Of a stretch of DNA of 64,000 nucleotides, positions 1 to 64,000 are shown piece by piece. A model generated the notes under the pieces. That model worked only from the letters and a program-made list of their open reading frames with translations, did no database searches and had not been told where the DNA came from. This stretch comes from Escherichia coli 042 (GTDB lineage Bacteria > Pseudomonadota > Gammaproteobacteria > Enterobacterales > Enterobacteriaceae). Within the stretch, counting starts at the first letter, position 1, and each line of letters starts with the position of its first letter. Location of the stretch: assembly GCF_000027125.1 (NCBI RefSeq), contig NC_017626.1. One strand, given 5' to 3'. The position numbers were made by a program, and so were the translations under genes.

Positions 1-12584: not shown

Positions 12585-13151
12585 ATGAATACGTTGACTT
12601 TCCTGCTTTCAACGGTCATTGAGCTGTATACCATGGTGCTGTTATTACGCATCTGGATGCAGTGGGCTCATTGTGATTTTTACAACCCCTTCTCACAGTT
12701 TGTAGTGAAGGTAACGCAGCCAATTATCGGGCCACTGCGCCGCGTTATTCCGGCAATGGGGCCAATTGACAGCGCCTCGCTGCTGGTTGCCTATATTCTC
12801 AGTTTTATCAAAGCCATCGTGCTGTTTAAAGTGGTGACCTTCCTGCCAATCATCTGGATTGCCGGTTTACTGATTCTGCTGAAAACCATCGGCCTGCTGA
12901 TTTTCTGGGTCCTGCTGGTGATGGCGATTATGAGCTGGGTAAGCCAGGGGCGTAGCCCGATTGAATACGTGCTGATTCAGCTGGCCGATCCGCTGCTGCG
13001 CCCGATTCGCCGCCTGCTACCGGCAATGGGTGGGATTGATTTCTCGCCGATGATCCTCGTTCTGCTGCTGTATGTCATCAATATGGGTGTCGCAGAAGTA
13101 TTACAGGCAACCGGAAATATGCTGCTGCCAGGGCTGTGGATGGCGTTATGA
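12585..13151 (+). CDS. yggT: YggT-family inner membrane protein
   Basis: 188-aa hydrophobic ORF with duplicated YGGT-type repeats; position after yggS. Confidence 0.85.
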
Positions 13152-13438
13152 ATGCCGTAACAGTTAATGATGACGGTCTGGTTTTACGGCTCTATATTCA
13201 GCCGAAAGCCAGCCGTGATTCTATTGTCGGTTTACATGGCGACGAAGTTAAAGTCGCCATTACCGCGCCGCCGGTTGACGGCCAGGCCAACAGTCATCTG
13301 GTGAAGTTTCTCGGTAAGCAATTCCGGGTTGCCAAAAGCCAGGTGGTGATTGAAAAAGGCGAACTTGGCCGCCACAAACAAATTAAAATCATTAATCCGC
13401 AACAAATCCCGCCAGAAATCGCGGCGTTAATTAATTAG
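13148..13438 (+). CDS. yggU: UPF0235 protein YggU
   Basis: Track ORF 13136..13438; conserved region [26 protein letters not shown]; start ambiguous within first 5 codons. Confidence 0.8.
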
Positions 13439-13445
13439 GTATCCT

Positions 13446-14039
13446 ATGCAAAAAGTTGTCCTCGCAACCGGCAATGTCGGTAAAGTGCGTGAGCTGGCGT
13501 CGCTGCTTAGCGACTTCGGTCTTAATATCGTGGCCCAAACAGACCTCGGCGTTGATTCCGCTGAAGAAACCGGCCTGACCTTTATCGAAAACGCGATTCT
13601 GAAAGCGCGCCATGCGGCAAAAGTGACCGCTTTACCGGCAATTGCCGACGACTCTGGTCTGGCGGTAGATGTGCTTGGCGGCGCGCCGGGCATTTACTCC
13701 GCGCGTTATTCCGGTGAAGACGCGACCGATCAAAAGAATCTGCAAAAACTGCTGGAAACAATGAAAGACGTACCGGACGACCAACGTCAGGCGCGTTTCC
13801 ACTGCGTGCTGGTATATCTGCGTCACGCGGAAGATCCCACTCCGCTGGTATGCCACGGTAGCTGGCCGGGCGTGATTACTCGTGAACCAGCGGGCACTGG
13901 TGGCTTTGGTTATGATCCAATCTTCTTCGTACCTTCCGAAGGGAAAACCGCCGCCGAACTGACCCGCGAAGAAAAGAGCGCCATTTCCCACCGTGGTCAG
14001 GCGTTGAAACTGCTGCTGGACGCTTTACGTAATGGTTAA
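13446..14039 (+). CDS. rdgB: dITP/XTP pyrophosphatase
   Basis: 197-aa [24 protein letters not shown]..., Ham1/ITPase family. Confidence 0.9.
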
Positions 14040-15168
14040 ATTACCTCCGCTGAGTCTCTACATTCACATCCCGTGGTGCGTGCAGAAATGCCCGTACTGC
14101 GATTTCAACTCTCACGCGTTGAAAGGAGAAGTGCCGCACGACGATTATGTTCAGCATCTGCTTAACGATCTGGACAACGATGTGGCTTACGCTCAGGGCC
14201 GTGAAGTAAAGACAATCTTTATTGGCGGTGGTACGCCGAGCCTGCTTTCCGGCCCGGCGATGCAAACGCTGCTGGACGGCGTGCGTGCGCGTTTGCCGCT
14301 GGCAGCGGATGCAGAAATTACTATGGAAGCGAACCCTGGCACGGTAGAAGCCGATCGCTTTGTCGATTATCAGCGTGCTGGTGTGAACCGCATCTCTATT
14401 GGTGTGCAGAGTTTTAGCGAAGAAAAGCTGAAACGACTTGGGCGTATTCATGGCCCGCAAGAAGCGAAACGCGCGGCGAAGCTGGCGAGCGGTTTAGGGT
14501 TACGTAGCTTTAACCTTGATTTGATGCATGGGCTGCCGGATCAATCACTGGAAGAGGCGCTTGGCGATCTACGCCAGGCCATTGAACTGAATCCGCCGCA
14601 TCTTTCCTGGTATCAACTGACCATCGAACCCAATACGCTGTTTGGTTCGCGACCACCGGTGCTGCCGGACGATGACGCGTTGTGGGATATATTCGAACAG
14701 GGGCATCAGTTATTAACCGCAGCGGGTTATCAGCAATATGAAACTTCCGCTTACGCCAAACCCGGTTATCAGTGCCAGCACAATCTCAACTACTGGCGCT
14801 TTGGTGACTACATCGGTATTGGCTGCGGCGCACACGGCAAAGTGACCTTCCCGGATGGGCGCATTCTGCGTACCACCAAAACGCGTCATCCGCGTGGTTT
14901 TATGCAAGGAAGGTATCTGGAAAGCCAGCGTGATGTCGAAGCCACAGATAAGCCGTTTGAGTTCTTTATGAATCGCTTCCGTCTGCTGGAGGCCGCGCCG
15001 CGCGTGGAGTTTATTGCGTATACCGGGCTTTGCGAAGATGTGATTCGCCCACAGTTAGACGAGGCGATTGCCCAGGGTTATCTCACCGAATGTGCGGATT
15101 ACTGGCAGATAACGGAACATGGGAAGCTGTTTTTAAATTCGCTGCTGGAGCTTTTTCTGGCTGAGTAA
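14032..15168 (+). CDS. hemW: radical SAM heme chaperone (HemN-like)
   Basis: 378-aa ORF with CxxxCxxC radical-SAM motif ([10 protein letters not shown]); overlaps rdgB stop. Confidence 0.9.
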
Positions 15169-15175
15169 ACTTGTA

Positions 15176-15298
15176 TTGCCGGATGCGGCGTGAACGCCTT
15201 ATCCAGCCGACATGTGGCAGCGGTTGTAGGTCTGATAAGACGCGCAAGCGTCGCATCAGACGTTGATTGCCGGATGCGGGGTCAACGCCGCATCCTGC
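15176..15298. repeat. REP/BIME-type palindromic repeat cluster
   Basis: tgccggatgcggcgtgaacgcc...gtctgataagacgcg...gccggatgcggggtcaacgccgcatcc units. Confidence 0.6.
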
Positions 15299-15322
15299 TA
15301 CAAATCGTGCACTATATCAAAC

Positions 15323-16330
15323 TTACTTAATCACCCCATTGCGCCGCAGTTGTTCGGTATCTTTTTTCCAGCGTTCATTAGCTTGGTTGATATCGTCAAT
15401 TTTCATCAAAATCGCGACTTTTTTACTGTTTATTTCTGAAACTTTCATCGTTAACGGATATTGCCCTTTTTCGAGCGTTACCCAGTCATCCTGCAATTTA
15501 CGGCTAAGTTTTTGTGATTGCAGAAAAGTCTGTCGCCGTTGTTCGTTGATATCGAAATCTCGTTTCTGCTGAATCGGCACTTCATAACACTCTTCACTCT
15601 GTTTATGACATGCCGCAATCGCCGGTTGATAAACCTCTTTGTCATATTTAACCGCGAACGCCTCGCTATCGTTCTGTTTATTAAACTCATCACGCTGTTG
15701 GTGAATTTTTTTAAAGGCGTCTTCGCGGGTCATTTGCTTACCGTTTGCATCTTTTCCCCAATATGCATCCGCTGCTTTCTGCGCCGCCACCATTTGCTTA
15801 TCAAGCGCTTTCACTTCCTTTTCCAGCGCAGGAATCGAGTTCTTCTGGGTATTCAACGCAGATTCAAGCTGACTAAAGCGATAATTGAAATCTTCGCTAT
15901 TCACGATCAGATATTTATTATTCGTTTTGATATCGTCGACCACCCGCCCACGATCGCTGGCTGCCGCCTGAAAAGAGTAAAAGTTCACCGACCAGCCAGA
16001 CGCGGGCGTTCCTTTACTGGTTAACATCGCCGAGAATTTTACCGGTTTATCTTTCGTCCAGGTCTGTTCGAGCAGTTCGTAATCTGCCAACTGACCGACC
16101 CAGGTATAGAGATCGTCACTGGAAGAGACATCGCCTTCCGCTGACCAGGTGGCCTGATTACCCTTAGCATCAAGATTTTTTAAGGTGATAGCATCAAGCT
16201 TGAGAATGCCGTGATACTGCTTTTTGAATTGATCTTTTAAGATATTTTCAGTTGGCGGTTCGCCATCTGCCCAGGCATTACCAGTCATCAACATAAGCAG
16301 TGCCGTGCCAACAATCCATTGCTTTTTCAC
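15323..16330 (-). CDS. yggM: DUF-type periplasmic protein YggM
   Basis: 335-aa ORF with N-terminal signal peptide MKKQWIVGTALLMLMTGNAWA; position matches K-12 yggM. Confidence 0.8.
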   Translation of the reverse strand: MKKQWIVGTALLMLMTGNAWADGEPPTENILKDQFKKQYHGILKLDAITLKNLDAKGNQATWSAEGDVSSSDDLYTWVGQLADYELLEQTWTKDKPVKFSAMLTSKGTPASGWSVNFYSFQAAASDRGRVVDDIKTNNKYLIVNSEDFNYRFSQLESALNTQKNSIPALEKEVKALDKQMVAAQKAADAYWGKDANGKQMTREDAFKKIHQQRDEFNKQNDSEAFAVKYDKEVYQPAIAACHKQSEECYEVPIQQKRDFDINEQRRQTFLQSQKLSRKLQDDWVTLEKGQYPLTMKVSEINSKKVAILMKIDDINQANERWKKDTEQLRRNGVIK

Positions 16331-16446
16331 CCGAAAAACCTCACGCGGAATAATTTATTCCGGTGATTATCATTAGGGTAATTAAAATTGGCAATGGACG
16401 TGAGTCTGAAGTGAAAAAGCCCCGGCACGATACCGGGGCGAGGCGA

Positions 16447-17493
16447 TTAGTACTTATTGAAGATCTGCTGGATCTGCTGCGGATCTTTGGTTTGCGTCAG
16501 AGCCAGTTGCAGCAGAACGCGCGCTTTTTGCGGGTTCAGCGTGCCAGAGGCGACGAAGCCGTATTTCGCATCATCCACTTCGGCATCCTGAGTGGTAGCG
16601 CCCGTCGGTACGCGGGAAGAACGCACGACTGCAGTACCGGTTTTCGCGGCGGTCGCCAGCGTGTCGAACACAGATTTATACAGGTTGCCGTTACCCACAC
16701 CAGCGCTAACGATGCCATCATAGCCCGCATCTACCAGTGCTTTAGCCGGAAGATCGGATGCGTTAGCGTAGTTATAAACAATGCCGACTTTCGGCAGTTC
16801 ATTCAGCTTAGAGACATCGAATGGCGTGTCGCTGGTATGCTTACGTGCCGGGGTACGCTGGTAGTCAATCTTACCGTTGTGAATGTAACCCAGAGGACCG
16901 TAGTTAACAGACTTGAAGGTCGCTACGTCGGTGGTGTTGGTTTTGGTGACGTCACGGCCATCAAGCACGGTGTCATTCATCACTACCAGCACGCCACGGT
17001 TGGCGGAGGCTTTATCAGCTGCGGTCACTACCGCGTTATACAGGTTGAATGGACCGTCTGCGCTCATAGACGTGGACGGACGCATTGCGCCGACCATCAC
17101 CACCGGTTTGTCGCATTTCACCGTCAGGTCGAGGAAGTAAGCAGTTTCTTCCATCGTGTCGGTACCGTGGGTAATGACGAAGCCGTCGGTCTTATCGCAG
17201 TCGGTGTTAATTTTTTTCGCCAGTGTCAGCCAGACATTATCGTTCATGTCCTGGGAGCCGATATTCACTACCTGCTCGCCTTTAACGTTCGCAATGTCTT
17301 TTAGTTGCGGCACCGCATTAACCAGATTTTCTACGCCAACTTTACCCGCTGTGTAGTTAGATTTGGTTGCGGAGTCACCACCACCGGCAATGGTCCCGCC
17401 GGTTGCTAAAATGGTGATATTGGGTAATGCCAATGCTGCACCACTAAAACCCATAACCAGTGCGGCAAGTGCCGTCTTTTTGAAAAACTCCAT
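16447..17493 (-). CDS. ansB: periplasmic L-asparaginase II
   Basis: 348-aa ORF MEFFKKTALAALVMGFSGAALALPNITILATGGTIAGGGD..., asparaginase TGGTIAG motif. Confidence 0.95.
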   Translation of the reverse strand: MEFFKKTALAALVMGFSGAALALPNITILATGGTIAGGGDSATKSNYTAGKVGVENLVNAVPQLKDIANVKGEQVVNIGSQDMNDNVWLTLAKKINTDCDKTDGFVITHGTDTMEETAYFLDLTVKCDKPVVMVGAMRPSTSMSADGPFNLYNAVVTAADKASANRGVLVVMNDTVLDGRDVTKTNTTDVATFKSVNYGPLGYIHNGKIDYQRTPARKHTSDTPFDVSKLNELPKVGIVYNYANASDLPAKALVDAGYDGIVSAGVGNGNLYKSVFDTLATAAKTGTAVVRSSRVPTGATTQDAEVDDAKYGFVASGTLNPQKARVLLQLALTQTKDPQQIQQIFNKY

Positions 17494-17550
17494 TTCATTC
17501 CTCCAGTTACGTGAACGCTACGCATTATCCCTTAGCTCTGTATGGGAAAT

Positions 17551-17564
17551 TTGACGTTAAACAA
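17551..17564 (-). promoter_or_regulatory. FNR-like half-palindrome in ansB promoter region
   Basis: Minus-strand TTGTTtaacGTCAA about 60 nt upstream of the ansB ATG resembles the TTGAT-N4-ATCAA FNR consensus; ansB is a known FNR/CRP co-activated gene. Confidence 0.4.
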
Positions 17565-17668
17565 TTTACAACGTGAATATATTTTGGAGATCTACAAAGT
17601 TAGAGGCAGGTAACAAAACGAAGAATTAAACGGCATAAAAAAGTATTATGCCGTCTTAAAATAGAGGA

Positions 17669-18388
17669 TTATTTTAAATTCCCGACCAGGGCTTTGCGGC
17701 TATCTTCCAGAGTCACAACGCGGCTACAAACATCTTTGCCAAACTGCTGGAAATCTTTTTCCTGCTTTTTCCACTCGGTTTGGATTGAGGATTGCAGCCC
17801 CCCCAGGCTTCCCAGCACATTCTGTAATGGGTTACCGCCGCTTTTCAGCACCGCTTTCGCGCCCATTTCATTAATGCTGTCCTGTAAAATTCCACCCATT
17901 GCCTGATTCACTAATTGCTGGCCTTCGGCGCGAACCTGATCAATGGCTTTATAGTGAAACGTCAGGCCATCGCTGCGCGTTTCAATAATGCGGTTCATCT
18001 GCTCTTTCAGCTGCGCATCAAGTTTGGTCAGACGGCTGCGCATTTTGCTGCTTTCGCCCATCTCCTGAACGATAATTTTATCCAGAGCAATACGGGCTTT
18101 CTCGACGCGGCTTTTCGCGCCTTCATCAATCCACGGCAGCGTGCTGCGTAGTTCAGCCTGATAATCCTTCGCCTGCTCGCGCTGGGCGGCATTCAGGGAA
18201 TATTGCTTACCGTTATACATCACGTTGCCGTCTGGCGTGATCACCAGATTGCCGTTTTCGCCCTTCACCTGCACGGTTTGCGGGCTGACAATCACATCGT
18301 CACGCGGCGTGACGCTGCACTGGTAGTCGGCGTGAGCGGTCATTGCCGTCACTGAAAGTGCTGCCGCCAGCAGCATTTTGCGCATCAT
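17669..18388 (-). CDS. yggN: DUF2884-type periplasmic protein YggN
   Basis: 239-aa ORF with signal peptide MMRKMLLAAALSVTAMTAHA; position as in K-12. Confidence 0.8.
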   Translation of the reverse strand: MMRKMLLAAALSVTAMTAHADYQCSVTPRDDVIVSPQTVQVKGENGNLVITPDGNVMYNGKQYSLNAAQREQAKDYQAELRSTLPWIDEGAKSRVEKARIALDKIIVQEMGESSKMRSRLTKLDAQLKEQMNRIIETRSDGLTFHYKAIDQVRAEGQQLVNQAMGGILQDSINEMGAKAVLKSGGNPLQNVLGSLGGLQSSIQTEWKKQEKDFQQFGKDVCSRVVTLEDSRKALVGNLK

Positions 18389-18459
18389 AGTCTTCCCTCA
18401 AGAAAAAATCAGGCCAGCATTTGCTGGCCCCAGATTGATAACAAAGTACGCGTTTTCCA

Positions 18460-18542
18460 TGCCGGATGCGGCGTAAACACCTTATCCCGCCTACTCGATC
18501 GTGCATCTTTCCAGGCCTGATAAGCGTAGCGCATCAGGCAGT
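18460..18542. repeat. REP-type palindromic repeat
   Basis: gccggatgcggcgtaaacacc...gcctgataagcgtagcgcatcaggc. Confidence 0.5.
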
Positions 18543-18571
18543 TTTGCATTTGTCATCGCCCGTATGCTTTC

Positions 18572-18898
18572 TTAGTCCCACCAAACGTCGAAAAGTTCGC
18601 TGGTGCGTACCTCATCCAGTTTGCGCTCTTCCAGCCACTTACGCACAATCGCCTGATGTTCTTCGGTGCATTTGCCGATTTCCTGCATGCAGATCAGACC
18701 TTCCCAGGCCAGATAACCGCTGCCGTCAAAGGCCAGTTTGTTCGGTTCGATAACCTCGTTAATAAAATCATCAACGGTTTTATCAATCTGTTCTTCCGAT
18801 GTACCTTCCGGGAATCGCCATGCCACCGAAAATCCTAATTCCTGGAATTCGTCGATGTGCATTTTTTTACGCAGACGACGGCTACGGTTCTTTGCCAT
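18572..18898 (-). CDS. yggL: DUF469 protein YggL
   Basis: Track ORF 18572..18928; conserved start [18 protein letters not shown] at 18898, overlapping trmB stop by 1 nt. Confidence 0.8.
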   Translation of the reverse strand: MAKNRSRRLRKKMHIDEFQELGFSVAWRFPEGTSEEQIDKTVDDFINEVIEPNKLAFDGSGYLAWEGLICMQEIGKCTEEHQAIVRKWLEERKLDEVRTSELFDVWWD

Positions 18899-19617
18899 TA
18901 TTTCACCCTCTCGAACATTAAGTCCCATACTCCGTGACCAAGACGATGACCACGTTGTTCAAATTTCGTCACCGGACGTGATGCCGGACGCGGTACGTAA
19001 TCATTGCTCTCTGACAGGTTTTTATAACCGTCAATAGAAGACATCACTTCAAGCATATGTTCCGCATAAGGTTCCCAGTCGGTCGCCATATGGAATACGC
19101 CCCCCAGCTGCAGTTTGCTTTTTACCAGTTCGGCAAACGGCACCTGAACGATACGGCGTTTATTATGGCGCGCTTTGTGCCACGGGTCAGGGAAAAAGAG
19201 CTGCACCATGCGCAATGAATTGTCAGGAATCATTTTATGCAGCACTTCAACCGCATCGTGACACATCACGCGCAGGTTGCTTAAACCTTCTTCATGCGCA
19301 GAAGCCAGGCACGCACCAACGCCCGGTGAATGCACTTCAATGCCGAGGAAGTCCTGCTCAGGGCGATCTTTAGCCATTGCCACCAGCGACGCCCCCATGC
19401 CAAAACCAATCTCAAGCGTCACCGGCGCTTCACGGCCAAAAAGCGCGGGGAAATCCAGCATATCTTCGCTGAACTCAACGCCCATCACCGGCCAGTAGTT
19501 TTCCAGCGCATGTTCCTGGCCTTTGGTCAGTCGCCCCTGGCGGCGCACAAAACTACGGATACGGCGCAGTGGGCGGCCGTTTTCATCAAATTCCGGTGAA
19601 ATGACGTCGTTTTTCAT
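18898..19617 (-). CDS. trmB: tRNA (guanine46-N7)-methyltransferase
   Basis: 239-aa [37 protein letters not shown]... with SAM-binding EIGFGMG motif. Confidence 0.9.
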
Positions 19618-19777
19618 AAAGGTTTAGTCGCTTGTGAAAGTGTTCTGAAAACGGGCATTATCCAAAGTTAGTTGCCGGATGCAAGCATGATAAGGCCGTG
19701 GCTGCGGAAAGTTCCGGTTTACACCCTGCCGTCGCTGTGCTGCAATCTTGCCCCCAACAACAGTGAATTCGGTGACC

Positions 19778-20830
19778 ATGCAAGCGTCGCAATTTTCAGC
19801 CCAGGTTCTGGACTGGTACGATAAATACGGGCGAAAAACTCTGCCCTGGCAAATTGACAAGACGCCCTACAAAGTATGGCTCTCAGAAGTGATGTTGCAA
19901 CAAACTCAGGTTGCGACCGTTATCCCCTATTTTGAACGCTTTATGGCGCGCTTCCCGACGGTGACCGATCTCGCCAATGCGCCGCTCGACGAAGTTCTCC
20001 ACTTGTGGACCGGGCTTGGCTATTACGCCCGCGCGCGCAATCTGCATAAAGCGGCACAACAAGTGGCGACCTTACACGGCGGTAAATTCCCGGAAACCTT
20101 TGAGGAAGTTGCAGCACTGCCGGGCGTCGGGCGTTCCACCGCAGGCGCGATTCTCTCGCTTTCTCTGGGTAAGCACTTTCCGATTCTCGACGGTAACGTC
20201 AAACGCGTGCTGGCGCGCTGCTATGCTGTAAGCGGCTGGCCTGGGAAAAAAGAGGTCGAGAATAAATTATGGAGTTTGAGCGAGCAGGTGACGCCCGCGG
20301 TTGGCGTGGAACGGTTTAATCAGGCGATGATGGATTTGGGTGCGATGATTTGTACGCGCTCGAAACCGAAATGTTCGCTCTGTCCGCTACAAAACGGATG
20401 TATTGCCGCCGCCAACAATAGCTGGGCGCTTTATCCGGGCAAAAAACCGAAACAGACGCTGCCGGAGCGCACCGGCTACTTTTTGCTATTACAGCACGAA
20501 GATGAAGTATTGCTGGCGCAGCGTCCGCCGAGCGGATTGTGGGGCGGTTTATACTGTTTCCCGCAGTTTGCCGACGAAGAAAGTTTGCGGCAGTGGCTGG
20601 CGCAACGGCAGATTGCTGCCGATAACCTGACGCAACTGACCGCGTTTCGGCATACCTTCAGCCATTTCCACTTAGATATTGTGCCTATGTGGCTTCCCGT
20701 GTCGTCATTCACCGGCTGCATGGATGAAGGCAATGCGCTCTGGTATAACTTAGCGCAACCGCCGTCAGTTGGCCTGGCGGCTCCCGTGGAGCGTTTGTTA
20801 CAGCAGTTACGCACTGGCGCGCCGGTTTAG
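19778..20830 (+). CDS. mutY: adenine DNA glycosylase
   Basis: Track ORF 19748..20830; conserved start [25 protein letters not shown]; HhH-GPD fold and C-terminal Cys cluster. Confidence 0.9.
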
Positions 20831-20854
20831 CGCGTGAGTCGATAAAGAGGATGA

Positions 20855-21133
<279 letters not shown>

Positions 21134-21170
21134 AAACAGTGCCGGAGCACGCCTCCGGCAACTTGCATAA

Positions 21171-22277
<1,107 letters not shown>

Positions 22278-22478
22278 TTCCATTAACCGCCCCTGACGAT
22301 GCTCAGGGGCAAAAATGTTATCCACATCACAATTTCGTTTTGCAAATTGGGAATGTTTGCAATTATTTGCCACAGGTAACAAAAAACCAGTCCGCGAAGT
22401 TGATAGAATCCCATCATCTCGCACGGTCAAATGTGCTTTTTCAAACACTCATCCGCATCACGATGTGAGGAAATTAAC

Positions 22479-23735
22479 ATGAATCTTAAGCTGCAGCTGA
22501 AAATCCTCTCTTTTCTGCAGTTCTGTCTGTGGGGAAGTTGGCTGACGACCCTCGGCTCCTATATGTTTGTTACCCTGAAGTTTGACGGTGCTTCTATTGG
22601 CGCAGTTTATAGCTCACTGGGTATCGCAGCGGTCTTTATGCCTGCGCTGCTGGGGATTGTGGCCGACAAATGGTTAAGTGCGAAATGGGTATATGCCATT
22701 TGCCACACCATTGGCGCTATCACGCTGTTCATGGCGGCACAGGTCACGACACCGGAAGCGATGTTCCTTGTGATATTGATTAACTCGTTTGCTTATATGC
22801 CAACGCTTGGGTTAATCAACACCATCTCTTACTATCGCCTGCAAAATGCCGGGATGGATATCGTTACTGACTTCCCGCCAATCCGTATCTGGGGCACCAT
22901 CGGCTTTATCATGGCAATGTGGGTGGTGAGCCTGTCTGGCTTCGAATTAAGCCACATGCAGCTGTATATTGGCGCAGCACTTTCCGCCATTCTGGTTCTG
23001 TTTACCCTGACTCTGCCGCATATTCCGGTTGCTAAACAGCAAGCGAATCAGAGCTGGACAACCCTGCTGGGCCTCGATGCATTCGCGCTGTTTAAAAACA
23101 AGCGTATGGCAATCTTCTTTATCTTCTCAATGCTGCTGGGCGCGGAACTGCAGATTACCAACATGTTCGGTAATACCTTCCTGCACAGCTTCGACAAAGA
23201 TCCGATGTTTGCCAGCAGCTTTATTGTGCAGCATGCGTCAATCATCATGTCGATTTCGCAGATCTCTGAAACCCTGTTCATTCTGACCATCCCGTTCTTC
23301 TTAAGCCGCTACGGTATTAAGAACGTAATGATGATCAGTATTGTGGCGTGGATCCTGCGTTTTGCGCTGTTTGCTTACGGCGACCCGACTCCGTTCGGTA
23401 CTGTACTGCTGGTACTGTCGATGATCGTTTACGGTTGCGCATTCGACTTCTTCAACATCTCTGGTTCGGTGTTTGTCGAAAAAGAAGTTAGCCCGGCAAT
23501 TCGCGCCAGTGCACAAGGGATGTTCCTGATGATGACTAACGGCTTCGGCTGTATCCTCGGCGGCATCGTGAGCGGTAAAGTTGTTGAGATGTACACCCAA
23601 AACGGCATTACCGACTGGCAGACCGTATGGTTGATTTTCGCTGGTTACTCCGTGGTTCTGGCCTTCGCGTTCATGGCGATGTTCAAATATAAACACGTTC
23701 GTGTCCCGACAGGCACACAGACGGTTAGCCACTAA
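22479..23735 (+). CDS. nupG: nucleoside:H+ symporter
   Basis: Track ORF 22431..23735; conserved start MNLKLQLKILSFLQF at ATG 22479; 12-TM transporter. Confidence 0.9.
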   Translation: MNLKLQLKILSFLQFCLWGSWLTTLGSYMFVTLKFDGASIGAVYSSLGIAAVFMPALLGIVADKWLSAKWVYAICHTIGAITLFMAAQVTTPEAMFLVILINSFAYMPTLGLINTISYYRLQNAGMDIVTDFPPIRIWGTIGFIMAMWVVSLSGFELSHMQLYIGAALSAILVLFTLTLPHIPVAKQQANQSWTTLLGLDAFALFKNKRMAIFFIFSMLLGAELQITNMFGNTFLHSFDKDPMFASSFIVQHASIIMSISQISETLFILTIPFFLSRYGIKNVMMISIVAWILRFALFAYGDPTPFGTVLLVLSMIVYGCAFDFFNISGSVFVEKEVSPAIRASAQGMFLMMTNGFGCILGGIVSGKVVEMYTQNGITDWQTVWLIFAGYSVVLAFAFMAMFKYKHVRVPTGTQTVSH

Positions 23736-23745
23736 TTACGCAAAG

Positions 23746-23780
23746 AAAAACGGGTCGCCAGAAGGTGACCCGTTTTTTTT
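23746..23780. terminator. bidirectional hairpin terminator between nupG and speC
   Basis: aaaaacgggtcgcc-agaa-ggtgacccgtttttttt. Confidence 0.6.
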
Positions 23781-23784
23781 ATTC

Positions 23785-25920
23785 TTACTTCAACACATAA
23801 CCGTACAACCGTTTCACGCCATCCGCATCGGTTTCGCTATAAACACCTTGCAGCTCCGGCGAAAATCCCGGCAACAAATTCACCCCTTCTTCCAGTGCAA
23901 GGAAATAACGTTGAACCGCCCCACCCCAGACTTCCCCGGGTACCACGCAAAGCACGCCAGGTGGATAAGGCAACGCCCCTTCTGCCGCAATTCGCCCTTC
24001 GGCATCACGAATCCGCACCAACTCCACGTCACCGCGAATATAAGCGCTATGCGCATCCTGGGGGTTCATCACCACTGACGGGAAACTCTGCTGGCGGAAC
24101 ATCGCTTTTTGTAGGTCTTTGACGTCGAAACTGACATACAGATCGTGCATCTCCTGACACAACTGGCGCAGGGTGTAGTCGCGATAGCGCACCGGATACT
24201 TGTTATAAACGCTCGGCAACACCTCAACCAGCGGCGAGTCATCCTCAATATGCTGTTCAAATTGCGCCAGCATCGCCACCAGTTGTGCCAGCTTCTCGTG
24301 GCTTTCCGCCGGAGTTAATAAAAACAGAATGGAGTTGAGATCGCACTTCTCCGGCACAATGCCGTTCTCACGCAGATAGTGCGCCAGAATCGTCGCCGGA
24401 ACGCCAAAGTCGCTATATTCGCCGGTTTCGGCATCGATACCTGGTGTAGTGAGTAACAGCTTGCACGGATCAACAAAATACTGATCCGCGGCATATCCTT
24501 CAAAGCCGTGCCACTTCGCCCCCGGCTCAAAACTGAAAAAACGGCGGTCGCTGGCTAACACTGATGTCGGATAATCCTGCCACAATTTGCCATCAACAAC
24601 GGGCGGGATAAACGGGCGGAACAGCTTACAGCGCGCAAGAATAGCCTTGCGCGCTTCAATCCCTATCTCAACACACTCAGCCCACAGCCGACGCCCACTC
24701 TCCCCTTCATGAATTTTGGCGTTAACATCCAGTGCAGCAAACAGCGGATAGAAAGGGCTGGTAGAAGCATGGAGCATAAAGGCGTTATTCAACCGCTTAT
24801 GCGGGCAAAAACGCGCCTGTCCGCGGATATGGTTATCTTTTTTATGGATCTGCGACGTCTGTGAGAATCCCGCCTGCTGTTTGTGCACCGACTGAGTCAC
24901 AAAGATCCCCGGATCGTTTTCGTTAAGTTCTAACAGCAGCGGCGAGCTATCCGCCATCATCGGGATAAATTGTTCATAACCGACCCACGCGGAATCAAAC
25001 AGAATGTAATCACACAGATGCCCAACGGTATCGATCACCTGACGGGCGTTATAGACAGTGCCGTCATAGGTTCCCAGCTGAATAATCGCCAGGCGATACG
25101 GGCGCGGCAGGTCGGCTTTTTCTGGCGCAACGTCGCGAATTTGCTGGCGCAGATACTCTTCATTAAAACAGTGCGCATCAATACCGCCAATGAAACCAAA
25201 CGGGTTGCGTGAAGCTTCCAGATAGACCGGCGTCGCCCCCGCCTGAATCAGCGCGCCGTGATGATTCGACTTATGGTTGTTACGGTCGAAGAGCACCAGA
25301 TCGCCACGCGTTAACAGCGCATTCGTCACCACTTTATTCGCTGCCGATGTGCCGTTCAGCACAAAATAGGTTTTATCGGCATGAAAGACTTTGGCTGCGA
25401 ATTTCTGCGCATCTTTCGCCGATCCTTCATGAATAAGCAGATCGCCCAATTTTACGTCAGCGTTACACATATCGGTGCGAAAGACGTTCTCACCAAAGAA
25501 ATCGTAAAAATGGCGTCCGGCAGGATGCTTTTTAAAAAACGCACCATGTTGATGTCCAGGGCAAGCAAAGGTGCTGTTGCCCATCTCAACGTACTGCGTC
25601 AGCGTGTCATAAAACGGTGGCAGCAAATTCTCTTCATACTGACAGGCTGCGGATTCCAGCTCCAGCCACTGCTGCTCGTTGCCGTTGATTACCGCCGTAA
25701 CGCCCGCAGGTAATTCAACAGCATGTTCGGAATACAAAAACACCGGTAGATGAAAACCGGTGCGCTTAAGCAACGCAAGAATGCCACTGCGACTATCCGC
25801 AGCGGTAATGACGACTGCCGCGACGTCCGTAAAATCAGTATCTCCCAACGCCACCACGCGACGATGAGAAGAAAGTCGGGATACCAGTTCACTACTGGCG
25901 GCAATATTCATTGATTTCAT
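23785..25920 (-). CDS. speC: ornithine decarboxylase, constitutive
   Basis: Track ORF 23785..25980; conserved start MKSMNIAASSELVSRLSSHRRVVALGDTDF at 25920; 711 aa. Confidence 0.95.
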   Translation of the reverse strand: MKSMNIAASSELVSRLSSHRRVVALGDTDFTDVAAVVITAADSRSGILALLKRTGFHLPVFLYSEHAVELPAGVTAVINGNEQQWLELESAACQYEENLLPPFYDTLTQYVEMGNSTFACPGHQHGAFFKKHPAGRHFYDFFGENVFRTDMCNADVKLGDLLIHEGSAKDAQKFAAKVFHADKTYFVLNGTSAANKVVTNALLTRGDLVLFDRNNHKSNHHGALIQAGATPVYLEASRNPFGFIGGIDAHCFNEEYLRQQIRDVAPEKADLPRPYRLAIIQLGTYDGTVYNARQVIDTVGHLCDYILFDSAWVGYEQFIPMMADSSPLLLELNENDPGIFVTQSVHKQQAGFSQTSQIHKKDNHIRGQARFCPHKRLNNAFMLHASTSPFYPLFAALDVNAKIHEGESGRRLWAECVEIGIEARKAILARCKLFRPFIPPVVDGKLWQDYPTSVLASDRRFFSFEPGAKWHGFEGYAADQYFVDPCKLLLTTPGIDAETGEYSDFGVPATILAHYLRENGIVPEKCDLNSILFLLTPAESHEKLAQLVAMLAQFEQHIEDDSPLVEVLPSVYNKYPVRYRDYTLRQLCQEMHDLYVSFDVKDLQKAMFRQQSFPSVVMNPQDAHSAYIRGDVELVRIRDAEGRIAAEGALPYPPGVLCVVPGEVWGGAVQRYFLALEEGVNLLPGFSPELQGVYSETDADGVKRLYGYVLK

Positions 25921-26290
25921 AAGCGCAAACCCGTTTCGGGGAAGTAAGAATACCGGACAAGGTGAAAAACCCTGCCCCACGAGATATGGGTCAAACTGGT
26001 CACCAGCTCCGACCGCCAGACATCAGTAAAAGCAGAAACGCTCTGATTTTACTGTTGTCCTGCAGTGAGCGTGCGTTAACTTCACCGCATGAGCAGAAAA
26101 GGGGAGGAGTTTCGCGCGAAACGGCGATAAGCGAGAGAATGTAAGGAGGTGGCGTGCATCGGGCAAACTCCGTACAGAGAGGAGAAAATTCGCGCAATCA
26201 TGGCACCTTTCACCAGAGCGTGCAAGCCAGGACTTTGCGAACAAACAAGCCATCGAAGGTGCCAAACGGTCATAATAAGAAAATCAGACA

Positions 26291-27019
26291 ATGCAGCTAA
26301 CAGGAACTCTTGTGGTCATCGGTCCTTTTATCAACGCAAGTGCAGTATTACTGGGTGGCGTTCTCGGTGCACTCCTTAGCCAACGCTTACCGGAACGTAT
26401 CCGCGTCTCCATGACATCAATTTTTGGTCTGGCATCGCTGGGGATTGGTATTTTACTGGTGGTGAAATGCGCCAACCTTCCGGCGATGGTTTTAGCAACC
26501 TTACTCGGTGCATTAATCGGCGAAATTTGTCTGCTGGAAAAAGGCGTCAATACCGCGGTCACCAAAGCACAAAATCTGTTTCGCCACTCACGTAAGAAGC
26601 CAGCGCATGAATCTTTTATTCAGAATTATGTCGCGATTATTGTCCTGTTTTGCGCCAGCGGCACCGGGATCTTCGGGGCGATGAACGAAGGGATGACCGG
26701 CGATCCGAGTATTTTAATCGCCAAGTCATTTCTTGATTTCTTTACGGCGATGATCTTCGCCTGCTCGCTGGGTATTGCGGTGTCGGTAATTAGTATCCCA
26801 TTACTGATCATCCAGCTAACGCTGGCGTGGGCTGCCGCGCTGATATTACCGCTGACCACACCGTCGATGATGGCAGACTTCAGCGCCGTAGGCGGTTTAT
26901 TGCTGCTGGCAACCGGATTACGCATCTGTGGCATTAAAATGTTCCCGGTGGTCAACATGCTTCCAGCACTCCTTCTGGCAATGCCGCTTTCCGCCGCCTG
27001 GACCGCCTGGTTTGCCTGA
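26291..27019 (+). CDS. yqgA: DUF554 inner membrane protein
   Basis: 242-aa multi-TM ORF directly upstream of pheV as in K-12; true start may be internal. Confidence 0.8.
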   Translation: MQLTGTLVVIGPFINASAVLLGGVLGALLSQRLPERIRVSMTSIFGLASLGIGILLVVKCANLPAMVLATLLGALIGEICLLEKGVNTAVTKAQNLFRHSRKKPAHESFIQNYVAIIVLFCASGTGIFGAMNEGMTGDPSILIAKSFLDFFTAMIFACSLGIAVSVISIPLLIIQLTLAWAAALILPLTTPSMMADFSAVGGLLLLATGLRICGIKMFPVVNMLPALLLAMPLSAAWTAWFA

Positions 27020-27124
27020 CAATGCGTGCAATATCGGCAAAGTGATGATAGATTGTGCAGTCTGCAGTAAATTGAAGAAATTTGATTGACGAGACGAGGC
27101 GAATCAGGTTTAATGCGCCCCGTT

Positions 27125-27200
27125 GCCCGGATAGCTCAGTCGGTAGAGCAGGGGATTGAAAATCCCCGTGTCCTTGGTTCGATTCCGAGTCCGGGCACCA
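27125..27200 (+). tRNA. pheV: tRNA-Phe (anticodon GAA)
   Basis: GCCCGGATAGCTCAGTCGGTAGAGCAGGGGATTGAAAATCCCCGTGTCCTTGGTTCGATTCCGAGTCCGGGCACCA; 76 nt, CCA end, GAA anticodon in loop. Confidence 0.95.
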
Positions 27201-27209
27201 AATTCATAT

Positions 27210-27238
27210 AAACGGACCTCCACGGAGGTCCGTTTTTC
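27210..27238 (+). terminator. hairpin terminator after pheV
   Basis: aaacggacctcc-acg-gaggtccgttttt. Confidence 0.5.
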
Positions 27239-27397
27239 GTTTCAGGACACCACAATTTAAGCGTTCTGCCTAAAAATCATTTCTACCGAACTCAACCAGA
27301 TTCCCCCCACATCAACCTCATTGTGTGGGTATAATTGCGGGTATACCCCAGTTCGACAGAATTTGTACCCTCTTTAACGCATTCAGAAGGCTGAACT

Positions 27398-28663
27398 ATG
27401 GCACTGACTGACGCAAAAATCCGGGCAGCAAAGCCTACTGACAAGGCTTATAAACTCACTGACGGGGCTGGCATGTTCCTGCTGGTACATCCTAATGGTT
27501 CCCGTTACTGGCGTCTCCGTTATCGTATTCTGGGTAAGGAGAAGACTCTGGCACTTGGTGTGTATCCAGAAGTTTCTCTCTCCGAAGCTCGTACAAAACG
27601 GGATGAGGCCCGAAAACTGATTTCAGAGGGGATTGACCCTTGCGAACAGAAAAGAGTTAAAAAAGTAGTCCCTGATTTACAGCTCTCTTTTGAACATATT
27701 GCACGACGCTGGCATGCCAGTAATAAACAATGGGCACAATCACACAGCGATAAAGTACTCAAAAGCCTCGAGACACACGTTTTCCCCTTTATCGGCAACC
27801 GGGATATCACAACACTCAATACCCCGGACCTGCTTATCCCTGTTCGTGCTGCAGAAGCAAAACAAATTTATGAAATCGCCAGTCGTCTGCAGCAAAGAAT
27901 ATCTGCTGTAATGCGTTACGCCGTACAGTCTGGCATCATCAGATATAACCCGGCTCTGGATATGGCTGGTGCATTGACCACGGTAAAACGCCAGCATCGC
28001 CCCGCTCTGAATCTTTCACGCCTGCCTGAACTTCTGTCGCGTATTGACGGTTATAAAGGCCAGCCTGTCACCCGGCTTGCCGTTATGCTGAATTTACTGG
28101 TTTTTATTCGTTCCAGTGAACTCAGATATGCCCGCTGGTCTGAAATTGATATTGACAATGCCATGTGGACTATTCCAGCCGAACGCGAACCTCTGCCTGG
28201 CGTAAAATTCTCACACCGGGGCTCCAAGATGCGGACACCACATCTTGTGCCACTCAGTAAACAGGCTGTAGCCATACTGACAGAACTTCAGACATGGGCA
28301 GGTGAAAATGGTCTGATATTTACGGGTGCACATGACCCGCGTAAACCAATCAGTGAAAATACTGTAAATAAAGCCCTGAGGGTGATGGGGTATGACACAA
28401 CCCGGGATGTCTGTGGTCATGGGTTCCGGGCGATGGCATGTAGTGCGTTAATAGAATCAGGTTTGTGGTCCCGCGATGCTGTTGAACGTCAGATGAGCCA
28501 TCAGGAACGTAACGGTGTACGTGCTGCTTACATTCATAAAGCAGAACATCTGGAAGAACGCCGCTTGATGCTACAATGGTGGGCCGATTTTCTGGATGCA
28601 AACAGAGAAAGATTTATCAGTCCATTTGAATATGCAAAGATTAATAATCCATTAAAACAGTAA
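27398..28663 (+). CDS. P4-type tyrosine integrase (site-specific recombinase)
   Basis: 421-aa ORF starting 200 bp after tRNA-Phe; N-terminal MALTDAKIRAAKPTDKAYKLTDGAGMFLLVHPNGSRYWRLRYR and C-terminal HGFRAMACSA...RAAYIH catalytic region typical of P4-like integrases. Confidence 0.9.
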   Translation: MALTDAKIRAAKPTDKAYKLTDGAGMFLLVHPNGSRYWRLRYRILGKEKTLALGVYPEVSLSEARTKRDEARKLISEGIDPCEQKRVKKVVPDLQLSFEHIARRWHASNKQWAQSHSDKVLKSLETHVFPFIGNRDITTLNTPDLLIPVRAAEAKQIYEIASRLQQRISAVMRYAVQSGIIRYNPALDMAGALTTVKRQHRPALNLSRLPELLSRIDGYKGQPVTRLAVMLNLLVFIRSSELRYARWSEIDIDNAMWTIPAEREPLPGVKFSHRGSKMRTPHLVPLSKQAVAILTELQTWAGENGLIFTGAHDPRKPISENTVNKALRVMGYDTTRDVCGHGFRAMACSALIESGLWSRDAVERQMSHQERNGVRAAYIHKAEHLEERRLMLQWWADFLDANRERFISPFEYAKINNPLKQ

Positions 28664-28981
28664 TCATCCCGGGCAAATGCCCGGGAACTTACTCCATGAA
28701 TATTTTCTTTGTTAAAAAGACAAAATGGTATTAACTGATGTATTTACTGTTTACCTGATTGTTCCCTGGAGGAGGATTATCAGAATCTGCGGTTATTCAT
28801 TATTTATATTCAATGAAAAAGTAACCTCATAAAAAAACTCACTCACAGAGTGATGCGGGATAACTGACGTAAGGAATACTGCCGGGATTTGGTGGTCCCT
28901 TGTGCTGATATGAATACGGATTCTGTTTTATACAGAATACTTTTCAGTACAAGCAACTGTATTACAGTTTGCCATATATGA

Positions 28982-30481
28982 TTACCTGTGGTCCGGAAGA
29001 ATAAGCGGCTGCGGTTTCAGACTGTCTTCCTGTACATACCTCTCTCCGTTAAAAACCATAATGCGTTCATTATCTTCGTCTGTCAGTGGATTGAATGGCG
29101 GTATATTTTCGGTACGAATACCGGTCAGCCACTGAAAAATACCTGTGAAATGACGGGCACTGATTTTTCTGCTGAGGGACTGATGAGAGGTTATATCACT
29201 GGCGGTAATAATCAGGGGCACGCTGTAGCCTCCCTGCACATGACCATCATGATGAACAGGATTAGCACTGTCGCTGACCGACAGCCCATGGTCAGAAAAG
29301 TAAAGCATGGCGAAATGACGTGAGTGTCGGCGAAGGATACCATCAAGCTGACCAAGAAAGTTATCCAGTTTACTGATGCTGGCAAGATAACAGGCAATTT
29401 TTCGGGAATACTGCTCCAGGTAATTATTCTGCCAGGAGTGAAGCCGATCACACGGGTTCGGATGAGACCCCATCATGTGCAGGAAAATCACCTTCGGAGT
29501 GGATGTATCTGCCAGCGCACGTTCTGTTTCCTGTAACAACAACATGTCATCCGTTTTACGGGAAGCAAAGCTGCCTTTCTTGAGGAAAACAGTATGGTCC
29601 GCATCAGAAGCAATAACAGAGATGCGTGTGTCATGCTCTCCCAGTTTTCCCTGATTGGATATCCACCATGTGCTGTATCCTGCTTTTGCTGCCAGCGCCA
29701 CCACGTTGTTGCCGGAATCAGGGTTCTGCTCATAGTCATAAATCAGTGTCCGGCTCAGGGAAGGCACGGTGCTGGCTGCTGCCGATGTATAACCGTCAAT
29801 AAATAAACCGGGAGCCGTATTCAGCCATGGTGTGGTTGGCTCGGGATAACCATATACCGACATATAATCCCTGCGGACACTCTCACCAGTAACAATAACA
29901 ATCGTGTCATATAATGGTGCTCCCGGCAGGATTTTCCAGCTGTCAGCACCGTGCCGACTCAGTTGTTCATAACGCTGCATTTCACGCAATGTGTCAGTTG
30001 TCCCCACAACTGTTCCTTTAACCATCCGTAACGGCCAGCTGTTTACAGAGCATAATACGAATAACAACAGAGCCATCGCGTTACGTTGACCACGGTGGTG
30101 TGTCCGCCAGAAAATAACCATGAACACCAGAATCGCGGCACTGACCAGAAAATGATAAACAGGAATCATCCCGGTAAACTCCGCAGCCTCATCCGCCGTG
30201 GTCTGCAACAACGCGACAATAAAACTGTTGTTGATTTTTCCGTACGTCATACCGACAGGTGCATACAGTGCACAACAGAACAGAAATAACAGAGCTGTAA
30301 TGGATGTAAGGGTATTTCTGTGTGCAAGAATCAGAAGGAGAAACAGCAGCAACACATTCCCGGTGGCATTCTTCTCAGTGTATCCGCATGCGGCAGTGGT
30401 TATTACACACATGCCCGGGAAGAATAAAAACAATAAAATCCGGGATATATTGTCCGTATAAAACAGCTTTCTGATATTCAT
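28982..30481 (-). CDS. membrane phosphoethanolamine transferase / sulfatase-family protein (EptA/YhbX-like)
   Basis: 499 aa; N-terminal multi-TM region followed by alkaline-phosphatase-superfamily motifs (TGESVRRDY, HMMGSHP, SDHG). Confidence 0.6.
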   Translation of the reverse strand: MNIRKLFYTDNISRILLFLFFPGMCVITTAACGYTEKNATGNVLLLFLLLILAHRNTLTSITALLFLFCCALYAPVGMTYGKINNSFIVALLQTTADEAAEFTGMIPVYHFLVSAAILVFMVIFWRTHHRGQRNAMALLLFVLCSVNSWPLRMVKGTVVGTTDTLREMQRYEQLSRHGADSWKILPGAPLYDTIVIVTGESVRRDYMSVYGYPEPTTPWLNTAPGLFIDGYTSAAASTVPSLSRTLIYDYEQNPDSGNNVVALAAKAGYSTWWISNQGKLGEHDTRISVIASDADHTVFLKKGSFASRKTDDMLLLQETERALADTSTPKVIFLHMMGSHPNPCDRLHSWQNNYLEQYSRKIACYLASISKLDNFLGQLDGILRRHSRHFAMLYFSDHGLSVSDSANPVHHDGHVQGGYSVPLIITASDITSHQSLSRKISARHFTGIFQWLTGIRTENIPPFNPLTDEDNERIMVFNGERYVQEDSLKPQPLILPDHR

Positions 30482-30632
30482 CGGAGTATATCGACAACAT
30501 TATTGTGAAGAGAATAAAAATCAGAAGTCTCCTGTGAAACAGATAACAGACAACCCTGCAGTATAATTACTGCAGGGAGTCTTCGTTTAATTACAGAAGA
30601 TGGGTAATTATTATCTTTCAGGAGCAGTTTTG

Positions 30633-31373
30633 TCAGAAGTTATAAGTCACACCAAGCATGATGTCATGACTTTTAACATCAACTTCTGATTTATATTTAT
30701 CGCCCCACTCGTCCTTGTAACTCACACTGCTGTCACCTGCATCAAGATAGCGATAGCTGAGGTCCAGAGCGATATCCGGGGTTACGTCATAGCGGACACC
30801 CGCGCCAAAGCTCCATGCGAAGTTGTCAGCAGAGCCTGAACGTGACAACGATTCGCGACCACTGCTTCCGTACCCATAATCCCAGGTACTGATACCGGTT
30901 GTTTTCTGGTGAATTCTGGCGTAGCCAATCCCTGCAGATACCCATGGTGTGAATGCACTGTCATTCCGGAAGTCATAGTACGCATTCAGCATCAGTGTGT
31001 TGACTGACACCTCATTCTTCAGGTCATCACGCCAGTAACCGCCTGACCAGCTGTCTTTATCTACGTTATACTTCGAATCAGCTTTTCCACGAGCGTAAAA
31101 CTCCAGTTCCGTACGAACCGGAATACTGAACTGCGGGTAAAAATCATAACCGGCCGCGATACCGCCACTGAATACCGTATCATGGCCATCACCGCCTTTA
31201 TATTTTGATGTTTCCTCTCCATCACCCGACAGGAAACGCTGGTCTGCAAGTGACATAACAGAAGCACCTGCTTTACCGGTCACATAAAAGCCTGTTTTGC
31301 TCTCATCAGCCAGAGCCTGGGTCGAAAACATGCCTGCCATGGCAAGCGCTGAAACCGCAATAACCTTATTCAT
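30633..31373 (-). CDS. outer-membrane beta-barrel protein (possibly opacity/Tia-Hek-like adhesin family)
   Basis: Signal peptide MNKVIAVSALAMAGMFSTQALA, alternating aromatic/hydrophilic strands, C-terminal ...LGVTYNF beta-barrel signature; subfamily uncertain. Confidence 0.55.
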   Translation of the reverse strand: MNKVIAVSALAMAGMFSTQALADESKTGFYVTGKAGASVMSLADQRFLSGDGEETSKYKGGDGHDTVFSGGIAAGYDFYPQFSIPVRTELEFYARGKADSKYNVDKDSWSGGYWRDDLKNEVSVNTLMLNAYYDFRNDSAFTPWVSAGIGYARIHQKTTGISTWDYGYGSSGRESLSRSGSADNFAWSFGAGVRYDVTPDIALDLSYRYLDAGDSSVSYKDEWGDKYKSEVDVKSHDIMLGVTYNF

Positions 31374-31597
31374 TTCAATCATCTCCGCTATCACTTTCCC
31401 CGAACGATAAATGGGGTTGCTCATTCTAAAACCATGCAAAAGATAGGGTAAAAGGAATGTTTTCGATCGAATCGATCGATAAAATCGATCGTACCCGATA
31501 AAGTTTTCTTATCGTACCCATAAAAATGGTAAGGGCTGGTTTAAGAGGTAATCGCAGCGGCATGGAAGTATTAAGACCAAAACAGCACGAGATAAAG

Positions 31598-31781
31598 CGG
31601 CTGAACGTCAGATGAGCCACATGGAACGTAATTCATTAAGGGCGGCTTATATCCATAAAACAGAACACCTGGAATAGCGTCGGTTGATGCTACAGTGGTG
31701 GGGGGATTTTCTGGATACAAACTCGAAAGAAAATACCAGCCCCTTTGAGTATACGAAGATTAACAATCCATTAAAATATTA
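31598..31781 (+). pseudogene. integrase 3' end remnant (duplicated C-terminal fragment of P4-type integrase)
   Basis: Nucleotide stretch ctgaacgtcagatgagcca...ttgatgctacagtggtgg...attttctggata...aatccattaaaa is clearly homologous to 28481..28663 (end of the intact integrase) but carries an in-frame TAG; followed by a similar ccgggca-loop-tgcccgg hairpin. Confidence 0.7.
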
Positions 31782-32010
31782 AGCACTCCGGGCAATCTGC
31801 CCGGAGTGCTTTAGCTGGCATAACGGGCTACTGATCTCCTCTGGTTACAGATAACGACTTCAGCCCTCTGAAAGAGAAAAGCGGAAGCTCAGGAAGGTTG
31901 TGATTTGCTTTTAACCTTTTTAATTTAGAAGTATTATTTTGAGATTAATCCACTTCCCATCGTCATCCTTTTTGGTGTGCGTGAAAAGCTATTTTTAAGG
32001 TTACTGCCTC

Positions 32011-34320
32011 ATGGAGTTATGGATATTTATAGTAGCTATTTATTTGATTTATATTCTTTTTTTCAAAAAGAAGAAAACTAAGTCCGCGGGCTCTTATACT
32101 TCCGCTCCTGTGAAAGCACCACCTAAAGAATGGCTTGCTAACAACAAAAAAAATCAGTCTGTAATGCAAAACGAGGACAGCGAAGATGACAATCTGGCTA
32201 CGTTTACACTAAGTGGCGGGCGGAATGTCGAATACAGCATAACAGCCACTCAACGCCAGAATTTCTCAAAAACTACCGGTGCTTTGGCTCGTTGGATTTT
32301 TCCGGGAGAGATGATCACAGTCAGTGGGATAGAGGTTACCGGCGGTCACTTCTATCTTGGGCAGCGTATGAAACCTGCCGGGCATAACTCAGGCGGTTAT
32401 TATGATGGCAATAACGAGGCATCGCTAGTTGACGACACGCTTAAAATATACCCCACACCTTACATTTACGAAGATAGTTCATTAGGGTATTGGCCCAGTT
32501 TTTCCTCACTTTCACCTGAAGCTCGTGGTGCGTACCTGAGTTGGCTTGCCAGCGACAGATGCGACACTTCCTGCCCAATTGGTTACGTTTTCATTTATCT
32601 GTATGGTCTGGAAAGAAGGGCGCTTGTTGACAGCAGGGACAACAATATATCCGACGATGAGTTCTATTCTCTTTTCAAAGAGATCTGCCGTCTCAGATCG
32701 GTTTTCAATGAAAACCGATCTTTCCGGAATTACTCATCCCAGTTACTTGAAGCGATGTCCATTCTTCGTCCGAACGAAAATCTTGCAGCAGCTCTCAACG
32801 ATGATTCGGAGTTCAGCAATAGCATGCAGTTCAGGTTAATCCTGGCAAAGACTGTTGATACAGGAGCCCCGGTTCCAGCGGATCTGGCTCTGACGTGGGT
32901 GACAAACCATGCTGAATACTCATTACGAACCCCCGCCCGCCGCTGTGCGAAAGAATTTGCTGCACTATTTAAACGGCGTTACACCCTTAAATACGGTGAA
33001 GGGATGGTAGTGAAGCCGAATAAAGCGCGTCTGCGTTTAGATTACACGCCTGCAAGTCCCAGTTTGCGAGGTATTCGGCTTCCTGTTCCCGACTTGCCTG
33101 ATCCAGGTGCATTGAAAGGCCCTGTTCAGAAGCTTATGGCCATTGCCGATATATGCACAGGTGAACTGGATGCTTACAGTCGTTACCTTGGTAGAAAAGG
33201 TACTTCAGCAAATGATACCGCTGCAATTTTGTTGCTGCCTTCAGAAATCGTTAACGAAAGCGCAGAAAAAATATTAAGTACATTCAAACACTGGGCTGAT
33301 GACGCAATCCGCAGTAAGGGTGGGATAGTTTCAGTTGCTGACTACTGGTCACATATGAATGCCACCTGTCCGGCGAAGATCAATAAAAAAGAGGCCGACT
33401 TAATGCAAGCCTTTGCACAGAAAATGGGATACTGTCTGGCTCCTGACCCCTATCACCACCACGTAAAGGCAGATGTCGATGGTGTACTTGTTTTATTCCC
33501 TGCTGGTGAAAGAGGACGTTTCTCACCTTCTCCTGAATTTATCACAGCTGTATTGACGCTCCGATTAGGTTCGGTAGTCGCCTTGATTGACAATTCTCTC
33601 GATCAAGCCGAACAGAAAGTGCTTGAGAATGCCATCAACAACAATGCCAGCTTCAGCGATGATGAAAAGCGCTCTCTGCACGCATATTTAACGTGGCAGC
33701 TTCATACTCCGGCGAATATGACGGGAATGAAAAGCCGGATTGAATTACTCGGTGCAGCGGAAAAATCAGCTGTGGGTAAGGTTATCGTTAGTGTCGCTTG
33801 CTCTGACGGCAGAATTACGCCTGCCGAAATCAAACAGCTTGAGAAGATTTATACAAGCCTGGGACTGGATCCCTCATCCGTATCAAGCAATATCCATCAG
33901 CATTCCGCAACTGAAACTGCTCTCGTTTCATCTGTACCAGCTAATCAGTCGACGGCAGGGTTTACGCTGGATGCCAACGTACTTGCCCGCCACGAATCTG
34001 CCACTGATGATGTTCGTAAATTACTGAACTCAATTTTCACTGAAGAAGAACCAGAACAACCAGAAAGCGCTCCAGCCTCATTAACCGGGGAAGGGGGACT
34101 TGACTCCGCTCATAGCCAACTTTATCGCAGGTTGCTGGAGAAAGAACAATGGTCCAGAAAAGAGGCGACAGAGTTGTGTAGTAACTGGAACCTGATGCTC
34201 GGCGGTGCGCTTGAGGTGATTAACGATTGGTCCTATGCGGTGGTTGATGCACCAGTGCTGGAAGATGCTGATGATCACATTTGGATTGACCTGGAAATAG
34301 CCAAAGAATTAGAGGGTTAG
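32011..34320 (+). CDS. TerB-domain membrane-anchored protein (Shango SngA-like)
   Basis: 769 aa; N-terminal TM helix (MELWIFIVAIYLIYILFF), region with GYVFIYLYGLERR and a later ...VSVACSDGRITPAEIKQLEKIYTSLGLD block that I recognise as TerB-N / TerB-like; first gene of a tightly packed three-gene operon. Confidence 0.6.
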   Translation: MELWIFIVAIYLIYILFFKKKKTKSAGSYTSAPVKAPPKEWLANNKKNQSVMQNEDSEDDNLATFTLSGGRNVEYSITATQRQNFSKTTGALARWIFPGEMITVSGIEVTGGHFYLGQRMKPAGHNSGGYYDGNNEASLVDDTLKIYPTPYIYEDSSLGYWPSFSSLSPEARGAYLSWLASDRCDTSCPIGYVFIYLYGLERRALVDSRDNNISDDEFYSLFKEICRLRSVFNENRSFRNYSSQLLEAMSILRPNENLAAALNDDSEFSNSMQFRLILAKTVDTGAPVPADLALTWVTNHAEYSLRTPARRCAKEFAALFKRRYTLKYGEGMVVKPNKARLRLDYTPASPSLRGIRLPVPDLPDPGALKGPVQKLMAIADICTGELDAYSRYLGRKGTSANDTAAILLLPSEIVNESAEKILSTFKHWADDAIRSKGGIVSVADYWSHMNATCPAKINKKEADLMQAFAQKMGYCLAPDPYHHHVKADVDGVLVLFPAGERGRFSPSPEFITAVLTLRLGSVVALIDNSLDQAEQKVLENAINNNASFSDDEKRSLHAYLTWQLHTPANMTGMKSRIELLGAAEKSAVGKVIVSVACSDGRITPAEIKQLEKIYTSLGLDPSSVSSNIHQHSATETALVSSVPANQSTAGFTLDANVLARHESATDDVRKLLNSIFTEEEPEQPESAPASLTGEGGLDSAHSQLYRRLLEKEQWSRKEATELCSNWNLMLGGALEVINDWSYAVVDAPVLEDADDHIWIDLEIAKELEG

Positions 34321-34323
34321 TGA

Positions 34324-35640
34324 ATGTCTGTAACACGTATAAGAGTGAAAGAGCGCGACGCTATCATTCAGTCACTTAAGTCGGGAGTAACGCCAAGAAT
34401 AGGTATTCAGCATATCCAGGTTGGCCGCGTGAATGAGATAACCGCCCTCCATCAGGATATTGAACGGATTGCTGATGGCGGGGCAAGCTTCAGACTTATC
34501 ATTGGTGAGTACGGTTCCGGGAAAACATTCTTTTTAAGTGTTGTACGGTCTATTGCGTTAGAGAAGAAGCTGGTCACGGTCAGTGCAGACCTTTCTCCCG
34601 ACAGACGTATCCACTCATCGGGAGGTCAGGCTCGTAATCTCTACTCAGAGCTTATGAAAAATATGTCCACCAGAAACAAACCAGATGGCAATGCATTACT
34701 TAGCGTTGTGGAAAGGTTTGTTACTGAGGCAAGGAAGGAAGCTGATGCGAACGGCTCCCTGGTCTCATCCGTTATTCATAAACGCCTTGCTGCTTTGTCA
34801 GATATGGTGGGAGGATATGACTTTGCGAAGGTCATTGACGCATTCTGGCGCGGGCATGAGCAGGATAACGAAACCTTAAAATCCAATGCTATTCGCTGGT
34901 TGCGGGGCGAGTACACCACAAAAACTGATGCCCGTAATGATCTTGACGTCCGAACGATTATCTCAGACGCCTCGTTCTATGATTCTTTGAAGTTGATGAG
35001 CCTTTTTGTCCGTCAGGCAGGCTATGCCGGACTTTTAGTTAGCCTCGACGAGATGGTGAACCTCTTCAAGTTGAATAATACGCAAGCGAGAACGGCCAAC
35101 TACGAACAAATTTTGCGGATTCTGAATGACTGCCTGCAAGGCTCCGCCGAAAATATTGGTTTTATCCTCGGGGGGACGCCAGAATTTCTTTTCGATCCAC
35201 GTAAGGGGCTCTACAGCTATGAAGCGCTCCAGTCGCGTCTGGCAGAAAACCGATTCGCACAGAAAGCTGGCGTGATTGACTACTCGTCCCCCACGCTGCA
35301 TCTTGCCAGCCTCACTCCTGAGGAACTGTATATTTTACTGAAAAACCTTCGTCATGTTTATGCTGGTGGAGATCCCGTAAATTATCTGGTGCCAGATGAT
35401 GCTCTGACCGGGTTTCTGCATCACTGCAGCAAAACCATCGGAGATGCTTACTTTCGAACTCCCCGCAATACCATAAAAGGTTTTCTGGATATGCTGGCTG
35501 TGCTGGAACAAAACAGAACGATGAACTGGCAACCCCTCATTGAGGGGGTGGCGATTGAAGAAGACAAGCTCAGCGATATGGATGATGCCATTGTGGAGGA
35601 AAGTGATGACGATGATGGCCTGGCGAATTTCAGATTATGA
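34324..35640 (+). CDS. P-loop ATPase (Shango SngB-like)
   Basis: 438 aa; Walker A GEYGSGKTF, Walker B LLVSLDEM; starts 4 nt after upstream stop and overlaps downstream start. Confidence 0.65.
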   Translation: MSVTRIRVKERDAIIQSLKSGVTPRIGIQHIQVGRVNEITALHQDIERIADGGASFRLIIGEYGSGKTFFLSVVRSIALEKKLVTVSADLSPDRRIHSSGGQARNLYSELMKNMSTRNKPDGNALLSVVERFVTEARKEADANGSLVSSVIHKRLAALSDMVGGYDFAKVIDAFWRGHEQDNETLKSNAIRWLRGEYTTKTDARNDLDVRTIISDASFYDSLKLMSLFVRQAGYAGLLVSLDEMVNLFKLNNTQARTANYEQILRILNDCLQGSAENIGFILGGTPEFLFDPRKGLYSYEALQSRLAENRFAQKAGVIDYSSPTLHLASLTPEELYILLKNLRHVYAGGDPVNYLVPDDALTGFLHHCSKTIGDAYFRTPRNTIKGFLDMLAVLEQNRTMNWQPLIEGVAIEEDKLSDMDDAIVEESDDDDGLANFRL

Positions 35641-37835
35641 GTAGTGCCTACAATAGTCTTGATCCCCGTGTCCGTAAGTGGGTTTATAAGCAGGGCTGGT
35701 CATCCTTAAGGCCCTTGCAGGAAAGCTCTATTCCGGCAATTTTAGCCCGTGATCGTGATGTACTAATTAGTGCAGGTACAGCTGCGGGTAAAACAGAGGC
35801 TTTCTTTCTTCCTGCCTGTTCAGCGATTGCAGATCTCACTGGTGGATTTGGCATTATCTATATCAGTCCATTGAAGGCATTAATTAACGATCAACACCGT
35901 CGTCTTGAGAGTCTTGGTGAAGCCCTGGAAATGCAAGTGACGCCCTGGCACGGGGATGTACCACAAAGCAAAAAGAAGAAAGCACGGACAACCCCTTCTG
36001 GCATCTTACTTATCACACCTGAATCACTTGAGTCTTTGCTCATAAACTCATTGGGTTGGCTCAAACAGGCGTTTTCTTCTGTGGCATACATTGTTATTGA
36101 TGAGTTCCATGCTTTTATTGGCTCAGAGCGTGGTATACAGCTGCTTTCTCTGCTTAACAGAATTGACCATGTGCTGGGACGCCAGTTGAATCCAGTTCCC
36201 CGTGTCGCGTTGAGTGCCACACTGGGAGAGCTGGAAAAAGTACCAGAACTATTGCGCCCGGATAAGAGATTACCTTGTGAAACGGTAACAGACAGTAATA
36301 GCAAAGCCACAATACAGGTTCAGGTTAAAGGTTATCTTGAGCGGGTGCCCGAAAAAGGAAAAGAGCTCCAGAGCTCTGCTGAACAGCTCGTCTGCGCGGA
36401 TATTTTCAGGCTCTGCCGTGGCGATTCCCACCTAGTCTTTGCTAACAGTCGAAAGCGTACTGAAAGCATAGCGGCAACACTGAGCGACATGTGTGAAGCA
36501 AATGTCGTTCCTAATGAATTCTTTCCTCATCATGGTTCCCTTGCAAGGGAGTTGCGTGAGGCGCTTGAAGCCCGACTGCAGAAAGGGAATTTGCCCACAA
36601 CCGCTGTTTGTACAATGACTCTGGAGCTGGGTATTGATATTGGTAAGGTGCAGTCTGTCATACAAGTGACACCTCCGCATTCTGTTTCCAGTCTGCGTCA
36701 ACGCATGGGACGTTCAGGGCGGCGCGATTCCCCATCGGTGCTGAGAATGTTAATTACTGAACCTGAACTTACCGCAACCAGCAGCATTGTGGATCATTTA
36801 CGGCTGCAGTTGGTTCAGGCGATGGCAATGATCAGGTTGATGATCTCTAAGCGCTGGTTCGAGCCTGCAGATATCCGGCAGAAACATTACTCCACACTAC
36901 TACACCAGATCTTGGCTATTACTGCGCAATGGGGAGGTGTTCGTGCCGATCAGCTCTGGTCACAACTTTGCCAGACAGGTCCGTTCCGGAATGTGGATAT
37001 AAATGACTTCAAAAGTCTGCTTAAACATATGGGGACATGTGGCCTGCTCACTCAACTAACCAGCGGTGAAATAGTTGTCGGGGCTGAGGGGGAGAAACTG
37101 ACTAATCACTACACGTTTTATACCGTATTCAATACACCTGAGGAGTTTCGCATTGTAACGGGAAACCGAACTCTTGGCACAGTGCCTGTAGACTCCCCAC
37201 TTTTGCCGGAGCAGCACATCATCTTCGGCGGACGGCGCTGGAAAGTGACAGAGATCGAGGTTGAAAAAAAGGTTATCTATGTTGAGACGACTAAAGGCGG
37301 TCAGCCGCCACTATTCAGTGGTAGCGGGATGTCTGTTCATGATGTTGTTCGCCAGGAAATGCTCACTATCTACAGGGAAAATGATTACCGTATCGCGGTA
37401 GGCAACAAGAGAGTCGATTATGCTGATGCCGCAGCCAGAAGCCTCTTCGCGGAAGGAAGTGACAACTTCCAACGCTACAATCTACAAAATGACTGTTTTA
37501 TTGCCAGTGGTCAGAACTGCTACGTGATCCCGTGGATGGGGGATAAAATTGTCAATACAATTACGTCCCTGCTTATACGTTGTGGCTTTAAAGCCAGTTC
37601 ATTTGCAGGTGTGATAGAGGTAGAGGACTCAGGCGTTGCCTCTGTCCAGCGTGCACTTAAGAAAATGCTATTGTCGGGGCTACCTTCAGAGTTTGAGCTT
37701 GCTGCAGTTGTTCCCGACAAGTATCTGGATAAATATGACGAGTATTTACCAGAGACTTTGCTTGCTAAAGGGTATGGGGCACAGGCGTATGATATAGAAG
37801 GAACGTGCATCTGGCTGCAGAAACACCTTCAGTAG
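35637..37835 (+). CDS. DEAD/DEAH-box (Lhr-like SF2) helicase (Shango SngC-like)
   Basis: 732 aa; motif I AGTAAGKTEAF, motif II VIDEFH, motif III SAT, motif VI MGRSGRR; ATGA start/stop overlap with upstream ATPase. Confidence 0.7.
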   Translation: MSSAYNSLDPRVRKWVYKQGWSSLRPLQESSIPAILARDRDVLISAGTAAGKTEAFFLPACSAIADLTGGFGIIYISPLKALINDQHRRLESLGEALEMQVTPWHGDVPQSKKKKARTTPSGILLITPESLESLLINSLGWLKQAFSSVAYIVIDEFHAFIGSERGIQLLSLLNRIDHVLGRQLNPVPRVALSATLGELEKVPELLRPDKRLPCETVTDSNSKATIQVQVKGYLERVPEKGKELQSSAEQLVCADIFRLCRGDSHLVFANSRKRTESIAATLSDMCEANVVPNEFFPHHGSLARELREALEARLQKGNLPTTAVCTMTLELGIDIGKVQSVIQVTPPHSVSSLRQRMGRSGRRDSPSVLRMLITEPELTATSSIVDHLRLQLVQAMAMIRLMISKRWFEPADIRQKHYSTLLHQILAITAQWGGVRADQLWSQLCQTGPFRNVDINDFKSLLKHMGTCGLLTQLTSGEIVVGAEGEKLTNHYTFYTVFNTPEEFRIVTGNRTLGTVPVDSPLLPEQHIIFGGRRWKVTEIEVEKKVIYVETTKGGQPPLFSGSGMSVHDVVRQEMLTIYRENDYRIAVGNKRVDYADAAARSLFAEGSDNFQRYNLQNDCFIASGQNCYVIPWMGDKIVNTITSLLIRCGFKASSFAGVIEVEDSGVASVQRALKKMLLSGLPSEFELAAVVPDKYLDKYDEYLPETLLAKGYGAQAYDIEGTCIWLQKHLQ

Positions 37836-37851
37836 ACTGGATATGTAGTCA

Positions 37852-37884
37852 GGGTATAAATAAGTATTTATACCCTTATTTTTT
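37852..37884. terminator. hairpin terminator after helicase gene
   Basis: gggtataaata-agt-atttataccc followed by ttatttttt. Confidence 0.5.
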
Positions 37885-38270
37885 ACTTACCTGTGGACTT
37901 ACTTGGCTTTAATCCCGGAGTATTGCCAGGAGTATCTTTATTATCGCGTCGGCGTTGATCCGGTTTTCCTGTTGACTTAGCAATTGGTTTTGGACCTGGT
38001 TTTAGACCCATGATAGTTATCCTTCGAGATGTAAGAGGAATGCCCTCAACATTGGTATATTCTATACTGAGAAATTTTTCAATGGGAATGTTCAACGGCC
38101 GAATGATTAACTCGATATTGTGAGCAATGTCTTTTTTTGGCACAGAGCGAACCGTTAGATTGCGCGTATTTTTATGGAAGGAGATCATCCAATAACGGTT
38201 ATTCACCGATCTCCTTTATGGTAATACGAACCTGTTTTTTTAATATATAGAAAAATTACTCCGACATGTT

Positions 38271-38915
38271 TTATCTTTTTGAAATCAGGACATTTACCAA
38301 CTCACTTAAAACTCTCTTTTGTTCTTCATCCTGAAGATATTGAATCCGGAATTTAATCTCTTCTGCAACCCGCCTTGTATCGGACTCATTAAGTATTTTT
38401 GTTATTCGCTGTCTCTGATGTTCAGGCTGGTCTTCCATATTTCGTAAAACCAGATGAAATAATATATCATAAAGTGCGCAATGCCATGAATAACCATCAT
38501 TGGTTAGAATAAGCTCCCAAACCCGCTCCTGTTCGGCAATAAGCTGCAGAACAAAGGATTCAACCTGTTCTGATTGTCCGGGGACAACCCGGTATAGCGG
38601 CGCAATCACAGCAAAAAACAGTTCATTTAGCCAGGATTCCGCCTCTTTCTCGCTCCTGAAAGATGGACAGTTCTGTATTCTTCGTTCGTATTCACGGGTA
38701 ACCTGCTCCGGAATATCCTCCGGCGGTGTCAGCCACTTATTCCTGAGCAATATACTGGTTGACGGATGGCAGCAGGCTATTTCAGCAATAATTTCACGTA
38801 ATGCCTCCGGGCTGAATTTCTTCAGCTGATTGTAGTGCTCCCGGGTAAAACCATGATCATCGCATAAAAGTTGCCATGTCATTGATATACTGTTTGCCAT
38901 TCCTTTCTTCATCAT
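38271..38915 (-). CDS. hypothetical protein (fourth gene of IbrAB-like operon)
   Basis: 214-aa ORF co-oriented, 20 nt downstream of the 102-aa ORF; no recognisable motif. Confidence 0.4.
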   Translation of the reverse strand: MMKKGMANSISMTWQLLCDDHGFTREHYNQLKKFSPEALREIIAEIACCHPSTSILLRNKWLTPPEDIPEQVTREYERRIQNCPSFRSEKEAESWLNELFFAVIAPLYRVVPGQSEQVESFVLQLIAEQERVWELILTNDGYSWHCALYDILFHLVLRNMEDQPEHQRQRITKILNESDTRRVAEEIKFRIQYLQDEEQKRVLSELVNVLISKR

Positions 38916-38935
38916 TAATACCTGTTACCTGAATA

Positions 38936-39244
38936 TCAACAGACCGGTGTACCTTTTCTGAATACCTCCCCGGACGGACTGGCAATCCCCATTCGCCTCA
39001 GCGTGGCATCTGCAGCTTTCGCCACTTCGCTGATATCCAGCTTTTCAGGTAGCGGCGGGGACGATATCTGCGCCAGGCAATAATTCCTGCGCAACAACAA
39101 CCACTCCCGTTGTGCTTCTGTACATTCAACATTTCCCATAACAAAAAGCCAGCGGGCGGAAGCTCTGCGCCAGCAACCCGCAGCCTCCAGCTTCTGTGCA
39201 ACCATGTCTTCCACGACTTCCGGGGTACTCTTTTTCCTGCTCAA
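38936..39244 (-). CDS. hypothetical protein (third gene of IbrAB-like operon)
   Basis: 102-aa ORF 39 nt downstream of ParB-like gene, same strand. Confidence 0.35.
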   Translation of the reverse strand: MSRKKSTPEVVEDMVAQKLEAAGCWRRASARWLFVMGNVECTEAQREWLLLRRNYCLAQISSPPLPEKLDISEVAKAADATLRRMGIASPSGEVFRKGTPVC

Positions 39245-39283
39245 AACATTAACTCACTGAAATAATATACATATATGACGGTC

Positions 39284-39922
39284 TCAGCGAACCGTCCATG
39301 CCGGACTGAAATCCTCTTCCAGAAACAGCTCCGTCAGCCCGCTAATCTGTTTCAACCTGAGAACTTCATCCTGGTCCATACCCAGCTCCGTACCAATACG
39401 TTCATCCGTCCAGCCCAGCCGCGACAGGTCCCTGACAATATCAGACATTGAAGTTATCTGGTGCTTCCCCCTGGCCCGGTTATGTCTAATGGTTGCAGCA
39501 ATACGTGAGGCCTGTCCCTTTCTTTCCGGATTAATACAGGTCACTGGCAACCAGCCCTTCAGGCGTTTTCCCGTACCTGCTTCCCTGCCCAGTAATTGAC
39601 GATGAAAACCATCCACGACCAGATAATGCTCCTTCTCTTCCGAGACAACCACAGGCTGCGTGAACCCATCCTGCTCCAGTGAATGTTTCAGCAGTTTCTT
39701 CTCACCCGGCGCCATGACATTGGGGTTATAATCGTTGGCCACCACCTCATCTGCTTTCACCCACAGCACACAGTCCACAGGCTCCTGTGCAAATGGACTG
39801 ACCTCATGAAGCACCCTGCGCAGATGATTCAGGGCCTGTATGGCCTCTTCTTCTGGTCGTTCCTGGCTGAAGTACTGACGAATCATGTTGCTCAGTATCT
39901 CCGGTGTCACAGAATCCCCCAT
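39284..39922 (-). CDS. ibrB: ParB/Srx-like nuclease-domain protein (IbrB-like)
   Basis: 212 aa; ParB N-terminal-type motif region VVVDGFHRQLLGREAG...IRHNRARGKHQ; start overlaps upstream gene by 16 nt. Confidence 0.6.
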   Translation of the reverse strand: MGDSVTPEILSNMIRQYFSQERPEEEAIQALNHLRRVLHEVSPFAQEPVDCVLWVKADEVVANDYNPNVMAPGEKKLLKHSLEQDGFTQPVVVSEEKEHYLVVDGFHRQLLGREAGTGKRLKGWLPVTCINPERKGQASRIAATIRHNRARGKHQITSMSDIVRDLSRLGWTDERIGTELGMDQDEVLRLKQISGLTELFLEEDFSPAWTVR

Positions 39923-41139
39923 TCCTTCCTCCTTTCTTTCATACGCTGCAGATAACGTTCATAGTGCCGGGGTTTGTTCGGACTGAAGGAGAGGGTACGG
40001 CACCAGAAATCATTCTTTATGAGAGTCTTACAGATACGTCGCCAGGACGGAATATCCCGGCTCCCCAAGTCATTCTCCTGTTCATCCGGGATGTCATCCG
40101 GGAAGCCCCGCGTCTGATACCAGCGCAGATAGACAGCTATCTTGTTGCGGTAATGTTCTGCCGTTCTTTCCGGCATCACATCCAGCAGAAACATCGCATA
40201 GCTGCGCCAGGTATGATGGGCTGGTTTTGATATGCGCTTACGCAGGGCAAAATAAGCCCCGCTTTCATTGGCATAAAGTGCCCCGCTGGCAGCCCCTGAC
40301 ACCCGCTCACACATCCTGGCCCAGGTTTCCGGCTCCAGAACATGGTAAAGCCACAGTCCCTTACGTTGTTCAGGACCAAAAGGTTCACAGACACGCATGT
40401 TGCGTAACGGTACGCCGGCACGGTACATCAGGTCATACAGGGGATTGTAGATGGCACGGGTTCTGGTGTGATATATCCAGATATCACGAGTTTTCCAGTC
40501 ATACAGCGGATACATGGTGTAGTAAAACCCTTCAGGCGATGCCGTGGTCCAGGGCTTATCATCGGCGTATCTCAGTTTGCGCTGGGATACCAGTCCCATG
40601 AACCGGTTAAGGGACTCATCCGCACGGACACCGGTCAGTACTGCCACACCACATTTATTGTCTGCAAACCAGGAAGAAAATGCCGGAACAAATTCTTCAA
40701 ACGTCATGGCATACCGGTAAAAGGGAAAATACGCCATATCTGTAATGGCCCCCTCCGGTGGCTGGCGAACCCACTTCACACCAGACTCCCAGCATATCCA
40801 CTCCGGCTGAAACTGAGAAACACCGTTTACCGTGGTCAGGGGAAGTGCCACCCAGTAAAAGGTTTCCGTCACATCATGGTACATTTCCCGCATCTTCTGA
40901 ATATGTTCAATGGTGCACTGGTACTGAGCCTCCCAGTCAATGAACAGTACAGAGAAACGACGTTTTTTCCTGCGGGCCACATCAGCCAAAAGATGGAAAA
41001 GCACGGTGGAATCTTTACCACCGGAAAAAGAGAGACAAACTGATGGAAATGTTTCAAAAATCCACTCAATACGAGCAATTGCTGCACGCAGAACATTCTC
41101 TCCAGTAAGGACTTTCTCCGTTAAAAAATTATCATTCAT
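39907..41139 (-). CDS. ibrA: PAPS-reductase-like (PP-loop ATP pyrophosphatase) protein with C-terminal extension (IbrA-like)
   Basis: 410 aa; PP-loop SFSGGKDSTVLFHL near N-terminus, long C-terminal domain; gene pair architecture matches IbrA/IbrB (YbdN/YbdM-like) as I recall it. Confidence 0.65.
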   Translation of the reverse strand: MNDNFLTEKVLTGENVLRAAIARIEWIFETFPSVCLSFSGGKDSTVLFHLLADVARRKKRRFSVLFIDWEAQYQCTIEHIQKMREMYHDVTETFYWVALPLTTVNGVSQFQPEWICWESGVKWVRQPPEGAITDMAYFPFYRYAMTFEEFVPAFSSWFADNKCGVAVLTGVRADESLNRFMGLVSQRKLRYADDKPWTTASPEGFYYTMYPLYDWKTRDIWIYHTRTRAIYNPLYDLMYRAGVPLRNMRVCEPFGPEQRKGLWLYHVLEPETWARMCERVSGAASGALYANESGAYFALRKRISKPAHHTWRSYAMFLLDVMPERTAEHYRNKIAVYLRWYQTRGFPDDIPDEQENDLGSRDIPSWRRICKTLIKNDFWCRTLSFSPNKPRHYERYLQRMKERRKEWGIL

Positions 41140-41279
41140 TTATTTTTACTTTATGCAAAAGAAACCTGTTTATGCTTTCAACATATAGCAACAAACATTA
41201 AATGACGTTTAATTAGCCACTACTAAAATTGCTTACTTTCATCCTGATGAACATATAAAACATATTACAAACATATTTA

Positions 41280-41987
41280 TCAATAAAGAATCTTTATTGA
41301 TGATACTGGCACTGTAACAATCCCATTGAGAGAACGATTTATAACCACCCACTCATGTGGTTCAACCAACCAGGAGTTTACATGTTTTGAATCAATAAAA
41401 TCATGGCAATATAATATATCTGAAGCAGGTATATCCAACTCCAGTTTAACACGTCCGTGATATTCATCCGCATCATTAAAAGAATTCAATATATCCATCT
41501 CAAAAGAAATCACATCCTCCCCTCTTATCTCTGCTGTTTCTTTTAACTCAGCAATCGTATCTGCATACCTGCCATTAAGTTTCCTGCCTAACTGGATAGT
41601 TGTGATTTTCTTTTCGTTGCAGCATCGCTGAGTATGTTCATATATAGCCATCACTTCCTGGCAAATACAATCAACTTCTATATCACTCAAAGAATTATAT
41701 ATGTCCATAACTTTTCTCTCATAATGCAAAAAAAGATTAAATATACGATAATGAGAGAGCAAATCAGAATTTGTTACTTTCGTTAAGAATAAAGTTAATA
41801 AAACATAACCTACCTGTTTACTACCATTAAACCCAATAAAATCACTTCTCACATCTCCTTTCAATCTACCAGTTCCGATACAACGAGCTAACAATTCACT
41901 CCTGACATTATATTTACCATTCATATTCACCATACTATTCGAAACAACAGACGAACATCCAAAAGCGCTTAAACACTCCACAAACAA
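41280..41987 (-). CDS. hypothetical protein (AT-rich orphan)
   Basis: 235-aa ORF in a visibly A+T-rich segment; no recognisable motif. Confidence 0.4.
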   Translation of the reverse strand: MFVECLSAFGCSSVVSNSMVNMNGKYNVRSELLARCIGTGRLKGDVRSDFIGFNGSKQVGYVLLTLFLTKVTNSDLLSHYRIFNLFLHYERKVMDIYNSLSDIEVDCICQEVMAIYEHTQRCCNEKKITTIQLGRKLNGRYADTIAELKETAEIRGEDVISFEMDILNSFNDADEYHGRVKLELDIPASDILYCHDFIDSKHVNSWLVEPHEWVVINRSLNGIVTVPVSSIKILY

Positions 41988-42040
41988 ACTATCTCACCGA
42001 ATAAATTGCAACACTCCCCTTACCCCACATCCTAAAGGCT

Positions 42041-42964
42041 TTATATAAAACAGTAAAAGTGAATCAGCTTAACAAATGCATCTTTCATTTGTTTTTGCTG
42101 CTGCTCGCTTCCATTCTGGTTGCGGACTTCACCATAGTGACACAACTGTTCTTCTGCCAGGATATGCCGGTTAAAAGCCTGCATGATGCCAGACACCTCC
42201 GTTTTCAGCTCACTGACCGTCATGTATTTTCCCCGCTGTTCATCCGGACGGTTCAGGCGCTCAGCCAACAGCTGTAAGCGGGTCATGCCTTCGTTCCAGC
42301 CAGTCATCGCCTCTTCCGGGAGCGCACGACTCCTTGCACTCTTCTGCCAGTTATCCACCATTTCCTGAACACGAGGATTGTCGGGGAAAAGTACCATCAG
42401 TTGCTGCAGCAATTGCACACTGCGTTGCAGGTTGTATGCCGGGGGGAATTCTGTCAGTCGCGTTATCTGCTGACCGGAAAGGGTTATCCACTCTGACGCA
42501 TGATTTAACAGTGTTCTGCTGAGCTGCATCATCTGGTCTGCTGAAAGCACATCCGGTGAGGGTGTCAGCAGCGCCCTGAGTTGCTGCTCCGCCGGTGATG
42601 GCTGTGTCAGAAACTGCCATCCCGGAATGGCCACGCAGACCGCCAGCAATGCCGTACAGACACCTGTAACAAACGTTTTCAGAAACGTGAGCGGGGATTT
42701 TTGAAGGAAGAGTGTGGGCTCTGTTTTTGTTTCAGAAACAACATACACCAGACGGGAGTGCGGCAGGGTCTGATGTTCCTGCACATCCGGAGCTTCAAGC
42801 CTGAGTGCCTGCGCCAGTAGCGTTACCGGAGACGATACTTCCCCCTGCACAGGCTGGTTCTCCAGGCGGGTGATATATCCCTTCACCATGGCTTCCGGTA
42901 AAGCCACTTTACTGCTCTGTTTAAGTTCGTGCCAAGCCTGCGTATTTTCATGGAAGGAGATCAC
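42041..42964 (-). CDS. hypothetical membrane protein (possible C-terminal portion of an ImpA/VasL-like protein)
   Basis: 307 aa with central TM helix (LTFLKTFVTGVCTALLAVCVAIPGW); start overlaps the upstream ImpA-N-like ORF by 17 nt in another frame. Confidence 0.4.
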   Translation of the reverse strand: MISFHENTQAWHELKQSSKVALPEAMVKGYITRLENQPVQGEVSSPVTLLAQALRLEAPDVQEHQTLPHSRLVYVVSETKTEPTLFLQKSPLTFLKTFVTGVCTALLAVCVAIPGWQFLTQPSPAEQQLRALLTPSPDVLSADQMMQLSRTLLNHASEWITLSGQQITRLTEFPPAYNLQRSVQLLQQLMVLFPDNPRVQEMVDNWQKSARSRALPEEAMTGWNEGMTRLQLLAERLNRPDEQRGKYMTVSELKTEVSGIMQAFNRHILAEEQLCHYGEVRNQNGSEQQQKQMKDAFVKLIHFYCFI

Positions 42965-43388
42965 TCAGTGTCTTCAGGAATGTTTCGGTCTGATACAGCA
43001 GGGGCAGGTTGTCACGGTTATCCGGAGGCATGGCCCGGAGCGTTTTTTGCAGACGGTTGAACAGACCGGTAATAATTTCCAGCCGGGAGTGTGTATTCAG
43101 CGGCCACATCACTGACCAGTGATGCCGGGTCAGCGCAGCAATCAGAGCCAGCCCTTCATTCAGACCACTTAACCCTGTTGTATGCATCCGGGCAATGGTG
43201 TACCAGGATGCCGTCTGTAATTCCACGCCATTGTGTTCATACAGACGCAGGCAGAGCGTTTCCACGTAACGCCAGTCCACATCAGGGCGTGCCGGGTGGG
43301 TCAGTTTGCTGATTTCATCGCGCAGGGCAGCATAATCCGGTAATGACCGGGGGTCACCACCGGTTTTCAGTTTCACTTCAGAAGTCAT
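42948..43388 (-). CDS. ImpA-N-domain-like protein (TssA/VasL N-terminal-like)
   Basis: 146 aa; GGDPRSLPDYAALRDEISKL...DVDWRYVETLCLRLY...ASWYTIA...GLSGLNEGLALIAAL...W pattern resembles the ImpA N-terminal domain of T6SS TssA/VasL proteins (from memory). Confidence 0.4.
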   Translation of the reverse strand: MTSEVKLKTGGDPRSLPDYAALRDEISKLTHPARPDVDWRYVETLCLRLYEHNGVELQTASWYTIARMHTTGLSGLNEGLALIAALTRHHWSVMWPLNTHSRLEIITGLFNRLQKTLRAMPPDNRDNLPLLYQTETFLKTLSDLLP

Positions 43389-43781
43389 CGGCAGATTCAG
43401 TGTTTAGGTATTAAACCATTGTTAATTATAGGGAGAGAGTCAGTGCGATACCGTTACCCAGGAAAGGTATTCCACTGCGCAGATGATTGCCGGTGTCACA
43501 TCCCACCGCCGTTTCAGAACCGGTAACAGCTCATTAAGGTTTCTGATATAACGCTCAGTGAAAACCGGACTGATTACAGGTAATGGTGATATGACAGGTA
43601 TCGTTGCCAATATACACGGCTTCCAGAGGTATGAATCTTACATTCCAGTACCAGGAGTACGGCGAGTGGTTCAGATGAAAAAGACGCATCTGAATATCGT
43701 TAAATAACGGGTTCATGGCGAATTAAATAAACCTGATAATAACAGTATGGGGAAAGTCCGGAATAAAGAAATGGTCCGGTA

Positions 43782-45569
<1,788 letters not shown>

Positions 45570-45670
45570 AAACGCACCTTAATCTGCGAACAAAAAAAAG
45601 AATCATCACCGACACCCACGACGTTATATCGTGGATGTCGCTTTATTCAGAAATAAAAAAACTGAAGTGG

Positions 45671-46021
<351 letters not shown>

Positions 46022-46644
46022 TCAGCCCTCTCGTTCCTGCAACATAATTTTCCAGTCAAACGAAAAACCTTTTATTCATGTCATACCAACAATCACCAGC
46101 CTCCTGACGATACCTCCCACCATGTTTTGCGATGGCACGCTACCGCCCTTCCGGTATTTACCCGCATCAACTGGTACCAGAATGCTGAGCAATAAATCTG
46201 CCAATTTTTAGCTGACTTATTTTTGATCATTATAGAATAATGATCTGAACTACAGCAATATGACAGATTTATCGATCGATATAACACAAATGAACAGTTC
46301 TTTATTCTGTCATATATCGCAAAAACAGCACATTGCAAAATTTATAACCATAATTAATGGAAAAGTGCAGAAAATTATTCCACTGAATGCTCAGTTGGTT
46401 AGCTAAAAAAATAGCAATTTTTGATTTCAGTCATTGAAAATTGCAATGCATGACGATTCAACAGCATTTAAGTGAGTTTCAGGATATGGGAAGGACATGA
46501 AAGGAGGAGCGCAATAAAATATACAGGAAGAAGGGGAAAATGTTTCGTAAAAACAGAAAATTAACAGCGCACATCAGGAAACGCAGTCTCCTGATTCAGT
46601 GCTACCACATGAAAATTTAGTTAACTGTTACCGTACTAAAATTT

Positions 46645-46836
46645 ATGTCAGAAGATGTTCCATTACCGAAAGTCAATCAGCGATACAAAGACGATCATGG
46701 TGCGCTTGTCACCGTGACCAGTGTTGAGGAAACCCGGGTGGTGTTTATGCGGGACGGCTATCCGCATCCCTGCATGCGACCGATGTACAACTTTCTGGGA
46801 AAATTCAAACCCGCCCCCCGGGAAGAAACAGAATAA
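46645..46836 (+). CDS. small hypothetical protein
   Basis: 63-aa ORF preceded by an AT-rich region; no domain recognised. Confidence 0.3.
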   Translation: MSEDVPLPKVNQRYKDDHGALVTVTSVEETRVVFMRDGYPHPCMRPMYNFLGKFKPAPREETE

Positions 46837-46888
46837 AACGAAATCCCTGCCGGCAATCACACTGCCTGATGGCAGCATAATCCACTTA

Positions 46889-47122
46889 TTAATTCTCATC
46901 TCCGGAGACAAGCCCTGAAAACCACTCAGGGTGTTCACTGTATGCCGTGTTCAGCGCATCCCAGGAAACGTTTATATAAAAGCTGTCCTGCAATTTCCGG
47001 GTAACCACCTCTGCCAGGCGGTTCCGGTTATCCGCCAGTCCGGCATAACCTCTCTCTGTCAGCCACTCATTCAGTTCATGTTTCAGAGACAGATTAATAA
47101 TATCATAATCGGACCTTGCCAT
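46889..47122 (-). CDS. hypothetical protein
   Basis: Track ORF 46889..47197; plausible start at MARSDYDIINLSLKHELNEW; downstream of and co-oriented with 47218..47877. Confidence 0.3.
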   Translation of the reverse strand: MARSDYDIINLSLKHELNEWLTERGYAGLADNRNRLAEVVTRKLQDSFYINVSWDALNTAYSEHPEWFSGLVSGDEN

Positions 47123-47217
47123 TCCCGTTTCCTTAGCACATATTTTCAGGCACGGGGATAAAGTATAAAGAATGTCGTACTGCTGCTGCCAGAGCAATAT
47201 TCCCCCTGATGGTTGTA

Positions 47218-47877
47218 TCAGAGATGGTATGCCGGTACTTTGCGGGTTGTTCCTGTCAGGTTATCGTGCACCTCCACGGTCGTGGTCACCACCGGCATTC
47301 CGGCCTTTCTCAGCCTCAGAACATCAGCCGCAATACGCTGACTGCCAAACCAGAACAGGCCGTCCAGTGCAGTCACCAGTAAACCCGCCTCCAGTGCATA
47401 CTTCAGCCGTTCACGGGGCGCTTTCACTTCCCGGGCAACCTGCTGATATGGCAATGATGTGTTTTCATTCCCAACCACGCGACGAATACGGTGAGACAGA
47501 TGATACCGGAATGTATCCGGCACACCAGAAAGGCTGGCCTTCAGGCTGTACACGCAACCAAACCGTTTATCGTTAAACACCACATTTTTCTGGCTGATGC
47601 CCCATTCTTCACGCAGCGCGGCAATCAGTTGTGGTGTCCGGGTAAGCAGCAAGCGAAAAGGCAGTTCAAAACTGGTGACGTAATCCACATTCAGCAGTGC
47701 AATACGCAGCCGTTCTTCTGGCCCGGCCTCTGTCTGCCGGCACTCCTCCAGAACATCCTGCCACTGCTGGCGAAGACGGGAAGACTCATTCAGCTCAGTA
47801 AAACTGTATTTATCCGCCAGATAGTCAATTCGTGTACGCATACTGAAGAGCATTCCGTATAAAGATTCAGCTGGCAA
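47218..47877 (-). CDS. hypothetical protein
   Basis: 219-aa ORF, co-oriented with neighbours; no motif recognised. Confidence 0.4.
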   Translation of the reverse strand: MPAESLYGMLFSMRTRIDYLADKYSFTELNESSRLRQQWQDVLEECRQTEAGPEERLRIALLNVDYVTSFELPFRLLLTRTPQLIAALREEWGISQKNVVFNDKRFGCVYSLKASLSGVPDTFRYHLSHRIRRVVGNENTSLPYQQVAREVKAPRERLKYALEAGLLVTALDGLFWFGSQRIAADVLRLRKAGMPVVTTTVEVHDNLTGTTRKVPAYHL

Positions 47878-48108
47878 AACTTTATCAGTCCATAAAAATC
47901 AACGGAAGCGCAGATGGTTCACACGTCCATTACCAACTGATTGTTGTCACAACCGGTAACACAAAGGACTGAACGACTGTTTTTAACAGCGGTGTTGCGT
48001 CATCCACCACCGTGAAACAACGCTGTGCAGGGAATCGTCCGCATCCCCATAACGGTCAAACATCGTGGCGTTGACAGAATGACCGACGAAAAGCCAGAAA
48101 GCGCTGAT

Positions 48109-48657
48109 TCACTGAGCTGTAATCAATGTACAGCGCTGTACCGGACGATGGGTAATGGCGGTCACAACCGGTAACCCCAGAGACAATGCGACTGTTTTTA
48201 ACGCAACATACTGACCGGATGTATCACCCCGGGCAACCCGAAAACACCTTTCCACCCGGCATTGTCCGCCAGCACTTATCACCTGCCAGCTATGTTGCAG
48301 TAAATCCACCACTTGCGAACATTGTTCATCAACTGTGACACTGGCTCGCGGGTGACAAATACTCGTCTGGCTGAGCAGCAACAGGCATCGAATTGTTGCT
48401 CCTTCATGTTGTTCCCGCAACCAGCGTAATACCACCGGAGAGGATGGACTGGCAGTGTGATTACGCTCAGTAATACGTTCATGCAGTTGTCGATAAAAGG
48501 AAGTACAGAATGCCTGAATCTGTTGCCCGTTGATGTTTCCTTCAGCCGAATGGAGCGTGAAGTGGACTGCCAGCAGACGCGGCCAGTGGTCCACCGCCTG
48601 CTGAACAAAACGCCGGATGTCTCCCGGCTCTGAAATTAAGGCTTCGGTTATTTGCAC
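48109..48657 (-). CDS. hypothetical protein
   Basis: 182-aa ORF with GTG start at 48657; its 5' end and upstream region are duplicated at 61420..61514. Confidence 0.45.
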   Translation of the reverse strand: MQITEALISEPGDIRRFVQQAVDHWPRLLAVHFTLHSAEGNINGQQIQAFCTSFYRQLHERITERNHTASPSSPVVLRWLREQHEGATIRCLLLLSQTSICHPRASVTVDEQCSQVVDLLQHSWQVISAGGQCRVERCFRVARGDTSGQYVALKTVALSLGLPVVTAITHRPVQRCTLITAQ

Positions 48658-48732
48658 GAAATGTTCCTTTTCAAACCCTGTTGAATTTTGTTAAGCCAGT
48701 GCAGACACAGTAAAGCGCGCATCAACACCTGA
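48641..48732. repeat. left copy of ~95-bp imperfect direct repeat flanking the microcin cluster
   Basis: gcttcggttatttgcac...tgttgaattttgttaagcc.gtgcagacaca...gcgcatcaacacc shared with 61420..61514 (identical blocks of 17, 19 and 11 nt). Confidence 0.7.
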
Positions 48733-49087
48733 AATGATGGTTTTATTCAGAGTATATGACTTTCTTTTACCCGCTCAAGATACGTTCCCTAGCGATATCA
48801 TCAGAAGTTTATGTGTTGTGTATCCATCCATATTAATCTGGTTCCAGTTTTCGGTATATGTCATGAGGAAACATTACAAATATATTCTGGAGCGGAGAAA
48901 GGAAATTGAAACCGTTTCAGAAAGGTTGATACGTGAGGCTGATACGAGAGAATATGAACTATGGCGTCCTGCCCGTCGTTTTTTCTCCATTCTTTTTATT
49001 GTTCTATTAGTTTATATTCATTCACTGATAACAACTATAAAATAAAAATTATGGCTGTTCTGATACCGGAGAAGAAACGTTCATTCT

Positions 49088-49806
49088 ATGGTTACCTCTT
49101 CCTGTTATATAAAAATTTTAAATAACAAGCAAGGGAATATAAATGGAAATAACAAAAAATGCAACATAAAAACAGTCATCAGCGGCTGCTTTTTAATGTT
49201 TACTTTATCATTTTCTATTACCTTTATTCCTGCATTCCTTACAAACAGGCAGGAACTTATATCCAGGGGACTTCTTGTTCCAGCATTATTTCTTGCTGAA
49301 TTTCTAATTCTTGTTCCACTGTATTTTATTTTCTTCCGAAAAAGAGAAGGATTAGGAAGAGGTTCTTTTCGACCGGATGTTTTTTACTCTTTTCTCTTTA
49401 ATAATGATTATTCAGTTATTTGTCCCTTATCTGCTGGCAGTGAGGAAAACGGAAGAATGGATGATCTCGCAAATGTCTTTTTCTGAGGCCATTTTATGTT
49501 TCTTCTGTACTTCTATGTTCCTGTATATGAAGAGATTGTATTTCGAGGGTGTTTTTTTAATTCTTTATAATTCTGGTTTAATGACAATATTTACATCTCT
49601 GCCATTGTAACATCAGTCATATTCTCTGCATTGCATCTACAATATACTGACTTTCGTACATTTTTTATGCTCTTTTTAGTATCGTTAGTTCTTATTAGCG
49701 CACAAATAAAGTCGAATGGTCTGTTAATGCCCATATTACTTCACATGGCGATGAATGCAGTCATAGCAGGAATACAATATCTAGCTTATATCAGTTATTC
49801 CCATTA
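49088..49806 (+). pseudogene. possible CPBP (CAAX-protease/Abi)-family membrane protein, apparently frameshifted
   Basis: Three successive overlapping frames of hydrophobic ORFs; the last (49617..49806) reads ...FSALHLQYTDF...LLHMAMNAVIAG, resembling CPBP motifs 2 and 3; motif 1 not clearly seen. Confidence 0.3.
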
Positions 49807-50002
49807 ACAGAGCATTTTCTGTTACAATCTCATATGATAAAAATTAAACGGACTAGCATTGTTACTATGCGGTATGCATAAAATGATAAACGTTCGGAGG
49901 AGCCTAACTTAAACCATTACATAGGCATCATTAACAATATAAGGTTTAATTTCCACTCCCCGCAGACGAAGAAGCACTTGATGTACATCTGCCGGATCCA
50001 AA

Positions 50003-50224
50003 CTAGGATGATAATCCTATACCTGAGGGAGACATGGAGGGACTAACCGTCGCAGTCGTTGCCCATGAATGTACTTTATCACCTATATAAGCCCCTGCAA
50101 TAGAACCAAATCCCGGGCTAATAAACGTACCTGCAAGTGAACCAATAGCAATTAATTCTGCCTGCCCGTCATTCCCGTCACCTCCAGATATTTGTTTTAT
50201 TTCATTTTCAGATAGTTTTCTCAT
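50003..50224 (-). CDS. mcmA: microcin M precursor (class IIb siderophore-microcin)
   Basis: MRKLSENEIKQISGG double-glycine leader and Ser-rich C-terminus ...MSPSGIGLSS; recognised as microcin M precursor; ATG at 50224 with aaggtg RBS; the track ORF extends in-frame upstream from a TTG. Confidence 0.8.
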   Translation of the reverse strand: MRKLSENEIKQISGGDGNDGQAELIAIGSLAGTFISPGFGSIAGAYIGDKVHSWATTATVSPSMSPSGIGLSS

Positions 50225-50285
50225 TTCAACACCTTCGCTATAAAATTTGTGAAGAAGTAAAAATTCACGTTTAACCACAACGATA

Positions 50286-50441
50286 AAAATGTAACTACAA
50301 GTGATAAAAAAACATATATAGATTAAAAAAATTATATCTATAGTAATAACTAAGATATAATGACACCGGAATATAAAAGAACAGATAATTGATAACAAAA
50401 GCAATCACTGTTATTTTTATATCCTTCTTAACCTCCCCCAT
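50286..50441 (-). CDS. candidate microcin M immunity peptide (51 aa, hydrophobic)
   Basis: Hand-translated ORF MGEVKKDIKITVIAFVINYLFFYIPVSLYLSYYYRYNFFNLYMFFYHL between mchF and mcmA with ggag RBS; below the track cutoff; the known immunity protein length was not verified. Confidence 0.35.
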
Positions 50442-50476
50442 CGACAAAACTCCTTACAAAGTTACACCAGTGGATT

Positions 50477-52573
50477 TTAAATAGAAATAATCCTGTCAAC
50501 AGTTCTCAACGTAGTTTCTCTGTGTGCAATAATCACCCGGGTGATATTCATTTTTTTTATGGCAGCATTCACGAAACGTTCACTTTCTGTATCAAGAGAA
50601 CTTGTAGCCTCATCCATAAATAATATTCCAGGTTTCCGGTATAAAGCTCGGGCAATGAATATACGCTGTTTTTGACCGCCGGAAAGACCTTCCCCCAGTT
50701 CACCTATTAACGTTTCATACCCCATTGGCATTTTCATTATCACATCATGAATATGACTTGCTCTGGCACATTCTGTCATCCATTCGTCGTCTGTTTCTTC
50801 TGCAAACCCACAGATATTTTCACGAATTGATCCTGAAAATAGCCGGTCGTCCTGCATAACACAGGCTATCATACGGTGATAATTATTTATTCCAAGTTGA
50901 CGTATATCCGTGCCATTAACCAGTACTTTTCCACTATCTGGTTCAAACAGTCCACATAATACTTTCATTAATGTGGTTTTTCCGGCACCGGAGGCACCAG
51001 TTATAGCCACACTTTCTCCCGGAGCCACAGACAAATTCAGACCACTGAATACCTGTGCTGACTGGCTGTCATACCGGTAGCTTAAATCAGTGGTTTCCAG
51101 TGAAACCGGGCTCATGTCAGCAACGATTTCAATTTCCGGTTTCTTTTCTTCCTTTTCATGTAGTGCAATATCTGCAATGCGCTCATTATGCAGACTCATT
51201 ATTCTCAGTTGAAGAAGAAAACTGGTCAGCGAAGCAACCCGATCCGAAAACTGCCCACGAAAAGAACCAAATGCCACAAACATCCCTATTGTCATCTGAT
51301 TATCGATCACAAGGCTTGCACCCAGCCATAAAATCGCCACCTGATCACAGGCGGCAACAAAAGTATTTATCCCCCCGAAGAGCAAATCCATCTTGGTTAA
51401 CTTAATACCTGAATTGATCGCATCTATTTTCAGGTTAAGCCAGTGTGTTCCCCGGATCCCAGCCATACCTTGGATTTTTACCGTGGCAATACCATACAGG
51501 CTTTCCATAAAATAGGAGCTGGCCCGGGCCCCCCTGACAAGAGTTTCTTCCGATATTTGCCGGTAATAGCCGTATGTCACCAGACGAATAAGAACGTAAA
51601 CCATGGTAAAACCGAGCACTATCCAGGTAAGATATCCTCCATATAACAGCATCATCACAAAAACACCCACAACCATAATACTGTCCATGATTGCCCCAAC
51701 CACACAGGTGGTAAAGGTGGCCCTCAAAGTGTCAAGGGAGCCAAAACGCGACTGGATATCACCTAATTTACGGCGTTCAAAAAACGCCAGCGGCAGTCTG
51801 AGAAGATGGTTAAACAGACCCGACTGCCACTGTATATTGATGAGCGTGCTCATAACCAGTGAGGACCATGCACGCAGCATACTCACCGCGGCCCTGAGCA
51901 ATATAAAGAACATCAGGCCAGCAGAAATAAGCGTCAGCAGCCCTCTGTCCCCCGCCGGAATCGCATGATCCATAACCAGCTGAGTCCCCACCGGCATTAC
52001 CAGATTGATTGCTTCAATTACAACTGACAGACAGAAAATTTTCGCCAGTGTTCTTTTAATACCGTAAATACTGTTAATCAGTGAACGGAGACTTATGCGG
52101 ATCTGCTGGGTTTCCGCCAGGAATTCACTTCCAGGCCAGACCTCAAGTGCAATGCCCGTAAAATACCGGCTCATTTCCTCCCGACCGAGATATCTTCTGC
52201 CTCTGGCCGGATCATGCAGTACATAACGGTTACGCTTTACGCTGACCAGCACGACAAAGTGACTGAAATCCCAGTGGAGAATACACGGCATTTTGAGGGC
52301 ACCAAGTTCATCCAGCTCCAGTGAAAGAGCCCGGGTGACCATCCCCAGCTGCTCCGCTATTCCATTGATTCCTGCAAGGTTTGCTCCACGGGCCGAGAGA
52401 TTAAACTTCCGGCGAAGAGATATCAGGTCAATATTCTTACCAAAATGACCGCATATCATTGCCAGGCAGGCCAGTCCACATTCAGCGGTCTCCGTCTGAT
52501 GAATAACCGGAACACGACGTCGCCAGCGCATATCAAGCTGATTTATAATTTGTCTGAAACTCCCGTTAGTCAT
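50477..52573 (-). CDS. mchF: microcin ABC exporter with N-terminal C39 peptidase domain (CvaB homolog)
   Basis: Track ORF 50477..52591; from [42 protein letters not shown] closely matches CvaB/MchF; Walker [10 protein letters not shown], signature LSGGQ. Confidence 0.85.
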
Positions 52574-53840
52574 TGAGCGGTCCTGTTGCACTGTGTTTCA
52601 TGTCATAGAAAGGAGAAAGCATCCACTGGTAAATACGCCTTTTTTCCAGAAATAGTGTACTTTCGGCTTTCATTCCATTTTCCAGAGGGAGGTATTTTTC
52701 GTCATATCTGATAATCTGCTTTTCAGGCATCGCAATGACTTTATACCAGGGAACAGAGGCGCCCGGCGTATTCTGTGGTGCACCCTTATAGGTCAACATT
52801 TCCTGTGTTGACGCAGGAGTCCTGGATATAGTTTTAACCGTAGCAGAGAACTGCCCAAATTTTTCTGCCGGAAAGGCTTCATAACGAATATTCACTTTGT
52901 CACCAGCCGAAATATAAGGAACAGCATCATTTGGGACCCAGAGAATAAGATAATAGTTTTCAATGTTCTCAGGAATAACCTGCAGAAGGCTGTCTCCGGT
53001 ATTGACCATTTGCCCGACAGTGACACTCAGGGAGTCAACTTTCCCGTCAGTCAACGCCCGGATAATAATTTCGCCCTCCACATCAGTGTTAACCAGTTCT
53101 TTCTGTAACTCGTACCGTTGCAGTTCCATCTGGTAGATACGGTTATCAAAATCTGCAGCCTGAGTCTGAATCTGACTCTCCAGAGTGGTTATCTGCAGGG
53201 CATTCTGTTCGTTCTGTCCGCTCAGGCTGAGAAGATTGTTTTGTTGCTGATAATATAATGCCACCTGGTTAGTTAACTGATCTTTATTAATCAGCCCTTT
53301 TGCCTGATAGTTTCTGTAATTCTCCATATTGTTTTTCATTATTTTTATCCCTTCCTCTGCACGCTGTATAATATCTGATGAGCGACGAAACGCATCTGTG
53401 TATTGCAGACGTTGTTTTTCCAGGGTATCTAACGTTATTTTTTTACTTTCTTCCAGACGGGAAATAATGTTGTCCACACGAACCAGCTGATTTTCTATAT
53501 CCCGCCGATGATTATCAGTGACAATACCACTACGTGTACTTTTACTGATGTCAATCAGATAAACAGGATCCCCTTTTTTTATCAACTGCCCTTCATGAAC
53601 AAATTGCCTGACAACAAATCCCTGTACACCTGAATATATATTGACAGCTCTTGGCCAGGTTGTGACCTCACCACTGACATTAACACGGCGGCTATAGGTA
53701 CCAACAATAATGAACATCAGAAATGCCGTAATAAACACAATGCTTCCCAGCATGATTAACCATAGTGGTATTCCGGGAAGTAATATTGCCCGTCCCTGCC
53801 ACTTCATTTTTCTGTTTTCTAAAGCATCCTGACGAAACAA
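52566..53840 (-). CDS. mchE: microcin secretion membrane fusion protein (CvaA/HlyD family)
   Basis: 424 aa; [40 protein letters not shown] matches CvaA/MchE N-terminus; overlaps mchF start. Confidence 0.85.
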
Positions 53841-53992
53841 AATAGCTCCTCTTACTCACACTTTTCCTGTAATACCTTCACTGATTAACCGAAACGCTAT
53901 AATCAAAGCCAGAAAATACAGAGTCCTGTCAAAATAGTATCAGCGATGCATTTACCCCGTAATTTACAATTATCTCTGTATCTTCAGAGGTA

Positions 53993-54445
53993 CTACGTTT
54001 TATGCAGCCGCTCAGGGATGTATGTCACAATTTTCTTTCGCCTGCTTAACCATCGTACTTCTCCTTCCCCCCATGGCTGAAGCTGTATGAGATAGTCAAT
54101 AACTTTTCGACCAAAGCCTGGTTTACAACAGAAATCCAGGATCCAGATCCTTCCATCTTCATTCCATTCAGACGGATGCAACCTGAATTCTGGATCCCTG
54201 AGCAGGCGCGCTTCCGTATCAGCCTCAAGATATGCCCAGGTTATATACGCCAGTGGAAAACCTCGTGAATCAAACAGGAATTTAATCTGATTATGCTGTA
54301 TCGCATATTCAGTCCAGTATTGAATGGTTAACACCGGATACAGACTGTAATTACGATTGTAGAGCATACAACTGACCGCAAAACCTATCTGTTCATAAAC
54401 AGTCCATTCATCTTTTCCTCTGATGGTTTCCCTTATATAAGACAT
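53993..54445 (-). CDS. mchD: microcin maturation protein (MchD/MceI-like)
   Basis: 150-aa ORF between mchC and mchE in the canonical mchCDEF order. Confidence 0.55.
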   Translation of the reverse strand: MSYIRETIRGKDEWTVYEQIGFAVSCMLYNRNYSLYPVLTIQYWTEYAIQHNQIKFLFDSRGFPLAYITWAYLEADTEARLLRDPEFRLHPSEWNEDGRIWILDFCCKPGFGRKVIDYLIQLQPWGEGEVRWLSRRKKIVTYIPERLHKT

Positions 54446-54470
54446 GATTACTATTTCCCTTATATATTTA

Positions 54471-56021
54471 TTACACTGTGTTTCTTATCGGTTCAAGATA
54501 TCCAAATGCATCTCTGGAAAACTTAAGCATAAAATTTTTCATATCAGAAATTGCTTCTTGTAAAAAAAGGGGATCATCGCCATGATTATCCAGCAGGATG
54601 GCAATTTTTTCGCACATATTCTCTTTCCTCAGCTCTTCCCTGGGTTGCAGCCTTTTCATGGTATGATGTTCAATTTCTTTCAGGAGTAATGAAGCATTTA
54701 TCTGACGTCTGGTACTGCCTTGCGTCAGCCAGTGGATAGTCTGGGAAAAACACTGTTGTGCAACGGTGAAATAAACATCATTCTTGATGCTACTATTCAG
54801 TGCCTGCTTTTGATTATGCCTATGATGGATTAGCGTCACAACCAACTTTTGCAATGGTGAACCATCCTGATTGACAATATCTTGGGCATGTGATTTCTCG
54901 CAGTATTTATTGAGTAATGCAACAAAACTGTTAACCAGTTGTTTCAATATATCAGGTATCTCTTTTTGTGTTATAAATTCTCCAGGAATACCCAACAGTT
55001 CTAGATAACAGTAATAACATGCTTCATGAAAAGTTTTCTGAAATATCTCCTCAACCTTCAAACGGGCTGCAAGAGTGAAGTCAGGGTCAAACATATATTT
55101 TCCGATATACAAGCAGAGATCAGACAGCCCTTGCATAAGTACCATCGGTTCTTTTGCCAGTTCAGCTAATCTTAGTTTATACCCAAAATCAGCTGGGGAA
55201 TCTCCCGGAAACAGACAACTGAGTCCGTTAAAATCCATTAATCTGCCATCCATTGCAATATTAGAAGGAGAAGTTGTCAATCTCAGGAAACGTGTTCGAC
55301 AAAATGCCATTTGCCAGGCCTCACGACGTGCCAGTTCACATAATCCCTCAATGCAATAAATCCGGGGATCAGTTCGTGCTTCAGCATCAATTTCTTCCGG
55401 TGGTACAGGTAGATATCCTGGCAGCTTGTGGATCACAGATCTAACCCGACAGGCATCGTGAATTAACTGACTGGAATACTCCGGTTTTACTTGGAAGTAT
55501 GGTGCCCGTTCAAAATGCGCCGGGCGAACAACAGGCTCACGTACCAACAGGGCTCTTCGTGATTTCATACCGGAGCGCTCAAATGCCTTTTCAGTATAGA
55601 GATCTGTAAGTAAAACCGCCCGAACCCGCACAGCACTATAAGGTAATATTTGAGCCAGTACTTCTCCCCACAAAGCCTCATATATTGCATGAACAGCGCC
55701 GAGTGCACCATTAGAATGACGTTCGTCAGTACCTTCACCAACCAACGGATTACTTCCTATTCCTTTAACCTGGTAGTTACCATCAAACCCACAACGTGCA
55801 CCACCTCCATTACGCTGAATACCACTGCCACCATAGCGCTCTGCATGGAACACTTTGGCAGAAGCCGTACTGTCAGGATCGATAATATAACTGCAGGCAT
55901 TTTGCAGCTCGCCTGGATTTCTGACATCCTCTGCACACCAGATTAATGAGGACTTGATCTGCCTGGCAGTGAAAGGCACCAGGTTTTCATTCAGTTCAGA
56001 AAGTGAACACTGATGACTCAT
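54471..56021 (-). CDS. mchC: microcin maturation protein (MchC/MceJ-like)
   Basis: 516-aa ORF immediately downstream of mchB, size and position as for MchC. Confidence 0.55.
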   Translation of the reverse strand: MSHQCSLSELNENLVPFTARQIKSSLIWCAEDVRNPGELQNACSYIIDPDSTASAKVFHAERYGGSGIQRNGGGARCGFDGNYQVKGIGSNPLVGEGTDERHSNGALGAVHAIYEALWGEVLAQILPYSAVRVRAVLLTDLYTEKAFERSGMKSRRALLVREPVVRPAHFERAPYFQVKPEYSSQLIHDACRVRSVIHKLPGYLPVPPEEIDAEARTDPRIYCIEGLCELARREAWQMAFCRTRFLRLTTSPSNIAMDGRLMDFNGLSCLFPGDSPADFGYKLRLAELAKEPMVLMQGLSDLCLYIGKYMFDPDFTLAARLKVEEIFQKTFHEACYYCYLELLGIPGEFITQKEIPDILKQLVNSFVALLNKYCEKSHAQDIVNQDGSPLQKLVVTLIHHRHNQKQALNSSIKNDVYFTVAQQCFSQTIHWLTQGSTRRQINASLLLKEIEHHTMKRLQPREELRKENMCEKIAILLDNHGDDPLFLQEAISDMKNFMLKFSRDAFGYLEPIRNTV

Positions 56022-56291
56022 CTGGCAGTATTCTCCGTTTTAATTTTCATAAAAGAGTGTTCATAAAAGAGCAAGTAAGTGTCCTGACAGCTTCTTCCTT
56101 ATTACAGTAAAACTCTATTAATTACACATAAATTAATAATTATTTATCAACGACTGTAAATCATATCTTCATCAGTAAAGTGTTGAACATAAAAACACAC
56201 TTATAAATGGATCTTCTATCTGCTTTAAACGAAAGGGATATATTTTACAGGCACTATCGAAAAAGTGCCTGTAAAATAAATAAAATTATAA

Positions 56292-56519
56292 TTAGCTACC
56301 GCCACCAGCAGAAGAACTGGCACTACCACTTCCCACGGTCGAGCCAATTGCTGTTGTCAAACCGGCAGATACGGCTCCAACTACAACCCCAAGTGGACCA
56401 CCAGGTATTCCGGCGAGAGCTCCAACAATAGCTGCAGCACCTGCGGCATTAGCTGAAGTCGCTGGCGCACCTCCCGCCCCGGAAATATATCTTAACTGTG
56501 ATTCTGTTATTTCTCGCAT
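56292..56519 (-). CDS. mchB: microcin H47 precursor
   Basis: MREITESQLRYISGAGGAPATSANAAGAAAIVGALAGIPGGPLGVVVGAVSAGLTTAIGSTVGSGSASSSAGGGS; recognised as MchB; track ORF starts 22 codons upstream. Confidence 0.85.
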   Translation of the reverse strand: MREITESQLRYISGAGGAPATSANAAGAAAIVGALAGIPGGPLGVVVGAVSAGLTTAIGSTVGSGSASSSAGGGS

Positions 56520-56535
56520 ATAAACTCCATCATAT

Positions 56536-56745
56536 TTAACTTCCGTTTTTCCAGCCTGACCAGACCAGAATCTTTCGAATCCCATGAATCAGCTCAATAA
56601 AACCAAGAAATATTATAAAGCTTAGAAAAACGTCAACATAAGAATTCCCTTCGCCAACAATCCGAAGGGATGAAAGTGAAACCAATAAGATAGTAAGAGG
56701 TAAACTAAATATAGCCGTCAATTGGTACAGTTTTTTATAACTCAT
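56536..56745 (-). CDS. mchI: microcin H47 immunity protein
   Basis: 69-aa hydrophobic ORF MSYKKLYQLTAIFSLPLTILLVSLSSLRIVGEG... directly upstream of mchB. Confidence 0.8.
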   Translation of the reverse strand: MSYKKLYQLTAIFSLPLTILLVSLSSLRIVGEGNSYVDVFLSFIIFLGFIELIHGIRKILVWSGWKNGS

Positions 56746-57156
56746 TAATACCTACCTGTTGCTTTATTTTCATTATGAAAAGTTACCAAATCTTAGCGCT
56801 TCAGTCAGGGGAGTCAGGTCATCGATAAAGAATATTCCAGTAGAGTGGCGCTCATGATCAAAGACAACAGCAAAGTTGATGACAGTGCTGACCGACTGTC
56901 ATTTACAGTAACCCTGTTTGTAGCAAATTCCATCTTACCAGACCTCACCCAGACAAAGACAAAAGAGAATGATTGTTATTTACTTTTCAAAAAAAGTGTC
57001 ATATTGTCCATATAAAGTCAAGAGGTATTTTACGTTATGTAACTGATGCAATTGTTAGTCAGGATCTCATGGTTGTCGCTCATGTATAACCTGAGACTTG
57101 AACGTACACTAATAGCACTGACGGTCATACATCGGGAAATGTGAGGAGGCATAAGA

Positions 57157-57402
57157 ATGAATTGTGATAATAATCACAGAAATGAAGAATTCATTGTTAC
57201 CTTTGATAAAGGCAACAAGCAAGACAATTCAAGACGAAAACACGATAATTTTCCTATAGAGGTAGAATCCTCCGTAGAGCTGGAGACACACTGTATCACA
57301 AATAATAAGTCGGCTTCCGGTATAGTAACACATGACTATGATGCCGATTATATTTGTGGTTGTGGTGAAATTATGTGTCCTGGTTGCGGTCATGACCTAT
57401 AA
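57157..57402 (+). CDS. small Cys-motif peptide (81 aa), function unknown
   Basis: ORF ending ...YICGCGEIMCPGCGHDL (CxC-x5-CPGC); located between the mchXIB and I47 modules. Confidence 0.3.
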   Translation: MNCDNNHRNEEFIVTFDKGNKQDNSRRKHDNFPIEVESSVELETHCITNNKSASGIVTHDYDADYICGCGEIMCPGCGHDL

Positions 57403-57556
57403 CAAACATATTTGCAAACTGATACCTGATCAGGTACAAGCCTGTTGATTATTATGCTGAATATTCCAGTTATCAATCCATCGATATGAACATTAACAAG
57501 AAAAAACATATATTGTTTATCTGAATATTTATCGATGGAAAACCAAAGGGGAAAGT

Positions 57557-57991
57557 ATGTATCTTACGAAAAAGATTATAATAAGTATGATGTTTATATT
57601 ACCATCTGCTGCATTTTCATCAGATCCACCTCCCCTTCAACAATCGTTAGAAAAAACAACCTATTTTTCTATAGGTATGAATGGGTTTATAGGCTATCAG
57701 AGCGAAGGGGAAAAATTATACACACACATTCTTACATTAGATAATCCCGAAGAGATATTTAAAAATATAATAAAAAATAGAAAGTCAACTAAGGAGTCTA
57801 AAATTTATGCTGCTTGTGGGCTATATTATTTAAACGTAGAAAATATAGAGTCATTGTTTAATGAAAATGATAAACAAGAATATGTGTCTGTCTTAAGAGG
57901 GGATATTTTAACAAAAATAAAACTGAATGATATTCTGAATTCTGTGATAATAAATGGTTGCAACACCAAATTAATATCTGAACATAAATGA
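57557..57991 (+). CDS. secreted protein upstream of microcin I47 gene (possible immunity/accessory protein)
   Basis: 144 aa with signal peptide MYLTKKIIISMMFILPSAAFS; precedes the I47 precursor by 16 nt; AT-rich codon usage. Confidence 0.4.
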   Translation: MYLTKKIIISMMFILPSAAFSSDPPPLQQSLEKTTYFSIGMNGFIGYQSEGEKLYTHILTLDNPEEIFKNIIKNRKSTKESKIYAACGLYYLNVENIESLFNENDKQEYVSVLRGDILTKIKLNDILNSVIINGCNTKLISEHK

Positions 57992-58007
57992 GCAGGAGGT
58001 TTTTAAA

Positions 58008-58241
58008 ATGAGAGAAATATCAGATAACATGCTTGATTCCGTGAAAGGAGGGATGAATCTTAATGGATTACCTGCTTCTACTAATGTAATAGATCTACGT
58101 GGAAAAGATATGGGAACATATATTGATGCTAATGGAGCATGCTGGGCTCCGGATACTCCATCCATCATCATGTATCCGGGGGGAAGTGGACCTTCTTATA
58201 GTATGAGTAGTTCCACATCCAGTGCAAACAGCGGCAGTTAA
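58008..58241 (+). CDS. mchS2: microcin I47 precursor
   Basis: MREISDNMLDSVKGG double-glycine leader, Ser-rich C-terminus ...SMSSSTSSANSGS. Confidence 0.6.
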   Translation: MREISDNMLDSVKGGMNLNGLPASTNVIDLRGKDMGTYIDANGACWAPDTPSIIMYPGGSGPSYSMSSSTSSANSGS

Positions 58242-58529
58242 ATAAATACCATCCGGCTATGCCGGAGGGTATTTATGATGTGCCTGTAAGACTCTACTTC
58301 TGTCGTCTCTTTACAAAGGCATATGATCTGACATTTTGTACCAGACATCTTAACGAGAGCCTTTTCATATATTACTTACATACGTGAAATCTACAGTATA
58401 AAGCAAAAATTTTATTAAACCTGTTTTATATTTATCATCAATACAACAGATTTAATTCCGGAAAGTCACTCATCACCCCTTGAATGAACGTCATTTGATG
58501 TATTATTCTTACACTTGGATTAATTTAAG

Positions 58530-59804
58530 ATGATACCTATGAAAAACTATCTTTTCCAGACTCCCGAAGATATTTGTGTACAGTTAAAAAAAATGACACA
58601 TCCTGTCACAATAAGAACAACAGATATTGCTAATTTCTGGCACTATCTTGAGTCAGCAACTCTTCCGGTGATCACAAAAAGCACCACTACAGAAAATCGG
58701 GAGGTTACATTTCTGTGGCGCTCAGAGAAAGCAGTGCAAGGCGTATATCTTCGCCTGAATCGTGTTACAGATAAAAAAGATGTCAAAAAAGGACTAATGA
58801 CTCATATCCCTTCGACAGATATCTGGATGCTGACACTGGTGTTACCAGCTTCATATCGGGGCTCATACTCATTTATAGAAATTCCCACAGATATGACACA
58901 AAAAGACATATTTCAACTAGGAAGTCGCTTCTCTCCATTACCCGGTAAATCTGATCCATTTAACAAAACAGCAGAAATAAATATACGAGGATTCGGAGAA
59001 TCAGTCCTTTCTCTTGATATGGCTCCTGAACAAAAGGAATGGGATGATACTTCCCATAAATGTACAGGTATTCTTTCAACATTACATTCCTTTGTTGCAG
59101 GATATCAACGCCGGATTCGTTTATATTTTCCCCAGAATCCAACATCAGTACCTCTTGGATTACTTGTGTTACCTGATGCTGAAATATGGTTTGACCGGAT
59201 GGATATTACCCGGGCATTAGATATGGCCATTACCACTGGTCATATTGCGCCAATGGCAATTATGGGGATAGACAATATTAATGAATCTGATCGTATGAAT
59301 ATACTGGGAGGCAATAAAGAACTTATCTTTGATATAGCGGAAAATCTGATACCCCAGTTATACAGAGACTACCCGAATATCGTATGGGCTGGTCGTTCTA
59401 ATACTATACTGGCCGGTCAGAGCCTCGGTGGAGTGACAGCACTGATGGCAGCTATATATGCGTCGACAACATTTGGTACAATCATTAGCCACTCACCTTC
59501 AATGTGGTGGAACCCTGACCAGGGCAGCCCGATTTTGTTTACTGAGAATGATATCTCCTGGGTAAGTGAGCAGATACTTTCAGCGCCTCCGAAAGATGTA
59601 AATATCCAACTTGGAGTCGGTTCTTTAGAAGGTACAACCGTCTCACATGTTCAGCGGTTGCATCAGTCGTTAATCGCAGCAGGTTTGGAAAGTAACCTCA
59701 CTGTCTATGCCGGTGGTCATGATTATGCCTGGTGGCGCGGAGCAATTATTGATGCATTAGCAAATTATAATTGCAGGAAGATATCAGATAATAACTTTGT
59801 GTAA
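58530..59804 (+). CDS. mchS1: enterobactin/salmochelin esterase (IroD/Fes-like)
   Basis: 424 aa; alpha/beta-hydrolase GQSLGG nucleophile motif; position next to the IroB-like glycosyltransferase. Confidence 0.65.
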   Translation: MIPMKNYLFQTPEDICVQLKKMTHPVTIRTTDIANFWHYLESATLPVITKSTTTENREVTFLWRSEKAVQGVYLRLNRVTDKKDVKKGLMTHIPSTDIWMLTLVLPASYRGSYSFIEIPTDMTQKDIFQLGSRFSPLPGKSDPFNKTAEINIRGFGESVLSLDMAPEQKEWDDTSHKCTGILSTLHSFVAGYQRRIRLYFPQNPTSVPLGLLVLPDAEIWFDRMDITRALDMAITTGHIAPMAIMGIDNINESDRMNILGGNKELIFDIAENLIPQLYRDYPNIVWAGRSNTILAGQSLGGVTALMAAIYASTTFGTIISHSPSMWWNPDQGSPILFTENDISWVSEQILSAPPKDVNIQLGVGSLEGTTVSHVQRLHQSLIAAGLESNLTVYAGGHDYAWWRGAIIDALANYNCRKISDNNFV

Positions 59805-59952
59805 GCGATTATCTCATCGTACCGATAACGCTTTCTGCAACATTATAACGGGAGACATACTCATTTATTTAGTTATGTCCTTCATCATATAAGTGAAGGA
59901 CATTCTATTACTCATGACATTTTTCGTCGATAATATCAGCAATACTATACAA

Positions 59953-61071
59953 TTATTTCCCGTTGTTTTTTAATTTTCTCATCAAAACCTCTGCGATCTC
60001 TGCAGGACTGGGTTGTTCAGCCATTTCAGCGGCTACCTGATCTGAACAGAAGCGTAGTGAATCATCATAAAGCAGGCGATTTACCAAATCACTGGTCAGT
60101 CCATGCTTGTCCGGAATAATCCCACACCCACGCATCGCAACAATTTCTGCATTAACAGAGCGATCTGCACCTTCGCCAAACACAATCTGTGGTATCCCAC
60201 TATACAACGCTGTCAGGGTATTACCTGCGCCACCATGATGAATAAATCCATCAGCTCCATTAAGGAATACACCCATAGGTATCCAGTCAACCAGACGTAC
60301 ATTTGATGGTAGTTTTCGTAATCCAGTACGAGCATTTATTGCAAGTTGCAAAATGATATCAGCATCAACTTCATTTGCAGAATCCATAACCCATGAAATC
60401 AGCTCCAGACCATCAACCATTGGTTTTACAGTGCCAAGGCTGATGAGTAAACGTTTTCGATCAGAATCCCTGTCCCACCATGTTTCCTTTACAGCACCTC
60501 CGTTATAAGGAATATATCTCATTGAGATAACCGGTTCTTCAGCATTTTTAAGAATGCTCATACTTGGGGGAGCAACATCAATCCATGCTAAATCACATAG
60601 TGGACCGCTGACTCCATGCCGCCTGTAAGCATTGCTTAAAGAACGGTTTAACATCTGAATATGGGCAGATGTATGCGCGAATCCAACAGCCAGCATCACT
60701 GAAGGAATTCTATATTTAGCAGCAACCAATGGGCCTGCCGGACCAAGCGGGGGATAGACTATTAAATCTGGCCTCCATTTTCCTGCAAAATCGATGAGGT
60801 TATCTGCCATTTCATCGCTAAAAAAAGAGAAATGACCAATAATATTACTTTTTTTCCTCAACTCTTCCTGATGGCGATATCCAGCCTCTGAATCTAAACT
60901 TGGAACTGCATCAAAAACAACCAGTCCAGCTTCTGCTGCTTTATTCGCGAATTTGCCAGCACTACTAATTACTACATCATGTCCGATTACACGAAAGGCC
61001 TGAGCCAGAGAAATCAATGGGTATAACAAACCGTACAGCGGTGGGCCAATAAAAAGAATACGTTTTCGCAT
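59953..61071 (-). CDS. mchA: enterobactin C-glucosyltransferase (IroB-like GT1)
   Basis: 372 aa; GT1 signature HHGGAGNTLTALYSGIPQIVFGEGADRSVNAEIV. Confidence 0.7.
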   Translation of the reverse strand: MRKRILFIGPPLYGLLYPLISLAQAFRVIGHDVVISSAGKFANKAAEAGLVVFDAVPSLDSEAGYRHQEELRKKSNIIGHFSFFSDEMADNLIDFAGKWRPDLIVYPPLGPAGPLVAAKYRIPSVMLAVGFAHTSAHIQMLNRSLSNAYRRHGVSGPLCDLAWIDVAPPSMSILKNAEEPVISMRYIPYNGGAVKETWWDRDSDRKRLLISLGTVKPMVDGLELISWVMDSANEVDADIILQLAINARTGLRKLPSNVRLVDWIPMGVFLNGADGFIHHGGAGNTLTALYSGIPQIVFGEGADRSVNAEIVAMRGCGIIPDKHGLTSDLVNRLLYDDSLRFCSDQVAAEMAEQPSPAEIAEVLMRKLKNNGK

Positions 61072-61419
61072 TAAAAAAGTCCGTCTTCTGCTTACCTGTT
61101 TATTTTTCTATCGCTAAGAAAACATAATTAATATTATTTTTATGTGAGCTTATGCACAAAAATAACCAAGTATCTTATCTTCTGGTAGAGATACAGGATA
61201 CAGTTTGTAGGAGCTTTCTTTTTTGAACAATGAGTTACAGGACAGTTATGCCAACCTACCGGAATCAGTATCACACCAATAAATGACAGATCATACCTGA
61301 AATTTGAATTAACAGGCATCATGAATGTCAATAGTCTAAGCGGTTACTACTTACATCGCTTGCATAAATACTAAACACTGACTAGAAAAGTATTGGATAA
61401 CCCCGTCACTAAAAGTAAC

Positions 61420-61514
61420 GCTTCGGTTATTTGCACAGAATACGACTCCTTCAGACTCTGTTGAATTTTGTTAAGCCGGTGCAGACACACGGGAAGGTGC
61501 GCATCAACACCGGT
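61420..61514. repeat. right copy of ~95-bp imperfect direct repeat (contains truncated 5' end of a 48109..48657-like gene)
   Basis: Shares gcttcggttatttgcac / tgttgaattttgttaagcc / gtgcagacaca / gcgcatcaacacc blocks with 48641..48732; the minus-strand reading VQITEA... here stops after 19 codons. Confidence 0.7.
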
Positions 61515-61705
61515 GTAATGCCAGTTATAAACAATGTGAATGGAATGACGAATCAGTCAGGAAAGAGCTACAACCTGCTGGCTGACCGGAGAGGGTCAGC
61601 AGGAAAATGAACGGTAATGTCGCCAGCACCAGGGACAGGGCTGATTTCCGCAATACCAGCGCCGGCATTTTGCACATTGCCAGCGTACCGGCATCACAAC
61701 ACGTT

Positions 61706-61942
61706 TCATGCTGCTGCTCCTCGTGATTCCTCAATTCGCTGCTGCATCCACTGCTCCACTTCACTTTTGTACCAGCGGCTGCTGCGGCCCAGCTTGATGG
61801 GTTTCGGGAAATGGCCTTCACTGATCAGCTTGTAAAACCATTTATCTGTCATACCGGTGAAACTGGTGATGTAGTTCATGTCGATCAGGGGATCGTCGGC
61901 ACGCAGCAACACGCAGTCGTGGCCTGTCATTGAGGTCAACAT
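61706..61942 (-). CDS. alpA: AlpA-family phage/island transcriptional regulator (excisionase-like HTH)
   Basis: ...MTDKWFYKLISEGHFPKPIKLGRSSRWYKSEVEQWMQQR matches the AlpA/Vis HTH family; true start probably internal. Confidence 0.6.
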   Translation of the reverse strand: MLTSMTGHDCVLLRADDPLIDMNYITSFTGMTDKWFYKLISEGHFPKPIKLGRSSRWYKSEVEQWMQQRIEESRGAAA

Positions 61943-62010
61943 GGTCAGAATATCCTCTGTGAGATTTATGAAGGTTGTGCGAATGCGGGGAAAGGTGCTG
62001 AGCCGTATTC

Positions 62011-62718
62011 TCAGAACGGTCCTGCAGATCCGGGATAGCCGGGATTACCGGCGAGGCAACGGGCTTCCGGATCGCACACACCACGACGATCGCGGGCGAA
62101 ATCACTGAACGCCCAGATCAAATCTTTGAGGATGTCTTCGCAGTCCGGTGAACGACTGTCCAGCACCACATCCCGGGTTATCTGTTTCTGGTACGGTGCC
62201 GCTTCCCCCGGTGACGCGAAGCCCAGTACGTTGCTCCAGGCATCCAGAATCAGCCGGTCCAGTTCGGGGCCGTCGAAATACTCCTGTCTGACGCACAGCA
62301 CCACGTGGTATTCCGGCTTTTCCGGATGACGGGTCAGGAGCCAGCAAAGGTCGCGTCCGGGTTTCGCATTCATCAGCGCACTGACGGTTTCGATAAAATC
62401 CATACCAAACCAGGTCTGTCTGCTGTTGAAGGCGTTGTCATGTTCCCACGGCAGACGAAGCAGGATCCGCCGTATCCGTGAGCCGGACTGCTCACGCAGC
62501 GCACGCTCAAGGACGCCGATGACTTTGTTCTGATAAGATGGCCAGAAGGGTGCCAGGCTATAGTCGAAATAAGGAATAGCATTCATAAGATATGTTCCGT
62601 TATGCGCAGCCCACAATGCGTCCTGCCCGTGAATGAGCTGACGTGTTATGGCTTGCGGATGAGATTGATGGAATAAGTGAAGAACTGAAGCAGAACGGGA
62701 AGATAAGGGACAGAACAC
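62011..62718 (-). CDS. hypothetical protein (island-associated, YfjI-position)
   Basis: 235-aa ORF upstream of alpA on the same strand; no motif recognised. Confidence 0.4.
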   Translation of the reverse strand: MFCPLSSRSASVLHLFHQSHPQAITRQLIHGQDALWAAHNGTYLMNAIPYFDYSLAPFWPSYQNKVIGVLERALREQSGSRIRRILLRLPWEHDNAFNSRQTWFGMDFIETVSALMNAKPGRDLCWLLTRHPEKPEYHVVLCVRQEYFDGPELDRLILDAWSNVLGFASPGEAAPYQKQITRDVVLDSRSPDCEDILKDLIWAFSDFARDRRGVCDPEARCLAGNPGYPGSAGPF

Positions 62719-62832
62719 CGGATTCAGGTTCAGGATGAATGATCTCCGTTGACTTCAGTTCACATCATTAATCAATGCGGTAAGTTTTTACCGACGGAGT
62801 GTTTCCAGGAGCGGAGGCTCAGGCCTTAAGCT

Positions 62833-63399
62833 TCAGAAGTGAGGCTTACGAGGACGCCCTGCAGCAGGACGTTCAGGAACTTCATTGCAGCCGTAGGCAC
62901 ACAGCCCGTCTTTTTGTTCTTCTTTCGCCAGATAATGCAGGGCACCGCGAATATTATCGATGCTTTCAGGATCGTTGTGGCGCACAGGAATGTTGATGTT
63001 GTATGCATAATGCGGCTGATATGTACAGCGGTGCGCCGAACCACAGTTATACGTAATTGCCTGCCAGCATTCCGCTATCCGCTCCGCAAAGGGATATATT
63101 TTTTTAACCCTCTGACGATCGATCCAGAAAACGACATGCGCATGAAAACCATGATCAGCCGTCCATTCAATCACCCAGAAGAAACCAACGATATTTTCAA
63201 ATTGTTCCACCTGCTCCAGCAGCATACGCAACTGCAATTCAAGCCAGCGATGATCAGGTTGTAAGAAATCAGGCGTATCTTTCCTGTAGAAGAAATCCAT
63301 GCGTAAGGCCCGCAGGCAGGAATAGCGTGCCATCATTTGATTGATGTGATTGTCAAGTAAAGCGGTAAAAAACCAGTTTGGTGTGTAAGATTTAGGCAT
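62833..63399 (-). CDS. inovirus Gp2-family (YfjJ/YagK-like) protein
   Basis: 188-aa ORF with ...WVIEWTADHGFHAHVVFWIDRQ... block resembling Gp2-family proteins of CP4-type islands (from memory). Confidence 0.45.
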   Translation of the reverse strand: MPKSYTPNWFFTALLDNHINQMMARYSCLRALRMDFFYRKDTPDFLQPDHRWLELQLRMLLEQVEQFENIVGFFWVIEWTADHGFHAHVVFWIDRQRVKKIYPFAERIAECWQAITYNCGSAHRCTYQPHYAYNINIPVRHNDPESIDNIRGALHYLAKEEQKDGLCAYGCNEVPERPAAGRPRKPHF

Positions 63400-64000
63400 G
63401 TTGATGACTCCTGAAAGTTAATGATGTTTTAAGCTCTGTGAACGAATTAATGCTTTCGCTCATAATCAGATCTAAAACGGTAATAACTTACAGATGGTAT
63501 TTATCAGGCATGCTGTAGCAGAATGGATACGACGGGTTATTAACGATACGCAGCATTATGCAGAAAGAAATGGATTATCTGATGGTATTAGCTAAAGAGA
63601 TGAGATAAACGAGGAGTAAAGAAAATACAGACTCAATAAAACATCACGAAATACTGCAAAATACGCGATAAAACACCACGACCAGAAGGTTAAGAAACAT
63701 ATTGCGACCAATCATAAACTACAAACTTGCTCTCAGTGGTTGTAAAAACCGTGTACAAGGCCAATGCAATAAACTTATATGCGCTCATTCAATCTGTTCT
63801 TAAGGACATGAACATTCACGGCTCACGATAGCAGAATAAAAAATACCACTGACATGATTTTCATCCTGCATCTTAGATAATACAACCCAGAACAAACATA
63901 ATCAGGAATCTCTCCTGTCAATTCCATTGTTTATCCAGCTCTGTTAATCGTTACAGAATCATGGATACCTTATCAAAAAGTAAACATTCGGTTAATCAGT

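Follow-up and report, generated by a model that had tools for sequence, protein, structure and literature searches.

The 36.8 kb of DNA downstream of the tRNA-Phe gene pheV in Escherichia coli 042 (positions 27201-64000 of the window, the 64,000-nucleotide stretch analysed here) is very probably the proximal part of a composite pheV island of about 54.5-55.8 kb that was inserted by a P4-type integrase, a reading to which we assign a probability of roughly 0.9. In the proposed mechanism, the island's attP core, which would match the final ~23 nt of the tRNA gene exactly, would have recombined with that gene; an intact tRNA would thereby be rebuilt at the left end (attL, 27178-27200), with a second core copy left at the opposite end (attR). 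This attR would be a 22-nt variant minus one G, placed about 17.7-19.0 kb past the window, directly before the K-12-type sequence that lies upstream of yghD. The island would have grown by the accretion of three modules: a head with the integrase, a phosphoethanolamine (PEtN) transferase and a Hes-like adhesin, common to the pathogenicity island LAA (Locus of Adhesion and Autoaggregation); what is left of a second island, with an integrase now reduced to a 200-bp relic, as the source of Shango, the PerC/IbrAB block, the type VI relics and the NERD/UvrD helicase; and a CP4-57-like core (AlpA, Gp2 onward) with a nested 12.8-kb microcin H47 island that has no recombinase of its own.

The pheV junction and the integrase

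The left end of the island is formed by the following features:
27125-27200, + strand: tRNA-Phe(GAA) gene pheV (ARAGORN and Rfam)
27178-27200, + strand: attL core, the last 23 nt of pheV, TTCGATTCCGAGTCCGGGCACCA; left attachment repeat
27210-27235, + strand: island-borne terminator-like hairpin directly 3' of pheV, replacing the K-12 pheV terminator
27398-28663, + strand: intact P4-type tyrosine integrase of 421 aa (Arm-DNA-bind_3, Phage_int_M and Phage_integrase in Pfam)

Positions 22765-27200 correspond to nupG-speC-yqgA-pheV of K-12 MG1655 (98.9% in BLAST), and this alignment, a check that the sequence-only reading had proposed, placed the left junction at the exact end of pheV: it stops at 27200, the last base (CCA end) of the gene. 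Further 3', the window gave no BLAST match to the 44 kb of K-12 sequence that follow pheV. In K-12, pheV is directly followed by CTAATTCTTAAGAACCCGCC... and then yghD, and genomes with this unoccupied site match a junction query only as far as the tRNA end. The GC content is 0.35-0.52 in the island versus 0.48-0.54 in the backbone, which bears out the mosaic composition noticed earlier. The sequence of the hairpin is also found 3' of K-12 pheU and 3' of the distal repeat in strain BEC1-S17-ESBL-09 (BEC1).

The earlier view that a P4-type integrase heads an island integrated at pheV is supported. The integrase starts 198 bp past the end of the tRNA, just as had been read from the sequence. It shows 54.9% identity to phage P4 Int over 97% of the length (E 2e-152) and 98.1% amino acid identity to the LAA integrase, and contains the motifs RSSELR (residue 238), HGFRA (341) and AAYIH (376). 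Members of this integrase family are located directly after yqgA-pheV in 3054 of the 5426 complete E. coli genomes (56%).

The distal repeat and the mobility of the island

A search of both strands of the window for a further copy of the tRNA 3' end, with 12- to 30-mers and with up to 3 substitutions or up to 4-5 edits including indels allowed, found none. The absence noted in the sequence-only reading thus holds in exact, substitution-tolerant and indel-tolerant searches, and its expectation that the att repeat and the right junction lie past 64000 is supported by the relatives, in which the right end is located 17.7-19.0 kb beyond that position. Near-identical islands (99.8-100%) are present in complete genomes at pheV in H3 and at pheU, between pheU and cadC, in BEC1 and JE86-ST05. 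Their distal repeat is an imperfect 22-nt sequence, TTCGATTCCGAGTCCGG-CACCA, in which one G is deleted (GGG to GG). The same 22-nt repeat, TTCGATTCCGAGTCCGGCACCA, was present in H3, BEC1, JE86-ST05 and SA31-1. As it is imperfect in all examined relatives, the exact search proposed in the sequence-only reading would miss it with a perfect 20- to 23-mer, even on the full contig, and in H3 it was indeed missed by a substitution-only search and recovered by an indel-tolerant one. Att repeats of tRNA islands may thus carry indels that escape exact or substitution-only searches.

The sequence of the unoccupied site follows directly 3' of the 22-nt repeat in H3, SA31-1 and BEC1, the three that were inspected. 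In H3, the repeat is located at 38002-38023 of the compared segment, followed by the K-12 pheV-downstream sequence and yghD; SA31-1 has the same order, and in BEC1 the sequence after the repeat is exactly that found after pheU in K-12. The earlier statement that the island replaces the K-12-type sequence was therefore wrong: it is an insertion, and the K-12 sequence resumes right after the distal repeat in H3 and SA31-1. The right junction of 042 is probably like that of H3, and judging from the relatives it would lie 17.7 or 19.0 kb away, depending on whether an IS1414 is present just past the window end.

The H3 chromosome matches the window at 99.75% over 27101-47000 and at 99.99% over 45000-64000, with SNP clusters at 26.0-27.5 kb and 40.5-41.0 kb; 042 is identical to none of the relatives. 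This exact combination of modules is rare, being found in 4 of the 5426 complete genomes at 99.9-100%, while a fifth match is partial and IS-interrupted. In three of the four closest copies of the island, the site is pheU rather than pheV. Some 250 genomes have the island in common as far as about 47.92 kb, beyond which they diverge.

These distributions bear on whether the segment is ancestral to E. coli and was lost from K-12. An integrase-headed element does occupy pheV in more than half of the complete genomes, but in the unoccupied K-12 site the tRNA is joined exactly to the sequence found behind the distal repeat of H3 and SA31-1, the same island is present at a second locus, pheU, and the segment is mosaic and atypical in GC content, with an integrase and repeats. 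The two-locus distribution and the repeat-bounded junctions contradict an ancestral origin, which is hardly credible.

A tenable, if somewhat doubtful, account is that the island is a fixed and immobile mosaic. It would have spread between lineages and between pheV and pheU, and exchanged its middle cargo, by homologous recombination at the head (int) and tail (the CP4-57-like module and the repeat) widely shared among resident islands after conjugation or transduction, without Int. The integrase family found at pheV in 56% of the complete genomes would offer ample homology for such exchange, and sibling islands have a common head and tail with a different middle, as in SA31-1, which at pheV shares the head, the tail and the 22-nt repeat and diverges at about 47.92 kb. 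The SNP clusters relative to H3 resemble recombination patches, and the imperfect distal repeat, the dead integrase and the IS debris also fit. However, the integrase is full length and retains its catalytic motifs. At pheV as well as at pheU, the island lies exactly between the end of the tRNA and the 22-nt repeat, behind which comes the sequence of the unoccupied locus, a pattern that marks site-specific integration at each of the two loci at one time or another. Moreover, in JE86-ST05 the island lies precisely after a 52-bp tRNA repeat, the trace of an ICE.

Insertion by the integrase remains our preferred reading, and the island may still be able to excise. Features that speak against mobility are the imperfect distal repeat, the dead integrase, the IS fragments and the lack of an excisionase gene next to int; the only AlpA-family gene is located 34 kb from int. 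At either locus, pheV or pheU, the limits of this island are precise. An unlikely further reading is that the whole ~54.5-kb patchwork, in spite of the dead integrase and the IS debris, still moves as a unit between the identical tRNA-Phe genes pheV and pheU by means of its single intact integrase and an attR with one base deleted. In this reading, the deleted G is always on the attR side, at pheV and pheU alike, which would put strand exchange 3' of the GGG run, so that the defect would travel with the island and the tRNA would never be damaged. The same unlikely reading includes, as a separate proposition, that the conserved PEtN-transferase/Hes cassette may encode an uncharacterised surface-modifying enzyme outside the EptA, EptB, CptA and MCR equivalog families.

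Modules of the island

The head cassette and the middle part contain the following features:
28982-30481, - strand: PEtN transferase (499 aa), distantly related to CptA, EptA and MCR
30633-31373, - strand: Hes-like outer-membrane adhesin of 246 aa, Hra/Tia/Hes family (NCBIfam Adr adhesin match)
31597-31795, + strand: relic of a second P4-type integrase, reduced to ~60 C-terminal codons that include an internal stop, and a downstream hairpin
32011-34320, + strand: sngA (TerB; PADLOC SngA 8.6e-100)
34324-35640, + strand: sngB (ATPase; PADLOC SngB 3.8e-186)
35637-37835, + strand: sngC (DEAD/DEAH helicase; PADLOC SngC 1.2e-277)
38936-39205, - strand: PerC-family regulator (H3 annotation)
39284-39922, - strand: IbrB-like ParB-domain protein
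39907-41139, - strand: IbrA-like PAPS-reductase-fold protein
42041-43388, - strand: type VI secretion relics, one a VasL-domain fragment and the other an N-terminal piece of TssA/ImpA (H3 annotation)
43782-45569, - strand: NERD and UvrD-like helicase of 595 aa, a candidate defence gene (PADLOC C3a187, NERD+UvrD, 4.5e-140)
45671-48657: IS fragment and conserved island-core genes including DUF4222
47218-47841: ECs1377-family protein
48109-48657: 182-aa protein

The PEtN transferase matches the NCBIfam CptA subfamily with 111 bits, below the cut-off of 404. The integrase relic is 77% identical to 28478-28676, lacks the N-terminal five-sixths of the gene as well as the left-end sequence of the island, and corresponds to an integrase pseudogene in the H3 annotation. 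The co-oriented genes sngA, sngB and sngC abut or overlap, and the match of each to its PADLOC model spans essentially all of that model; 32011-37835 is a Shango (SngABC) anti-phage system with a predicted role in defence. This cassette, from 31872 onward, recurs at 95% identity in a different island context.

The relic could be taken to indicate a tandem array of at least two still-separable islands, the first at about 27.2-31.5 kb, with an internal att site in the window, and the homology to LAA module I ends nearby, at 31476. Such an array is nevertheless very improbable: 27201-64000 contains no tRNA-derived repeat, even with 4 edits in 23 nt, the relic is without most of its gene and without an island left end, and its junction with Shango is conserved in 270 genomes, which makes it an old fused junction. 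A degenerate att core was sought between 31.4 and 31.6 kb, and none was found.

Within the composite island, the PerC/IbrAB block (38936-41139) has a match to a PHROG transcriptional activator and matches to PAPS-reductase, BrxP and DndC. The type VI relic reaches 81.7 bits for TIGR03362 TssA, for which the cut-off is 230. The RefSeq name of the NERD/UvrD helicase is "3'-5' exonuclease", and it has weaker matches to GajB.

The distal part of the window contains the nested microcin island and the start of the core:
48614-48754, + strand: imperfect direct repeat, mcmA side (published attR)
50003-61071, mixed strands: microcin H47/I47 gene system
50003-50224, - strand: truncated mcmA
50477-52573, - strand: mchF (H3 annotation)
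52566-53840, - strand: mchE
53993-54445, - strand: mchD
54471-56021, - strand: mchC
56292-56519, - strand: mchB (H3 annotation)
56536-56745, - strand: mchI (H3 annotation)
about 56814-56933, - strand: mchX
57557-57991, + strand: mchS3 (H3 annotation)
58008-58241, + strand: mchS2
58530-59804, + strand: mchS1
59953-61071, - strand: mchA
61394-61538, + strand: imperfect direct repeat, mchA side (published attL)
61706-61942, - strand: AlpA-family excisionase/regulator (Pfam Phage_AlpA 2.6e-10; PHROG excisionase families)
62011-62586, - strand: hypothetical protein
62833-63399, - strand: inovirus-Gp2-type protein (H3 annotation)

The truncated mcmA, mchX and mchS2 were identified from what we take to be their published peptides. 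The gene content of the microcin H47 island, mchA through mchF, mchB/mchI and truncated microcin M genes, was found here. The two repeats are 74% identical over 146 columns and 80% in the core (48623-48729), with a start-to-start spacing of 12,780 bp, and no recombinase is annotated between them in H3. A reconstructed empty site of 2001 nt aligned as one uninterrupted piece over 100% of its length in listed matches such as UTI89, 536 and NU14, and over at least 80% in about 620-630 complete genomes. The block at 61706-63399, with the AlpA, hypothetical and Gp2 genes, is assigned from its gene content as the start of a CP4-57-like island core.

Comparison with known systems

The element type and every module have already been described, and neither is new. 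The value of the analysis is mainly in annotation, with the left boundary fixed, the right boundary predicted and 37 kb resolved into named modules. As predicted from its genes, the island combines colonisation, anti-phage and bacteriocin functions.

The closest parallel at the head is LAA of LEE-negative STEC, which is located at pheV and encodes Hes (Montero et al. 2017, PMC5539235). Both islands share the site between yqgA and yghD, the integrase, a head with a PEtN transferase and an Hra-family adhesin, a modular mosaic structure and a CP4-57-like tail, and at the far end of LAA, too, the 3' end of pheV is repeated imperfectly over 23 bp (PMC5539235). The DNA identity is 90.07% over 28993-31476, including the PEtN transferase gene, the product of which is 92.5% identical to its LAA module I homolog. 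The adhesin is 89.4% identical in amino acids to Hes of LAA from strain CFSAN002236 and is, by this measure, a Hes variant just under the threshold for calling hes (>90% identity and coverage; Montero et al. 2019). However, the DNA homology to module I stops at 31476, and the ato operon and the IS66 boundary are absent here. Compared with the first 32 kb of the CFSAN002236 LAA, the window lacks ato, iha and btuB as well as the porin genes of that segment, and has Shango, IbrAB and the microcin H47 island instead. In the same comparison, the full LAA make-up (module I through ato to IS66, and modules II-IV with iha/lesP, pagC/tpsAB and ag43) was not found.

The island resembles satellite phage P4 and cryptic prophages of the K-12 CP4-57 type in its integrase family, in integrating at a tRNA gene's 3' end and in the core genes AlpA, Gp2, YfjP-GTPase, antirestriction and CbtA/CbeA. 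It differs in its target, which is tRNA-Phe rather than tRNA-Leu or ssrA, and in its cargo of virulence, defence and bacteriocin genes, and no P4 replication or capsid-size genes were seen in it.

Shango was described as a three-gene defence system of a TerB protein, an ATPase and a helicase (Millman et al. 2022, bioRxiv 10.1101/2022.05.11.491447), and the operon here has the same three genes, with no difference detected. The microcin H47 genomic island is known from E. coli H47 and from EAEC 042 (Azpiroz, Bascuas and Lavina 2011, PMC3191183; 2017, PMC5426353). The genes mchA-S1-S2-S3-X-I-B-C-D-E-F, the size of about 13 kb and the absence of a recombinase inside are the same, and no structural difference was detected. 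The published repeats are 148 and 144 bp with 76% identity (PMC3191183), versus about 141 and 145 bp with 74-80% identity here, and in both cases the islands of other E. coli commonly have empty attC-type sites. In 042, this microcin island is nested inside the pheV island, beside the AlpA-family gene.

Boundaries of the island at pheV

The conserved backbone ends at the last base of pheV. The window contains only one tRNA gene, tRNA-Phe(GAA) at 27125-27200 on the plus strand, as found by ARAGORN in agreement with Rfam. Over the whole window Rfam returned this tRNA and one naRNA4, a REP-derived nucleoid-associated RNA at 15229-15299 (-) in conserved backbone that scored barely over the gathering cut-off, and nothing else. 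The sequence-only reading had placed the end of the backbone at yqgA-pheV, and the alignment with nupG-speC-yqgA-pheV of K-12 MG1655 (98.9% over window 22765-27200) does stop at the final tRNA base. No match to window 27201-64000 was found in the ~40 kb downstream of pheV in K-12. The P4-type integrase that had been noticed 198 bp past the tRNA is an intact open reading frame, which contains the Pfam domains Arm-DNA-bind_3, Phage_int_M, and Phage_integrase and shares 54.9% identity with phage P4 Int over 97% of the length. It has kept RSSELR, HGFRA, and AAYIH, the motifs with the catalytic Arg, His-x-x-Arg, and Tyr. The GC content is 0.48-0.54 in the backbone but drops to 0.35-0.52 in the island, where it swings sharply over short distances. 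The earlier description of the downstream DNA as accessory and mosaic in composition is accurate. A tandem repeat scan of the island gave trivial two-copy arrays only.

Features of the island in the window
27.2-31.5 kb: head, with the integrase, a 499-aa phosphoethanolamine (PEtN) transferase, and a 246-aa outer-membrane protein (OMP)
27398 (start): intact integrase, 421 codons, 198 bp past the tRNA
31597-31795: relic of a second P4-type integrase, ~60 C-terminal codons with an internal stop, and a terminator hairpin
32011-37835: predicted Shango genes sngABC, three abutting genes (PADLOC, SngA 8.6e-100, SngB 3.8e-186, SngC 1.2e-277)
37.9-48.6 kb: middle section, with two hypothetical genes, a PerC-family regulator, IbrB-like and IbrA-like genes, one hypothetical gene, type VI secretion fragments, an IS fragment, and conserved island-core genes (DUF4222, ECs1377-family, others)
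43782-45569 (-): NERD + UvrD-like helicase, 595 aa (PADLOC, C3a187 4.5e-140, GajB weaker)
~48614-48754 and 61394-61538: imperfect direct repeats of ~140 bp, 74% over 146 columns, core 80%
Between the repeats: microcin genes, truncated mcmA, mchF, mchE, mchD, mchC, mchB, mchI, mchX, mchS3, mchS2 (microcin I47), mchS1, mchA
61706-61942: AlpA-family gene adjoining the microcin unit (Pfam Phage_AlpA)
62833-63399: inovirus-Gp2-type gene adjoining the microcin unit

No second copy of the tRNA 3' end was found on either strand of the window with suffixes of 12-30 nt and up to three substitutions, and a search with up to four to five edits, including insertions and deletions, likewise returned nothing but the tRNA itself. 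The substitution-only search was also blank in strain H3, although BLAST saw K-12 homology resume there, because the H3 repeat has a 1-bp deletion. The indel-tolerant search recovers the H3 repeat, while the window stays negative. The absence of a second copy, as read from the sequence alone, is hence confirmed even with indels, and no perfect copy is present.

The right junction is visible in relatives with near-identical islands. Identity between the H3 chromosome (NZ_CP028732.1) and the window is 99.75% over 27101-47000 and 99.99% over 45000-64000. Nearly all differences lie in two patches, ~56 at 26000-27500 (yqgA and the tRNA flank) and ~30 at 40500-41000 (ibrA), which suggests short recombination tracts. 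Past the window end, the H3 island contains IS1414, IS30, and IS600 fragments, a second Gp2 gene, and a CP4-57-like block (YfjP GTPase, DUF932, antirestriction, RadC/JAB, CbeA/CbtA, and DUF4942). Homology to K-12 restarts at position 38002 of the H3 sequence (L002), and the junction reads TTCGATTCCGAGTCCGG-CACCA followed by CTAATTCTTAAGAACCCGCC...; the repeat corresponds to the final 23 nt of pheV with one G missing, and behind it comes exactly the K-12 post-pheV sequence. The repeat ends at ~83,022 in window-equivalent coordinates, 19.0 kb beyond the window; in H3 the whole island measures 55,822 bp. A sibling island at pheV in SA31-1 has the head, the tail, and the 22-nt repeat before yghD in common with it. 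Past yghD (L002 38708-38764), H3 lacks 23.8 kb of K-12 backbone, from yghE to the 3' end of pitB, a stretch that contains yghJ and the glc operon. SA31-1 retains a full gspC-M cluster at this place.

Since the tRNA end and the imperfect repeat bound the island, and the sequence of the unoccupied site follows, the island is an insertion and does not replace K-12-type sequence as had been proposed; in H3 the post-pheV K-12 sequence resumes after the distal repeat. In E. coli 042, comparison with the relatives leads us to expect the right junction 17.7-19.0 kb past 64000. The predicted distal repeat is TTCGATTCCGAGTCCGG(G)CACCA, ending at ~81,700 if IS1414 is absent or at ~83,020 if it is present, and would be followed by CTAATTCTTAAGAACCCGCCCACAAGGCGGG and then yghD. 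The earlier placement of the att repeat beyond 64000 agrees with the position of the repeat in the relatives, but the repeat is imperfect rather than an exact copy. With these two corrections, the finding of a pheV island with its distal boundary outside the window holds, and the evidence supports the way it was interpreted.

Integration at two tRNA-Phe genes and frequency

The same island occurs at pheU, a second tRNA-Phe gene identical to pheV. In BEC1-S17-ESBL-09, an island of 54,510 bp with 99.8-100% identity to the window lies between dicD-pheU and cadC; it lacks IS1414, ends with the same 22-nt repeat as H3, and is followed exactly by the K-12 post-pheU sequence, the yjdQ integrase relic. 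The JE86-ST05 island is also located at pheU with the same terminal 22-nt repeat, and is preceded in tandem by a SPI-7/PAPI-1-type ICE (ParA, DnaB-PI, ParB). A 52-bp partial tRNA-Phe repeat (18401-18453 of the JE86-ST05 sequence, L008) separates the ICE from the island, directly before the island integrase. The K-12 post-pheU sequence (692-1051 of that locus, L010, against window 27201-27400) contains, in decayed form, the left end and the integrase (yjdQ) of the island family, so pheU, now without a full island, was formerly occupied.

The precise bounds at two loci, with the unoccupied-site sequence after the distal repeat, show site-specific integration of an element with such a tail at both. 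The P4-family integrase would recombine the attP core of the island, equal to the tRNA-Phe 3' end, with pheV or pheU, which would rebuild the tRNA and leave a duplicate of the core at the far end. Today the 54.5-kb patchwork may still move whole, or resident islands may swap cargo by homologous recombination at the head and tail they have in common. Sibling islands with another middle and the SNP patches show that such homologous exchange at least occurs.

Matches among complete E. coli genomes with at least 80% coverage
yqgA-pheV-int junction, 1.2 kb: 3054/5426
Window 25000-45000, including 2.2 kb of backbone: 253/5426
Microcin-bearing half, 45000-64000: 99/5426
Bridge of the two halves, 43700-50600: 5/5426

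In the other genomes of the junction query, K-12 included, the match ends at the tRNA end. Most complete genomes have an element of this kind at pheV; few have just this set of modules. The majority of genomes with the proximal half part from the window at ~47.92 kb, and the bridge is matched at 99.9-100% in H3, BEC1, JE86-ST02, and JE86-ST05, the fifth match being partial and interrupted by an IS.

Head cassette, integrase relic, and defence genes

The head resembles LAA, the pheV pathogenicity island of LEE-negative STEC, here compared in strain CFSAN002236, the hes reference in PMC6455142. The amino acid identity is 98.1% for the integrase, 92.5% for the transferase, and 89.4% for the OMP to Hes. 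At the DNA level, homology covers window 27000-28657 and 28993-31476, with none after; LAA goes on with the ato operon and IS66, which do not follow in the 042 island. Identity of the two islands was dropped, as only the first 4.3 kb are in common, and judged by sequence the 042 island has the head of LAA yet is not LAA. The PEtN transferase is distant to CptA, EptA, and MCR (111 bits with the CptA model against a cut-off of 404). In the transferase/Hes-like cassette (28982-31373), it falls far under the curated cut-offs of CptA, EptA, EptB, and MCR.

An odd run of palindromic TCGATCGA-type motifs (ttcgatcgaatcgatcgataaaatcgatcg) spans the end of the LAA homology (31476) at 31464-31492, within the spacer that precedes the integrase relic. 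The relic shares 77% identity with the 3' end of the intact integrase gene and its downstream hairpin, and is the remnant of a second P4-type integrase without the N-terminal part, left-end sequence, and att core. An internal att site beside it at 31.6 kb was considered and dropped, as the indel-tolerant search found none. Where the relic meets the following gene, the junction is conserved in 270 complete genomes, and no progenitor with an intact integrase ahead of Shango was identified among the rows inspected.

The PADLOC matches to SngA, SngB, and SngC span essentially the whole models, and the three genes correspond to the TerB, ATPase, and helicase of Shango (Millman et al., bioRxiv 10.1101/2022.05.11.491447), so that the SngABC system, with its predicted anti-phage role, is complete. 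From 31872 on, a 95% copy of the cassette is present in an unrelated IS-rich island (AVS0366, L009). The NERD + UvrD-like protein, labelled "3'-5' exonuclease" in RefSeq, may represent a stand-alone defence gene. For ten small or hypothetical open reading frames, PHROGs and NCBIfam added only PerC-like, ECs1377-family, TssA-fragment, and AlpA assignments.

The nested microcin island and known systems

The repeats that flank the microcin genes are 12,780 bp apart from start to start. The small microcin peptides between them were identified by what we take to be their published sequences. The mcmA gene for the microcin M precursor (50003-50224, -) has 73 codons and lacks the serine-rich C-terminal tail; presumably, microcin M is not made. 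Its CPBP-type neighbour (49196-49807, +) is frameshifted, as in strain H47. When the empty site was rebuilt by joining 47690-48690 to 61471-62470, all 2001 nt aligned without a break at 92.6-93.4% among the matches listed, including UTI89, 536, and NU14, and ~620-630 complete E. coli genomes cover at least 80% of it. Because this site is uninterrupted elsewhere, the microcin unit was inserted into an island core that is conserved.

The unit agrees with the microcin H47 genomic island, described as 13 kb with repeats of 148 and 144 bp at 76% identity, without a recombinase of its own, and present in EAEC 042 too (Azpiroz et al., PMC3191183). Other pathogenic E. coli have islands in which the attC site is empty (PMC3191183), and excision needs neither RecA nor the 16 site-specific recombinases of K-12 (PMC5426353). 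The microcin unit is thus a recombinase-less island nested within the pheV island. The pheV island is typical of its class, which is very well known, and each of its modules has already been described.

Follow-up and report, generated by a model that had tools for sequence, protein, structure and literature searches.

A stretch of 64,000 nucleotides from Escherichia coli 042 (NC_017626.1, referred to as the window) includes an island in which an intact integrase gene next to a tRNA gene is followed, two genes later, by a degenerate copy of the integrase 3' end. The question raised by this locus is where the second integrase end came from, and what its position in front of a predicted defence system says about how such islands are put together. 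The island sits at pheV, a tRNA-Phe gene preceded by speC and yqgA, a flank that is also annotated in three of the loci used for comparison (L007, L011 and L013). The RefSeq annotation was taken from L001, a locus 100% identical to that of the window. The features of the locus are:

27125..27200, plus strand: tRNA-Phe gene pheV, the island attachment site (ARAGORN), with speC and yqgA upstream
27398..28663, plus strand: intact P4-family (arm-type) tyrosine integrase gene, 421 aa (ORF; NCBIfam NF007246, 1.4e-74; RefSeq annotation of L001)
28478..28686, plus strand: first copy of the repeat, the last ~62 integrase codons and a hairpin at 28667-28686 (alignment, repeat search, folding)
28687..28981, no strand: spacer, "slot 1", empty in the window, holding the terminator-like hairpin of ept (28839-28853, minus strand)
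28982..30481, minus strand: phosphoethanolamine transferase gene (ept), 499 aa, YjgX-like (ORF, RefSeq; weak CptA/EptA-family matches)
30633..31373, minus strand: Hra-family outer-membrane protein gene (omp), 246 aa (ORF, RefSeq; amino acid identity to annotated Tia)
31374..31599, no strand: omp upstream region, kept in all junction-bearing loci, with GATC at 31465, 31474 and 31487, ending at the junction
31589..31616, plus strand: 28-nt junction GAGATAAAGCGGCTGAACGTCAGATGAG, non-integrase DNA fused to an integrase tail (locus comparison)
31600..31782, plus strand: integrase remnant, second copy of the repeat, tail type T1, 60 codons and TAA with a premature TAG at 31675-31677 (alignment, RefSeq)
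31781..31811, no strand: hairpin with a 14-bp stem after the remnant (folding), terminator-like on the minus strand only
31812..32010, no strand: spacer before sngA (homology comparison with remnant-free Shango loci)
32011..37835, plus strand: predicted Shango defence system, sngA (32011-34320), sngB (34324-35640) and sngC (35637-37835) (PADLOC)

The gene at 27398-28663 has what a functional P4-family integrase has: a full length in the range of about 400-420 aa, the Arm domain and a complete catalytic domain with the box I Arg, HxxR and Tyr. Only ept and omp lie between the two copies of its 3' end, both on the opposite strand, as the original prediction had it and as the ORFs and RefSeq agree. 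The omp product aligns over its full length with a RefSeq-annotated Tia at 67% amino acid identity, similar to the 65% reported between Hes and Tia (PMC5539235), and by sequence identity it belongs to the Hra family of outer-membrane adhesins (Hra1/Hra2/Hek/Hes/Tia, outer-membrane proteins of about 25 kDa). Behind the remnant, PADLOC matches at near-full profile lengths identify the three adjacent genes expected of Shango, which are SngA (TerB-like, 8.6e-100), SngB (ATPase, 3.8e-186) and SngC (helicase, 1.2e-277), and we take this cargo to be a predicted Shango system.

The second integrase end was first described as a degenerate copy with an in-frame TAG, and this description holds. A gapped local alignment of 28483-28684 with 31602-31804 has 163 identities in 205 columns (79.5%) with 5 gap columns, and a score of 190, where 200 shuffles give a mean of 19.6 (sd 2.3, maximum 29). 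An independent repeat search finds repeat D1, 28478-28676 against 31597-31795, with 77% ungapped identity over 199 nt. In the integrase frame, 31600-31782 matches the last 61 integrase codons without gaps, with 46 of 61 residues identical, the TAG at codon 26 and a stop TAA at 31780-31782. The similarity is neither below chance nor limited to the hairpin, the two outcomes that would have spoken against a copy; it extends well beyond the hairpins, which are different alleles. The remnant begins after the HGFR motif, without a start codon, the Arm domain or most of the catalytic residues, and a local alignment left of ~31600 finds no integrase homology (score 16 for a shuffle mean of 15.3). From the in-frame alignment, the premature TAG, the missing 5' part and the lack of homology left of 31600, the region 31600-31811 is a non-functional relic that consists of the final 60 codons and the terminal hairpin of a second P4-family integrase gene. 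It is a pseudogene fragment with in-frame 3'-end homology and not a functional integrase, and RefSeq/PGAP already labels it "integrase, incomplete, internal stop". The remnant is 80-87% identical to several intact P4-family alleles. The differences between the two tails in the window fall 13/8/20 by codon position, an enrichment in third positions which indicates that they diverged largely as functional genes. Rather than duplicating the resident integrase, the remnant is a pseudogene tail that comes from another P4-family allele. By itself the feature is ordinary, an annotated integrase pseudogene in a mosaic island; as a marker it is unusually informative.

What makes it informative is the junction at its left end. 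The 28-mer at 31589-31616 is identical at pheV, pheU, leuX and selC, and about 214 nt of homologous DNA upstream of the junction accompany it at these tRNA-Phe (pheV, pheU), tRNA-Leu and tRNA-Sec loci. The junction region is present in ~1,070 of 5,426 complete E. coli genomes (~20%), and the 28-mer in 75 metagenome contigs, which are not independent of each other phylogenetically; the exact 28-mer has no match among 100,044 species-representative genomes. Since the same junction is found at four tRNA loci, in that many genomes and contigs, it arose once. The integrase resident at selC shows no homology to the remnant, and the block must therefore have come to that locus in another way. Two loci with ept and omp and no remnant (L011 and L012) were considered as ancestors that predate the junction and rejected: their homology to the window stops at differing points (31530 and 31492), in rearranged DNA rich in IS elements, which points to a secondary loss of the remnant in both.

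To the right of the invariant junction we find at least 14 tail types. The tail type predicts the cargo behind it almost one-to-one: T1 goes with Shango in 17 of 17 cases, T2 with pap (11 cases), T4 and T6 with a type I R-M system plus an ATPase (12 cases), and T5 with DptFGH (5 cases). The cargo behind the junction is Shango in the window and elsewhere DptFGH, type I or type II R-M, PDC-S25 or pap. The remnants do not form one clade. That of L008 is 91% identical to an intact pheU-type allele and only 62-80% identical to other remnants, and identities of 91-97% link remnants in other loci to other intact alleles. Some tails are mosaics. T13 equals T1 over 116 columns, including the TAG, and then has 68 mismatches in ~120 columns. 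The left part of T11 matches T3 with 1 mismatch in 116 and has the T3 frameshift indels, and its right part is identical to T7 over columns 106-200. The crossovers within remnants fall in several different conserved blocks, and several "clean" tails start only ~18 nt to the right of the junction.

The left boundary of the module behaves in a similar way. In the locus L002 at leuX, the integrase is like the leuX allele of L010 up to ~28546, and then follows essentially the window sequence through the stop codon, the hairpin and the spacer; over ept and omp it remains 90-100% identical to the window, and this similarity is lost abruptly at the junction. The first copy in the window is a "module-type" tail, common to this chimeric leuX integrase from ~28561 onward. 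Between loci in general, the bracketed ept-omp module is 90-100% identical. Slot 1, empty here, holds in other loci the Mokosh type II gene MkoC or a sisA-like TPR gene, and L003 (pheU) and L010 (leuX) both carry MkoC as cargo and share another tail. In L032, L059, L066 and L083 the module occurs in tandem products with the order ept-omp-junction-tail-spacer-ept. The comparison called for in the original prediction, with islands that lack the module, has one case, at leuX: in L015 an intact integrase is joined directly to dptF, colinear with the remnant of L002 through the stop codon and the spacer into dptF. L015 is the module-less counterpart at leuX.

These comparisons make it probable that an integrase once headed the downstream cargo and left its tail as the remnant, and that homologous recombination in integrase tails re-assorts island heads and cargo. 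One ancestral event would have cut a second integrase at a fixed point and fused what remained to the omp upstream region, either by fusion of tandem islands plus a deletion or by a recombinational insertion. The resulting unit would consist of an integrase tail with its hairpin, ept, omp, the junction and a second integrase tail. Because the unit has at both ends homology to the conserved 3' part of P4-type integrase genes, it would be open to repeated recombination or gene conversion within the tails. Exchange in the left tail may have grafted the ept-omp block onto integrases of differing tRNA specificity (pheV, pheU, leuX), and exchange in the remnant may have replaced everything right of the crossover, the rest of the remnant and all downstream DNA, with the tail and cargo of another island. 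In the window, the outcome would be a head made of the pheV integrase, ept and omp, linked through tail type T1 to Shango. The evidence for this recombination model is all comparative, with no recombination intermediate among it, and the RecA-type mechanism, the direction of events and the past of T1 as part of an integrase heading Shango are what we infer from it. The "clean" tails require crossovers or conversion tracts that reach the very edge of homology, which counts against the model, as does the non-homologous integrase at selC. The two repeats of the window, 79.5% identical with short identical runs, also make a poor RecA substrate. A hybrid integrase joined to Shango, as a deletion between the repeats would leave, was not seen in the E. 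coli genomes.

For the T1 tail the intact counterpart is missing from what we compared. An intact integrase with a T1-type tail directly upstream of Shango occurs in 0 of the 5,426 E. coli genomes, and no P4-type integrase lies within 1-5 kb upstream of Shango in eight other genera that carry SngA. The homology of the window to remnant-free Shango loci starts at ~31872 in E. coli and at ~31896-31909 in other genera, where it begins only ~115 nt before sngA. Of a second integrase the window keeps only the 183-nt tail; the leuX remnant has an intact counterpart that precedes the same type of cargo, and none was found for Shango.

The arrangement in the window lends itself to local histories as well. 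Mosaic islands are known to form by tandem accretion, and two integrase islands could have been in tandem at pheV until a deletion removed the first island's end together with the internal att repeat and the greater part of the second integrase, with nothing happening later. The geometry fits, with a cut-off integrase tail directly before a separate cargo, tandem-module arrangements exist, and the founding junction may well have arisen in this way somewhere. For the window itself we find this history unlikely: the junction is nucleotide-identical, with its ~214 nt of upstream DNA, at four tRNA loci and in ~1,070 genomes, so it was not created in the island of the window; the remnants behind it are of at least 14 allele types with clear recombinants; and a search of the 64-kb window with the last 14-24 nt of tRNA-Phe, allowing up to 2 mismatches, returns only the tRNA itself, so that the internal att repeat expected of tandem tRNA islands is not there. 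An event confined to a single island, which the original prediction took for granted, does not agree with this spread. A direct repeat that brackets exactly two opposite-strand genes also suggests that ept and omp inserted into the 3' end of the resident integrase, by transposition or illegitimate recombination, doubling a target of ~200 bp of which one copy decayed. We consider such a duplication extremely improbable. The copies are 79.5% identical, while the module between them varies by 0-10% between loci; the right end and hairpin of the remnant fit the L007 allele (80% and 89%) better than the resident tail (72% and 51%); the differences between the tails are enriched at third positions; and no transposase, terminal inverted repeats or short target-site duplication, the signs of an IS or transposon insertion, are found between or around the copies. 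Among the loci compared, we see none with a remnant near-identical to its own resident tail and sharing its private substitutions. Of the origins first put forward, recombination at the integrase 3' end and a mostly deleted second integrase are retained, given a tail of a different P4-family allele and the case of L015; a module insertion that duplicated the resident end is given up, in view of 79.5% identity between tails compared with 90-100% in the module, and of other remnants that match other alleles.

The fixed position of the junction and the many "clean" tails that begin close to it could also be the work of a site-specific enzyme, with ept-omp as a dedicated cassette inserted at a fixed integrase position and the junction made anew each time. 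This is very unlikely, for the module holds ept and omp only and no recombinase or transposase, the left switch in L002 is at ~28546-28561 and not at the junction-equivalent ~28478, and crossovers in the remnants map to several different conserved blocks. Equally doubtful, at a very low probability, is that the remnant has been retained for a function, whether it separates omp from Shango as a terminator or insulator or encodes a regulatory RNA or small peptide. Its hairpin at 31781-31811 is highly stable (-27.1 kcal/mol, z -7.3), more so than the 8-bp-stem hairpin after the intact integrase at 28667-28686 (-19.9 kcal/mol, z -4.6); read on the minus strand it scores as terminator-like, and the changes between hairpin alleles preserve stem pairing. 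This hairpin is the same allele as the one behind the intact integrase of L007. On the plus strand it has no T-tract, and an Rfam scan of 28300-32200 at E<=1 reports zero families. In different lineages the remnants have accumulated stops and frameshifts, a 12-nt deletion, and truncations caused by IS1 or by unrelated DNA, L011, L012 and similar loci have lost the remnant altogether, and the 100% conservation among T1 copies is explained by the recent common descent of the whole region. At most, the remnant would provide a hairpin and ~200 bp of homology for further exchange.

Returning to recombination within tails, a more general form of it is possible, and we propose it tentatively, at somewhat less than even chances. 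The 3' tail of P4-type integrases, intact or remnant, may be a general homology adapter, such that cargo travels as "tail + hairpin + cargo" and RecA-type recombination attaches it to integrases that differ in tRNA specificity. Lying between two tails, the ept-omp block would then be a cassette able to excise, duplicate and re-insert in related integrases without inactivating them. If true, this gives a concrete mechanism of defence turnover for "integrase-only" islands at pheV, pheU and leuX, hotspot #37 included. The remnant serves in any case as a marker, with one invariant junction and many tail alleles each tied to its own, mostly anti-phage, cargo. For annotators it carries a warning that the tRNA specificity of an island integrase does not tell where the cargo of the island came from.

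Several known systems resemble this locus. The LAA island at pheV, with hes near the integrase (PMC5539235), and the STEC insertions at pheU, pheV and selC (PMC6174562) are mosaic tRNA islands with the same head as the window: a tRNA gene, a P4-type integrase, an optional sisA-like gene, a YjgX-like phosphoethanolamine transferase and an Hra-family outer-membrane protein. They share with the window a modular make-up in which the same blocks recur at pheV, pheU and selC. Those studies delimit modules by IS elements, direct repeats and GC content; neither describes an integrase-tail remnant or a shared junction, the LAA ORF table gives an intact integrase only, and a literature search on truncated or tandem integrases returned nothing specific. 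Islands that grow by tandem accretion and deletional decay likewise have a truncated second integrase between cargo blocks, and tandem module copies are found in some contigs; the window differs in having no internal att/tRNA-3' repeat, an inherited junction and later exchange inside the tail. The psu-int hotspot of P4-like satellites (Rousset et al. 2022, PMC9122126) also places a P4-family integrase beside a cassette-like variable anti-phage set, and exchange there is thought to use homologous recombination on at least one side. Unlike at that hotspot, the variable region of the window starts right after the integrase stop codon and hairpin, and a second slot follows an integrase-tail pseudogene. 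The island is not a P4-like satellite on the basis of annotation, as none of psu, cos, sid/delta or alpha is annotated in the 33 kb downstream (in a RefSeq record 99.85% identical to window positions 31250-64000).

A further comparison is with the 41 hotspots of Hochhauser et al. (2023, PMC10121019), of which the leuX hotspot #37 belongs to the "integrase-only" islands and likewise carries variable defence cargo beside a tRNA-specific arm-type integrase. The leuX relatives of our locus are located at yjgR/ahr-leuX (L002, L006, L015 and L016); L002, L006 and L015 sit in hotspot #37, with DptFGH and Mokosh as cargo, and the window, at speC-yqgA-tRNA-Phe, lies outside it. How integrase-only hotspots are mobilised "could not be readily determined" in that study. 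In contrast to the hotspots as described there, the breakpoints here are mapped inside the integrase 3' tail and the tail remnant, at nucleotide level, where head and cargo of E. coli tRNA islands appear to be re-assorted, and they bear on the exchange of defence systems in integrase-only hotspots, leuX #37 among them.

The island in the window is laid out as follows, with the tRNA-Phe gene identified as pheV by the speC and yqgA genes ahead of it, a flank likewise annotated in the comparison loci at pheV.

27125-27200: tRNA-Phe (pheV)
27398-28663: P4-family tyrosine integrase, 421 aa, 3' of the tRNA
28982-30481: phosphoethanolamine transferase (ept), 499 aa, strand opposite to the integrase
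30633-31373: outer-membrane protein (omp), 246 aa, strand opposite to the integrase
32011-37835: complete Shango system (sngABC), downstream of omp

The omp product is 67% identical to the annotated Tia, which assigns it to the Hra adhesin family. RefSeq NZ_AP022298.1 (comparison loci L001 and L014), from strain BEC1-S17-ESBL-09, is 99.85% identical to the window over 31250-64000 and 100% identical over 27107-32900. It carries the same island at pheU (dsbD-dicD flank), whereas the window has it at pheV (speC-yqgA flank); therefore the element in its entirety (at least 37 kb) has used both tRNA-Phe genes. Annotation via L014 describes ~38000-64000 as a patchwork of IbrB-like/PAPS-reductase genes, a PerC-family regulator, T6SS gene fragments, a microcin H47 cluster (mchB/mchI/mchF), Inovirus Gp2-family genes and IS30/IS600 remnants.

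The original prediction, that the integrase 3' end recurs in degenerate form beyond omp and that this copy has an in-frame stop, holds. A 205-column alignment pairs 28483-28684 with 31602-31804 at 79.5% identity (score 190; shuffles 19.6±2.3, maximum 29), and an independent repeat search recovers the same pair. Read in the integrase frame, the remnant gives a gap-free alignment with the final 61 codons (46/61 residues identical); a TAG at 31675-31677 interrupts it prematurely, and its own stop is at 31780-31782. Left of ~31600 there is no integrase homology, and the RefSeq pipeline labels the fragment "integrase; internal stop; incomplete; missing N-terminus". A stable hairpin lies 3' of each tail copy.

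The remnant is not a duplicate of the resident integrase, on the evidence of allele matches and of an enrichment of differences at third codon positions. Taken in segments, the remnant is nearest to different alleles: to leuX-type tails on the left (85-87%), and to the allele type of loci L007 and L003 at the right end (80%, versus 72% for the resident tail) and in the hairpin (89%, versus 51%). Identity of the remnant to intact E. coli integrases does not exceed ~85%. The differences between remnant and resident tail fall 13/8/20 by codon position, therefore the two tails diverged largely as functional genes.

The junction of omp-upstream DNA with the integrase tail is inherited, not made locally in the window. 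The 28-mer GAGATAAAGCGGCTGAACGTCAGATGAG (31589-31616), together with the ~214 nt of omp-upstream DNA that precede it, is common to loci at pheV (the window), pheU (L001, L003), leuX (L002, and L006 from O157:H7 strain 86-24) and selC (L005, with tRNA-Sec, and probably L008, which has the same TPR-ept-tia head); therefore one truncation event founded them all. Among 5,426 complete E. coli genomes, 1,070 contain the junction region, with up to three copies apiece. The exact 28-mer is found in 75 metagenome contigs and is absent from all GTDB species representatives.

Three GATC (Dam) sites (31465, 31474 and 31487) fall within 27 nt (31463-31490), 5' of the Hra-family adhesin gene and inside a palindromic TCGATCGAATCGATCGATAAAATCGATCG motif, and all three are kept in 79/82 junction-bearing loci. 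The cluster recalls the switches by which agn43 and pap undergo Dam-dependent phase variation, though three GATC per 40-nt window is also reached elsewhere in the 64 kb, so that density alone is not unique to the omp upstream region.

Grouping the 83 junction-bearing sequences at 95% identity gives at least 14 tail types, and the correspondence between tail type and downstream cargo is almost one-to-one.

Tail types behind the junction and their cargo
T1: Shango, 17/17 contigs
T2 (truncated): pap fimbriae, 11 contigs
T3: type II R-M and three other cargos, 12 contigs
T4/T6: type I R-M + AAA ATPase, 12 contigs
T5: DptFGH, 5 contigs
T9: PDC-S25 (SIR2-like), 1 contig

Some tail pairs have clean breakpoints. 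T13 equals T1 over 116 columns including the TAG, beyond which 68 of ~120 columns differ; T11 equals T3 in its left part, frameshifting indels included, and T7 in its right part; T4 equals T12 for 137 columns and is unrelated past that. Therefore already-dead remnants underwent recombination with the tails of other integrases, with crossovers in conserved blocks, e.g. CAGTGGTGGGCNGATTTTCTGGAT.

On its left, too, the shared block ends within an integrase tail. The L002 leuX integrase follows the leuX allele of L010 until ~28546, is essentially identical to the window from ~28561 across stop codon, hairpin and spacer, and stays 90-100% identical across ept and omp before collapsing at the junction. 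L003 (pheU) and L010 (leuX) share a tail of another type, followed in both by the same Mokosh type II gene; therefore the integrase tail travels with downstream DNA, not with the tRNA-specific 5' part. The spacer from the intact integrase's hairpin to the ept 3' end (28687-28981) is a second variable slot, empty in the window. It holds a 1,171-aa Mokosh type II MkoC gene (PADLOC E=0) in L003 (2381-5896), L010 (4630-8145) and L012 (3381-6896), and a sisA-like TPR gene in L005 (2340-3383) and L011 (8820-9863), so variable cargo lies behind both integrase-tail copies.

A module-less island, of the kind suggested for comparison in the original prediction, does exist at leuX. L015 has the order leuX, intact integrase, spacer, dptF, and runs colinear with L002's leuX remnant across the stop codon and spacer into dptF; this comparison shows the leuX remnant to be the tail of the integrase that headed the dptF cargo. 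L016 (NZ_CP159726.1) has the same cargo behind a differing internal integrase deletion, which joins the leading 108 nt of the leuX integrase to its final ~35 nt (4902-5270), directly before dptFGH. It is an independent decay route of the dptFGH unit, unlike the shared junction. By analogy with leuX, we infer that the T1 tail in the window originally headed the Shango cargo, and this is the weakest point: no intact integrase precedes Shango in E. coli, or within 1-5 kb upstream of it in eight other genera, where Shango homology begins only ~115 nt before sngA.

In four loci (L032, L059, L066 and L083) the module is repeated in tandem, in the order ept-omp-junction-tail-hairpin-spacer-ept, as would be expected from unequal recombination between the two tails or from tandem accretion. 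In L032 and L059 (junction +14..+1700 against window 28483-30168) the second ept copy, behind the remnant, stops at window-equivalent 30168, also the truncation point of the K-12-like intB-yjgX arrangement in other matches. The shared end point is a hint that a tandem or unequal-recombination event early on may have had a KpLE2-type leuX head as the partner.

The remnant in the window is best explained as a probably non-functional fossil. The region has no Rfam match, its hairpin is not a canonical plus-strand terminator, and remnants have decayed or been lost in several lineages. The hairpins (28667-28686; 31781-31811) vary among alleles with stem pairing kept (CAGTCCGGGC...GCCCGGACTG versus CACTCCGGGC...GCCCGGAGTG), which suggests that the post-stop structure itself is under selection, though without a plus-strand T-tract. 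Cargo divergence typically begins right after the post-integrase hairpin.

The best explanation is that one founding fusion event was followed by repeated homologous recombination or gene conversion in integrase tails, and that tail exchange re-assorts head (integrase, ept, omp) and cargo. The comparative evidence supports a role of integrase tails as putative portable homology adapters for the exchange of defence cargo, a more interesting reading than that of a plain pseudogene at a seam. For the psu-int hotspot of P4 satellites recombination has been speculated (Rousset et al., PMC9122126); in contrast to those satellites, the island in the window has no satellite genes in its RefSeq annotation. 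The leuX locus is defence hotspot #37, whose mode of mobilisation "could not be readily determined" (Hochhauser et al., PMC10121019). Mosaic pheV, pheU and selC islands with this head have already been described (PMC5539235, PMC6174562), and the integrase-tail remnant is absent from those descriptions. The remnant is an integrase pseudogene at the recombination seam of a mosaic island, known in kind and, as an example, new and well documented.

Follow-up and report, generated by a model that had tools for sequence, protein, structure and literature searches.

The head of the pheV island of Escherichia coli 042 carries hra1 and an OpgE/yjgX-like transferase gene as a two-gene cassette

Organization of the island head

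The window, i.e., the whole stretch of DNA that was analysed, comprises 64,000 nucleotides of the E. coli 042 genome (NC_017626.1) and contains the tRNA-Phe gene pheV (27125..27200, plus strand; detected by ARAGORN and by the Rfam tRNA model with 68 bits), which is the integration site of a genomic island. A direct-repeat search showed that the 3' 23 nt of pheV (27178-27200) constitute an attachment-type repeat; a second copy of this repeat, which would delimit the island, was not found inside the window. Downstream of pheV lies an intact gene for a P4-type tyrosine integrase of 421 aa (27398..28663, plus strand), assigned by PGAP and by the Pfam domains Arm-DNA-bind_3, Phage_int_M and Phage_integrase. 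Two open reading frames, both on the minus strand, come directly after the tRNA-Phe gene and the integrase, and an earlier note on this DNA rightly regarded them as the first cargo genes behind the integrase; they occupy 28982-30481 (a membrane transferase) and 30633-31373 (an outer membrane protein, OMP). In a genome that is 99.9% identical, RefSeq/PGAP places both genes at exactly these coordinates under the names 'phosphoethanolamine transferase' and 'outer membrane protein', and each of the two exact protein sequences is present in at least 1000 contigs in public data. Based on their dN/dS versus other alleles (0.17-0.23), both are real genes under purifying selection. A PADLOC search for a defence-system role gave no match for either gene.

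A further P4-type integrase gene, distinct from the intact one, survives only as its 3' part at 31597..31811 (plus strand), recognized by alignment, by the PGAP label 'integrase, internal stop, missing N-terminus' and by its terminator hairpin, which the terminator scan placed at 31781-31811. Interrupted by an internal stop, this remnant aligns with the 3' end of the intact integrase gene at a mean column identity of 82%; the int-transferase-hra1 module ends here on its right-hand side.

Within the 151-nt gap that separates the two minus-strand genes, the terminator scan detected a conserved GC-rich hairpin (30554..30577, minus strand) with CCCTGCAG and CTGCAGGG as the two arms around its loop and a U-rich tract behind it. 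The predicted RNA fold of the intergenic region has an energy of -42.2 kcal/mol (z=-5.1), and in the cassettes of UTI89, LAA and tia the stem is retained while the loop varies; judged by its sequence, the hairpin looks like a terminator or an attenuator. Apart from the tRNA, a search with Rfam revealed no known RNA elements in the intergenic and upstream regions, and the RfaH ops element (GGCGGTAG) was absent from 28000-33000.

A comparable layout has been described in module I of the LAA island of LEE-negative STEC, in which the order is int-sisA-YhbX fragment-'sulfatase'-hes, with the 'sulfatase' gene adjoining hes (PMC5539235, Table S3). Both islands have pheV and a P4-type integrase, followed on the opposite strand by the transferase and an Hra-family gene, the LAA transferase and OMP being 92% and 89% identical, respectively, to those of the window. 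They differ in that LAA carries hes and the window the hra1 allele, in that sisA is missing between integrase and transferase in the window, and in the remainder of the island, where Shango adjoins in the window and ato genes adjoin in LAA.

Hra1 and its upstream region

The OMP gene (30633..31373, minus strand; 246 aa) is hra1, encoding heat-resistant agglutinin 1, as established by sequence identity, a structure model and Pfam. The longest open reading frame reaches position 31439 and the start annotated in enteroaggregative E. coli (EAEC) 042 is at 31424, which gives a 263-aa form that is residue for residue CBG36001.1, "Heat resistant agglutinin 1" of EAEC 042. The gene equals in length the gene cloned from 042 (801-bp product including sites), and the only point of divergence is the start chosen by PGAP (MNKV...), which lies 17 codons further in and has a better Shine-Dalgarno spacing. 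In addition, the hra1 cloning primer (PMC5539235, Table S1) matches the sequence of the window exactly. The earlier note had left the OMP between a Tia/Hek/Hra-type adhesin and an OmpW-like protein; the first option is right, since the protein is Hra1, which has been characterised in EAEC as an accessory colonisation factor and is here placed at the head of the pheV island.

The identities of Hra1 to Hes (89%), to the UTI89 allele (91%) and to the protein named Tia by PGAP (66%) mirror the published figures for the family (PMC5539235). The architecture is likewise that of the Hra family. A signal peptide of 22 aa (MNKVIAVSALAMAGMFSTQALA) precedes a mature protein of 224 aa and 24.8 kDa, in agreement with the 25-kDa class proposed previously, which ends in ...TYNF and hence has a terminal Phe. 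The protein matches Pfam OMP_b-brl (E=1e-23), and its structure model (pLDDT 87) contains 8 long strands forming a beta-barrel with fold matches to OmpA-TM, NspA, Ail and OmpX; the best PDB sequence match is Opa60. Two other assignments were considered and discarded. HMM classification did not indicate OmpW, since the scores for Pfam OmpW (22.7 bits, cut-off 24) and NCBIfam OmpW (20.4 bits, cut-off 287) stayed under their cut-offs. The Hes allele of the LAA island was rejected given the 89% identity to Hes and the absence of the hes_det1 and LAA1_rev primer sequences from the window.

Haemagglutination, autoaggregation and adherence are reported for Hra1, to which the 042 copy is identical, in work cited by PMC5539235 and PMC8286834. 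Hra1 would be exported by the Sec pathway and inserted in the outer membrane as an 8-stranded barrel of the Opa/OmpA type, whose long surface loops may mediate self-association and binding to the host.

A consensus scan and an alignment of upstream regions predicted a promoter-like element for hra1 (-35 TTTACC, -10 TAGAAT; 31423..31452, minus strand), and its -10 region recurs in the cassettes with tia, hes and the Salmonella homologue. Directly upstream of the -35 lies a cluster of three GATC sites, 5'-GATCGATTTTATCGATCGATTCGATC-3' on the coding strand (31465..31490, minus strand), in which the GATCs, at 31487, 31474 and 31465, are 13 and 9 bp apart. The identical arrangement precedes tia and the Salmonella homologue; the cluster matches 8 of the 10 positions of the OxyR half-site consensus and has 13 nt in common with the OxyR/Dam region of agn43. 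It is a candidate Dam-sensitive regulatory site, and its conservation upstream of both hra1 and tia provides a testable hypothesis for phase variation in this adhesin family: if true, the adhesins would be phase-variable through Dam methylation. A report of Dam-methylation phase variation for hra1 or tia was not found in the literature that was searched. A species scan for the GATC motif returned three matches only and did not broaden the case, as two of them look like E. coli-type contamination and the remaining one, in Yokenella, precedes an unrelated gene for a small secreted protein. The triple-GATC site (GATCGATTTTRTCGATCGWTWCGATC), which is conserved from E. coli to the Salmonella homologue, is similar to the OxyR/Dam sites found at agn43 and gtr.

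The transferase, its catalytic residues and its probable acceptor

The gene at 28982..30481 (minus strand) encodes an inner-membrane enzyme of the phosphoethanolamine (pEtN) transferase family (499 aa, 56 kDa), as indicated by Pfam, paralogue scores, an AlphaFold model and a fold search. The description given in the earlier note, a sulfatase-superfamily membrane transferase with an HMMGSHP motif, is accurate, as the protein matches Pfam Sulfatase (126 bits, cut-off 25; E=2e-36) and the motif occupies residues 335-341 (29459-29479), including H335 and H340. Two domains were delimited, a helical membrane domain at the N-terminus (residues ~10-177) and a periplasmic domain with the alkaline-phosphatase fold (~190-499). 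In the AlphaFold model (pLDDT 91.3) the former comprises helices 10-31, 39-53, 57-80, 108-127 and 135-145 plus bridging helices, with pLDDT >90, and the hydropathy segments agree with this multi-helix domain, although Pfam EptA_B_N scored 20.9 bits, under its cut-off of 22.3. The best fold matches were EcEptC (Foldseek E=1.6e-19, TMt 0.75), full-length MCR-1 and NmEptA, the alignment to the latter two extending over 545 columns.

The Thr nucleophile and Zn ligands of MCR-1 are, in the numbering of published structures, with which the aligned MCR-1 fragment agrees, E246, T285, H395, D465 and H466. HMMER alignment to MCR-1 and EcEptC and MAFFT column mapping located the catalytic codons of the transferase at 29288..29884 (minus strand): E200 (29882-29884), the nucleophile T238 (29768-29770), the two histidines of the HMMGSHP motif and D397-H398 (29288-29293), with H410/H411 slightly beyond this span (29249-29254). 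E200, T238, H340, D397 and H398, and also H335, align with the Thr nucleophile and Zn ligands of the family, and these six residues are invariant in an alignment of 53 homologous sequences that includes all five K-12 paralogues (EptA, EptB, EptC, YhbX and OpgE). The catalytic Thr and metal ligands, the absence of which had been named in the earlier note as evidence against its reading, are all intact. The transferase is an intact member of the pEtN transferase family, for which pEtN transfer is predicted; biochemical data for this protein were not found in the literature that was searched. The metal site formed by E200, D397 and H398 together with H340 and H410/411 is intact; by analogy with the enzyme family, the nucleophile T238 would take up pEtN from phosphatidylethanolamine, and the bound pEtN would be passed on to an envelope acceptor.

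As to the nature of this acceptor, the previous proposal was that of an EptA/YhbX-like enzyme able to alter LPS charge. In such a reading pEtN would be placed on lipid A or core and make the surface less negative, the enzyme and the OMP acting as a surface-remodelling pair. Family and architecture do match those of EptA, MCR-1 and EptC, with which the transferase has fold and catalytic residues in common, the best NCBIfam and PDB sequence matches are CptA/EptC, a heptose-phosphate (heptose-I-phosphate) pEtN transferase, and some homologues with 52-57% identity bear the name 'lipid A phosphoethanolamine transferase'. These names, however, are automatic annotations, and the identity to EptC/CptA, EptA and MCR-1 amounts to 20-25% in the catalytic domain only. 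No curated NCBIfam model reached its cut-off: the EptA, EptB and CptA models gave 41-111 bits (cut-offs 404-900), of which the EptA models gave 41-62 bits (cut-offs 561-660) and the EptC/CptA models 111 and 89 bits (cut-offs 404 and 900), and the MCR models did not exceed 31 bits (cut-offs 1075-1250). The position of K333 in MCR-1 is occupied by Gly in the transferase, according to MAFFT column mapping. Among the K-12 paralogues EptA is the most distant (46 bits), EptC scores 93 and YhbX 107 bits, and OpgE is the closest and the reciprocal best match (237/235 bits), any other paralogue scoring at most 122. Orthology to EptA, MCR, EptB or EptC was ruled out by the curated thresholds together with the paralogue scores. 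An LPS enzyme is therefore unlikely on these scores, and the functional expectation for the neighbour of Hra1 has to be corrected, as a change in lipid A charge or a polymyxin phenotype is without support. It may be mentioned that an enzyme of that type would imply tolerance to cationic peptides or polymyxin.

OpgE (YbiP) is 32% identical to the transferase over ~450 aa, with all the catalytic residues matching. Both have an N-terminal membrane domain plus a periplasmic domain, and they have the motif variants LHxMGSHPxxCDR and YFSDHGL in common. They differ in that the transferase is island-borne, accessory and 28 aa shorter, and opgE of K-12 forms a single-gene unit that converges on ompX. 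Promiscuity is known for EptC-type enzymes, and at 32% identity homology alone cannot assign the acceptor. OpgE adds phosphoethanolamine to osmoregulated periplasmic glucans and not to lipid A (PMC3818809). Because this nearest characterised relative modifies periplasmic glucans, a periplasmic or envelope glycan is, by analogy, the more likely acceptor rather than lipid A.

Linkage of hra1 and the transferase gene

About one fourth of the complete E. coli genomes have the hra-transferase cassette. The order OMP, hairpin, transferase is fixed in 1305 of the 1314 E. coli genomes with an OMP of the Hra1/Hek/Hes/Tia type, and it is the same with Hek-like, Hes and Tia alleles; hra, hek, hes and tia of E. 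coli thus nearly always come in a fixed unit together with an intact gene for an OpgE-like transferase. Salmonella contains a homologous OMP-transferase pair (57% and 53% identity) in which dS is saturated. Conversely, the neighbouring transferase is absent in the Hra2-like clade, and pairing was not observed for distant relatives, i.e., transferase homologues with up to 52% or OMP homologues with up to 66% identity. As an island cassette, the hra1-transferase pair is common and had been catalogued before; it is real but ordinary. Our preferred reading, which we hold to be probable, is that of a two-gene island cassette at the pheV island head composed of Hra1 and an OpgE/yjgX-like transferase, the genes of which move as a unit and most likely act independently.

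The yjgX pseudogene of K-12 (leuX island, next to intB) shows 91% nucleotide identity to the transferase gene over ~1.2 kb and is likewise placed downstream of a P4-type integrase. About 104 codons are missing from its start, IS2 has inserted next to it and no hra gene accompanies it, in contrast to the intact copy of the window; from its sequence, it is a truncated orthologue of the transferase. Copies truncated at the 5' end or disrupted by IS elements are frequent, as in yjgX of K-12 and BL21 and in many other genomes, and large clusters of forms of 370-445 aa exist among the database entries. Since the transferase is often truncated in other strains, its function is dispensable, and these copies could even denote a decaying passenger gene that no longer has a function and merely accompanies hra1 and the integrase. 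Such a passenger is highly improbable for the window copy, given that its reading frame is full length with every catalytic residue present, that dN/dS between alleles is 0.17-0.19 at dS ~0.22-0.24, and that 1448 E. coli genomes encode a near-full-length transferase (at least 80% of its length).

The near-perfect linkage between Hra-family and transferase genes, kept even in Salmonella, counts against independent action, and functional coupling could account for it, in line with the functional pair implied in the earlier note. The transferase would then add pEtN to Hra-family proteins or to a glycan that they need, a role with precedents in PptA, which modifies Neisseria pilin, and in EptC, which modifies Campylobacter FlgG. 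The conserved gene order and intergenic hairpin and the persistence of the Salmonella pair at saturated dS agree with such a unit. Against it, the adhesion and aggregation phenotypes of the Hra family arise when these genes are cloned alone in K-12-type hosts, as shown for Hes in HB101 (PMC5539235), in a background where yjgX is truncated. The Hra2-like and more distant OMP relatives do without an adjacent transferase and the more distant transferase relatives without an adjacent OMP, a terminator-like hairpin separates the two genes, and a short unit that moves in one piece suffices for lasting adjacency. A functional unit of this kind is accordingly quite unlikely. It is doubtful that hra1 and tia are switched ON and OFF by Dam through the triple-GATC cluster or that the pairing reflects a functional link, for instance by way of pEtN on the adhesin or a glycan it needs, and not mere co-transfer.

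The cassette of Hra1 and the OpgE/yjgX-like transferase also bears on association studies, in which a 'putative opgE' has been listed near pap islands (PMC8946752): the cassette hitch-hikes with the papGII islands that appear in GWAS.

Identity of the gene pair behind the pheV integrase

The two genes that follow the P4-type integrase at pheV are, as judged from sequence, a known adhesin and a catalogued phosphoethanolamine (pEtN) transferase of the OpgE clade, and there is little new in the pair. Further interest is possibly limited to the acceptor of this common island transferase, the near-absolute linkage of the cassette and a candidate Dam switch. The window belongs to the E. coli chromosome and runs through speC, yqgA, the tRNA-Phe gene pheV (27125-27200) and an intact P4-type integrase (27398-28663) into a genomic island. 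Both ORFs proposed in an earlier note are present on the minus strand, encoding the transferase (28982-30481, 499 aa) and an outer membrane protein (OMP; 30633-31373, 246 aa). Several complete E. coli genomes share the surrounding 5 kb at 99.9% identity, and in them PGAP annotates a "phosphoethanolamine transferase" and an "outer membrane protein" at coordinates as in the window; the two exact protein sequences are abundant in public data and both genes are under purifying selection (dN/dS 0.17-0.23).

The OMP subfamily, left open in the earlier note between Tia/Hek/Hra and OmpW-like proteins, is settled as Hra1, a known adhesin: the 263-aa product from the upstream ATG (31424) has exactly the sequence of CBG36001.1, "Heat resistant agglutinin 1", and an OmpW identity was rejected as OmpW models score under threshold. 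The hra1 cloning primer AGCAACCCCATTTATCGTT, designed by Montero et al. on EAEC 042 (PMC5539235), matches exactly at 31421-31403, the gene length agrees with their 801-bp product, and the hes-specific primer det1 has no match anywhere in the window. Pairwise identities to Hes (89%), the UTI89 allele (91%) and a PGAP-named Tia (66%) reproduce the family matrix published in PMC5539235. The longer 263-aa form is probably annotated from too far upstream; GGAG lies nine nt ahead of the PGAP start (MNKV), which results in a proper signal peptide of typical structure (MNKVIAVSALAMAGMFSTQALA, cleaved before DESK), leaving a mature protein of 24.8 kDa. The AlphaFold model (pLDDT 87) contains eight long strands and matches the small 8-stranded barrels OmpA-TM, NspA, Ail and OmpX in fold, Opa60 being the best PDB match in sequence.

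With Pfam models the transferase matches Sulfatase (126 bits) and falls slightly short of the EptA_B_N cut-off. No curated NCBIfam threshold is reached, the best model being CptA (111 bits vs a cut-off of 404), with EptA models at 41-62 bits (cut-offs 561-660) and MCR models at no more than 31 bits (cut-offs 1075-1250). When the protein was aligned by HMMER to EcEptC and MCR-1, and by MAFFT to the five paralogues of K-12 (NC_000913.3), its residues E200, T238, H335, H340, D397 and H398 fell on MCR-1 E246, T285, H390, H395, D465 and H466, positions at which all 53 sequences of a further alignment agree. The MCR-1 numbering follows the published structures and agrees with the residues in the aligned MCR-1 fragment. 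The HMMGSHP motif reported earlier lies at residues 335-341. The catalytic Thr and the metal ligands, whose absence had been named as evidence against the earlier proposal, are all in place, so the proposal stands on this point, and the protein is predicted to be a competent member of the pEtN-transferase family. Its AlphaFold model is confident (pLDDT 91.3, pTM 0.87) and combines an N-terminal helical membrane domain with an alpha/beta periplasmic domain; in structure comparison it comes closest to the periplasmic domain of EcEptC, full-length MCR-1 and NmEptA.

Paralogue, acceptor and decay of the transferase

Among the K-12 paralogues OpgE is the reciprocal best match of the transferase (237/235 bits, 32% identity over ~450 aa), followed by YhbX (107 bits), EptC (93), EptB (56) and EptA (46); in sequence the enzyme is not EptA-like. 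A change in LPS charge, also suggested in the earlier note, finds no support, the closest paralogue being a glucan enzyme; OpgE transfers pEtN to osmoregulated periplasmic glucans (PMC3818809). The best guess for the acceptor is a periplasmic or envelope glycan, lipid A being possible but unsupported. A literature search for a biochemical study of this transferase found none. The gene has been listed under other names, as "putative opgE" genes adjoining integrases and pap operons in a bloodstream-infection GWAS (PMC8946752), and as a "sulfatase" beside hes in Table S3 of the paper on the LAA pathogenicity island (PMC5539235).

The K-12 pseudogene yjgX (leuX island, adjoining intB) is a 5'-truncated orthologue of the transferase with 91% nucleotide identity, lacking the first ~104 codons in both K-12 and BL21; as in the window, the K-12 leuX island presents an integrase and then the transferase. 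Across E. coli genomes the gene is very often truncated or IS-disrupted, insertions of IS2, IS3 or IS1414 are present and shortened forms of 370-445 aa make up large clusters, and despite this the intact copies are under purifying selection. The housekeeping opgE of K-12 adjoins, in convergent orientation, ompX, which encodes an 8-stranded beta-barrel OMP (K-12 850450-852597); this second small-barrel/OpgE-type neighbourhood may be a coincidence.

Linkage and edges of the cassette

An OMP gene followed 174-181 bp on by a transferase gene of the same direction (499-500 aa) was found in UTI89 (Hek-like allele, beside papGIII), O104:H21 (hes, in LAA) and AR_0089 (tia, beside papGII). Homology of these cassettes to the window starts a few bases from the transferase stop codon and gives out 13-290 bp before the OMP gene begins. 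Identity is 92-99% for the transferases vs 63-91% for the OMPs and, between the window and the tia cassette, dS reaches 1.16 in the OMP gene vs 0.23 in the transferase gene, an unequal divergence that marks the cassette as a mosaic produced by recombination between the two genes. In a survey of 5426 complete genomes, with matches covering at least 80% of the query, the OMP gene was present in 1314, the two-gene query in one place in 1305 and the transferase in 1448. A Salmonella contig retains both genes, the OMP being 53% and the transferase 57% identical, and the linkage ends at this distance; at the loci examined, OMPs of the Hra2-like clade and those still further removed lacked the transferase neighbour, and transferase homologues of 52% identity or less had no Hra-type OMP neighbour.

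Between the genes a GC hairpin followed by a U-rich tail is conserved, which suggests that hra1 is transcribed largely as a unit of its own. Since Hes works in HB101 from a clone of its gene alone (PMC5539235) and a truncated yjgX is all that K-12-type strains have, co-inheritance is favoured over functional dependence as the probable basis of the pairing.

Beyond hra1 lies the 3' end of another P4-type integrase gene, distinct from the first (~31597-31782, plus strand; PGAP and alignment), with its own terminator hairpin (together 31597-31811). This remnant, which has an internal stop and matches the intact integrase at a mean column identity of 82%, sits between hra1 and the Shango anti-phage genes, and thus the int-transferase-hra1 block has the look of a head module that was acquired on its own and joined to an older island with a truncated integrase, evidence of two islands stacked or recombined at pheV.

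Directly beside the cassette, PADLOC detected a complete three-gene Shango system (32011-37835, plus strand), consisting of SngA (TerB_N/TerB/TerB_C, 769 aa, E 9e-100), SngB (BrxC/D-type ATPase, 438 aa, E 4e-186) and SngC (DEAD/DEAH helicase, 732 aa, E 1e-277). Further on are genes for a PerC-family regulator, an IbrB-like protein and a PAPS-reductase/DUF3440 (IbrA-like) protein, then type VI secretion gene fragments (VasL, ImpA N-terminal domain), at 38936-41139 and 42041-43388 on the minus strand, and a NERD/UvrD-type helicase-nuclease (43782-45569). A C39-peptidase ABC exporter with an HlyD-type adaptor (50477-53840, minus strand) and an enterochelin-esterase-like gene (58530-59804, plus strand) lie in a low-GC stretch (0.33-0.41) further along the island; together they look like a cluster for export and maturation of a microcin of the siderophore-microcin type.

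A triple-GATC element upstream of hra1

The hra1 promoter is predicted at 31452-31447 (-35) and 31428-31423 (-10) on the minus strand, and directly upstream of it is the element 5'-GATCGATTTTATCGATCGATTCGATC-3' (31465-31490), with three GATC sites in GATCGATTTTRTCGATCGWTWCGATC at spacings of 13 and 9 bp. The arrangement recurs with identical spacing in front of a tia allele and of the Salmonella Hra-like gene, amid flanking DNA that otherwise cannot be aligned; the hes allele keeps one GATC, and the upstream region of the UTI89 allele is unrelated. Of the 10 specified positions in the consensus of an OxyR half-site, the first 15 nt match 8, and 13 nt (ATTTTATCGATCG) are common to the element and the K-12 agn43 OxyR/Dam region; in the gtr architecture, GATC pairs 13 bp apart lie within OxyR half-sites (PMC2909390). 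Based on this resemblance, the element is hypothesized to be a candidate epigenetic (Dam) phase-variation switch for hra1. The argument is drawn from the conserved arrangement and not from GATC density, as three GATCs within 60 bp are also seen by chance in other parts of the window. A literature search linking Hra1, Hek or Tia to Dam or OxyR returned no paper.

In Yokenella regensburgei an exact copy of the motif (contig positions 4779-4804) is located ~134 nt upstream of the gene for an unrelated 154-aa signal-peptide protein, in the setting of an integrative element (DUF932, RadC), and thus the motif may be a regulatory module that can move and is not specific to hra. The E. coli tia-type promoter motif was also found on a "Bacteroidetes MAG" contig, most likely Enterobacteriaceae contamination of a public assembly since a Tia-like OMP is encoded on it too, and on a 454-bp "Mesorhizobium" contig, for which contamination is suspected from its small size and low coverage alone.

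Follow-up and report, generated by a model that had tools for sequence, protein, structure and literature searches.

The closest precedents for the switch considered here are agn43, gtr, opvAB, mom and std. In agn43 (flu, antigen 43), as at the locus described below, three GATC sites lie in a short operator, a 13-bp GATC pair flanks an OxyR-type half-site, and the controlled gene codes for an autoaggregating outer-membrane adhesin found on islands. The third GATC of agn43, however, is found 19 bp away on the opposite side, within another good half-site (8/10). In the window (the whole 64-kb stretch of DNA that was analysed), by contrast, the third GATC of the cassette follows after 9 bp, there is only a weak second half-site, and the cluster is placed upstream of the predicted −35 element. 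The agn43 operator is located downstream of the transcription start. In gtr, opvAB and Mu mom, 13-bp GATC pairs of the form GATCGnTnnnAn[C/A]GATC also lie in OxyR half-sites, upstream of the promoter; the P22 gtr paper places the GATCs at −110/−97 and −46/−33. An OxyR site overlapping the −35 element represses gtr, and a candidate weak half-site overlaps the predicted −35 here. In contrast to the window cassette, gtr and opvAB have alternative half-site pairs, each with its own GATCs, and their ON and OFF states carry opposite methylation patterns; because all GATCs of the window cassette are in or next to one half-site, it allows only a choice between a bound, unmethylated and a free, methylated state.

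The std operon of Salmonella, a bistable switch operated by HdfR and Dam, likewise controls adhesin genes and has three GATCs in 25-26 bp, spaced by 13 and then 9 bp towards the promoter, with the shared segments TACGATC...ATCGATCG..TCGATC. According to the std paper, the three GATCs of its UAS are at −242, −229 and −220, and the binding of HdfR requires GATC-2 and GATC-3 and is blocked by methylation. The std cluster differs in its distance from the transcription start (220-240 bp upstream), in its need for the operon-encoded StdE and StdF, which form a feedback loop with HdfR, and in its 13-bp pair, which departs from the form of an OxyR half-site (6/10). Finally, the pap family would have Dam-dependent control of an adhesin in common with the locus, and the cassette often physically adjoins pap operons, but pap relies on two GATC boxes 102 bp apart in Lrp sites and on PapI, which are absent at the window cassette.

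In the window, which is part of the E. coli chromosome, three clustered GATCs precede a gene for an outer-membrane beta-barrel adhesin of 246 aa (30633-31373, minus strand), whose start at 31373 agrees with the RefSeq annotation of an identical locus. The product is 91% identical to a pap-linked allele, the 90% cluster of which includes entries named "adhesin/virulence factor Hek" and "Tia invasion determinant", 89% identical to an atoSC-linked allele whose position is that of Hes in the LAA island, and 70-72% identical to alleles named "invasion outer membrane protein Tia" in RefSeq. These high identities, together with its form (the family consists of beta-barrels of about 245 aa), make it a member of the Hra1/Hek/Tia/Hes family, known as adhesins, invasins and autoagglutinins. 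We propose, tentatively and at somewhat less than an even chance, that a portable regulatory cassette is built around the GATCs and contains an operator whose occupation by a LysR-type regulator, most likely OxyR, is sensitive to Dam methylation; this operator would lie directly upstream of the predicted −35 element. The cassette, whose Dam-site cluster is conserved and functionally constrained, would then be a probable addition to the epigenetic switches of the Dam/LysR type.

The GATC cluster, its predicted promoter and its island

The three GATCs in 26 bp that were predicted from the sequence are present, at 31487-31490 (GATC-1, promoter-distal), 31474-31477 (GATC-2, central) and 31465-31468 (GATC-3, promoter-proximal), and they lie, as also predicted, upstream of the start of the outer-membrane protein gene at 31373, 95-117 bp from the ATG (at −117, −104 and −95, respectively). 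GATC-2 is 13 bp from GATC-1, and GATC-3 is 9 bp from GATC-2. [quoted passage not shown] Both copies of the predicted direct repeat also exist, atcgtacccgataaag at 31488-31503 and, 23 bp from it on the same (plus) strand, atcgtacccataaaaa at 31511-31526, although the second copy starts at 31511 and not at 31512. In this second copy the position of the GATC box reads GATA, and the repeat, which is weakly conserved among other alleles, looks like an old tandem duplication of about 23 bp of a GATC-box unit.

The number of GATCs is not significant by itself, and we have dropped the bare count as an argument: when the 205 GATCs of the window are placed at random, at least one cluster of three in 26 bp appears in 36% of the trials, with a mean of 0.46 per 64 kb. 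Together with the variable copy number of the 9-bp unit, this expectation would suit a neutral cluster, a functionless short tandem repeat of TCGATCGA. Such an origin is nevertheless very improbable, and is contradicted by conservation, as the cluster is among the most conserved upstream stretches in alleles that differ at 20-30% of the other positions. Moreover, in the 5 kb of island around the cluster there are five GATCs in total, three of which are those of the cluster, and the 17-mer pattern GATCGNTNNNANCGATC occurs a single time in 64 kb. The GATC-poor surroundings, the single occurrence of GATCGNTNNNANCGATC and the strong conservation in diverged alleles thus argue that the cluster is more than a product of chance. 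The only other cluster of three GATCs within 26 bp in the window, at 16462-16485, served as a control; it is without the half-site form, and since it belongs to a coding repeat (GATCTGCTGGATCTGCTGCGGATC) within overlapping ORFs it looks codon-driven rather than regulatory. We also considered that the cluster could be a known RNA element, and rejected this because no Rfam match was found over it. Matches to the consensus sequences of Fur, IHF, DnaA and RcsB were assessed by eye, and none was convincing.

The cluster is followed, after 12 bp, by a conserved predicted promoter, TTTACC-18-TA(A/G)AAT. On the minus strand, a nearly invariant −35 element, TTTACC, is predicted at 31447-31452 and a conserved −10 element at 31423-31428, which reads TAGAAT in the window and TAAAAT in most alleles; the 18-nt spacer between the two is also nearly invariant among alleles. 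TTTACC-18-TAGAAT (31452-31423) is the only σ70-like match on the strand of the gene in the 31300-32050 region, where the background of the scan is 1.7 such matches per shuffled region. [quoted passage not shown] No alternative promoter was found upstream of the cluster, by the scan or by eye, which makes an operator downstream of the transcription start, as in agn43, unlikely.

The locus is part of a pheU island which, from the annotation of an identical record, is inserted at tRNA-Phe and adjoins dsbD/dicD; the 31300-32050 region is matched by 268 complete genomes at an identity of at least 99%. A P4-type integrase is encoded at 27398-28663, and downstream of the adhesin gene a phosphoethanolamine transferase gene occupies 28982-30481 (minus strand). 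A terminator-like hairpin with a perfect 10-bp stem and the T-rich tail TTGTCTGTTA (30554-30577, minus strand) lies between the two genes and is followed by promoter-like hexamers ahead of the transferase gene, which, to judge from these signals, may be transcribed separately from the adhesin; the transferase gene is absent beside many cassette alleles. On the other side, the cassette adjoins the 3' remnant of another P4-type integrase (31597-31782), after which comes a hairpin with a 14-bp stem (31781-31811). The same remnant also flanks the cassette in leoABC-linked and other islands, and it may be that the adhesin cassette was at one time the first cargo gene of an island with an integrase. 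Next to the cassette on its upstream side, three genes (32011-37835) code for a TerB-N protein, an ATPase and a DEAD/DEAH helicase, which match SngA, SngB and SngC of PADLOC with E values of 9e-100, 4e-186 and 1e-277; as judged by these matches, the block is a Shango anti-phage defence system. Further along the same island (about 45000-60000 of the window; L162) are a microcin H47-type cluster (mchB, mchI, mchF, a gene for an HlyD-family protein and mchS3), ibrB-like and PerC-family genes, and fragments of type VI secretion genes.

Likeness to OxyR and HdfR sites

GATC-1 and GATC-2 form the two ends of a dyad, GATCGATTTTATCGATC (31474-31490, minus strand), the inner 15 bases of which match the OxyR half-site ATAGnTnnnAnCTAT at 8 of 10 positions, a score reached by 0.04% of the positions in the window. 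The dyad also fits the form GATCGnTnnnAn[C/A]GATC, with its 13-bp GATC pair, which is common to agn43 (GATCGTTTATATCGATCGAT being the core of the K-12 operator), to the OxyR(A) and OxyR(C) sites of P22 gtr (GATCGGTAACAACGATC and GATCGCTTGTATCGATC, respectively) and to Mu mom (GATCGGTAATACAGATC); in 1.4 Mb of scanned DNA, only the Hra cassettes, agn43, gtr and mom contain it. By our own reading, the window counterpart of the agn43 core, GATCGATTTTATCGATCGAT, matches GATCGTTTATATCGATCGAT at 18 of 20 bases. As in the OxyR/Dam switches, the candidate site includes at least two GATCs, while the next element begins with GATC-3, at 22 bp from GATC-1. A weak second half-site, ATAGGGTAAAAGGAA (6/10; 31443-31457, plus strand), is found 17 nt from the strong one and overlaps the predicted −35 element. 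The two add up to a full OxyR-type site of 14/20 (8/10 and 6/10 at 17 nt), tied for the best in 64 kb; at 7 nt, the other spacing possible in a tetramer, 8/10 pairs with 5/10. The second half-site falls to 5/10 in most other alleles, according to our reading of the alignment, and at position 10 of the half-site the consensus A is replaced by G in 24 of 40 distinct alleles, including most of the Tia type. For comparison, the half-sites of the known switches score 8 and 8 against the OxyR consensus in agn43 and 8, 10 and 8 in gtr (both scored here), and 10, 8, 10 and 7 in opvAB.

The geometry of the cluster points to a second candidate regulator. The std sequence, which we obtained by walking the Salmonella chromosome from idi to stdA, has its GATC triplet, TACGATCATAATCATCGATCGTATCGATC, 216-239 bp upstream of the stdA start codon. 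The spacing of 13 and 9 bp is identical in the two clusters, which share 23 of 34 bases, a figure equal to that for agn43, and in 1.47 Mb the pattern GATC-N9-GATC-N5-GATC is confined to the Hra cassettes and std. The 17-bp dyad TCGATCGA-A-TCGATCGA (31463-31479), in which two 9-bp units carry GATC-2 and GATC-3, is a site of the T-N11-A type and corresponds to the GATC-2/GATC-3 pair that HdfR needs for binding in std. In Salmonella enterica (L165, 15872-18390), the std operon is itself preceded by a gene for an Ail/Lom-type outer-membrane protein and a YfdX gene.

The same Dam-sensitive switch could thus be served by HdfR, or by another LysR-type regulator, activating from about −60; the unmethylated, bound state would then be ON and the methylated state OFF, as in std. 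We regard this as rather unlikely, even though the GATC geometry, including its polarity towards the promoter, fits std as well as any OxyR site, and although the 9-bp pair is the one that HdfR binding requires in std. To our knowledge no HdfR motif has been described, so that the window site cannot be scored for this regulator. Of the nine bases inside the 13-bp pair, those of the Hra cassettes match the OxyR pattern G.T...A.C at 3-4 of its 4 positions, against 2 of 4 for std, and outside the shared GATCs the window is identical to agn43 at 15 of 26 positions and to std at 11 of 22. It is because of this better fit and of the higher non-GATC identity to agn43 that we rank OxyR first and HdfR second. 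The std site, moreover, is 220-240 bp upstream of its promoter and not beside a −35 element, and in nine chromosomal contexts from E. coli whose annotation was inspected the cassette is not accompanied by StdE- or StdF-like genes.

Conservation of the cassette among islands

Homologues of the 187-bp sequence upstream of the gene, down to 70% identity, occur in 1,682 of 5,426 complete E. coli genomes (about 31%). We aligned the upstream regions of 12 alleles, from pap-, leoABC-, atoSC-, hns- and dnd-linked loci and from two MAG contigs, which cover three protein clades that are 63-73% identical to one another. The alignment delimits a conserved regulatory cassette of about 160 bp (31374-31533, minus strand), homologous from ATTTT... 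to the ATG. Farther than about 160 bp upstream of the ATG the sequence differs among island contexts, and since the homology stops there and gives way to context-specific sequence, the cassette travels with the gene. In these many islands, which share no regulator gene, the regulator must be core-encoded, and OxyR or HdfR would fit; both are LysR-type proteins, and hdfR is a core E. coli gene.

Each of the three GATCs is intact in 11 of the 12 aligned alleles. An unbiased sample was drawn from metagenomes by anchoring on the invariant promoter block instead of the GATCs; among the 109 homologous cassettes recovered, 102 have three or four GATCs, six have two and one has a single site. In 40 distinct sequences, GATC-1 and GATC-2 are each conserved as tetramers in 97.5% and GATC-3 in 87.5%; the median over all tetramers is 62.5%. 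Variation is seen immediately 5' of GATC-1 and GATC-2 and in the stretch between the cluster and the −35 element, but the bases that flank the GATCs (CGATCG) are also well conserved, so that selection could act on a larger palindromic operator in which the GATC is incidental.

Along these lines, the cluster could be an operator or promoter-upstream element independent of methylation, either bound by a dimeric regulator at the ATCGAT/TCGATCGA palindromes or, as phased A/T tracts, shaping the promoter, with GATCs that are incidental and always methylated. The conservation of the T-run in addition to that of the GATC flanks (GATCGATTTT is nearly invariant) agrees with such an element, the nearly invariant −35/−10 spacer suggests further protein contacts, and phase variation of this adhesin family is not reported in the accessible literature. 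Yet the GATCs stay constant even though the bases directly 5' of GATC-1 and GATC-2 change, every characterized locus with the dyad form or the geometry is regulated by Dam, and the island is otherwise poor in GATCs; we therefore consider a methylation-independent element improbable, if by no means negligible.

The copy number of the 9-bp unit TCGATCGAT varies (L009 to L011 and L015, and metagenome loci such as L089 and L155). In one clade a 9-bp insertion brings the number of GATCs to four, a metagenomic variant that lacks a 9-bp unit retains two, and in the L005-type sub-clade GATC-3 is mutated to GATA. Natural variants with one, two, three or four GATCs, which arise from gain or loss of 9-bp units or from point changes, may tune or lock the switch. 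Among species-representative genomes, three close relatives were recovered, two of which, both MAG contigs, have full-length genes and the cluster; an Arsenophonus homologue (44% aa identity) lacks the GATC cluster. Since this homologue is without the cluster and only three close relatives were recovered, the cassette is apparently confined to Escherichia-type alleles.

Many alleles of the cassette are found directly downstream of pap operons, which could suggest a switch of the pap type, operated by Lrp and a PapI-like protein. This is the least probable of the explanations considered, and we give it hardly any weight, as no GATC pair spaced by about 102 bp is present (the next GATCs on either side, at 31833 and 29446, are 343 bp and 2 kb distant), the island has neither a pap operon nor papI, and the cassette also occurs in islands without pap. 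In one pap-linked island (that of E. coli 82.0311; L004, 4578-5156), the GATC cassette precedes a 122-aa ORF with a predicted membrane segment and not the adhesin gene; remnants of the first codons of the adhesin follow the cassette, and hek, which lies downstream of these, has another upstream region that contains no GATCs. The cassette is placed before the 122-aa ORF in about one-fifth of the metagenomic cassettes, and the ORF of the pap-linked islands has no NCBIfam match. Possibly, then, the same cassette drives the gene for a 122-aa membrane protein ahead of hek in these islands, a suggestion that is part of the family-wide interpretation set out below and is, like it, put just below an even chance.

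A possible epigenetic switch in the Hra1/Hek/Tia/Hes family

The original prediction, that a surface-protein gene is controlled by methylation in the manner of pap and agn43, is partly borne out by the sequence, in the conservation of the GATCs in three clades, in the OxyR half-site form, matched exactly, in the std geometry and in the place of the cluster beside the predicted −35 element. The likeness to pap does not hold: the locus has no GATC pair of about 102 bp and no papI or papB. From these comparisons we infer the identity of the regulator, the effect of methylation and phase variation. After replication, the LysR-type regulator and Dam would compete for the hemimethylated cluster. If the regulator arrives first, the GATCs would be shielded and the unmethylated, protein-bound state would be inherited; if Dam acts first, the regulator would be excluded and it is the methylated state that would be inherited. 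The two states would differ in transcription of the adhesin gene, and a clonal population would split into ON and OFF cells. We lean towards a polarity in which the protein-bound state is OFF and the methylated state ON, as in agn43 and mom, because in the best OxyR-type full site the partner of the strong half-site is a weak one lying over the −35 element; the opposite polarity, as in std, remains the alternative. With such a switch, the Hra/Hek/Tia-family adhesin would probably be expressed in only part of the population. By extension, the whole Hra1/Hek/Tia/Hes family may undergo epigenetic phase variation that depends on Dam, by means of one portable cassette in which an OxyR-type half-site and the std GATC geometry are united, a proposal which we put just below an even chance.

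A search of the accessible full-text literature, outside which an earlier notice is possible, found neither phase variation nor a role of Dam or OxyR described for hek, hra, tia or hes; it also yielded no methylation, binding or expression results for the cassette promoter and no methylome table that covers it. In a study of EAEC, Hra1-mediated aggregation was treated as masking an unidentified phase-variable autoagglutinin; Hra1 itself was not treated as phase-variable. If the switch proposed here is real throughout the family, which occurs in about one in three complete E. coli genomes, the surface structures that Dam is known to switch in this species, pap-like fimbriae and Ag43, would be joined by a third family. 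It would also link the OxyR-type and HdfR-type switch architectures, and the alleles with one, two, three and four GATCs would provide a natural operator series for the study of switching rates in Dam/LysR-type systems. Hra1, Hek, Tia and Hes serve as virulence markers and have been studied in EAEC, ETEC, UPEC/NMEC and LEE-negative STEC, mostly from inducible plasmids. Should their native promoters be bistable, measurements made on bulk cultures and single colonies would be biased, a bias that has been demonstrated for Ag43. Expression in the host would then be heterogeneous, and the value of these proteins as vaccine or diagnostic antigens would need to be re-examined.

Follow-up and report, generated by a model that had tools for sequence, protein, structure and literature searches.

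Identity of the operon

Does the three-gene operon at positions 32011 to 37835 of the window (the whole 64,000-nucleotide stretch of E. coli 042 DNA that was analysed) encode a characterised anti-phage system, and how might its products act together? A sequence-only reading had seen here a TerB-domain protein, an ATPase and an Lhr-like helicase in the gene order of Shango, and was unsure whether the locus belongs to Shango proper or to a divergent TerB-associated variant. The comparative-genomics prediction to which it alluded is that of Anantharaman, Iyer & Aravind 2012, as cited by Millman et al. We conclude, with a probability of about 97%, that the operon is an intact sngABC, the already known Shango anti-phage system, in an allele close to that of E. 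coli KTE113.

ORF calling returned three plus-strand genes, all starting with ATG (32011-34320, 34324-35640 and 35637-37835), with products of 769, 438 and 732 aa, exactly where the sequence-only reading had placed them. They are co-directional and tightly coupled in the order A-B-C. The reading was also correct about the 4-nt ATGA start/stop overlap between sngB and sngC, whereas the gap between sngA and sngB, which it gave as 4 nt, is 3 nt (TAG-TGA-ATG). The features of the locus are as follows.

31872..38144, + strand: Shango cassette, 6.27 kb, with upstream promoter region (presumed), sngA, sngB, sngC, putative terminator and ~310 bp of 3' flank
31872..32010, + strand: upstream region, 139 bp, presumed native promoter and RBS, conserved with E. 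coli AVS0282 (L002)
32011..34320, + strand: sngA, 769-aa TerB_N/TerB/TerB_C protein, predicted to be membrane-tethered (PADLOC SngA, Pfam)
34324..35640, + strand: sngB, 438-aa BrxD-like (ORC/Cdc6-type AAA+) ATPase with an acidic tail and a conserved C-terminal peptide
35637..37835, + strand: sngC, 732-aa Lhr-core-type SF2 (DExH) helicase (PADLOC SngC, Pfam, fold)
37851..37876, + strand: intrinsic-terminator-like hairpin and T-run, 16 nt past the sngC stop (pattern scan)

The corresponding Sng profile was the top PADLOC match for each protein: SngA at 8.6e-100 (residues 41-768), SngB at 3.8e-186 (residues 1-438 against profile positions 1-439 of 439) and SngC at 1.2e-277 over its full length. 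With profile-HMM E-values of 1e-100 to 1e-277, these assignments are far beyond chance. Pfam identified TerB_N (5e-48), TerB (1e-5) and TerB_C (3e-27) in SngA, so that the lack of any TerB-family HMM match, named beforehand as grounds for abandoning the idea, did not materialise; SngB matched BrxC_BrxD (5.9e-150) and SngC matched DEAD and Helicase_C. Every motif quoted for SngB and SngC could be located. In SngB, Walker A (GEYGSGKTF) starts at residue 61 (K67) and Walker B (LLVSLDEM) at 237 (D242/E243); in SngC, AGTAAGKT lies at 46 (K52), DEFH at 155, SAT at 193 and MGRSGRR at 357, so that helicase motifs I, II, III and VI are all present.

The three protein lengths are identical to those of the Shango of E. 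coli KTE113 (construct SG206), and identity to the KTE113 proteins, computed over 399 published residues per protein, is ~92% for SngA, 98.7% for SngB and ~97% for SngC. A supplementary table of Millman et al. 2022 (bioRxiv 10.1101/2022.05.11.491447; Cell Host Microbe 2022) marks SG206 as validated ('v'). According to that study and PMC10250203, the three genes alone, once cloned, defended E. coli; the protection, as summarised in the latter, was modest, at ~10-fold against two phages. The Shango of P. aeruginosa PA14 was independently shown to defend (Johnson et al. 2023, PMC10250203). The locus combines all the sequence marks of Shango, namely SngA, SngB and SngC profile matches, intact motifs, adjacent co-directional genes in the order A-B-C and close identity to a validated member. 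Judged by protein lengths and identity to KTE113, the E. coli 042 operon is within characterised Shango and not a divergent variant, which settles the point on which the first reading had hesitated.

A mobile cassette in a tRNA-Phe island

Gapped blastn aligned the cassette in one piece with the Shango of E. coli AVS0282 (96.7% identity), and this alignment set its ends. Outside 31872 and 38144 similarity between the window and AVS0282 ends, and the AVS0282 copy lies in a different island. The published stretch of the KTE113 clone ends in sequence that matches the first 67 bp of the upstream region at 89.6% identity (gapped blastn), and that clone was expressed from its native promoter (Millman et al. 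2022). A simple scan found no strong sigma-70 consensus upstream of sngA; we infer that the promoter lies within 31872..32010. Downstream of sngC, the hairpin at 37851-37876 has an 11-bp stem, a 4-nt loop and the tail TATTTTTTAC (pattern scan); it lies inside the conserved cassette and may close the operon as a terminator. Between E. coli alleles, purifying selection acts on each of the three genes, with dN/dS of 0.20 (sngA), 0.11 (sngB) and 0.12 (sngC).

The surroundings of the cassette carry the marks of an integrated island.

27125..27200, + strand: tRNA-Phe gene, the island integration site (ARAGORN; RefSeq order dsbD-dicD-tRNA-Phe-integrase)
27398..28663, + strand: island tyrosine integrase (NCBIfam integrase domain, 1.4e-74; RefSeq 'tyrosine-type recombinase/integrase')
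31597..31782, + strand: pseudogene remnant of an integrase, shortly before the cassette start (annotated as a pseudogene by RefSeq in the locus L001 and transferred from there)

A scan placed a 31-nt palindromic hairpin at 31781-31811, after the integrase remnant, and the two together mark an earlier insertion. The window contains no second copy of the tRNA-Phe 3' end, which would have marked the far end of the island. Elsewhere the same cassette occupies a tRNA-Arg island instead of a tRNA-Phe one. Several sequenced E. coli strains carry the operon at 100% identity, and 442 of 5,426 complete E. coli genomes (~8%) contain at least 80% of it, which makes it relevant for the prediction of phage susceptibility. 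What RefSeq labels 'TerB N-terminal domain-containing protein', 'ATP-binding protein' and 'DEAD/DEAH box helicase' is in fact an intact Shango on a mobile cassette. PADLOC and DefenseFinder models already cover Shango. Among 80 diverse loci, spanning Enterobacterales to Actinobacteria, 71 keep the order A-B-C; 67 of these are intact, and 4 have a split gene. SngC is missing from the remaining nine, in most cases through the end of the available sequence, and rearranged gene order was seen in none of the 80.

The sequence-only reading had also pointed to neighbouring candidates for nucleic-acid targeting. When 18 flanking ORFs were screened in PADLOC, a single gene gave a strong defence-candidate match (NERD+UvrD, 43782-45569), and the PAPS-reductase gene gave a weak one.

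SngA, a TerB protein predicted to be membrane-tethered

The TerB domain of SngA (residues 519-624) is one module of 769 aa, and the AF2 model of the protein matches TerB-family structures first and winged-helix folds next in structure comparison. A sequence search of the PDB returned no match for SngA or SngB. RefSeq names SngA 'tellurite resistance TerB family protein'. At its N-terminus, SngA carries one strongly hydrophobic 19-mer, MELWIFIVAIYLIYILFFK (Kyte-Doolittle 2.07), followed by KKKK, and the AlphaFold model puts a helix at residues 2-18; the earlier description of a TM-anchored protein is borne out at the level of prediction. Of 104 diverse SngA proteins, at least 64 have a hydrophobic helix at the N-terminus. 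About one third of the homologues show no clear TM helix, which suggests that membrane tethering may not be essential.

Two further ideas about SngA were rejected. With 528 positions, the PADLOC SngA profile is far shorter than the 769-residue protein, and an E. coli-specific insertion of ~240 aa was first suspected, but 1,767 representative clusters align without a break over residues ~90-767. Differences from the AVS0282 allele cluster around residues 100-150; diversifying selection is rejected by the overall dN/dS of 0.20 given above, and dN stays below dS in all 100-codon windows with synonymous differences, which are lacking in the short final window.

Could the operon instead serve primarily in stress response or DNA repair, through a tellurite- or metal-related TerB and an Lhr-like helicase, or as a barrier at the membrane against plasmids or conjugation? 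We regard this as very unlikely. The RefSeq name of SngA and the Lhr-core fold of SngC, Lhr being a repair-associated helicase, speak for the first version; as to the second, a membrane-tethered sensor of DNA entry would also be expected to meet conjugative DNA, and anti-plasmid systems share E. coli islands with Shango (PMC11096173). Against both, phage protection has been shown for an allele 92-99% identical to this one, in E. coli, and for the PA14 homologue (PMC10250203). The distribution is also that of an accessory element, in 8% of complete genomes and borne by two different tRNA islands; neither terZACDE genes nor a DNA ligase gene is annotated in the 46-kb region, and SngC scores 238.8 bits against the 850-bit cutoff of the ligase-associated Lhr equivalog (TIGR04121), with residues 11-468 only aligned. 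An anti-plasmid role may exist in addition to phage defence.

The putative SngB-SngC motor

SngC has the fold of a complete four-domain Lhr core (structure comparison). Lhr-family helicases are 3'-to-5' single-strand DNA translocases. Across genera, SngC is 85-89% identical where SngA is 75-81% identical, a gap in sequence conservation that is in line with a conserved motor whose partner, the sensor, evolves faster. In SngB, K67 and D242/E243 are conserved in at least 97% of 70 aligned sequences, and so are L433, F436 and L438 of a terminal peptide with the pattern [DE][GDE]L[AT]xFxL, which sits on the acidic tail.

Both proteins are related to components of type-2 BREX (Pgl), and the genes might in principle be a remnant or satellite of that system instead of an autonomous one. 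SngB matches PADLOC BrxD at 1.5e-44 and SngC matches BrxHI over its full length at 3.1e-115, the Pfam family of SngB is named BrxC_BrxD, and RefSeq labels a truncated copy 'BREX system ATP-binding domain-containing protein'. The Sng profiles nevertheless outscore the Brx profiles (617 vs 151 bits for SngB and 921 vs 384 bits for SngC), and SngB falls below the NCBIfam BrxD cutoff (146.7 vs 350 bits). PglZ, PglX, BrxC and PglW are neither annotated in the 46-kb region nor matched by PADLOC in the flanking ORFs, the TerB gene is joined to the ATPase-helicase dyad in a three-gene order conserved across phyla, and the three genes defended when cloned alone. The BREX-remnant reading is effectively refuted.

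A possible mechanism

We found no description of the Shango mechanism in the literature searched. Its family-wide leads are a putatively tethered SngA with two winged-helix-like modules, a nuclease-free SngC with the full Lhr core, the BrxD/BrxHI homology and the C-terminal peptide of SngB. From these we tentatively propose, at somewhat less than even odds, that a TerB scaffold recruits an ATPase which loads a helicase on invading DNA. SngA would sit at the inner membrane through its one N-terminal helix and a disordered tether of ~70 residues, and its cytoplasmic body (TerB_N, a winged-helix-like module, the TerB helical bundle and a winged-helix-like TerB_C) would be sensor and scaffold at the site of foreign-DNA entry. 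SngB, an ORC/Cdc6-type AAA+ protein homologous to BREX BrxD, would be recruited there, possibly through its conserved C-terminal peptide, and would use ATP to load or activate SngC. In BREX, BrxD is an ORC/Cdc6 AAA+ ATPase in a tightly linked BrxD-BrxHI dyad and is proposed to load or activate the helicase (PMC12839542). SngC would next move along phage DNA or replication intermediates, or unwind them, and so block phage replication. Pfam and fold matches revealed no recognisable nuclease, methyltransferase, toxin or pore-forming domain in the three proteins (a nuclease may have escaped detection), which suggests that the block would be non-degradative or dependent on host nucleases. Discrimination of self from non-self would be spatial or structural and not based on modification.

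Alternatively, Shango could act by abortive infection, with the SngB/SngC motor turned on host DNA or RNA, or SngA perturbing the membrane, so that the cell dies or arrests before phage release. Such an outcome is common among helicase-containing or membrane-associated defence systems, the operon encodes no self-marking enzyme, and Millman et al. speculate on 'membrane surveillance' for TerB systems. The lack of detected toxin, pore-forming and nuclease domains weighs against it, and we consider it improbable.

Returning to the scaffold-and-loader proposal, a more specific and rather doubtful form of it would make Shango a nuclease-free helicase-loader at the membrane, a BrxD/BrxHI dyad re-targeted by a TerB scaffold. 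The C-terminal peptide of SngB would dock on the TerB_C winged helix of SngA or on SngC, and the motor would be active only at the place and time of foreign-DNA entry. If true, this docking would apply to the whole Shango family, with nothing specific to this window, and would suggest a role for the unexplained BrxD/BrxHI pair of BREX.

Comparison with known systems

The closest parallel to SngB and SngC is the BrxD-BrxHI pair of type-2 BREX (PMC12839542), with homology along the whole of both proteins; in each system the two genes form a tightly linked dyad. BrxHI is an Lhr-like helicase with wHTH, beta-barrel and Lhr-type C-terminal domains (PMC12839542), and SngC, BrxHI, DruE and DpdJ form one helicase clade (PMC12278908). 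Shango differs in having a TerB_N/TerB/TerB_C protein and no PglZ, PglX methyltransferase, BrxC or PglW. Membership of BREX type 2 is rejected on the core genes pglZ, pglX, brxC/pglY and pglW, which are missing from the 46-kb region.

The Lhr-core helicase of M. smegmatis (Lhr, PDB 5v9x) and MrfA/YprA (6znp) are among the closest known counterparts of SngC. Lhr is a stand-alone or ligase-associated repair helicase, whereas SngC is always coupled to SngA and SngB, and membership of TIGR04121 is rejected on the bit score given above and the lack of a ligase neighbour.

Bunzi (BnzA) and Dionysus (DinB) have a TerB domain and a presumed membrane-associated role in common with Shango. Their partners differ (a hypothetical protein; a pore-forming toxin and a MAEBL/TM protein), and neither system has an ATPase-helicase dyad or the Shango-type TerB_N/TerB_C arrangement. 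A tellurite ter operon (terZABCDE) is likewise rejected: a stand-alone TerB of ~150 aa would be expected, whereas TerB is here a module within a 769-aa protein, and no ter genes are nearby.

The Shango of PA14 (PA14_RS11735-45) likewise consists of a TerB-like protein, an ATPase and a DEAD/DEAH helicase with demonstrated anti-phage activity; it belongs to another genus and lies in the chromosomal hotspot cDHS1, and its likeness here is judged by architecture. The window is not the exact cloned KTE113 fragment, as a search allowing up to 3 mismatches did not find the first and last published upstream stretches in it. With the KTE113 upstream sequence it has just the proximal 67 bp (89.6%) in common, and the KTE113 context matches the AVS0282 island at 95% (gapped blastn); the window therefore holds a different allele in a different island, tRNA-Phe in E. 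coli 042 as against an upstream sequence of AVS0282 type, which lies beside tRNA-Arg in the locus L003. The SngA of E. coli 042 diverges from the tested protein at ~8% of amino acids, and KTE113 offers the nearest validated counterpart, from the same species, with the same three genes in the same order and a conserved proximal upstream region.

Identity of the operon

The operon consists of three plus-strand open reading frames, whose coordinates are exactly those of the sequence-only reading:

32011-34320, plus strand: sngA, open reading frame of 769 aa with an ATG start
34324-35640, plus strand: sngB, open reading frame of 438 aa with an ATG start
35637-37835, plus strand: sngC, open reading frame of 732 aa with an ATG start

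The sngB-sngC junction is the ATGA start/stop overlap that had been claimed, and 16 nt past the sngC stop a hairpin and T-run resembling a terminator occupy 37851-37876. The sngA-sngB gap, previously given as 4 nt, is 3 nt (the junction reads TAG-TGA-ATG), a trivial correction to an observation that is otherwise confirmed. All the motifs quoted earlier were found, each at a single position: SngB has GEYGSGKTF (residue 61) and LLVSLDEM (237), and SngC has AGTAAGKT (46), DEFH (155), SAT (193) and MGRSGRR (357).

The top PADLOC-DB matches of the three products were SngA for protein 1 (8.6e-100), SngB for protein 2 (3.8e-186; residues 1-438 aligned to profile positions 1-439 of 439) and SngC for protein 3 (1.2e-277; residues 2-729 against 3-719 of 720). 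Pfam agreed, with TerB_N (98-309, 5e-48), TerB (519-624, 1e-5) and TerB_C (644-768, 3e-27) in protein 1, BrxC_BrxD in protein 2 (6-407, 5.9e-150), and DEAD and Helicase_C in protein 3; the TerB-family matches on which the earlier Shango call had been made to depend were thus all present. The identity of the operon as Shango was correctly called and is now firmly supported.

Conservation and protein anatomy

We surveyed gene order at 80 loci from a species-level genome collection. The SngA-SngB-SngC order on one strand was intact at 67 of these, and at four more one gene was split; nine had no visible SngC, mostly because the available sequence ends there, and no rearranged order was seen among the 80. 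The loci surveyed extend from Enterobacterales to Desulfovibrio, Chlorobi, Cyanobacteria and Actinobacteria.

Between two E. coli alleles, dN/dS was 0.20 for sngA, 0.11 for sngB and 0.12 for sngC. SngA is the most variable of the three products: 11 of its 37 differences from the allele of E. coli AVS0282 fall in residues 101-150 (window 32311-32460), with dN (0.059) below dS (0.178) over codons 101-200, and across genera its identity is 75-81% where that of SngC is 85-89%. SngA belongs to a large family, with 1,767 representative clusters matching at E <= 1e-30, in which residues ~90-767 form a conserved core and the N-terminus varies.

Here the N-terminus opens with one 19-residue stretch of strong hydrophobicity, MELWIFIVAIYLIYILFFK (Kyte-Doolittle 2.07), with KKKK after it; the sole other 19-residue window at the cutoff, 508-526, lies within the TerB helical bundle of the structural model. 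Among 104 diverse SngA proteins, at least 64 carry an N-terminal hydrophobic helix, and several more are slightly below threshold. In an AF2 model built on 104 sequences (pLDDT 87.3, pTM 0.72), SngA comprises a helix (2-18), a disordered segment (21-90), a small beta-rich unit (94-116), a helical TerB_N body (~169-330), an H-beta-H-H-beta-beta unit (416-497), a helical bundle (508-640), a flexible linker (~640-695) and a second H-beta-H-H-beta-beta unit (699-768) corresponding to TerB_C. A low-confidence stretch of the model, at about residues 121-140, falls in the cluster of allele differences.

In SngB, the Walker A and B residues are invariant. At the extreme C-terminus (window 35590-35637, residues ~423-438), a variable acidic stretch is followed by a peptide, [DE][GDE]L[AT]xFxL, in which conservation of L433, F436 and L438 reaches at least 97% over 70 aligned sequences (the query and 69 others from many phyla, among loci L004-L083). 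This peptide looks like a docking motif. No PDB entry matched SngA or SngB by sequence.

A possible mechanism

We found no mechanistic study of Shango or of SngA, SngB or SngC in the literature searched, through mid-2026, and for TerB systems Millman et al. (bioRxiv 10.1101/2022.05.11.491447) suggest 'membrane surveillance' and nothing further. The best lead is homology to BrxD and BrxHI, the ATPase and helicase of type-2 BREX: in PADLOC, SngB matches BrxD (1.5e-44) and SngC matches BrxHI over its full length (3.1e-115). SngC falls in a single clade of helicases with BrxHI, DruE and DpdJ (PMC12278908). BrxD has been classed as an ORC/Cdc6-type AAA+ ATPase, tightly linked with BrxHI as a dyad and proposed to load or activate the Lhr-like helicase, in work that does not mention Shango (PMC12839542). 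This kinship could also mean that the operon is a remnant of type-2 BREX, a reading that we consider barely credible because the neighbourhood lacks BREX core genes, the Brx profiles are outscored by a wide margin by the Sng profiles, and SngB falls under the BrxD cutoff.

Given the homology to the dyad and the loading role proposed for BrxD, we favor a model that draws on the observed domains, folds, homologies and conservation, and from which we infer localisation, interactions, substrate and outcome. SngA would be a membrane-tethered scaffold or sensor, SngB an ATP-driven loader or switch, and SngC a 3'-to-5' motor working on phage nucleic acid as it enters or replicates, with self and non-self discriminated spatially or structurally. 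Since no nuclease, methyltransferase or toxin domain was found in SngA, SngB or SngC, the block would be non-degradative or reliant on host nucleases. That Shango acts by abortive infection strikes us as unlikely. The scaffold-loader-motor model as a whole is tentative, and we give it a probability of roughly one in three (0.35).

Distribution and island context

Copies with 100% identity to the operon occur in E. coli JE86-ST05, JE86-ST02 and BEC1-S17-ESBL-09, and a near-identical one in another match (H3). Of 5,426 complete E. coli genomes, 442 carry at least 80% of the operon, as two allele groups (~99.7-100% and ~97% identity), and a further 379 hold only fragments, such as ~790 bp from the end of sngC adjoining an IS3, or some 150 bp in CFT073. 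Decay of Shango is recurrent across E. coli genomes (matches H7, H15, H32-H45; L003:8000-10606, a tRNA-Arg island locus): sngA is interrupted by IS1 in two strains, and in one strain a truncated sngB and frameshifted sngC adjoin genes for GmrSD and SIR2.

In the window, the island region has the following features ahead of Shango:

27125-27200: tRNA-Phe, the island integration site, downstream of dsbD-dicD
27398-28663: island integrase
31597-31782: integrase remnant (pseudogene), just ahead of Shango in island order

From tRNA-Phe, the order is integrase, phosphoethanolamine transferase and outer-membrane protein genes, integrase remnant and Shango, and then PerC-like, IbrB-like and PAPS-reductase genes, T6SS remnants, a NERD+UvrD helicase and a microcin H47 cluster. 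In AVS0282, the ~97% allele occupies another island, with an integrase nearly identical to the one next to tRNA-Arg in L003. Gapped comparison of the two islands delimits a common cassette at 31872-38144 (96.7% identity), which contains 139 bp upstream, sngABC, the terminator and ~310 bp of 3' flank. This flank (37836-38144), which moves between islands as part of the cassette, may hold a small gene, an RNA or just the terminator. It is overlapped by a minus-strand ORF of 107 aa (37883-38206, 'hypothetical protein') that is without annotation in the other island. A 31-nt GC-rich hairpin with a 14-bp stem (31781-31811), directly 3' of the integrase remnant and ~60 bp before the left cassette boundary, is probably a terminator or an insertion scar.

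Directly past the island integrase (28982-31439, minus strand) lie genes for a CptA-like phosphoethanolamine transferase (111 bits, cutoff 404 bits) and an Adr/OmpW-like outer-membrane protein. MCR-family models, with cutoffs at 1,075-1,250 bits, scored <32 bits, which rules out an mcr gene. Beside Shango, a PerC-like regulator (38936-39244, minus strand) precedes an IbrAB-type pair outside the mobile cassette, namely an IbrB-like ParB/Srx-domain protein (39284-39922, minus strand) and, overlapping its gene, a 410-aa PAPS-reductase-family protein (39907-41139, minus strand) with weak matches to BrxP (2.6e-7) and DndC (2.4e-4). A 595-aa NERD and UvrD-type helicase (43782-45569, minus strand; '3'-5' exonuclease' in RefSeq) matches the PADLOC candidate profile C3a187 ('NERD+UvrD') over its full length (4.5e-140) and GajB-like profiles more weakly, and could represent a one-gene defence candidate within this island. 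The T6SS remnants (VasL- and ImpA-domain fragments, ~42000-43400) and the microcin H47 production, export and immunity genes (mchF, an HlyD-family gene, mchB and mchI; ~50400-57000) are on the minus strand; G+C drops to 36-43% towards 56-60 kb of the window.

Comparison with validated systems

SG206, a construct of Shango taken from E. coli KTE113, is 6,700 bp long and marked validated (Millman et al., bioRxiv 10.1101/2022.05.11.491447, supplementary file 11). Its SngA, SngB and SngC (769, 438 and 732 aa) are identical in length to those of the window, which differ from them at 32, 5 and 11 positions, respectively, over 399 printed residues each (~92%, ~98.7% and ~97% identity); its upstream sequence gives a 95% match to the AVS0282 context. 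Shango of P. aeruginosa PA14 was validated independently by Johnson et al., who summarise the finding for E. coli Shango as ~10-fold inhibition of two phages (PMC10250203). A stress, repair or anti-plasmid role in place of phage defence is thus very improbable, as near-identical and homologous systems are validated phage defences, the distribution is accessory and island-borne, and ter or ligase neighbours are absent.

Whether the operon belongs to characterised Shango or to a divergent variant had been left undecided; the identical lengths, the high identity and the validated systems place it as an allele of the type system. Shango is already known: it has been named and validated by experiment within E. 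coli, standard defence-finder models cover it, and its occurrence in islands of E. coli is on record, tRNA-inserted ones included (PMC11096173, Fig. 8b). Mildly new, and family-wide rather than specific to the window, are the two winged-helix-like modules of SngA, the C-terminal peptide of SngB and the link between BrxD/BrxHI and Shango.

Follow-up and report, generated by a model that had tools for sequence, protein, structure and literature searches.

Four closely packed minus-strand ORFs in Escherichia coli 042, encoding proteins of 410, 212, 102, and 214 amino acids in the ORF list of the window (the whole 64,000-nt stretch of DNA that was analyzed), raise the question of whether such genes belong to one system. 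A sequence-only reading had described them as an IbrA/IbrB-like pair co-transcribed with two unknown genes and had suggested a role in DNA modification or defense. The coordinates that it gave for all four ORFs hold, each ORF is a real gene with homologs, and the 16-nt overlap of ibrA and ibrB is borne out (Table 1). Gaps of 39 nt (to the perC/pchD gene) and then 20 nt (to the 214-aa gene) follow ibrB. The view of the block as a four-gene unit is probably wrong: a fifth co-directional ORF lies 64 nt beyond it, and this 107-aa ORF accompanies the block in some genomes.

Co-transcription of the block is plausible, since no internal terminator is predicted anywhere within it; promoter and terminator scans gave counts no higher than those in shuffled controls. 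The hairpin beyond the 107-aa ORF is, on the plus strand, a terminator-like site with a T-run, and it is likely to be where the transcript of the Shango operon stops. Read on the minus strand, it is preceded by an A-run and lacks a T-run after it; it may possibly end the minus-strand unit too. The GC content of ibrA, ibrB, and perC is 0.50 to 0.55, versus 0.41 to 0.43 for the 214-aa and 107-aa genes. A search for direct or inverted repeats as insertion scars around the ibr segment (38915 to 42090) found just short, chance-level matches.

Table 1. Features of the ibr locus and its surroundings (positions in the window)
Feature	Coordinates	Strand	Description
Hairpin, 11-bp stem	37851..37876	.	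Between convergent sngC and the 107-aa ORF; pattern match only
107-aa ORF	37883..38206	-	64 nt downstream of the 214-aa gene; GC 0.41
214-aa orphan, homolog of Sakai ECs_1389	38271..38915	-	GC 0.43; Escherichia-only
perC-family gene, pchD ortholog	38936..39244	-	102 aa from a TTG start
ibrB	39284..39922	-	212 aa; ParB/Srx-type N-terminal domain and C-terminal HTH-like region
ibrA	39907..41139	-	410 aa, contains SFSGGKDSTVLFHL; PP-loop, PAPS-reductase-like domain and DUF3440
Low-GC orphan ORF	41280..41987	-	235 aa (RefSeq, 214 aa); GC 0.34; between the tssA-like remnant and ibrA
Split tssA-like gene	42041..43388	-	ImpA_N fragment (42948-43388) and VasL fragment (42041-42964)

The analysis established which genes the locus contains, the domain folds, and how the genes are conserved and distributed among genomes. 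The likeness to IbrA and IbrB proved correct: the two proteins are 91% and 88% identical to those annotated under these names in Escherichia phage PhiR5_2 and 94% and 95% identical to the products of ibrA and ECs_1387 of O157 Sakai. IbrA, for which the RefSeq product name is “phosphoadenosine phosphosulfate reductase,” matches the Pfam families PAPS_reduct (with an intact PP-loop) and DUF3440, as well as phrog_2302 in PHROGs (E = 1e-82). Its fold is of the PAPS-reductase/FAD-synthase type and resembles those of CysH and the APS reductases; the closest folds work on small molecules (FMN, sulfate, and APS), not on nucleic acids. A sequence search of solved structures returned no close relative of either IbrA or IbrB. 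The PP-loop is invariant in 50 diverse homologs, and conservation from E. coli to a Lactobacillus phage also covers D68/E70, a GxRxDES motif, and several tryptophans. No cysteine is invariant among these 50 homologs: the best-conserved cysteine column (88%) is an alanine in the present protein, and the position of C251, equivalent to the C-terminal catalytic cysteine, holds a cysteine in just 50% of the family. Longer homologs scanned in Pfam for fusions gave one ABC_tran match and marginal AAA_21 and GNAT matches, which are uninformative. IbrA may act, with ATP, as an AMP-transferring or adenylating enzyme within the PAPS-reductase/FAD-synthase/CysD clade; its DUF3440 domain is helical, and the protein lacks a catalytic cysteine. 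An active site so strictly conserved would be odd for a plain transcription factor, which counts against a purely regulatory reading and leaves room for a covalent reaction with DNA, RNA, or protein as the target.

IbrB, an “IbrB-like domain-containing protein” in RefSeq, matches phrog_2159 (PHROGs, E = 1e-81), and phrog_498, in which ParB_N is fused to a DNA methyltransferase, is also among its PHROGs matches. The family profile matches N-domain structures of ParB, Noc, and Spo0J, with E values from 2e-6 to 1e-3. The motifs NxYNPN, VDGxHR, and TIRHNRARGxH are conserved from E. coli to a Lactobacillus phage. With its ParB N-fold and DNA-binding region, IbrB resembles the ParB-family CTP-dependent clamps KorB and BisD of ICEclc (PMC12409273, PMC12704722), which share with IbrAB a mobile-element origin and a gene-activation phenotype. 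It differs from canonical ParB clamps in its obligatory pairing with an enzyme, in a Pfam ParB_N match that is marginal for the single sequence (E = 0.013), and in the replacement of GERRxRA (box II) by DGFHRQ, within a VDGFHRQ stretch whose DG(F/Y)HR is invariant across the family. No parA gene lies beside ibrAB in the window or in the annotated contexts. Its ParB/Srx-fold nucleotide-binding domain and C-terminal HTH-like region would make IbrB the DNA-binding subunit, and the conserved ibrA/ibrB overlap suggests that the two proteins are produced together and act as a complex. The two-gene unit of the block is ibrA-ibrB, with predicted translational coupling.

The genomic distribution sets this pair apart. 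In all complete loci examined, with identity as low as 30%, ibrA is followed by a ParB_N gene that overlaps it, and the range of the pair extends from Escherichia to Firmicutes phages. It occurs on 869 plasmids and in 224 phage records, in phages of many phyla, where it adjoins lysis and replication-type genes; Shigella and E. coli plasmids also carry it. In Firmicutes phages and prophages, the pair belongs to an overlapping SNF2-helicase-IbrA-IbrB trio with the helicase upstream, an arrangement suggestive of a DNA transaction and not of promoter-specific activation, which counts against a regulatory cassette. It stands alone in strain Nissle, phage PhiR5_2, Hafnia, the Klebsiella hypervirulence plasmids, and K-12 (ybdNM), as it does on a Serratia plasmid in which ibrA is degraded. 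Virulence-type loci, among them fae fimbriae, PapB/AraC/Ail-Lom, and fec-iro, are found next to the pair and favor a regulatory role. The PhiR5_2 pair carries the annotation “co-activator of prophage gene expression IbrA/IbrB” and adjoins antirepressor genes, as reportedly does the ibr pair on its island in E. coli ECOR-9. The ECOR-9 proteins are reported by Sandt, Hopper, and Hill (2002, J Bacteriol 184:3640) to co-activate prophage eib genes, and this is reportedly the only role described for IbrA/IbrB. That paper is cited in PMC8065619. Compared by description, the ECOR-9 locus resembles the present one: in each, a mobile island carries a PAPS-reductase-like gene and a ParB-like gene that overlap.

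The K-12 pair YbdN/YbdM consists of core-genome paralogs whose genes overlap in the same way and whose protein identities are 58% and 57%, and ybdNM was detected in 5,417 of 5,426 E. coli genomes. Unlike the 042 pair, ybdNM is located in the chromosomal core, beside citR and dsbG, without perC or a mobile-element context. It is repressed by CitR (YbdO), the adjacent citR is H-NS regulated (PMC9068703), and YbdN and YbdM are uncharacterized (PMC9068703, PMC8764527).

The other two genes had been taken for unknown members of one system, which they do not appear to be: one encodes the PerC-family protein PchD, and the other is an Escherichia-only orphan. The claim that neither has recognizable motifs stands for the 214-aa protein, which has no family match, and fails for the 102-aa protein, which matches Pfam PerC (PF06069, E = 6e-36) over model positions 2 to 89 of 90. 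The RefSeq homologs of this gene start at ATG 39205 and yield 89 aa. Its product, 97% identical to the PchD region (ECs_1388) of O157:H7 Sakai, shares a full-length PerC domain with the PerC/Pch regulators of EPEC and EHEC, and the GC content of the gene (0.55) is like that of ibrAB. PchD is a group 2 Pch with little effect on the LEE, unlike PchA/B/C, and its function is elusive; its regulatory effect in O157 is small (PMC6265319), an observation that weighs against a regulatory cassette.

A perC gene joins ibrA-ibrB in some Enterobacteriaceae only. It follows the pair in three contexts: the present island type together with O157, plasmid pDEC9B-1 (69% amino acid identity), and S. salamae, where it is a frameshifted remnant. 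Elsewhere outside the present E. coli islands, the pair is alone. The counts of perC and the 214-aa gene in E. coli genomes are nearly equal (1,097 versus 1,061), which indicates tight linkage within the species, whatever their origin, and weighs against the mosaic reading. The block is present in about 1,000 of the 5,426 complete E. coli genomes.

Searches of Pfam, NCBIfam, PADLOC, PHROGs, and phage records gave no match for the 214-aa protein. Its homologs make up just 40 protein clusters, and every cluster with a source-given name is from Escherichia. Its AF2 model, built on a 13-sequence alignment, is all-alpha with a pLDDT of 62, and a Foldseek comparison of this model with the PDB returned nothing below an E value of 1. 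Homologs at 54 to 57% identity directly follow a tssA-like gene, and ibr and perC are absent there; in locus L013, an intact 457-aa ImpA_N+VasL gene is directly followed by the 214-aa homolog. Because the gene directly follows a tssA-like gene without ibr in these diverged lineages, it is probably part of the island backbone, outside the Ibr module. The split tssA-like gene of 042, whose 146-aa fragment matches TssA (TIGR03362, E = 6e-23), is a T6SS remnant that marks this backbone beside the ibr segment. The island itself is a variable region bounded by a tRNA-Phe and an integrase.

Two further ORFs belong to these surroundings. The 107-aa protein, with a low-complexity C terminus rich in Lys, Pro, and Gly, had no match in the family searches (Pfam, NCBIfam, PADLOC, and PHROGs). 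Its ORF lies beside the 214-aa gene in JE86-ST05, M217, and O104:H4 (97 to 100% identical, annotated as hypothetical) and is absent from O157. The 235-aa ORF was found just in the near-identical islands L003 and L007, lies within the segment missing from ibr-less lineages, and gave no match in family searches. Comparison of the 235-aa and 214-aa orphans detected no relatedness, and a kinship between them was rejected.

The four-gene block is already annotated in O157:H7. In Sakai SpLE1 all four genes recur, with order and spacing unchanged, as ibrA (ECs_1386), “ybdM” (ECs_1387), pchD (ECs_1388), and ECs_1389, with protein identities of 94, 95, 97, and 88%; the nucleotide match spans positions 38231 to 41180 of the window at 92%. 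The flanks differ. SpLE1 is serX linked, and its block lies beside a decayed Mokosh-like helicase and IS elements, whereas the 042 block is found in the tRNA-Phe island, between Shango and the T6SS remnant, with the extra 107-aa ORF and the low-GC ORF upstream.

What the pair does is constrained by the same evidence. The RefSeq product name, the Pfam PAPS_reduct matches, and a fold similar to those of CysH and the APS reductases would suit a genuine PAPS/APS reductase or an auxiliary enzyme of sulfur metabolism, but we find this hardly credible: IbrA scores 35.4 and 34.6 bits against CysH/PAPS-reductase cut-offs of 154 and 254, the catalytic cysteine is not conserved, and the protein has an obligatory ParB-like partner and the extra DUF3440 domain. 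Moreover, E. coli already has cysH. “PAPS reductase” was rejected as the true function of IbrA on the basis of the scores below cut-offs and the nonconserved cysteine. That the block, or the pair, is an antiphage or antiplasmid system in a defense island also seems very unlikely. The neighbors are indeed those previously claimed, a complete Shango (SngA, SngB, and SngC at 334, 617, and 921 bits) and a NERD+UvrD candidate defense helicase (466 bits); the gene upstream of ibrA in Sakai is the decayed Mokosh-like helicase (MkoA, 149 bits), and a tRNA-Phe/integrase-bounded variable island would be a fitting place for defense. Yet defense genes adjoin ibrAB in only two of about ten contexts examined, with none in Nissle, K-12, pDEC9B-1, S. 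salamae, Hafnia, Serratia, or the Klebsiella plasmids, and phage genomes themselves often carry the family, next to lysis and replication-type genes. Nothing in the block is an obvious effector such as a nuclease or a toxin. In PADLOC-DB 2.0, the IbrB, PerC, 214-aa, and 107-aa proteins had no match at E ≤ 0.01, and IbrA gave only weak matches to PAPS-reductase-type models, limited to parts of its PAPS-reductase domain. Our literature search found no paper reporting such a phenotype, nor one testing IbrAB or YbdNM for defense or DNA modification.

The analogy with DNA modification systems, drawn because DndC/DndB, SspD, and BrxP likewise combine a PAPS-reductase-like PP-loop enzyme with a ParB-superfamily protein encoded alongside it, broke down on inspection. 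IbrA scores 14.9 bits against DndC TIGR03183 (cut-off, 290.4), 15 to 18 bits against the PADLOC DndC models, and 27 bits against BrxP, over residues 20 to 98 (the PP-loop) only; the PADLOC SspD model gave no match to IbrA, and the DndB and DpdB models gave none to IbrB. Unlike DndC, SspD, and BrxP, IbrA has no conserved cysteine for Fe-S or persulfide chemistry, and IbrB differs from DndB in its VDGFHR motif and HTH. No dndA/D/E, sspA/B/C, or PglZ/BrxC gene appears in the ORF list or the annotations for 10 kb on either side, and dndA/D/E and sspA/B/C are likewise absent from beside the pair in the other contexts examined; the BrxD/BrxH-like matches in the window belong to Shango SngB/SngC, not to BREX. 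Membership in Dnd, Ssp, or BREX type 4 was rejected on these sub-threshold scores and missing partner genes, and a DNA modification role for IbrAB is unsupported. A sulfur-free variant, which we hold as a minority view, would make the pair primarily a modifier of nucleic acids: IbrB, in the manner of the ParB-like DpdB or of ParB-methyltransferase fusions, would load on DNA, and IbrA would adenylate a group on DNA, RNA, or a nucleotide that is then substituted, the mark serving self-protection or epigenetic control of the mobile element, with gene activation as a by-product. Enzyme-like conservation in both proteins from E. coli to a Lactobacillus phage is consistent with it, as are the occurrence in phages of many phyla, the SNF2-helicase trio, and the phrog_498 fusion. 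ParB-like partners of DNA-modifying enzymes do exist, DpdB assisting DpdA in 7-deazaguanine DNA modification and DndB accompanying DndC, which by analogy would allow a similar role here. Against this variant are the DndC, DndB, and DpdB comparisons, the lack of direct evidence of any modification, the small-molecule substrates of the closest IbrA folds, and the absence of a desulfurase, transglycosylase, methyltransferase, or restriction-type partner from every enterobacterial context examined. Furthermore, K-12 has its core-genome copy, ybdNM, and to our knowledge no unusual modification of K-12 DNA has been reported. A bolder proposal, which we consider rather doubtful, would treat IbrA-IbrB and YbdN-YbdM as an unrecognized ATP-dependent, sulfur-independent machine for nucleic acid modification or remodeling, with prophage co-activation as its epigenetic readout. 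Phages, plasmids, and islands would have carried such a machine across bacterial phyla, in many cases together with an SNF2 helicase.

The reading that we place at about even chances is that the locus is a mosaic of a mobile ibrAB regulatory cassette, pchD, and island backbone, not a four-gene system. Its core would be ibrA-ibrB, a two-gene module of prophages, plasmids, and genomic islands, and we infer complex formation, DNA binding, adenylation chemistry, and regulatory targets in 042 for its products. The small PerC-family regulator gene pchD, of similar GC content, would have joined the pair in the present island lineage, giving a mobile-element regulatory cassette. The 214-aa and 107-aa genes would be residents of the decayed T6SS island that acquired the cassette as a neighbor and were later carried along with it, O157 SpLE1 being one destination.

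The 042 locus itself matters little, an ortholog of the block being annotated in the reference EHEC genome. It does carry a lesson: tight same-strand spacing did not make the four genes one system, and the block divides into a mobile cassette and island backbone once composition and comparative context are considered. The ibrAB family is of wider interest, as a strongly conserved pair of an enzyme and a ParB-like protein that nearly all E. coli genomes carry. Its chemistry, if solved, could show how silenced virulence genes are turned on by mobile elements or, alternatively, could reveal a new nucleic acid modification.

The ibr block of E. coli 042 is a known locus with existing annotation. 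O157:H7 Sakai carries its four genes, in unchanged order, within the phage-like element SpLE1, where they are annotated as ibrA (ECs_1386), "ybdM" (ECs_1387), pchD (ECs_1388), and hypothetical ECs_1389, and the window proteins are, in this order, 94, 95, 97, and 88% identical to them. The sequence-only reading was thus right in calling the pair IbrA/IbrB-like. The four minus-strand ORFs that it placed at 38271-41139 are present to the nucleotide, the overlap that it claimed for the first two genes measures 16 nt, and the PADLOC scores of both neighbors bear out a location between a Shango-like operon and a NERD-helicase. Gaps of 39 and then 20 nt follow ibrB, and a fifth co-directional ORF starts 64 nt past the 214-aa gene. 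That reading failed in finding no recognizable motifs in the 102-aa protein, which is covered full-length by the PerC domain PF06069 (Pfam, E 6e-36). Since Sakai pchD is its counterpart, the 102-aa gene is the PchD ortholog; with the start used in RefSeq homologs (ATG at 39205), its product has 89 aa. PchD is a "group 2" PerC homolog that, unlike PchA/B/C, affects LEE expression little, and its function has been called elusive (PMC6265319).

Features of the ibr block, its island, and the phage modules (window coordinates unless a locus, L, is named)
Feature	Position	Strand	Details
tRNA-Phe	27125-27200		island start
Tyrosine-recombinase (integrase) ORF	27398-28663		421 aa, after tRNA-Phe
Shango operon, complete	32011-37835	plus	SngA 334, SngB 617, SngC 921 bits (PADLOC Shango models)
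Hairpin	37851-37876		between 107-aa ORF and convergent sngC
Fifth co-directional ORF	37883-38206	minus	107 aa
214-aa gene	38271-38915	minus	214 aa
perC/pchD gene	38936-39244	minus	102 aa from TTG start
ibrB	39284-39922	minus	212 aa
ibrA	39907-41139	minus	410 aa, contains SFSGGKDSTVLFHL
Orphan ORF	41280-41987		235 aa, directly upstream of ibrA; GC 0.34, GC3 0.29
Split tssA-like gene	42041-43388		ImpA_N ORF 146 aa + VasL ORF 307 aa
NERD+UvrD helicase	43782-45569		595 aa; 466 bits vs PADLOC candidate model C3a187
mchF, microcin exporter	50477-52591		704-aa ORF
HlyD-family gene	52566-53840
SNF2–IbrA–IbrB trio	L019:4772-7816		Firmicutes phage/prophage-like locus
SNF2–IbrA–IbrB trio	L021:3086-6273		Firmicutes phage/prophage-like locus
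SNF2–IbrA–IbrB trio	L005:3856-6795		Firmicutes phage/prophage-like locus
SNF2–IbrA–IbrB trio	L006:3842-6798		Firmicutes phage/prophage-like locus

The ibrA and ibrB genes form a conserved pair. IbrA relatives comprise 1,850 cluster representatives (310 with E < 1e-30), and an overlapping ParB_N gene lies 3' of IbrA in every complete locus examined, at identities from 55% down to 30%, including those of Streptococcus phages, Lactobacillus phages, and metagenomic prophages. As a stand-alone pair, ibrAB occurs in K-12, in Nissle 1917, in phage PhiR5_2, where it adjoins antirepressor genes, on Hafnia and Serratia plasmids (the Serratia ibrA being degraded), and, with fec on one side and iro on the other, on Klebsiella hypervirulence plasmids such as K. 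pneumoniae pOCUhvKP1 (L028:7001-8862; 91% protein identity; iro, salmochelin). Of the 869 plasmid matches, 323 are to Klebsiella plasmids, and a genomic study named "ibrA" and "parB" among genes of pK2044 that are associated with hypermucoviscosity (PMC9846069). Firmicutes phages and prophage-like contigs have an overlapping SNF2-family helicase (389-493 aa; split in phage PY1) upstream of IbrA–IbrB, and this conserved three-gene module directly follows the lysis cassette in three of four loci. Among 5,426 complete E. coli genomes, the diverged core paralog ybdN–ybdM (63% nucleotide and 58%/57% protein identity to ibrAB) is present in 5417, perC in 1097, the 214-aa gene in 1061, and the entire block, at ≥80% coverage, in 961; the island-type ibrAB copy yields about 2,100 records at ≥80% nucleotide identity. 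The ybdNM genes form a CitR-repressed operon adjoining the H-NS-regulated citR (PMC9068703), and YbdM was termed "completely uncharacterized" in 2022 (PMC8764527).

IbrB is a member of the ParB superfamily. Its family profile (14 members) matches the N-domains of ParB, Noc, and Spo0J (E 2e-6), an invariant DG(F/Y)HR stands where the nucleotide-binding GERRxRA motif of ParB would be, and NxYNPN, TIRHNRARGxH, and LRLKQxSGL are invariant motifs specific to the family. In IbrA, the PP-loop, D68/E70, a GxRxDES motif, and several tryptophans are invariant among 50 diverse homologs, and no cysteine is: C251 is Cys in 50% of them, and the best-conserved cysteine column (residue 98, consensus YWxCLP) holds Cys in 44/50 (88%), with alanine in the window protein (YWVALP). 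IbrA is therefore unlikely to work by thiol or Fe-S chemistry as CysH and DndC do.

The block as a whole is a mosaic, separable by the conservation of the pair, the distribution of perC, the context of the 214-aa gene, and composition. The perC gene is joined to the pair in some Enterobacteriaceae only, following ibrAB in the window island type, in O157, on plasmid pDEC9B-1 (69% aa identity, beside the fae fimbrial operon), and in S. salamae (a frameshifted remnant). The 214-aa gene is restricted to Escherichia; its product has no match in Pfam, NCBIfam, PADLOC, PHROGs, or phage genomes, and its AF2 model, an all-helical bundle of low confidence, found no match in a fold search. Homologs with 54-57% identity directly follow the tssA-like (ImpA_N+VasL) gene, here unbroken, that ends a T6SS cluster, and ibr and perC genes are absent there. 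By blastn, the contigs of these diverged homologs match window positions 42090-45616 and, past a small intergenic interval, the 214-aa gene (~38300-38914); the match skips 38915-42090, and this segment, which holds perC, ibrB, ibrA, and the low-GC 235-aa ORF, is therefore an indel. The proposed "two unknown co-transcribed genes" are thus PchD, for which the description was wrong, and a gene found without ibr genes in diverged lineages, for which it was misleading. Deletion variants occur as well: in O104:H4, ibrA and most of ibrB are gone but perC, the 107-aa ORF, and the 214-aa gene remain, and in L014 the loss covers ibrA together with the 5' part of ibrB. The GC content is 0.50-0.55 for ibrA, ibrB, and perC and 0.41-0.43 for the 214-aa and 107-aa genes. 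The stretch common to the window and SpLE1 is exactly 38231-41180 (blastn). In the simplest history, an ibrA–ibrB–perC cassette landed next to the terminal genes of a T6SS island undergoing decay, and the joined block later moved as a unit, e.g., into SpLE1.

The tRNA-Phe gene and the recombinase (27125-28663) mark the left end of an island with Shango, the ibr block, T6SS remnants, and microcin genes, and the region is 99% identical to that of strain JE86-ST05. The stretch from the integrase to Shango encodes, at 28982-31439, a 499-aa phosphoethanolamine transferase and, in a 268-aa ORF, an outer-membrane beta-barrel protein. The Shango operon converges on the ibr block; on the other side, the 235-aa ORF has no family matches and was seen in near-identical islands only. 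The region at 42041-43388 is a decayed T6SS (aai-like) cluster: the ImpA_N and VasL ORFs overlap by 17 nt in different frames, and the unbroken gene in the diverged T6SS locus L013 encodes 457 aa. In diverged lineages (L010 and L013), the NERD+UvrD helicase (RefSeq "3'-5' exonuclease") interrupts a T6SS cluster, with tssE (gp25-like) on one side and the tssA-like gene on the other. A 219-aa minus-strand ORF at 47218-47877 matches phage family phrog_24243, of unknown function (E 2e-56). The segment at 50003-53840 is a microcin H47-type cluster inside the same island, its colicin V-family bacteriocin gene, mchF, and HlyD-family gene being assigned from matching coordinates in the annotated JE86-ST05 locus (L003). 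Rfam naRNA4 (CssrE, a nucleoid-associated ncRNA) matches 15229-15299 on the minus strand (60.9 versus a gathering score of 59.5 bits), where the window consists of core genome.

We give about an even chance to the proposal that the block is a mobile-element regulatory cassette. Gene identities, folds, conservation, and distribution come directly from the analysis; for complex formation, DNA binding, chemistry, and targets, we infer the following scheme. The HTH-like C terminus of IbrB would contact DNA and its ParB/Srx domain a nucleotide, IbrA would transfer AMP in an ATP-dependent reaction, and the conserved gene overlap suggests that both may be made in stoichiometric amounts. The targets of the two proteins would be silenced genes of horizontal origin, with PchD adding a second small regulator. 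This proposal agrees with the one genetic result known for the family: Sandt et al. (2002; cited in PMC8065619) reportedly found that ibrA plus ibrB activate prophage eib genes. The main rival, that IbrAB covalently modifies nucleic acid and that gene activation is a by-product, strikes us as possible but rather unlikely: the enzyme-like conservation of both proteins, the wide carriage of the pair by phages, the overlapping trio with an SNF2 helicase in Firmicutes phages, and the precedent of ParB-like partners of DNA-modifying enzymes (DpdB, DndB, and ParB–methyltransferase fusions) are what keeps it under consideration.

The Dnd/Ssp analogy drawn by the sequence-only reading fails the tests applied to it, as IbrA falls far short of the DndC cut-off (14.9 versus 290 bits), has no conserved cysteine, and lacks DndD/E partners; none of the contexts examined has a cysteine desulfurase, DndD/E, SspA-C, PglZ, or restriction-type gene alongside ibrAB. 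PADLOC gave IbrA only BrxP (27 bits, PP-loop only) and DndC (15-18 bits), and nothing for the IbrB, PerC, 214-aa, and 107-aa proteins. A place for IbrA in true sulfur metabolism is hardly credible (about 35 bits against CysH models with cut-offs of 154-254), the RefSeq name "PAPS reductase" being a fold label and not a function. That the pair or block is a dedicated defense system seems improbable: it is flanked by Shango and NERD-UvrD in the window and, in Sakai, by a decayed Mokosh-like helicase upstream of ibrA, but its other contexts, about eight, have virulence, plasmid-maintenance, phage, or metabolic neighbors and no defense flank. The Sakai pseudogene (ECs_1383, L030:1763-4443, annotated "UvrD/REP helicase-like") is a decayed defense gene that matches the C-terminal half of the MkoA and MkoC models (149 and 138 bits). 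No study that examines a part of IbrAB or YbdNM in defense or DNA modification turned up in full-text searches, and either role for the block is conceivable but unsupported. What remains of interest here is the biochemistry of IbrAB/YbdNM, a widespread family, rather than the four-gene arrangement.
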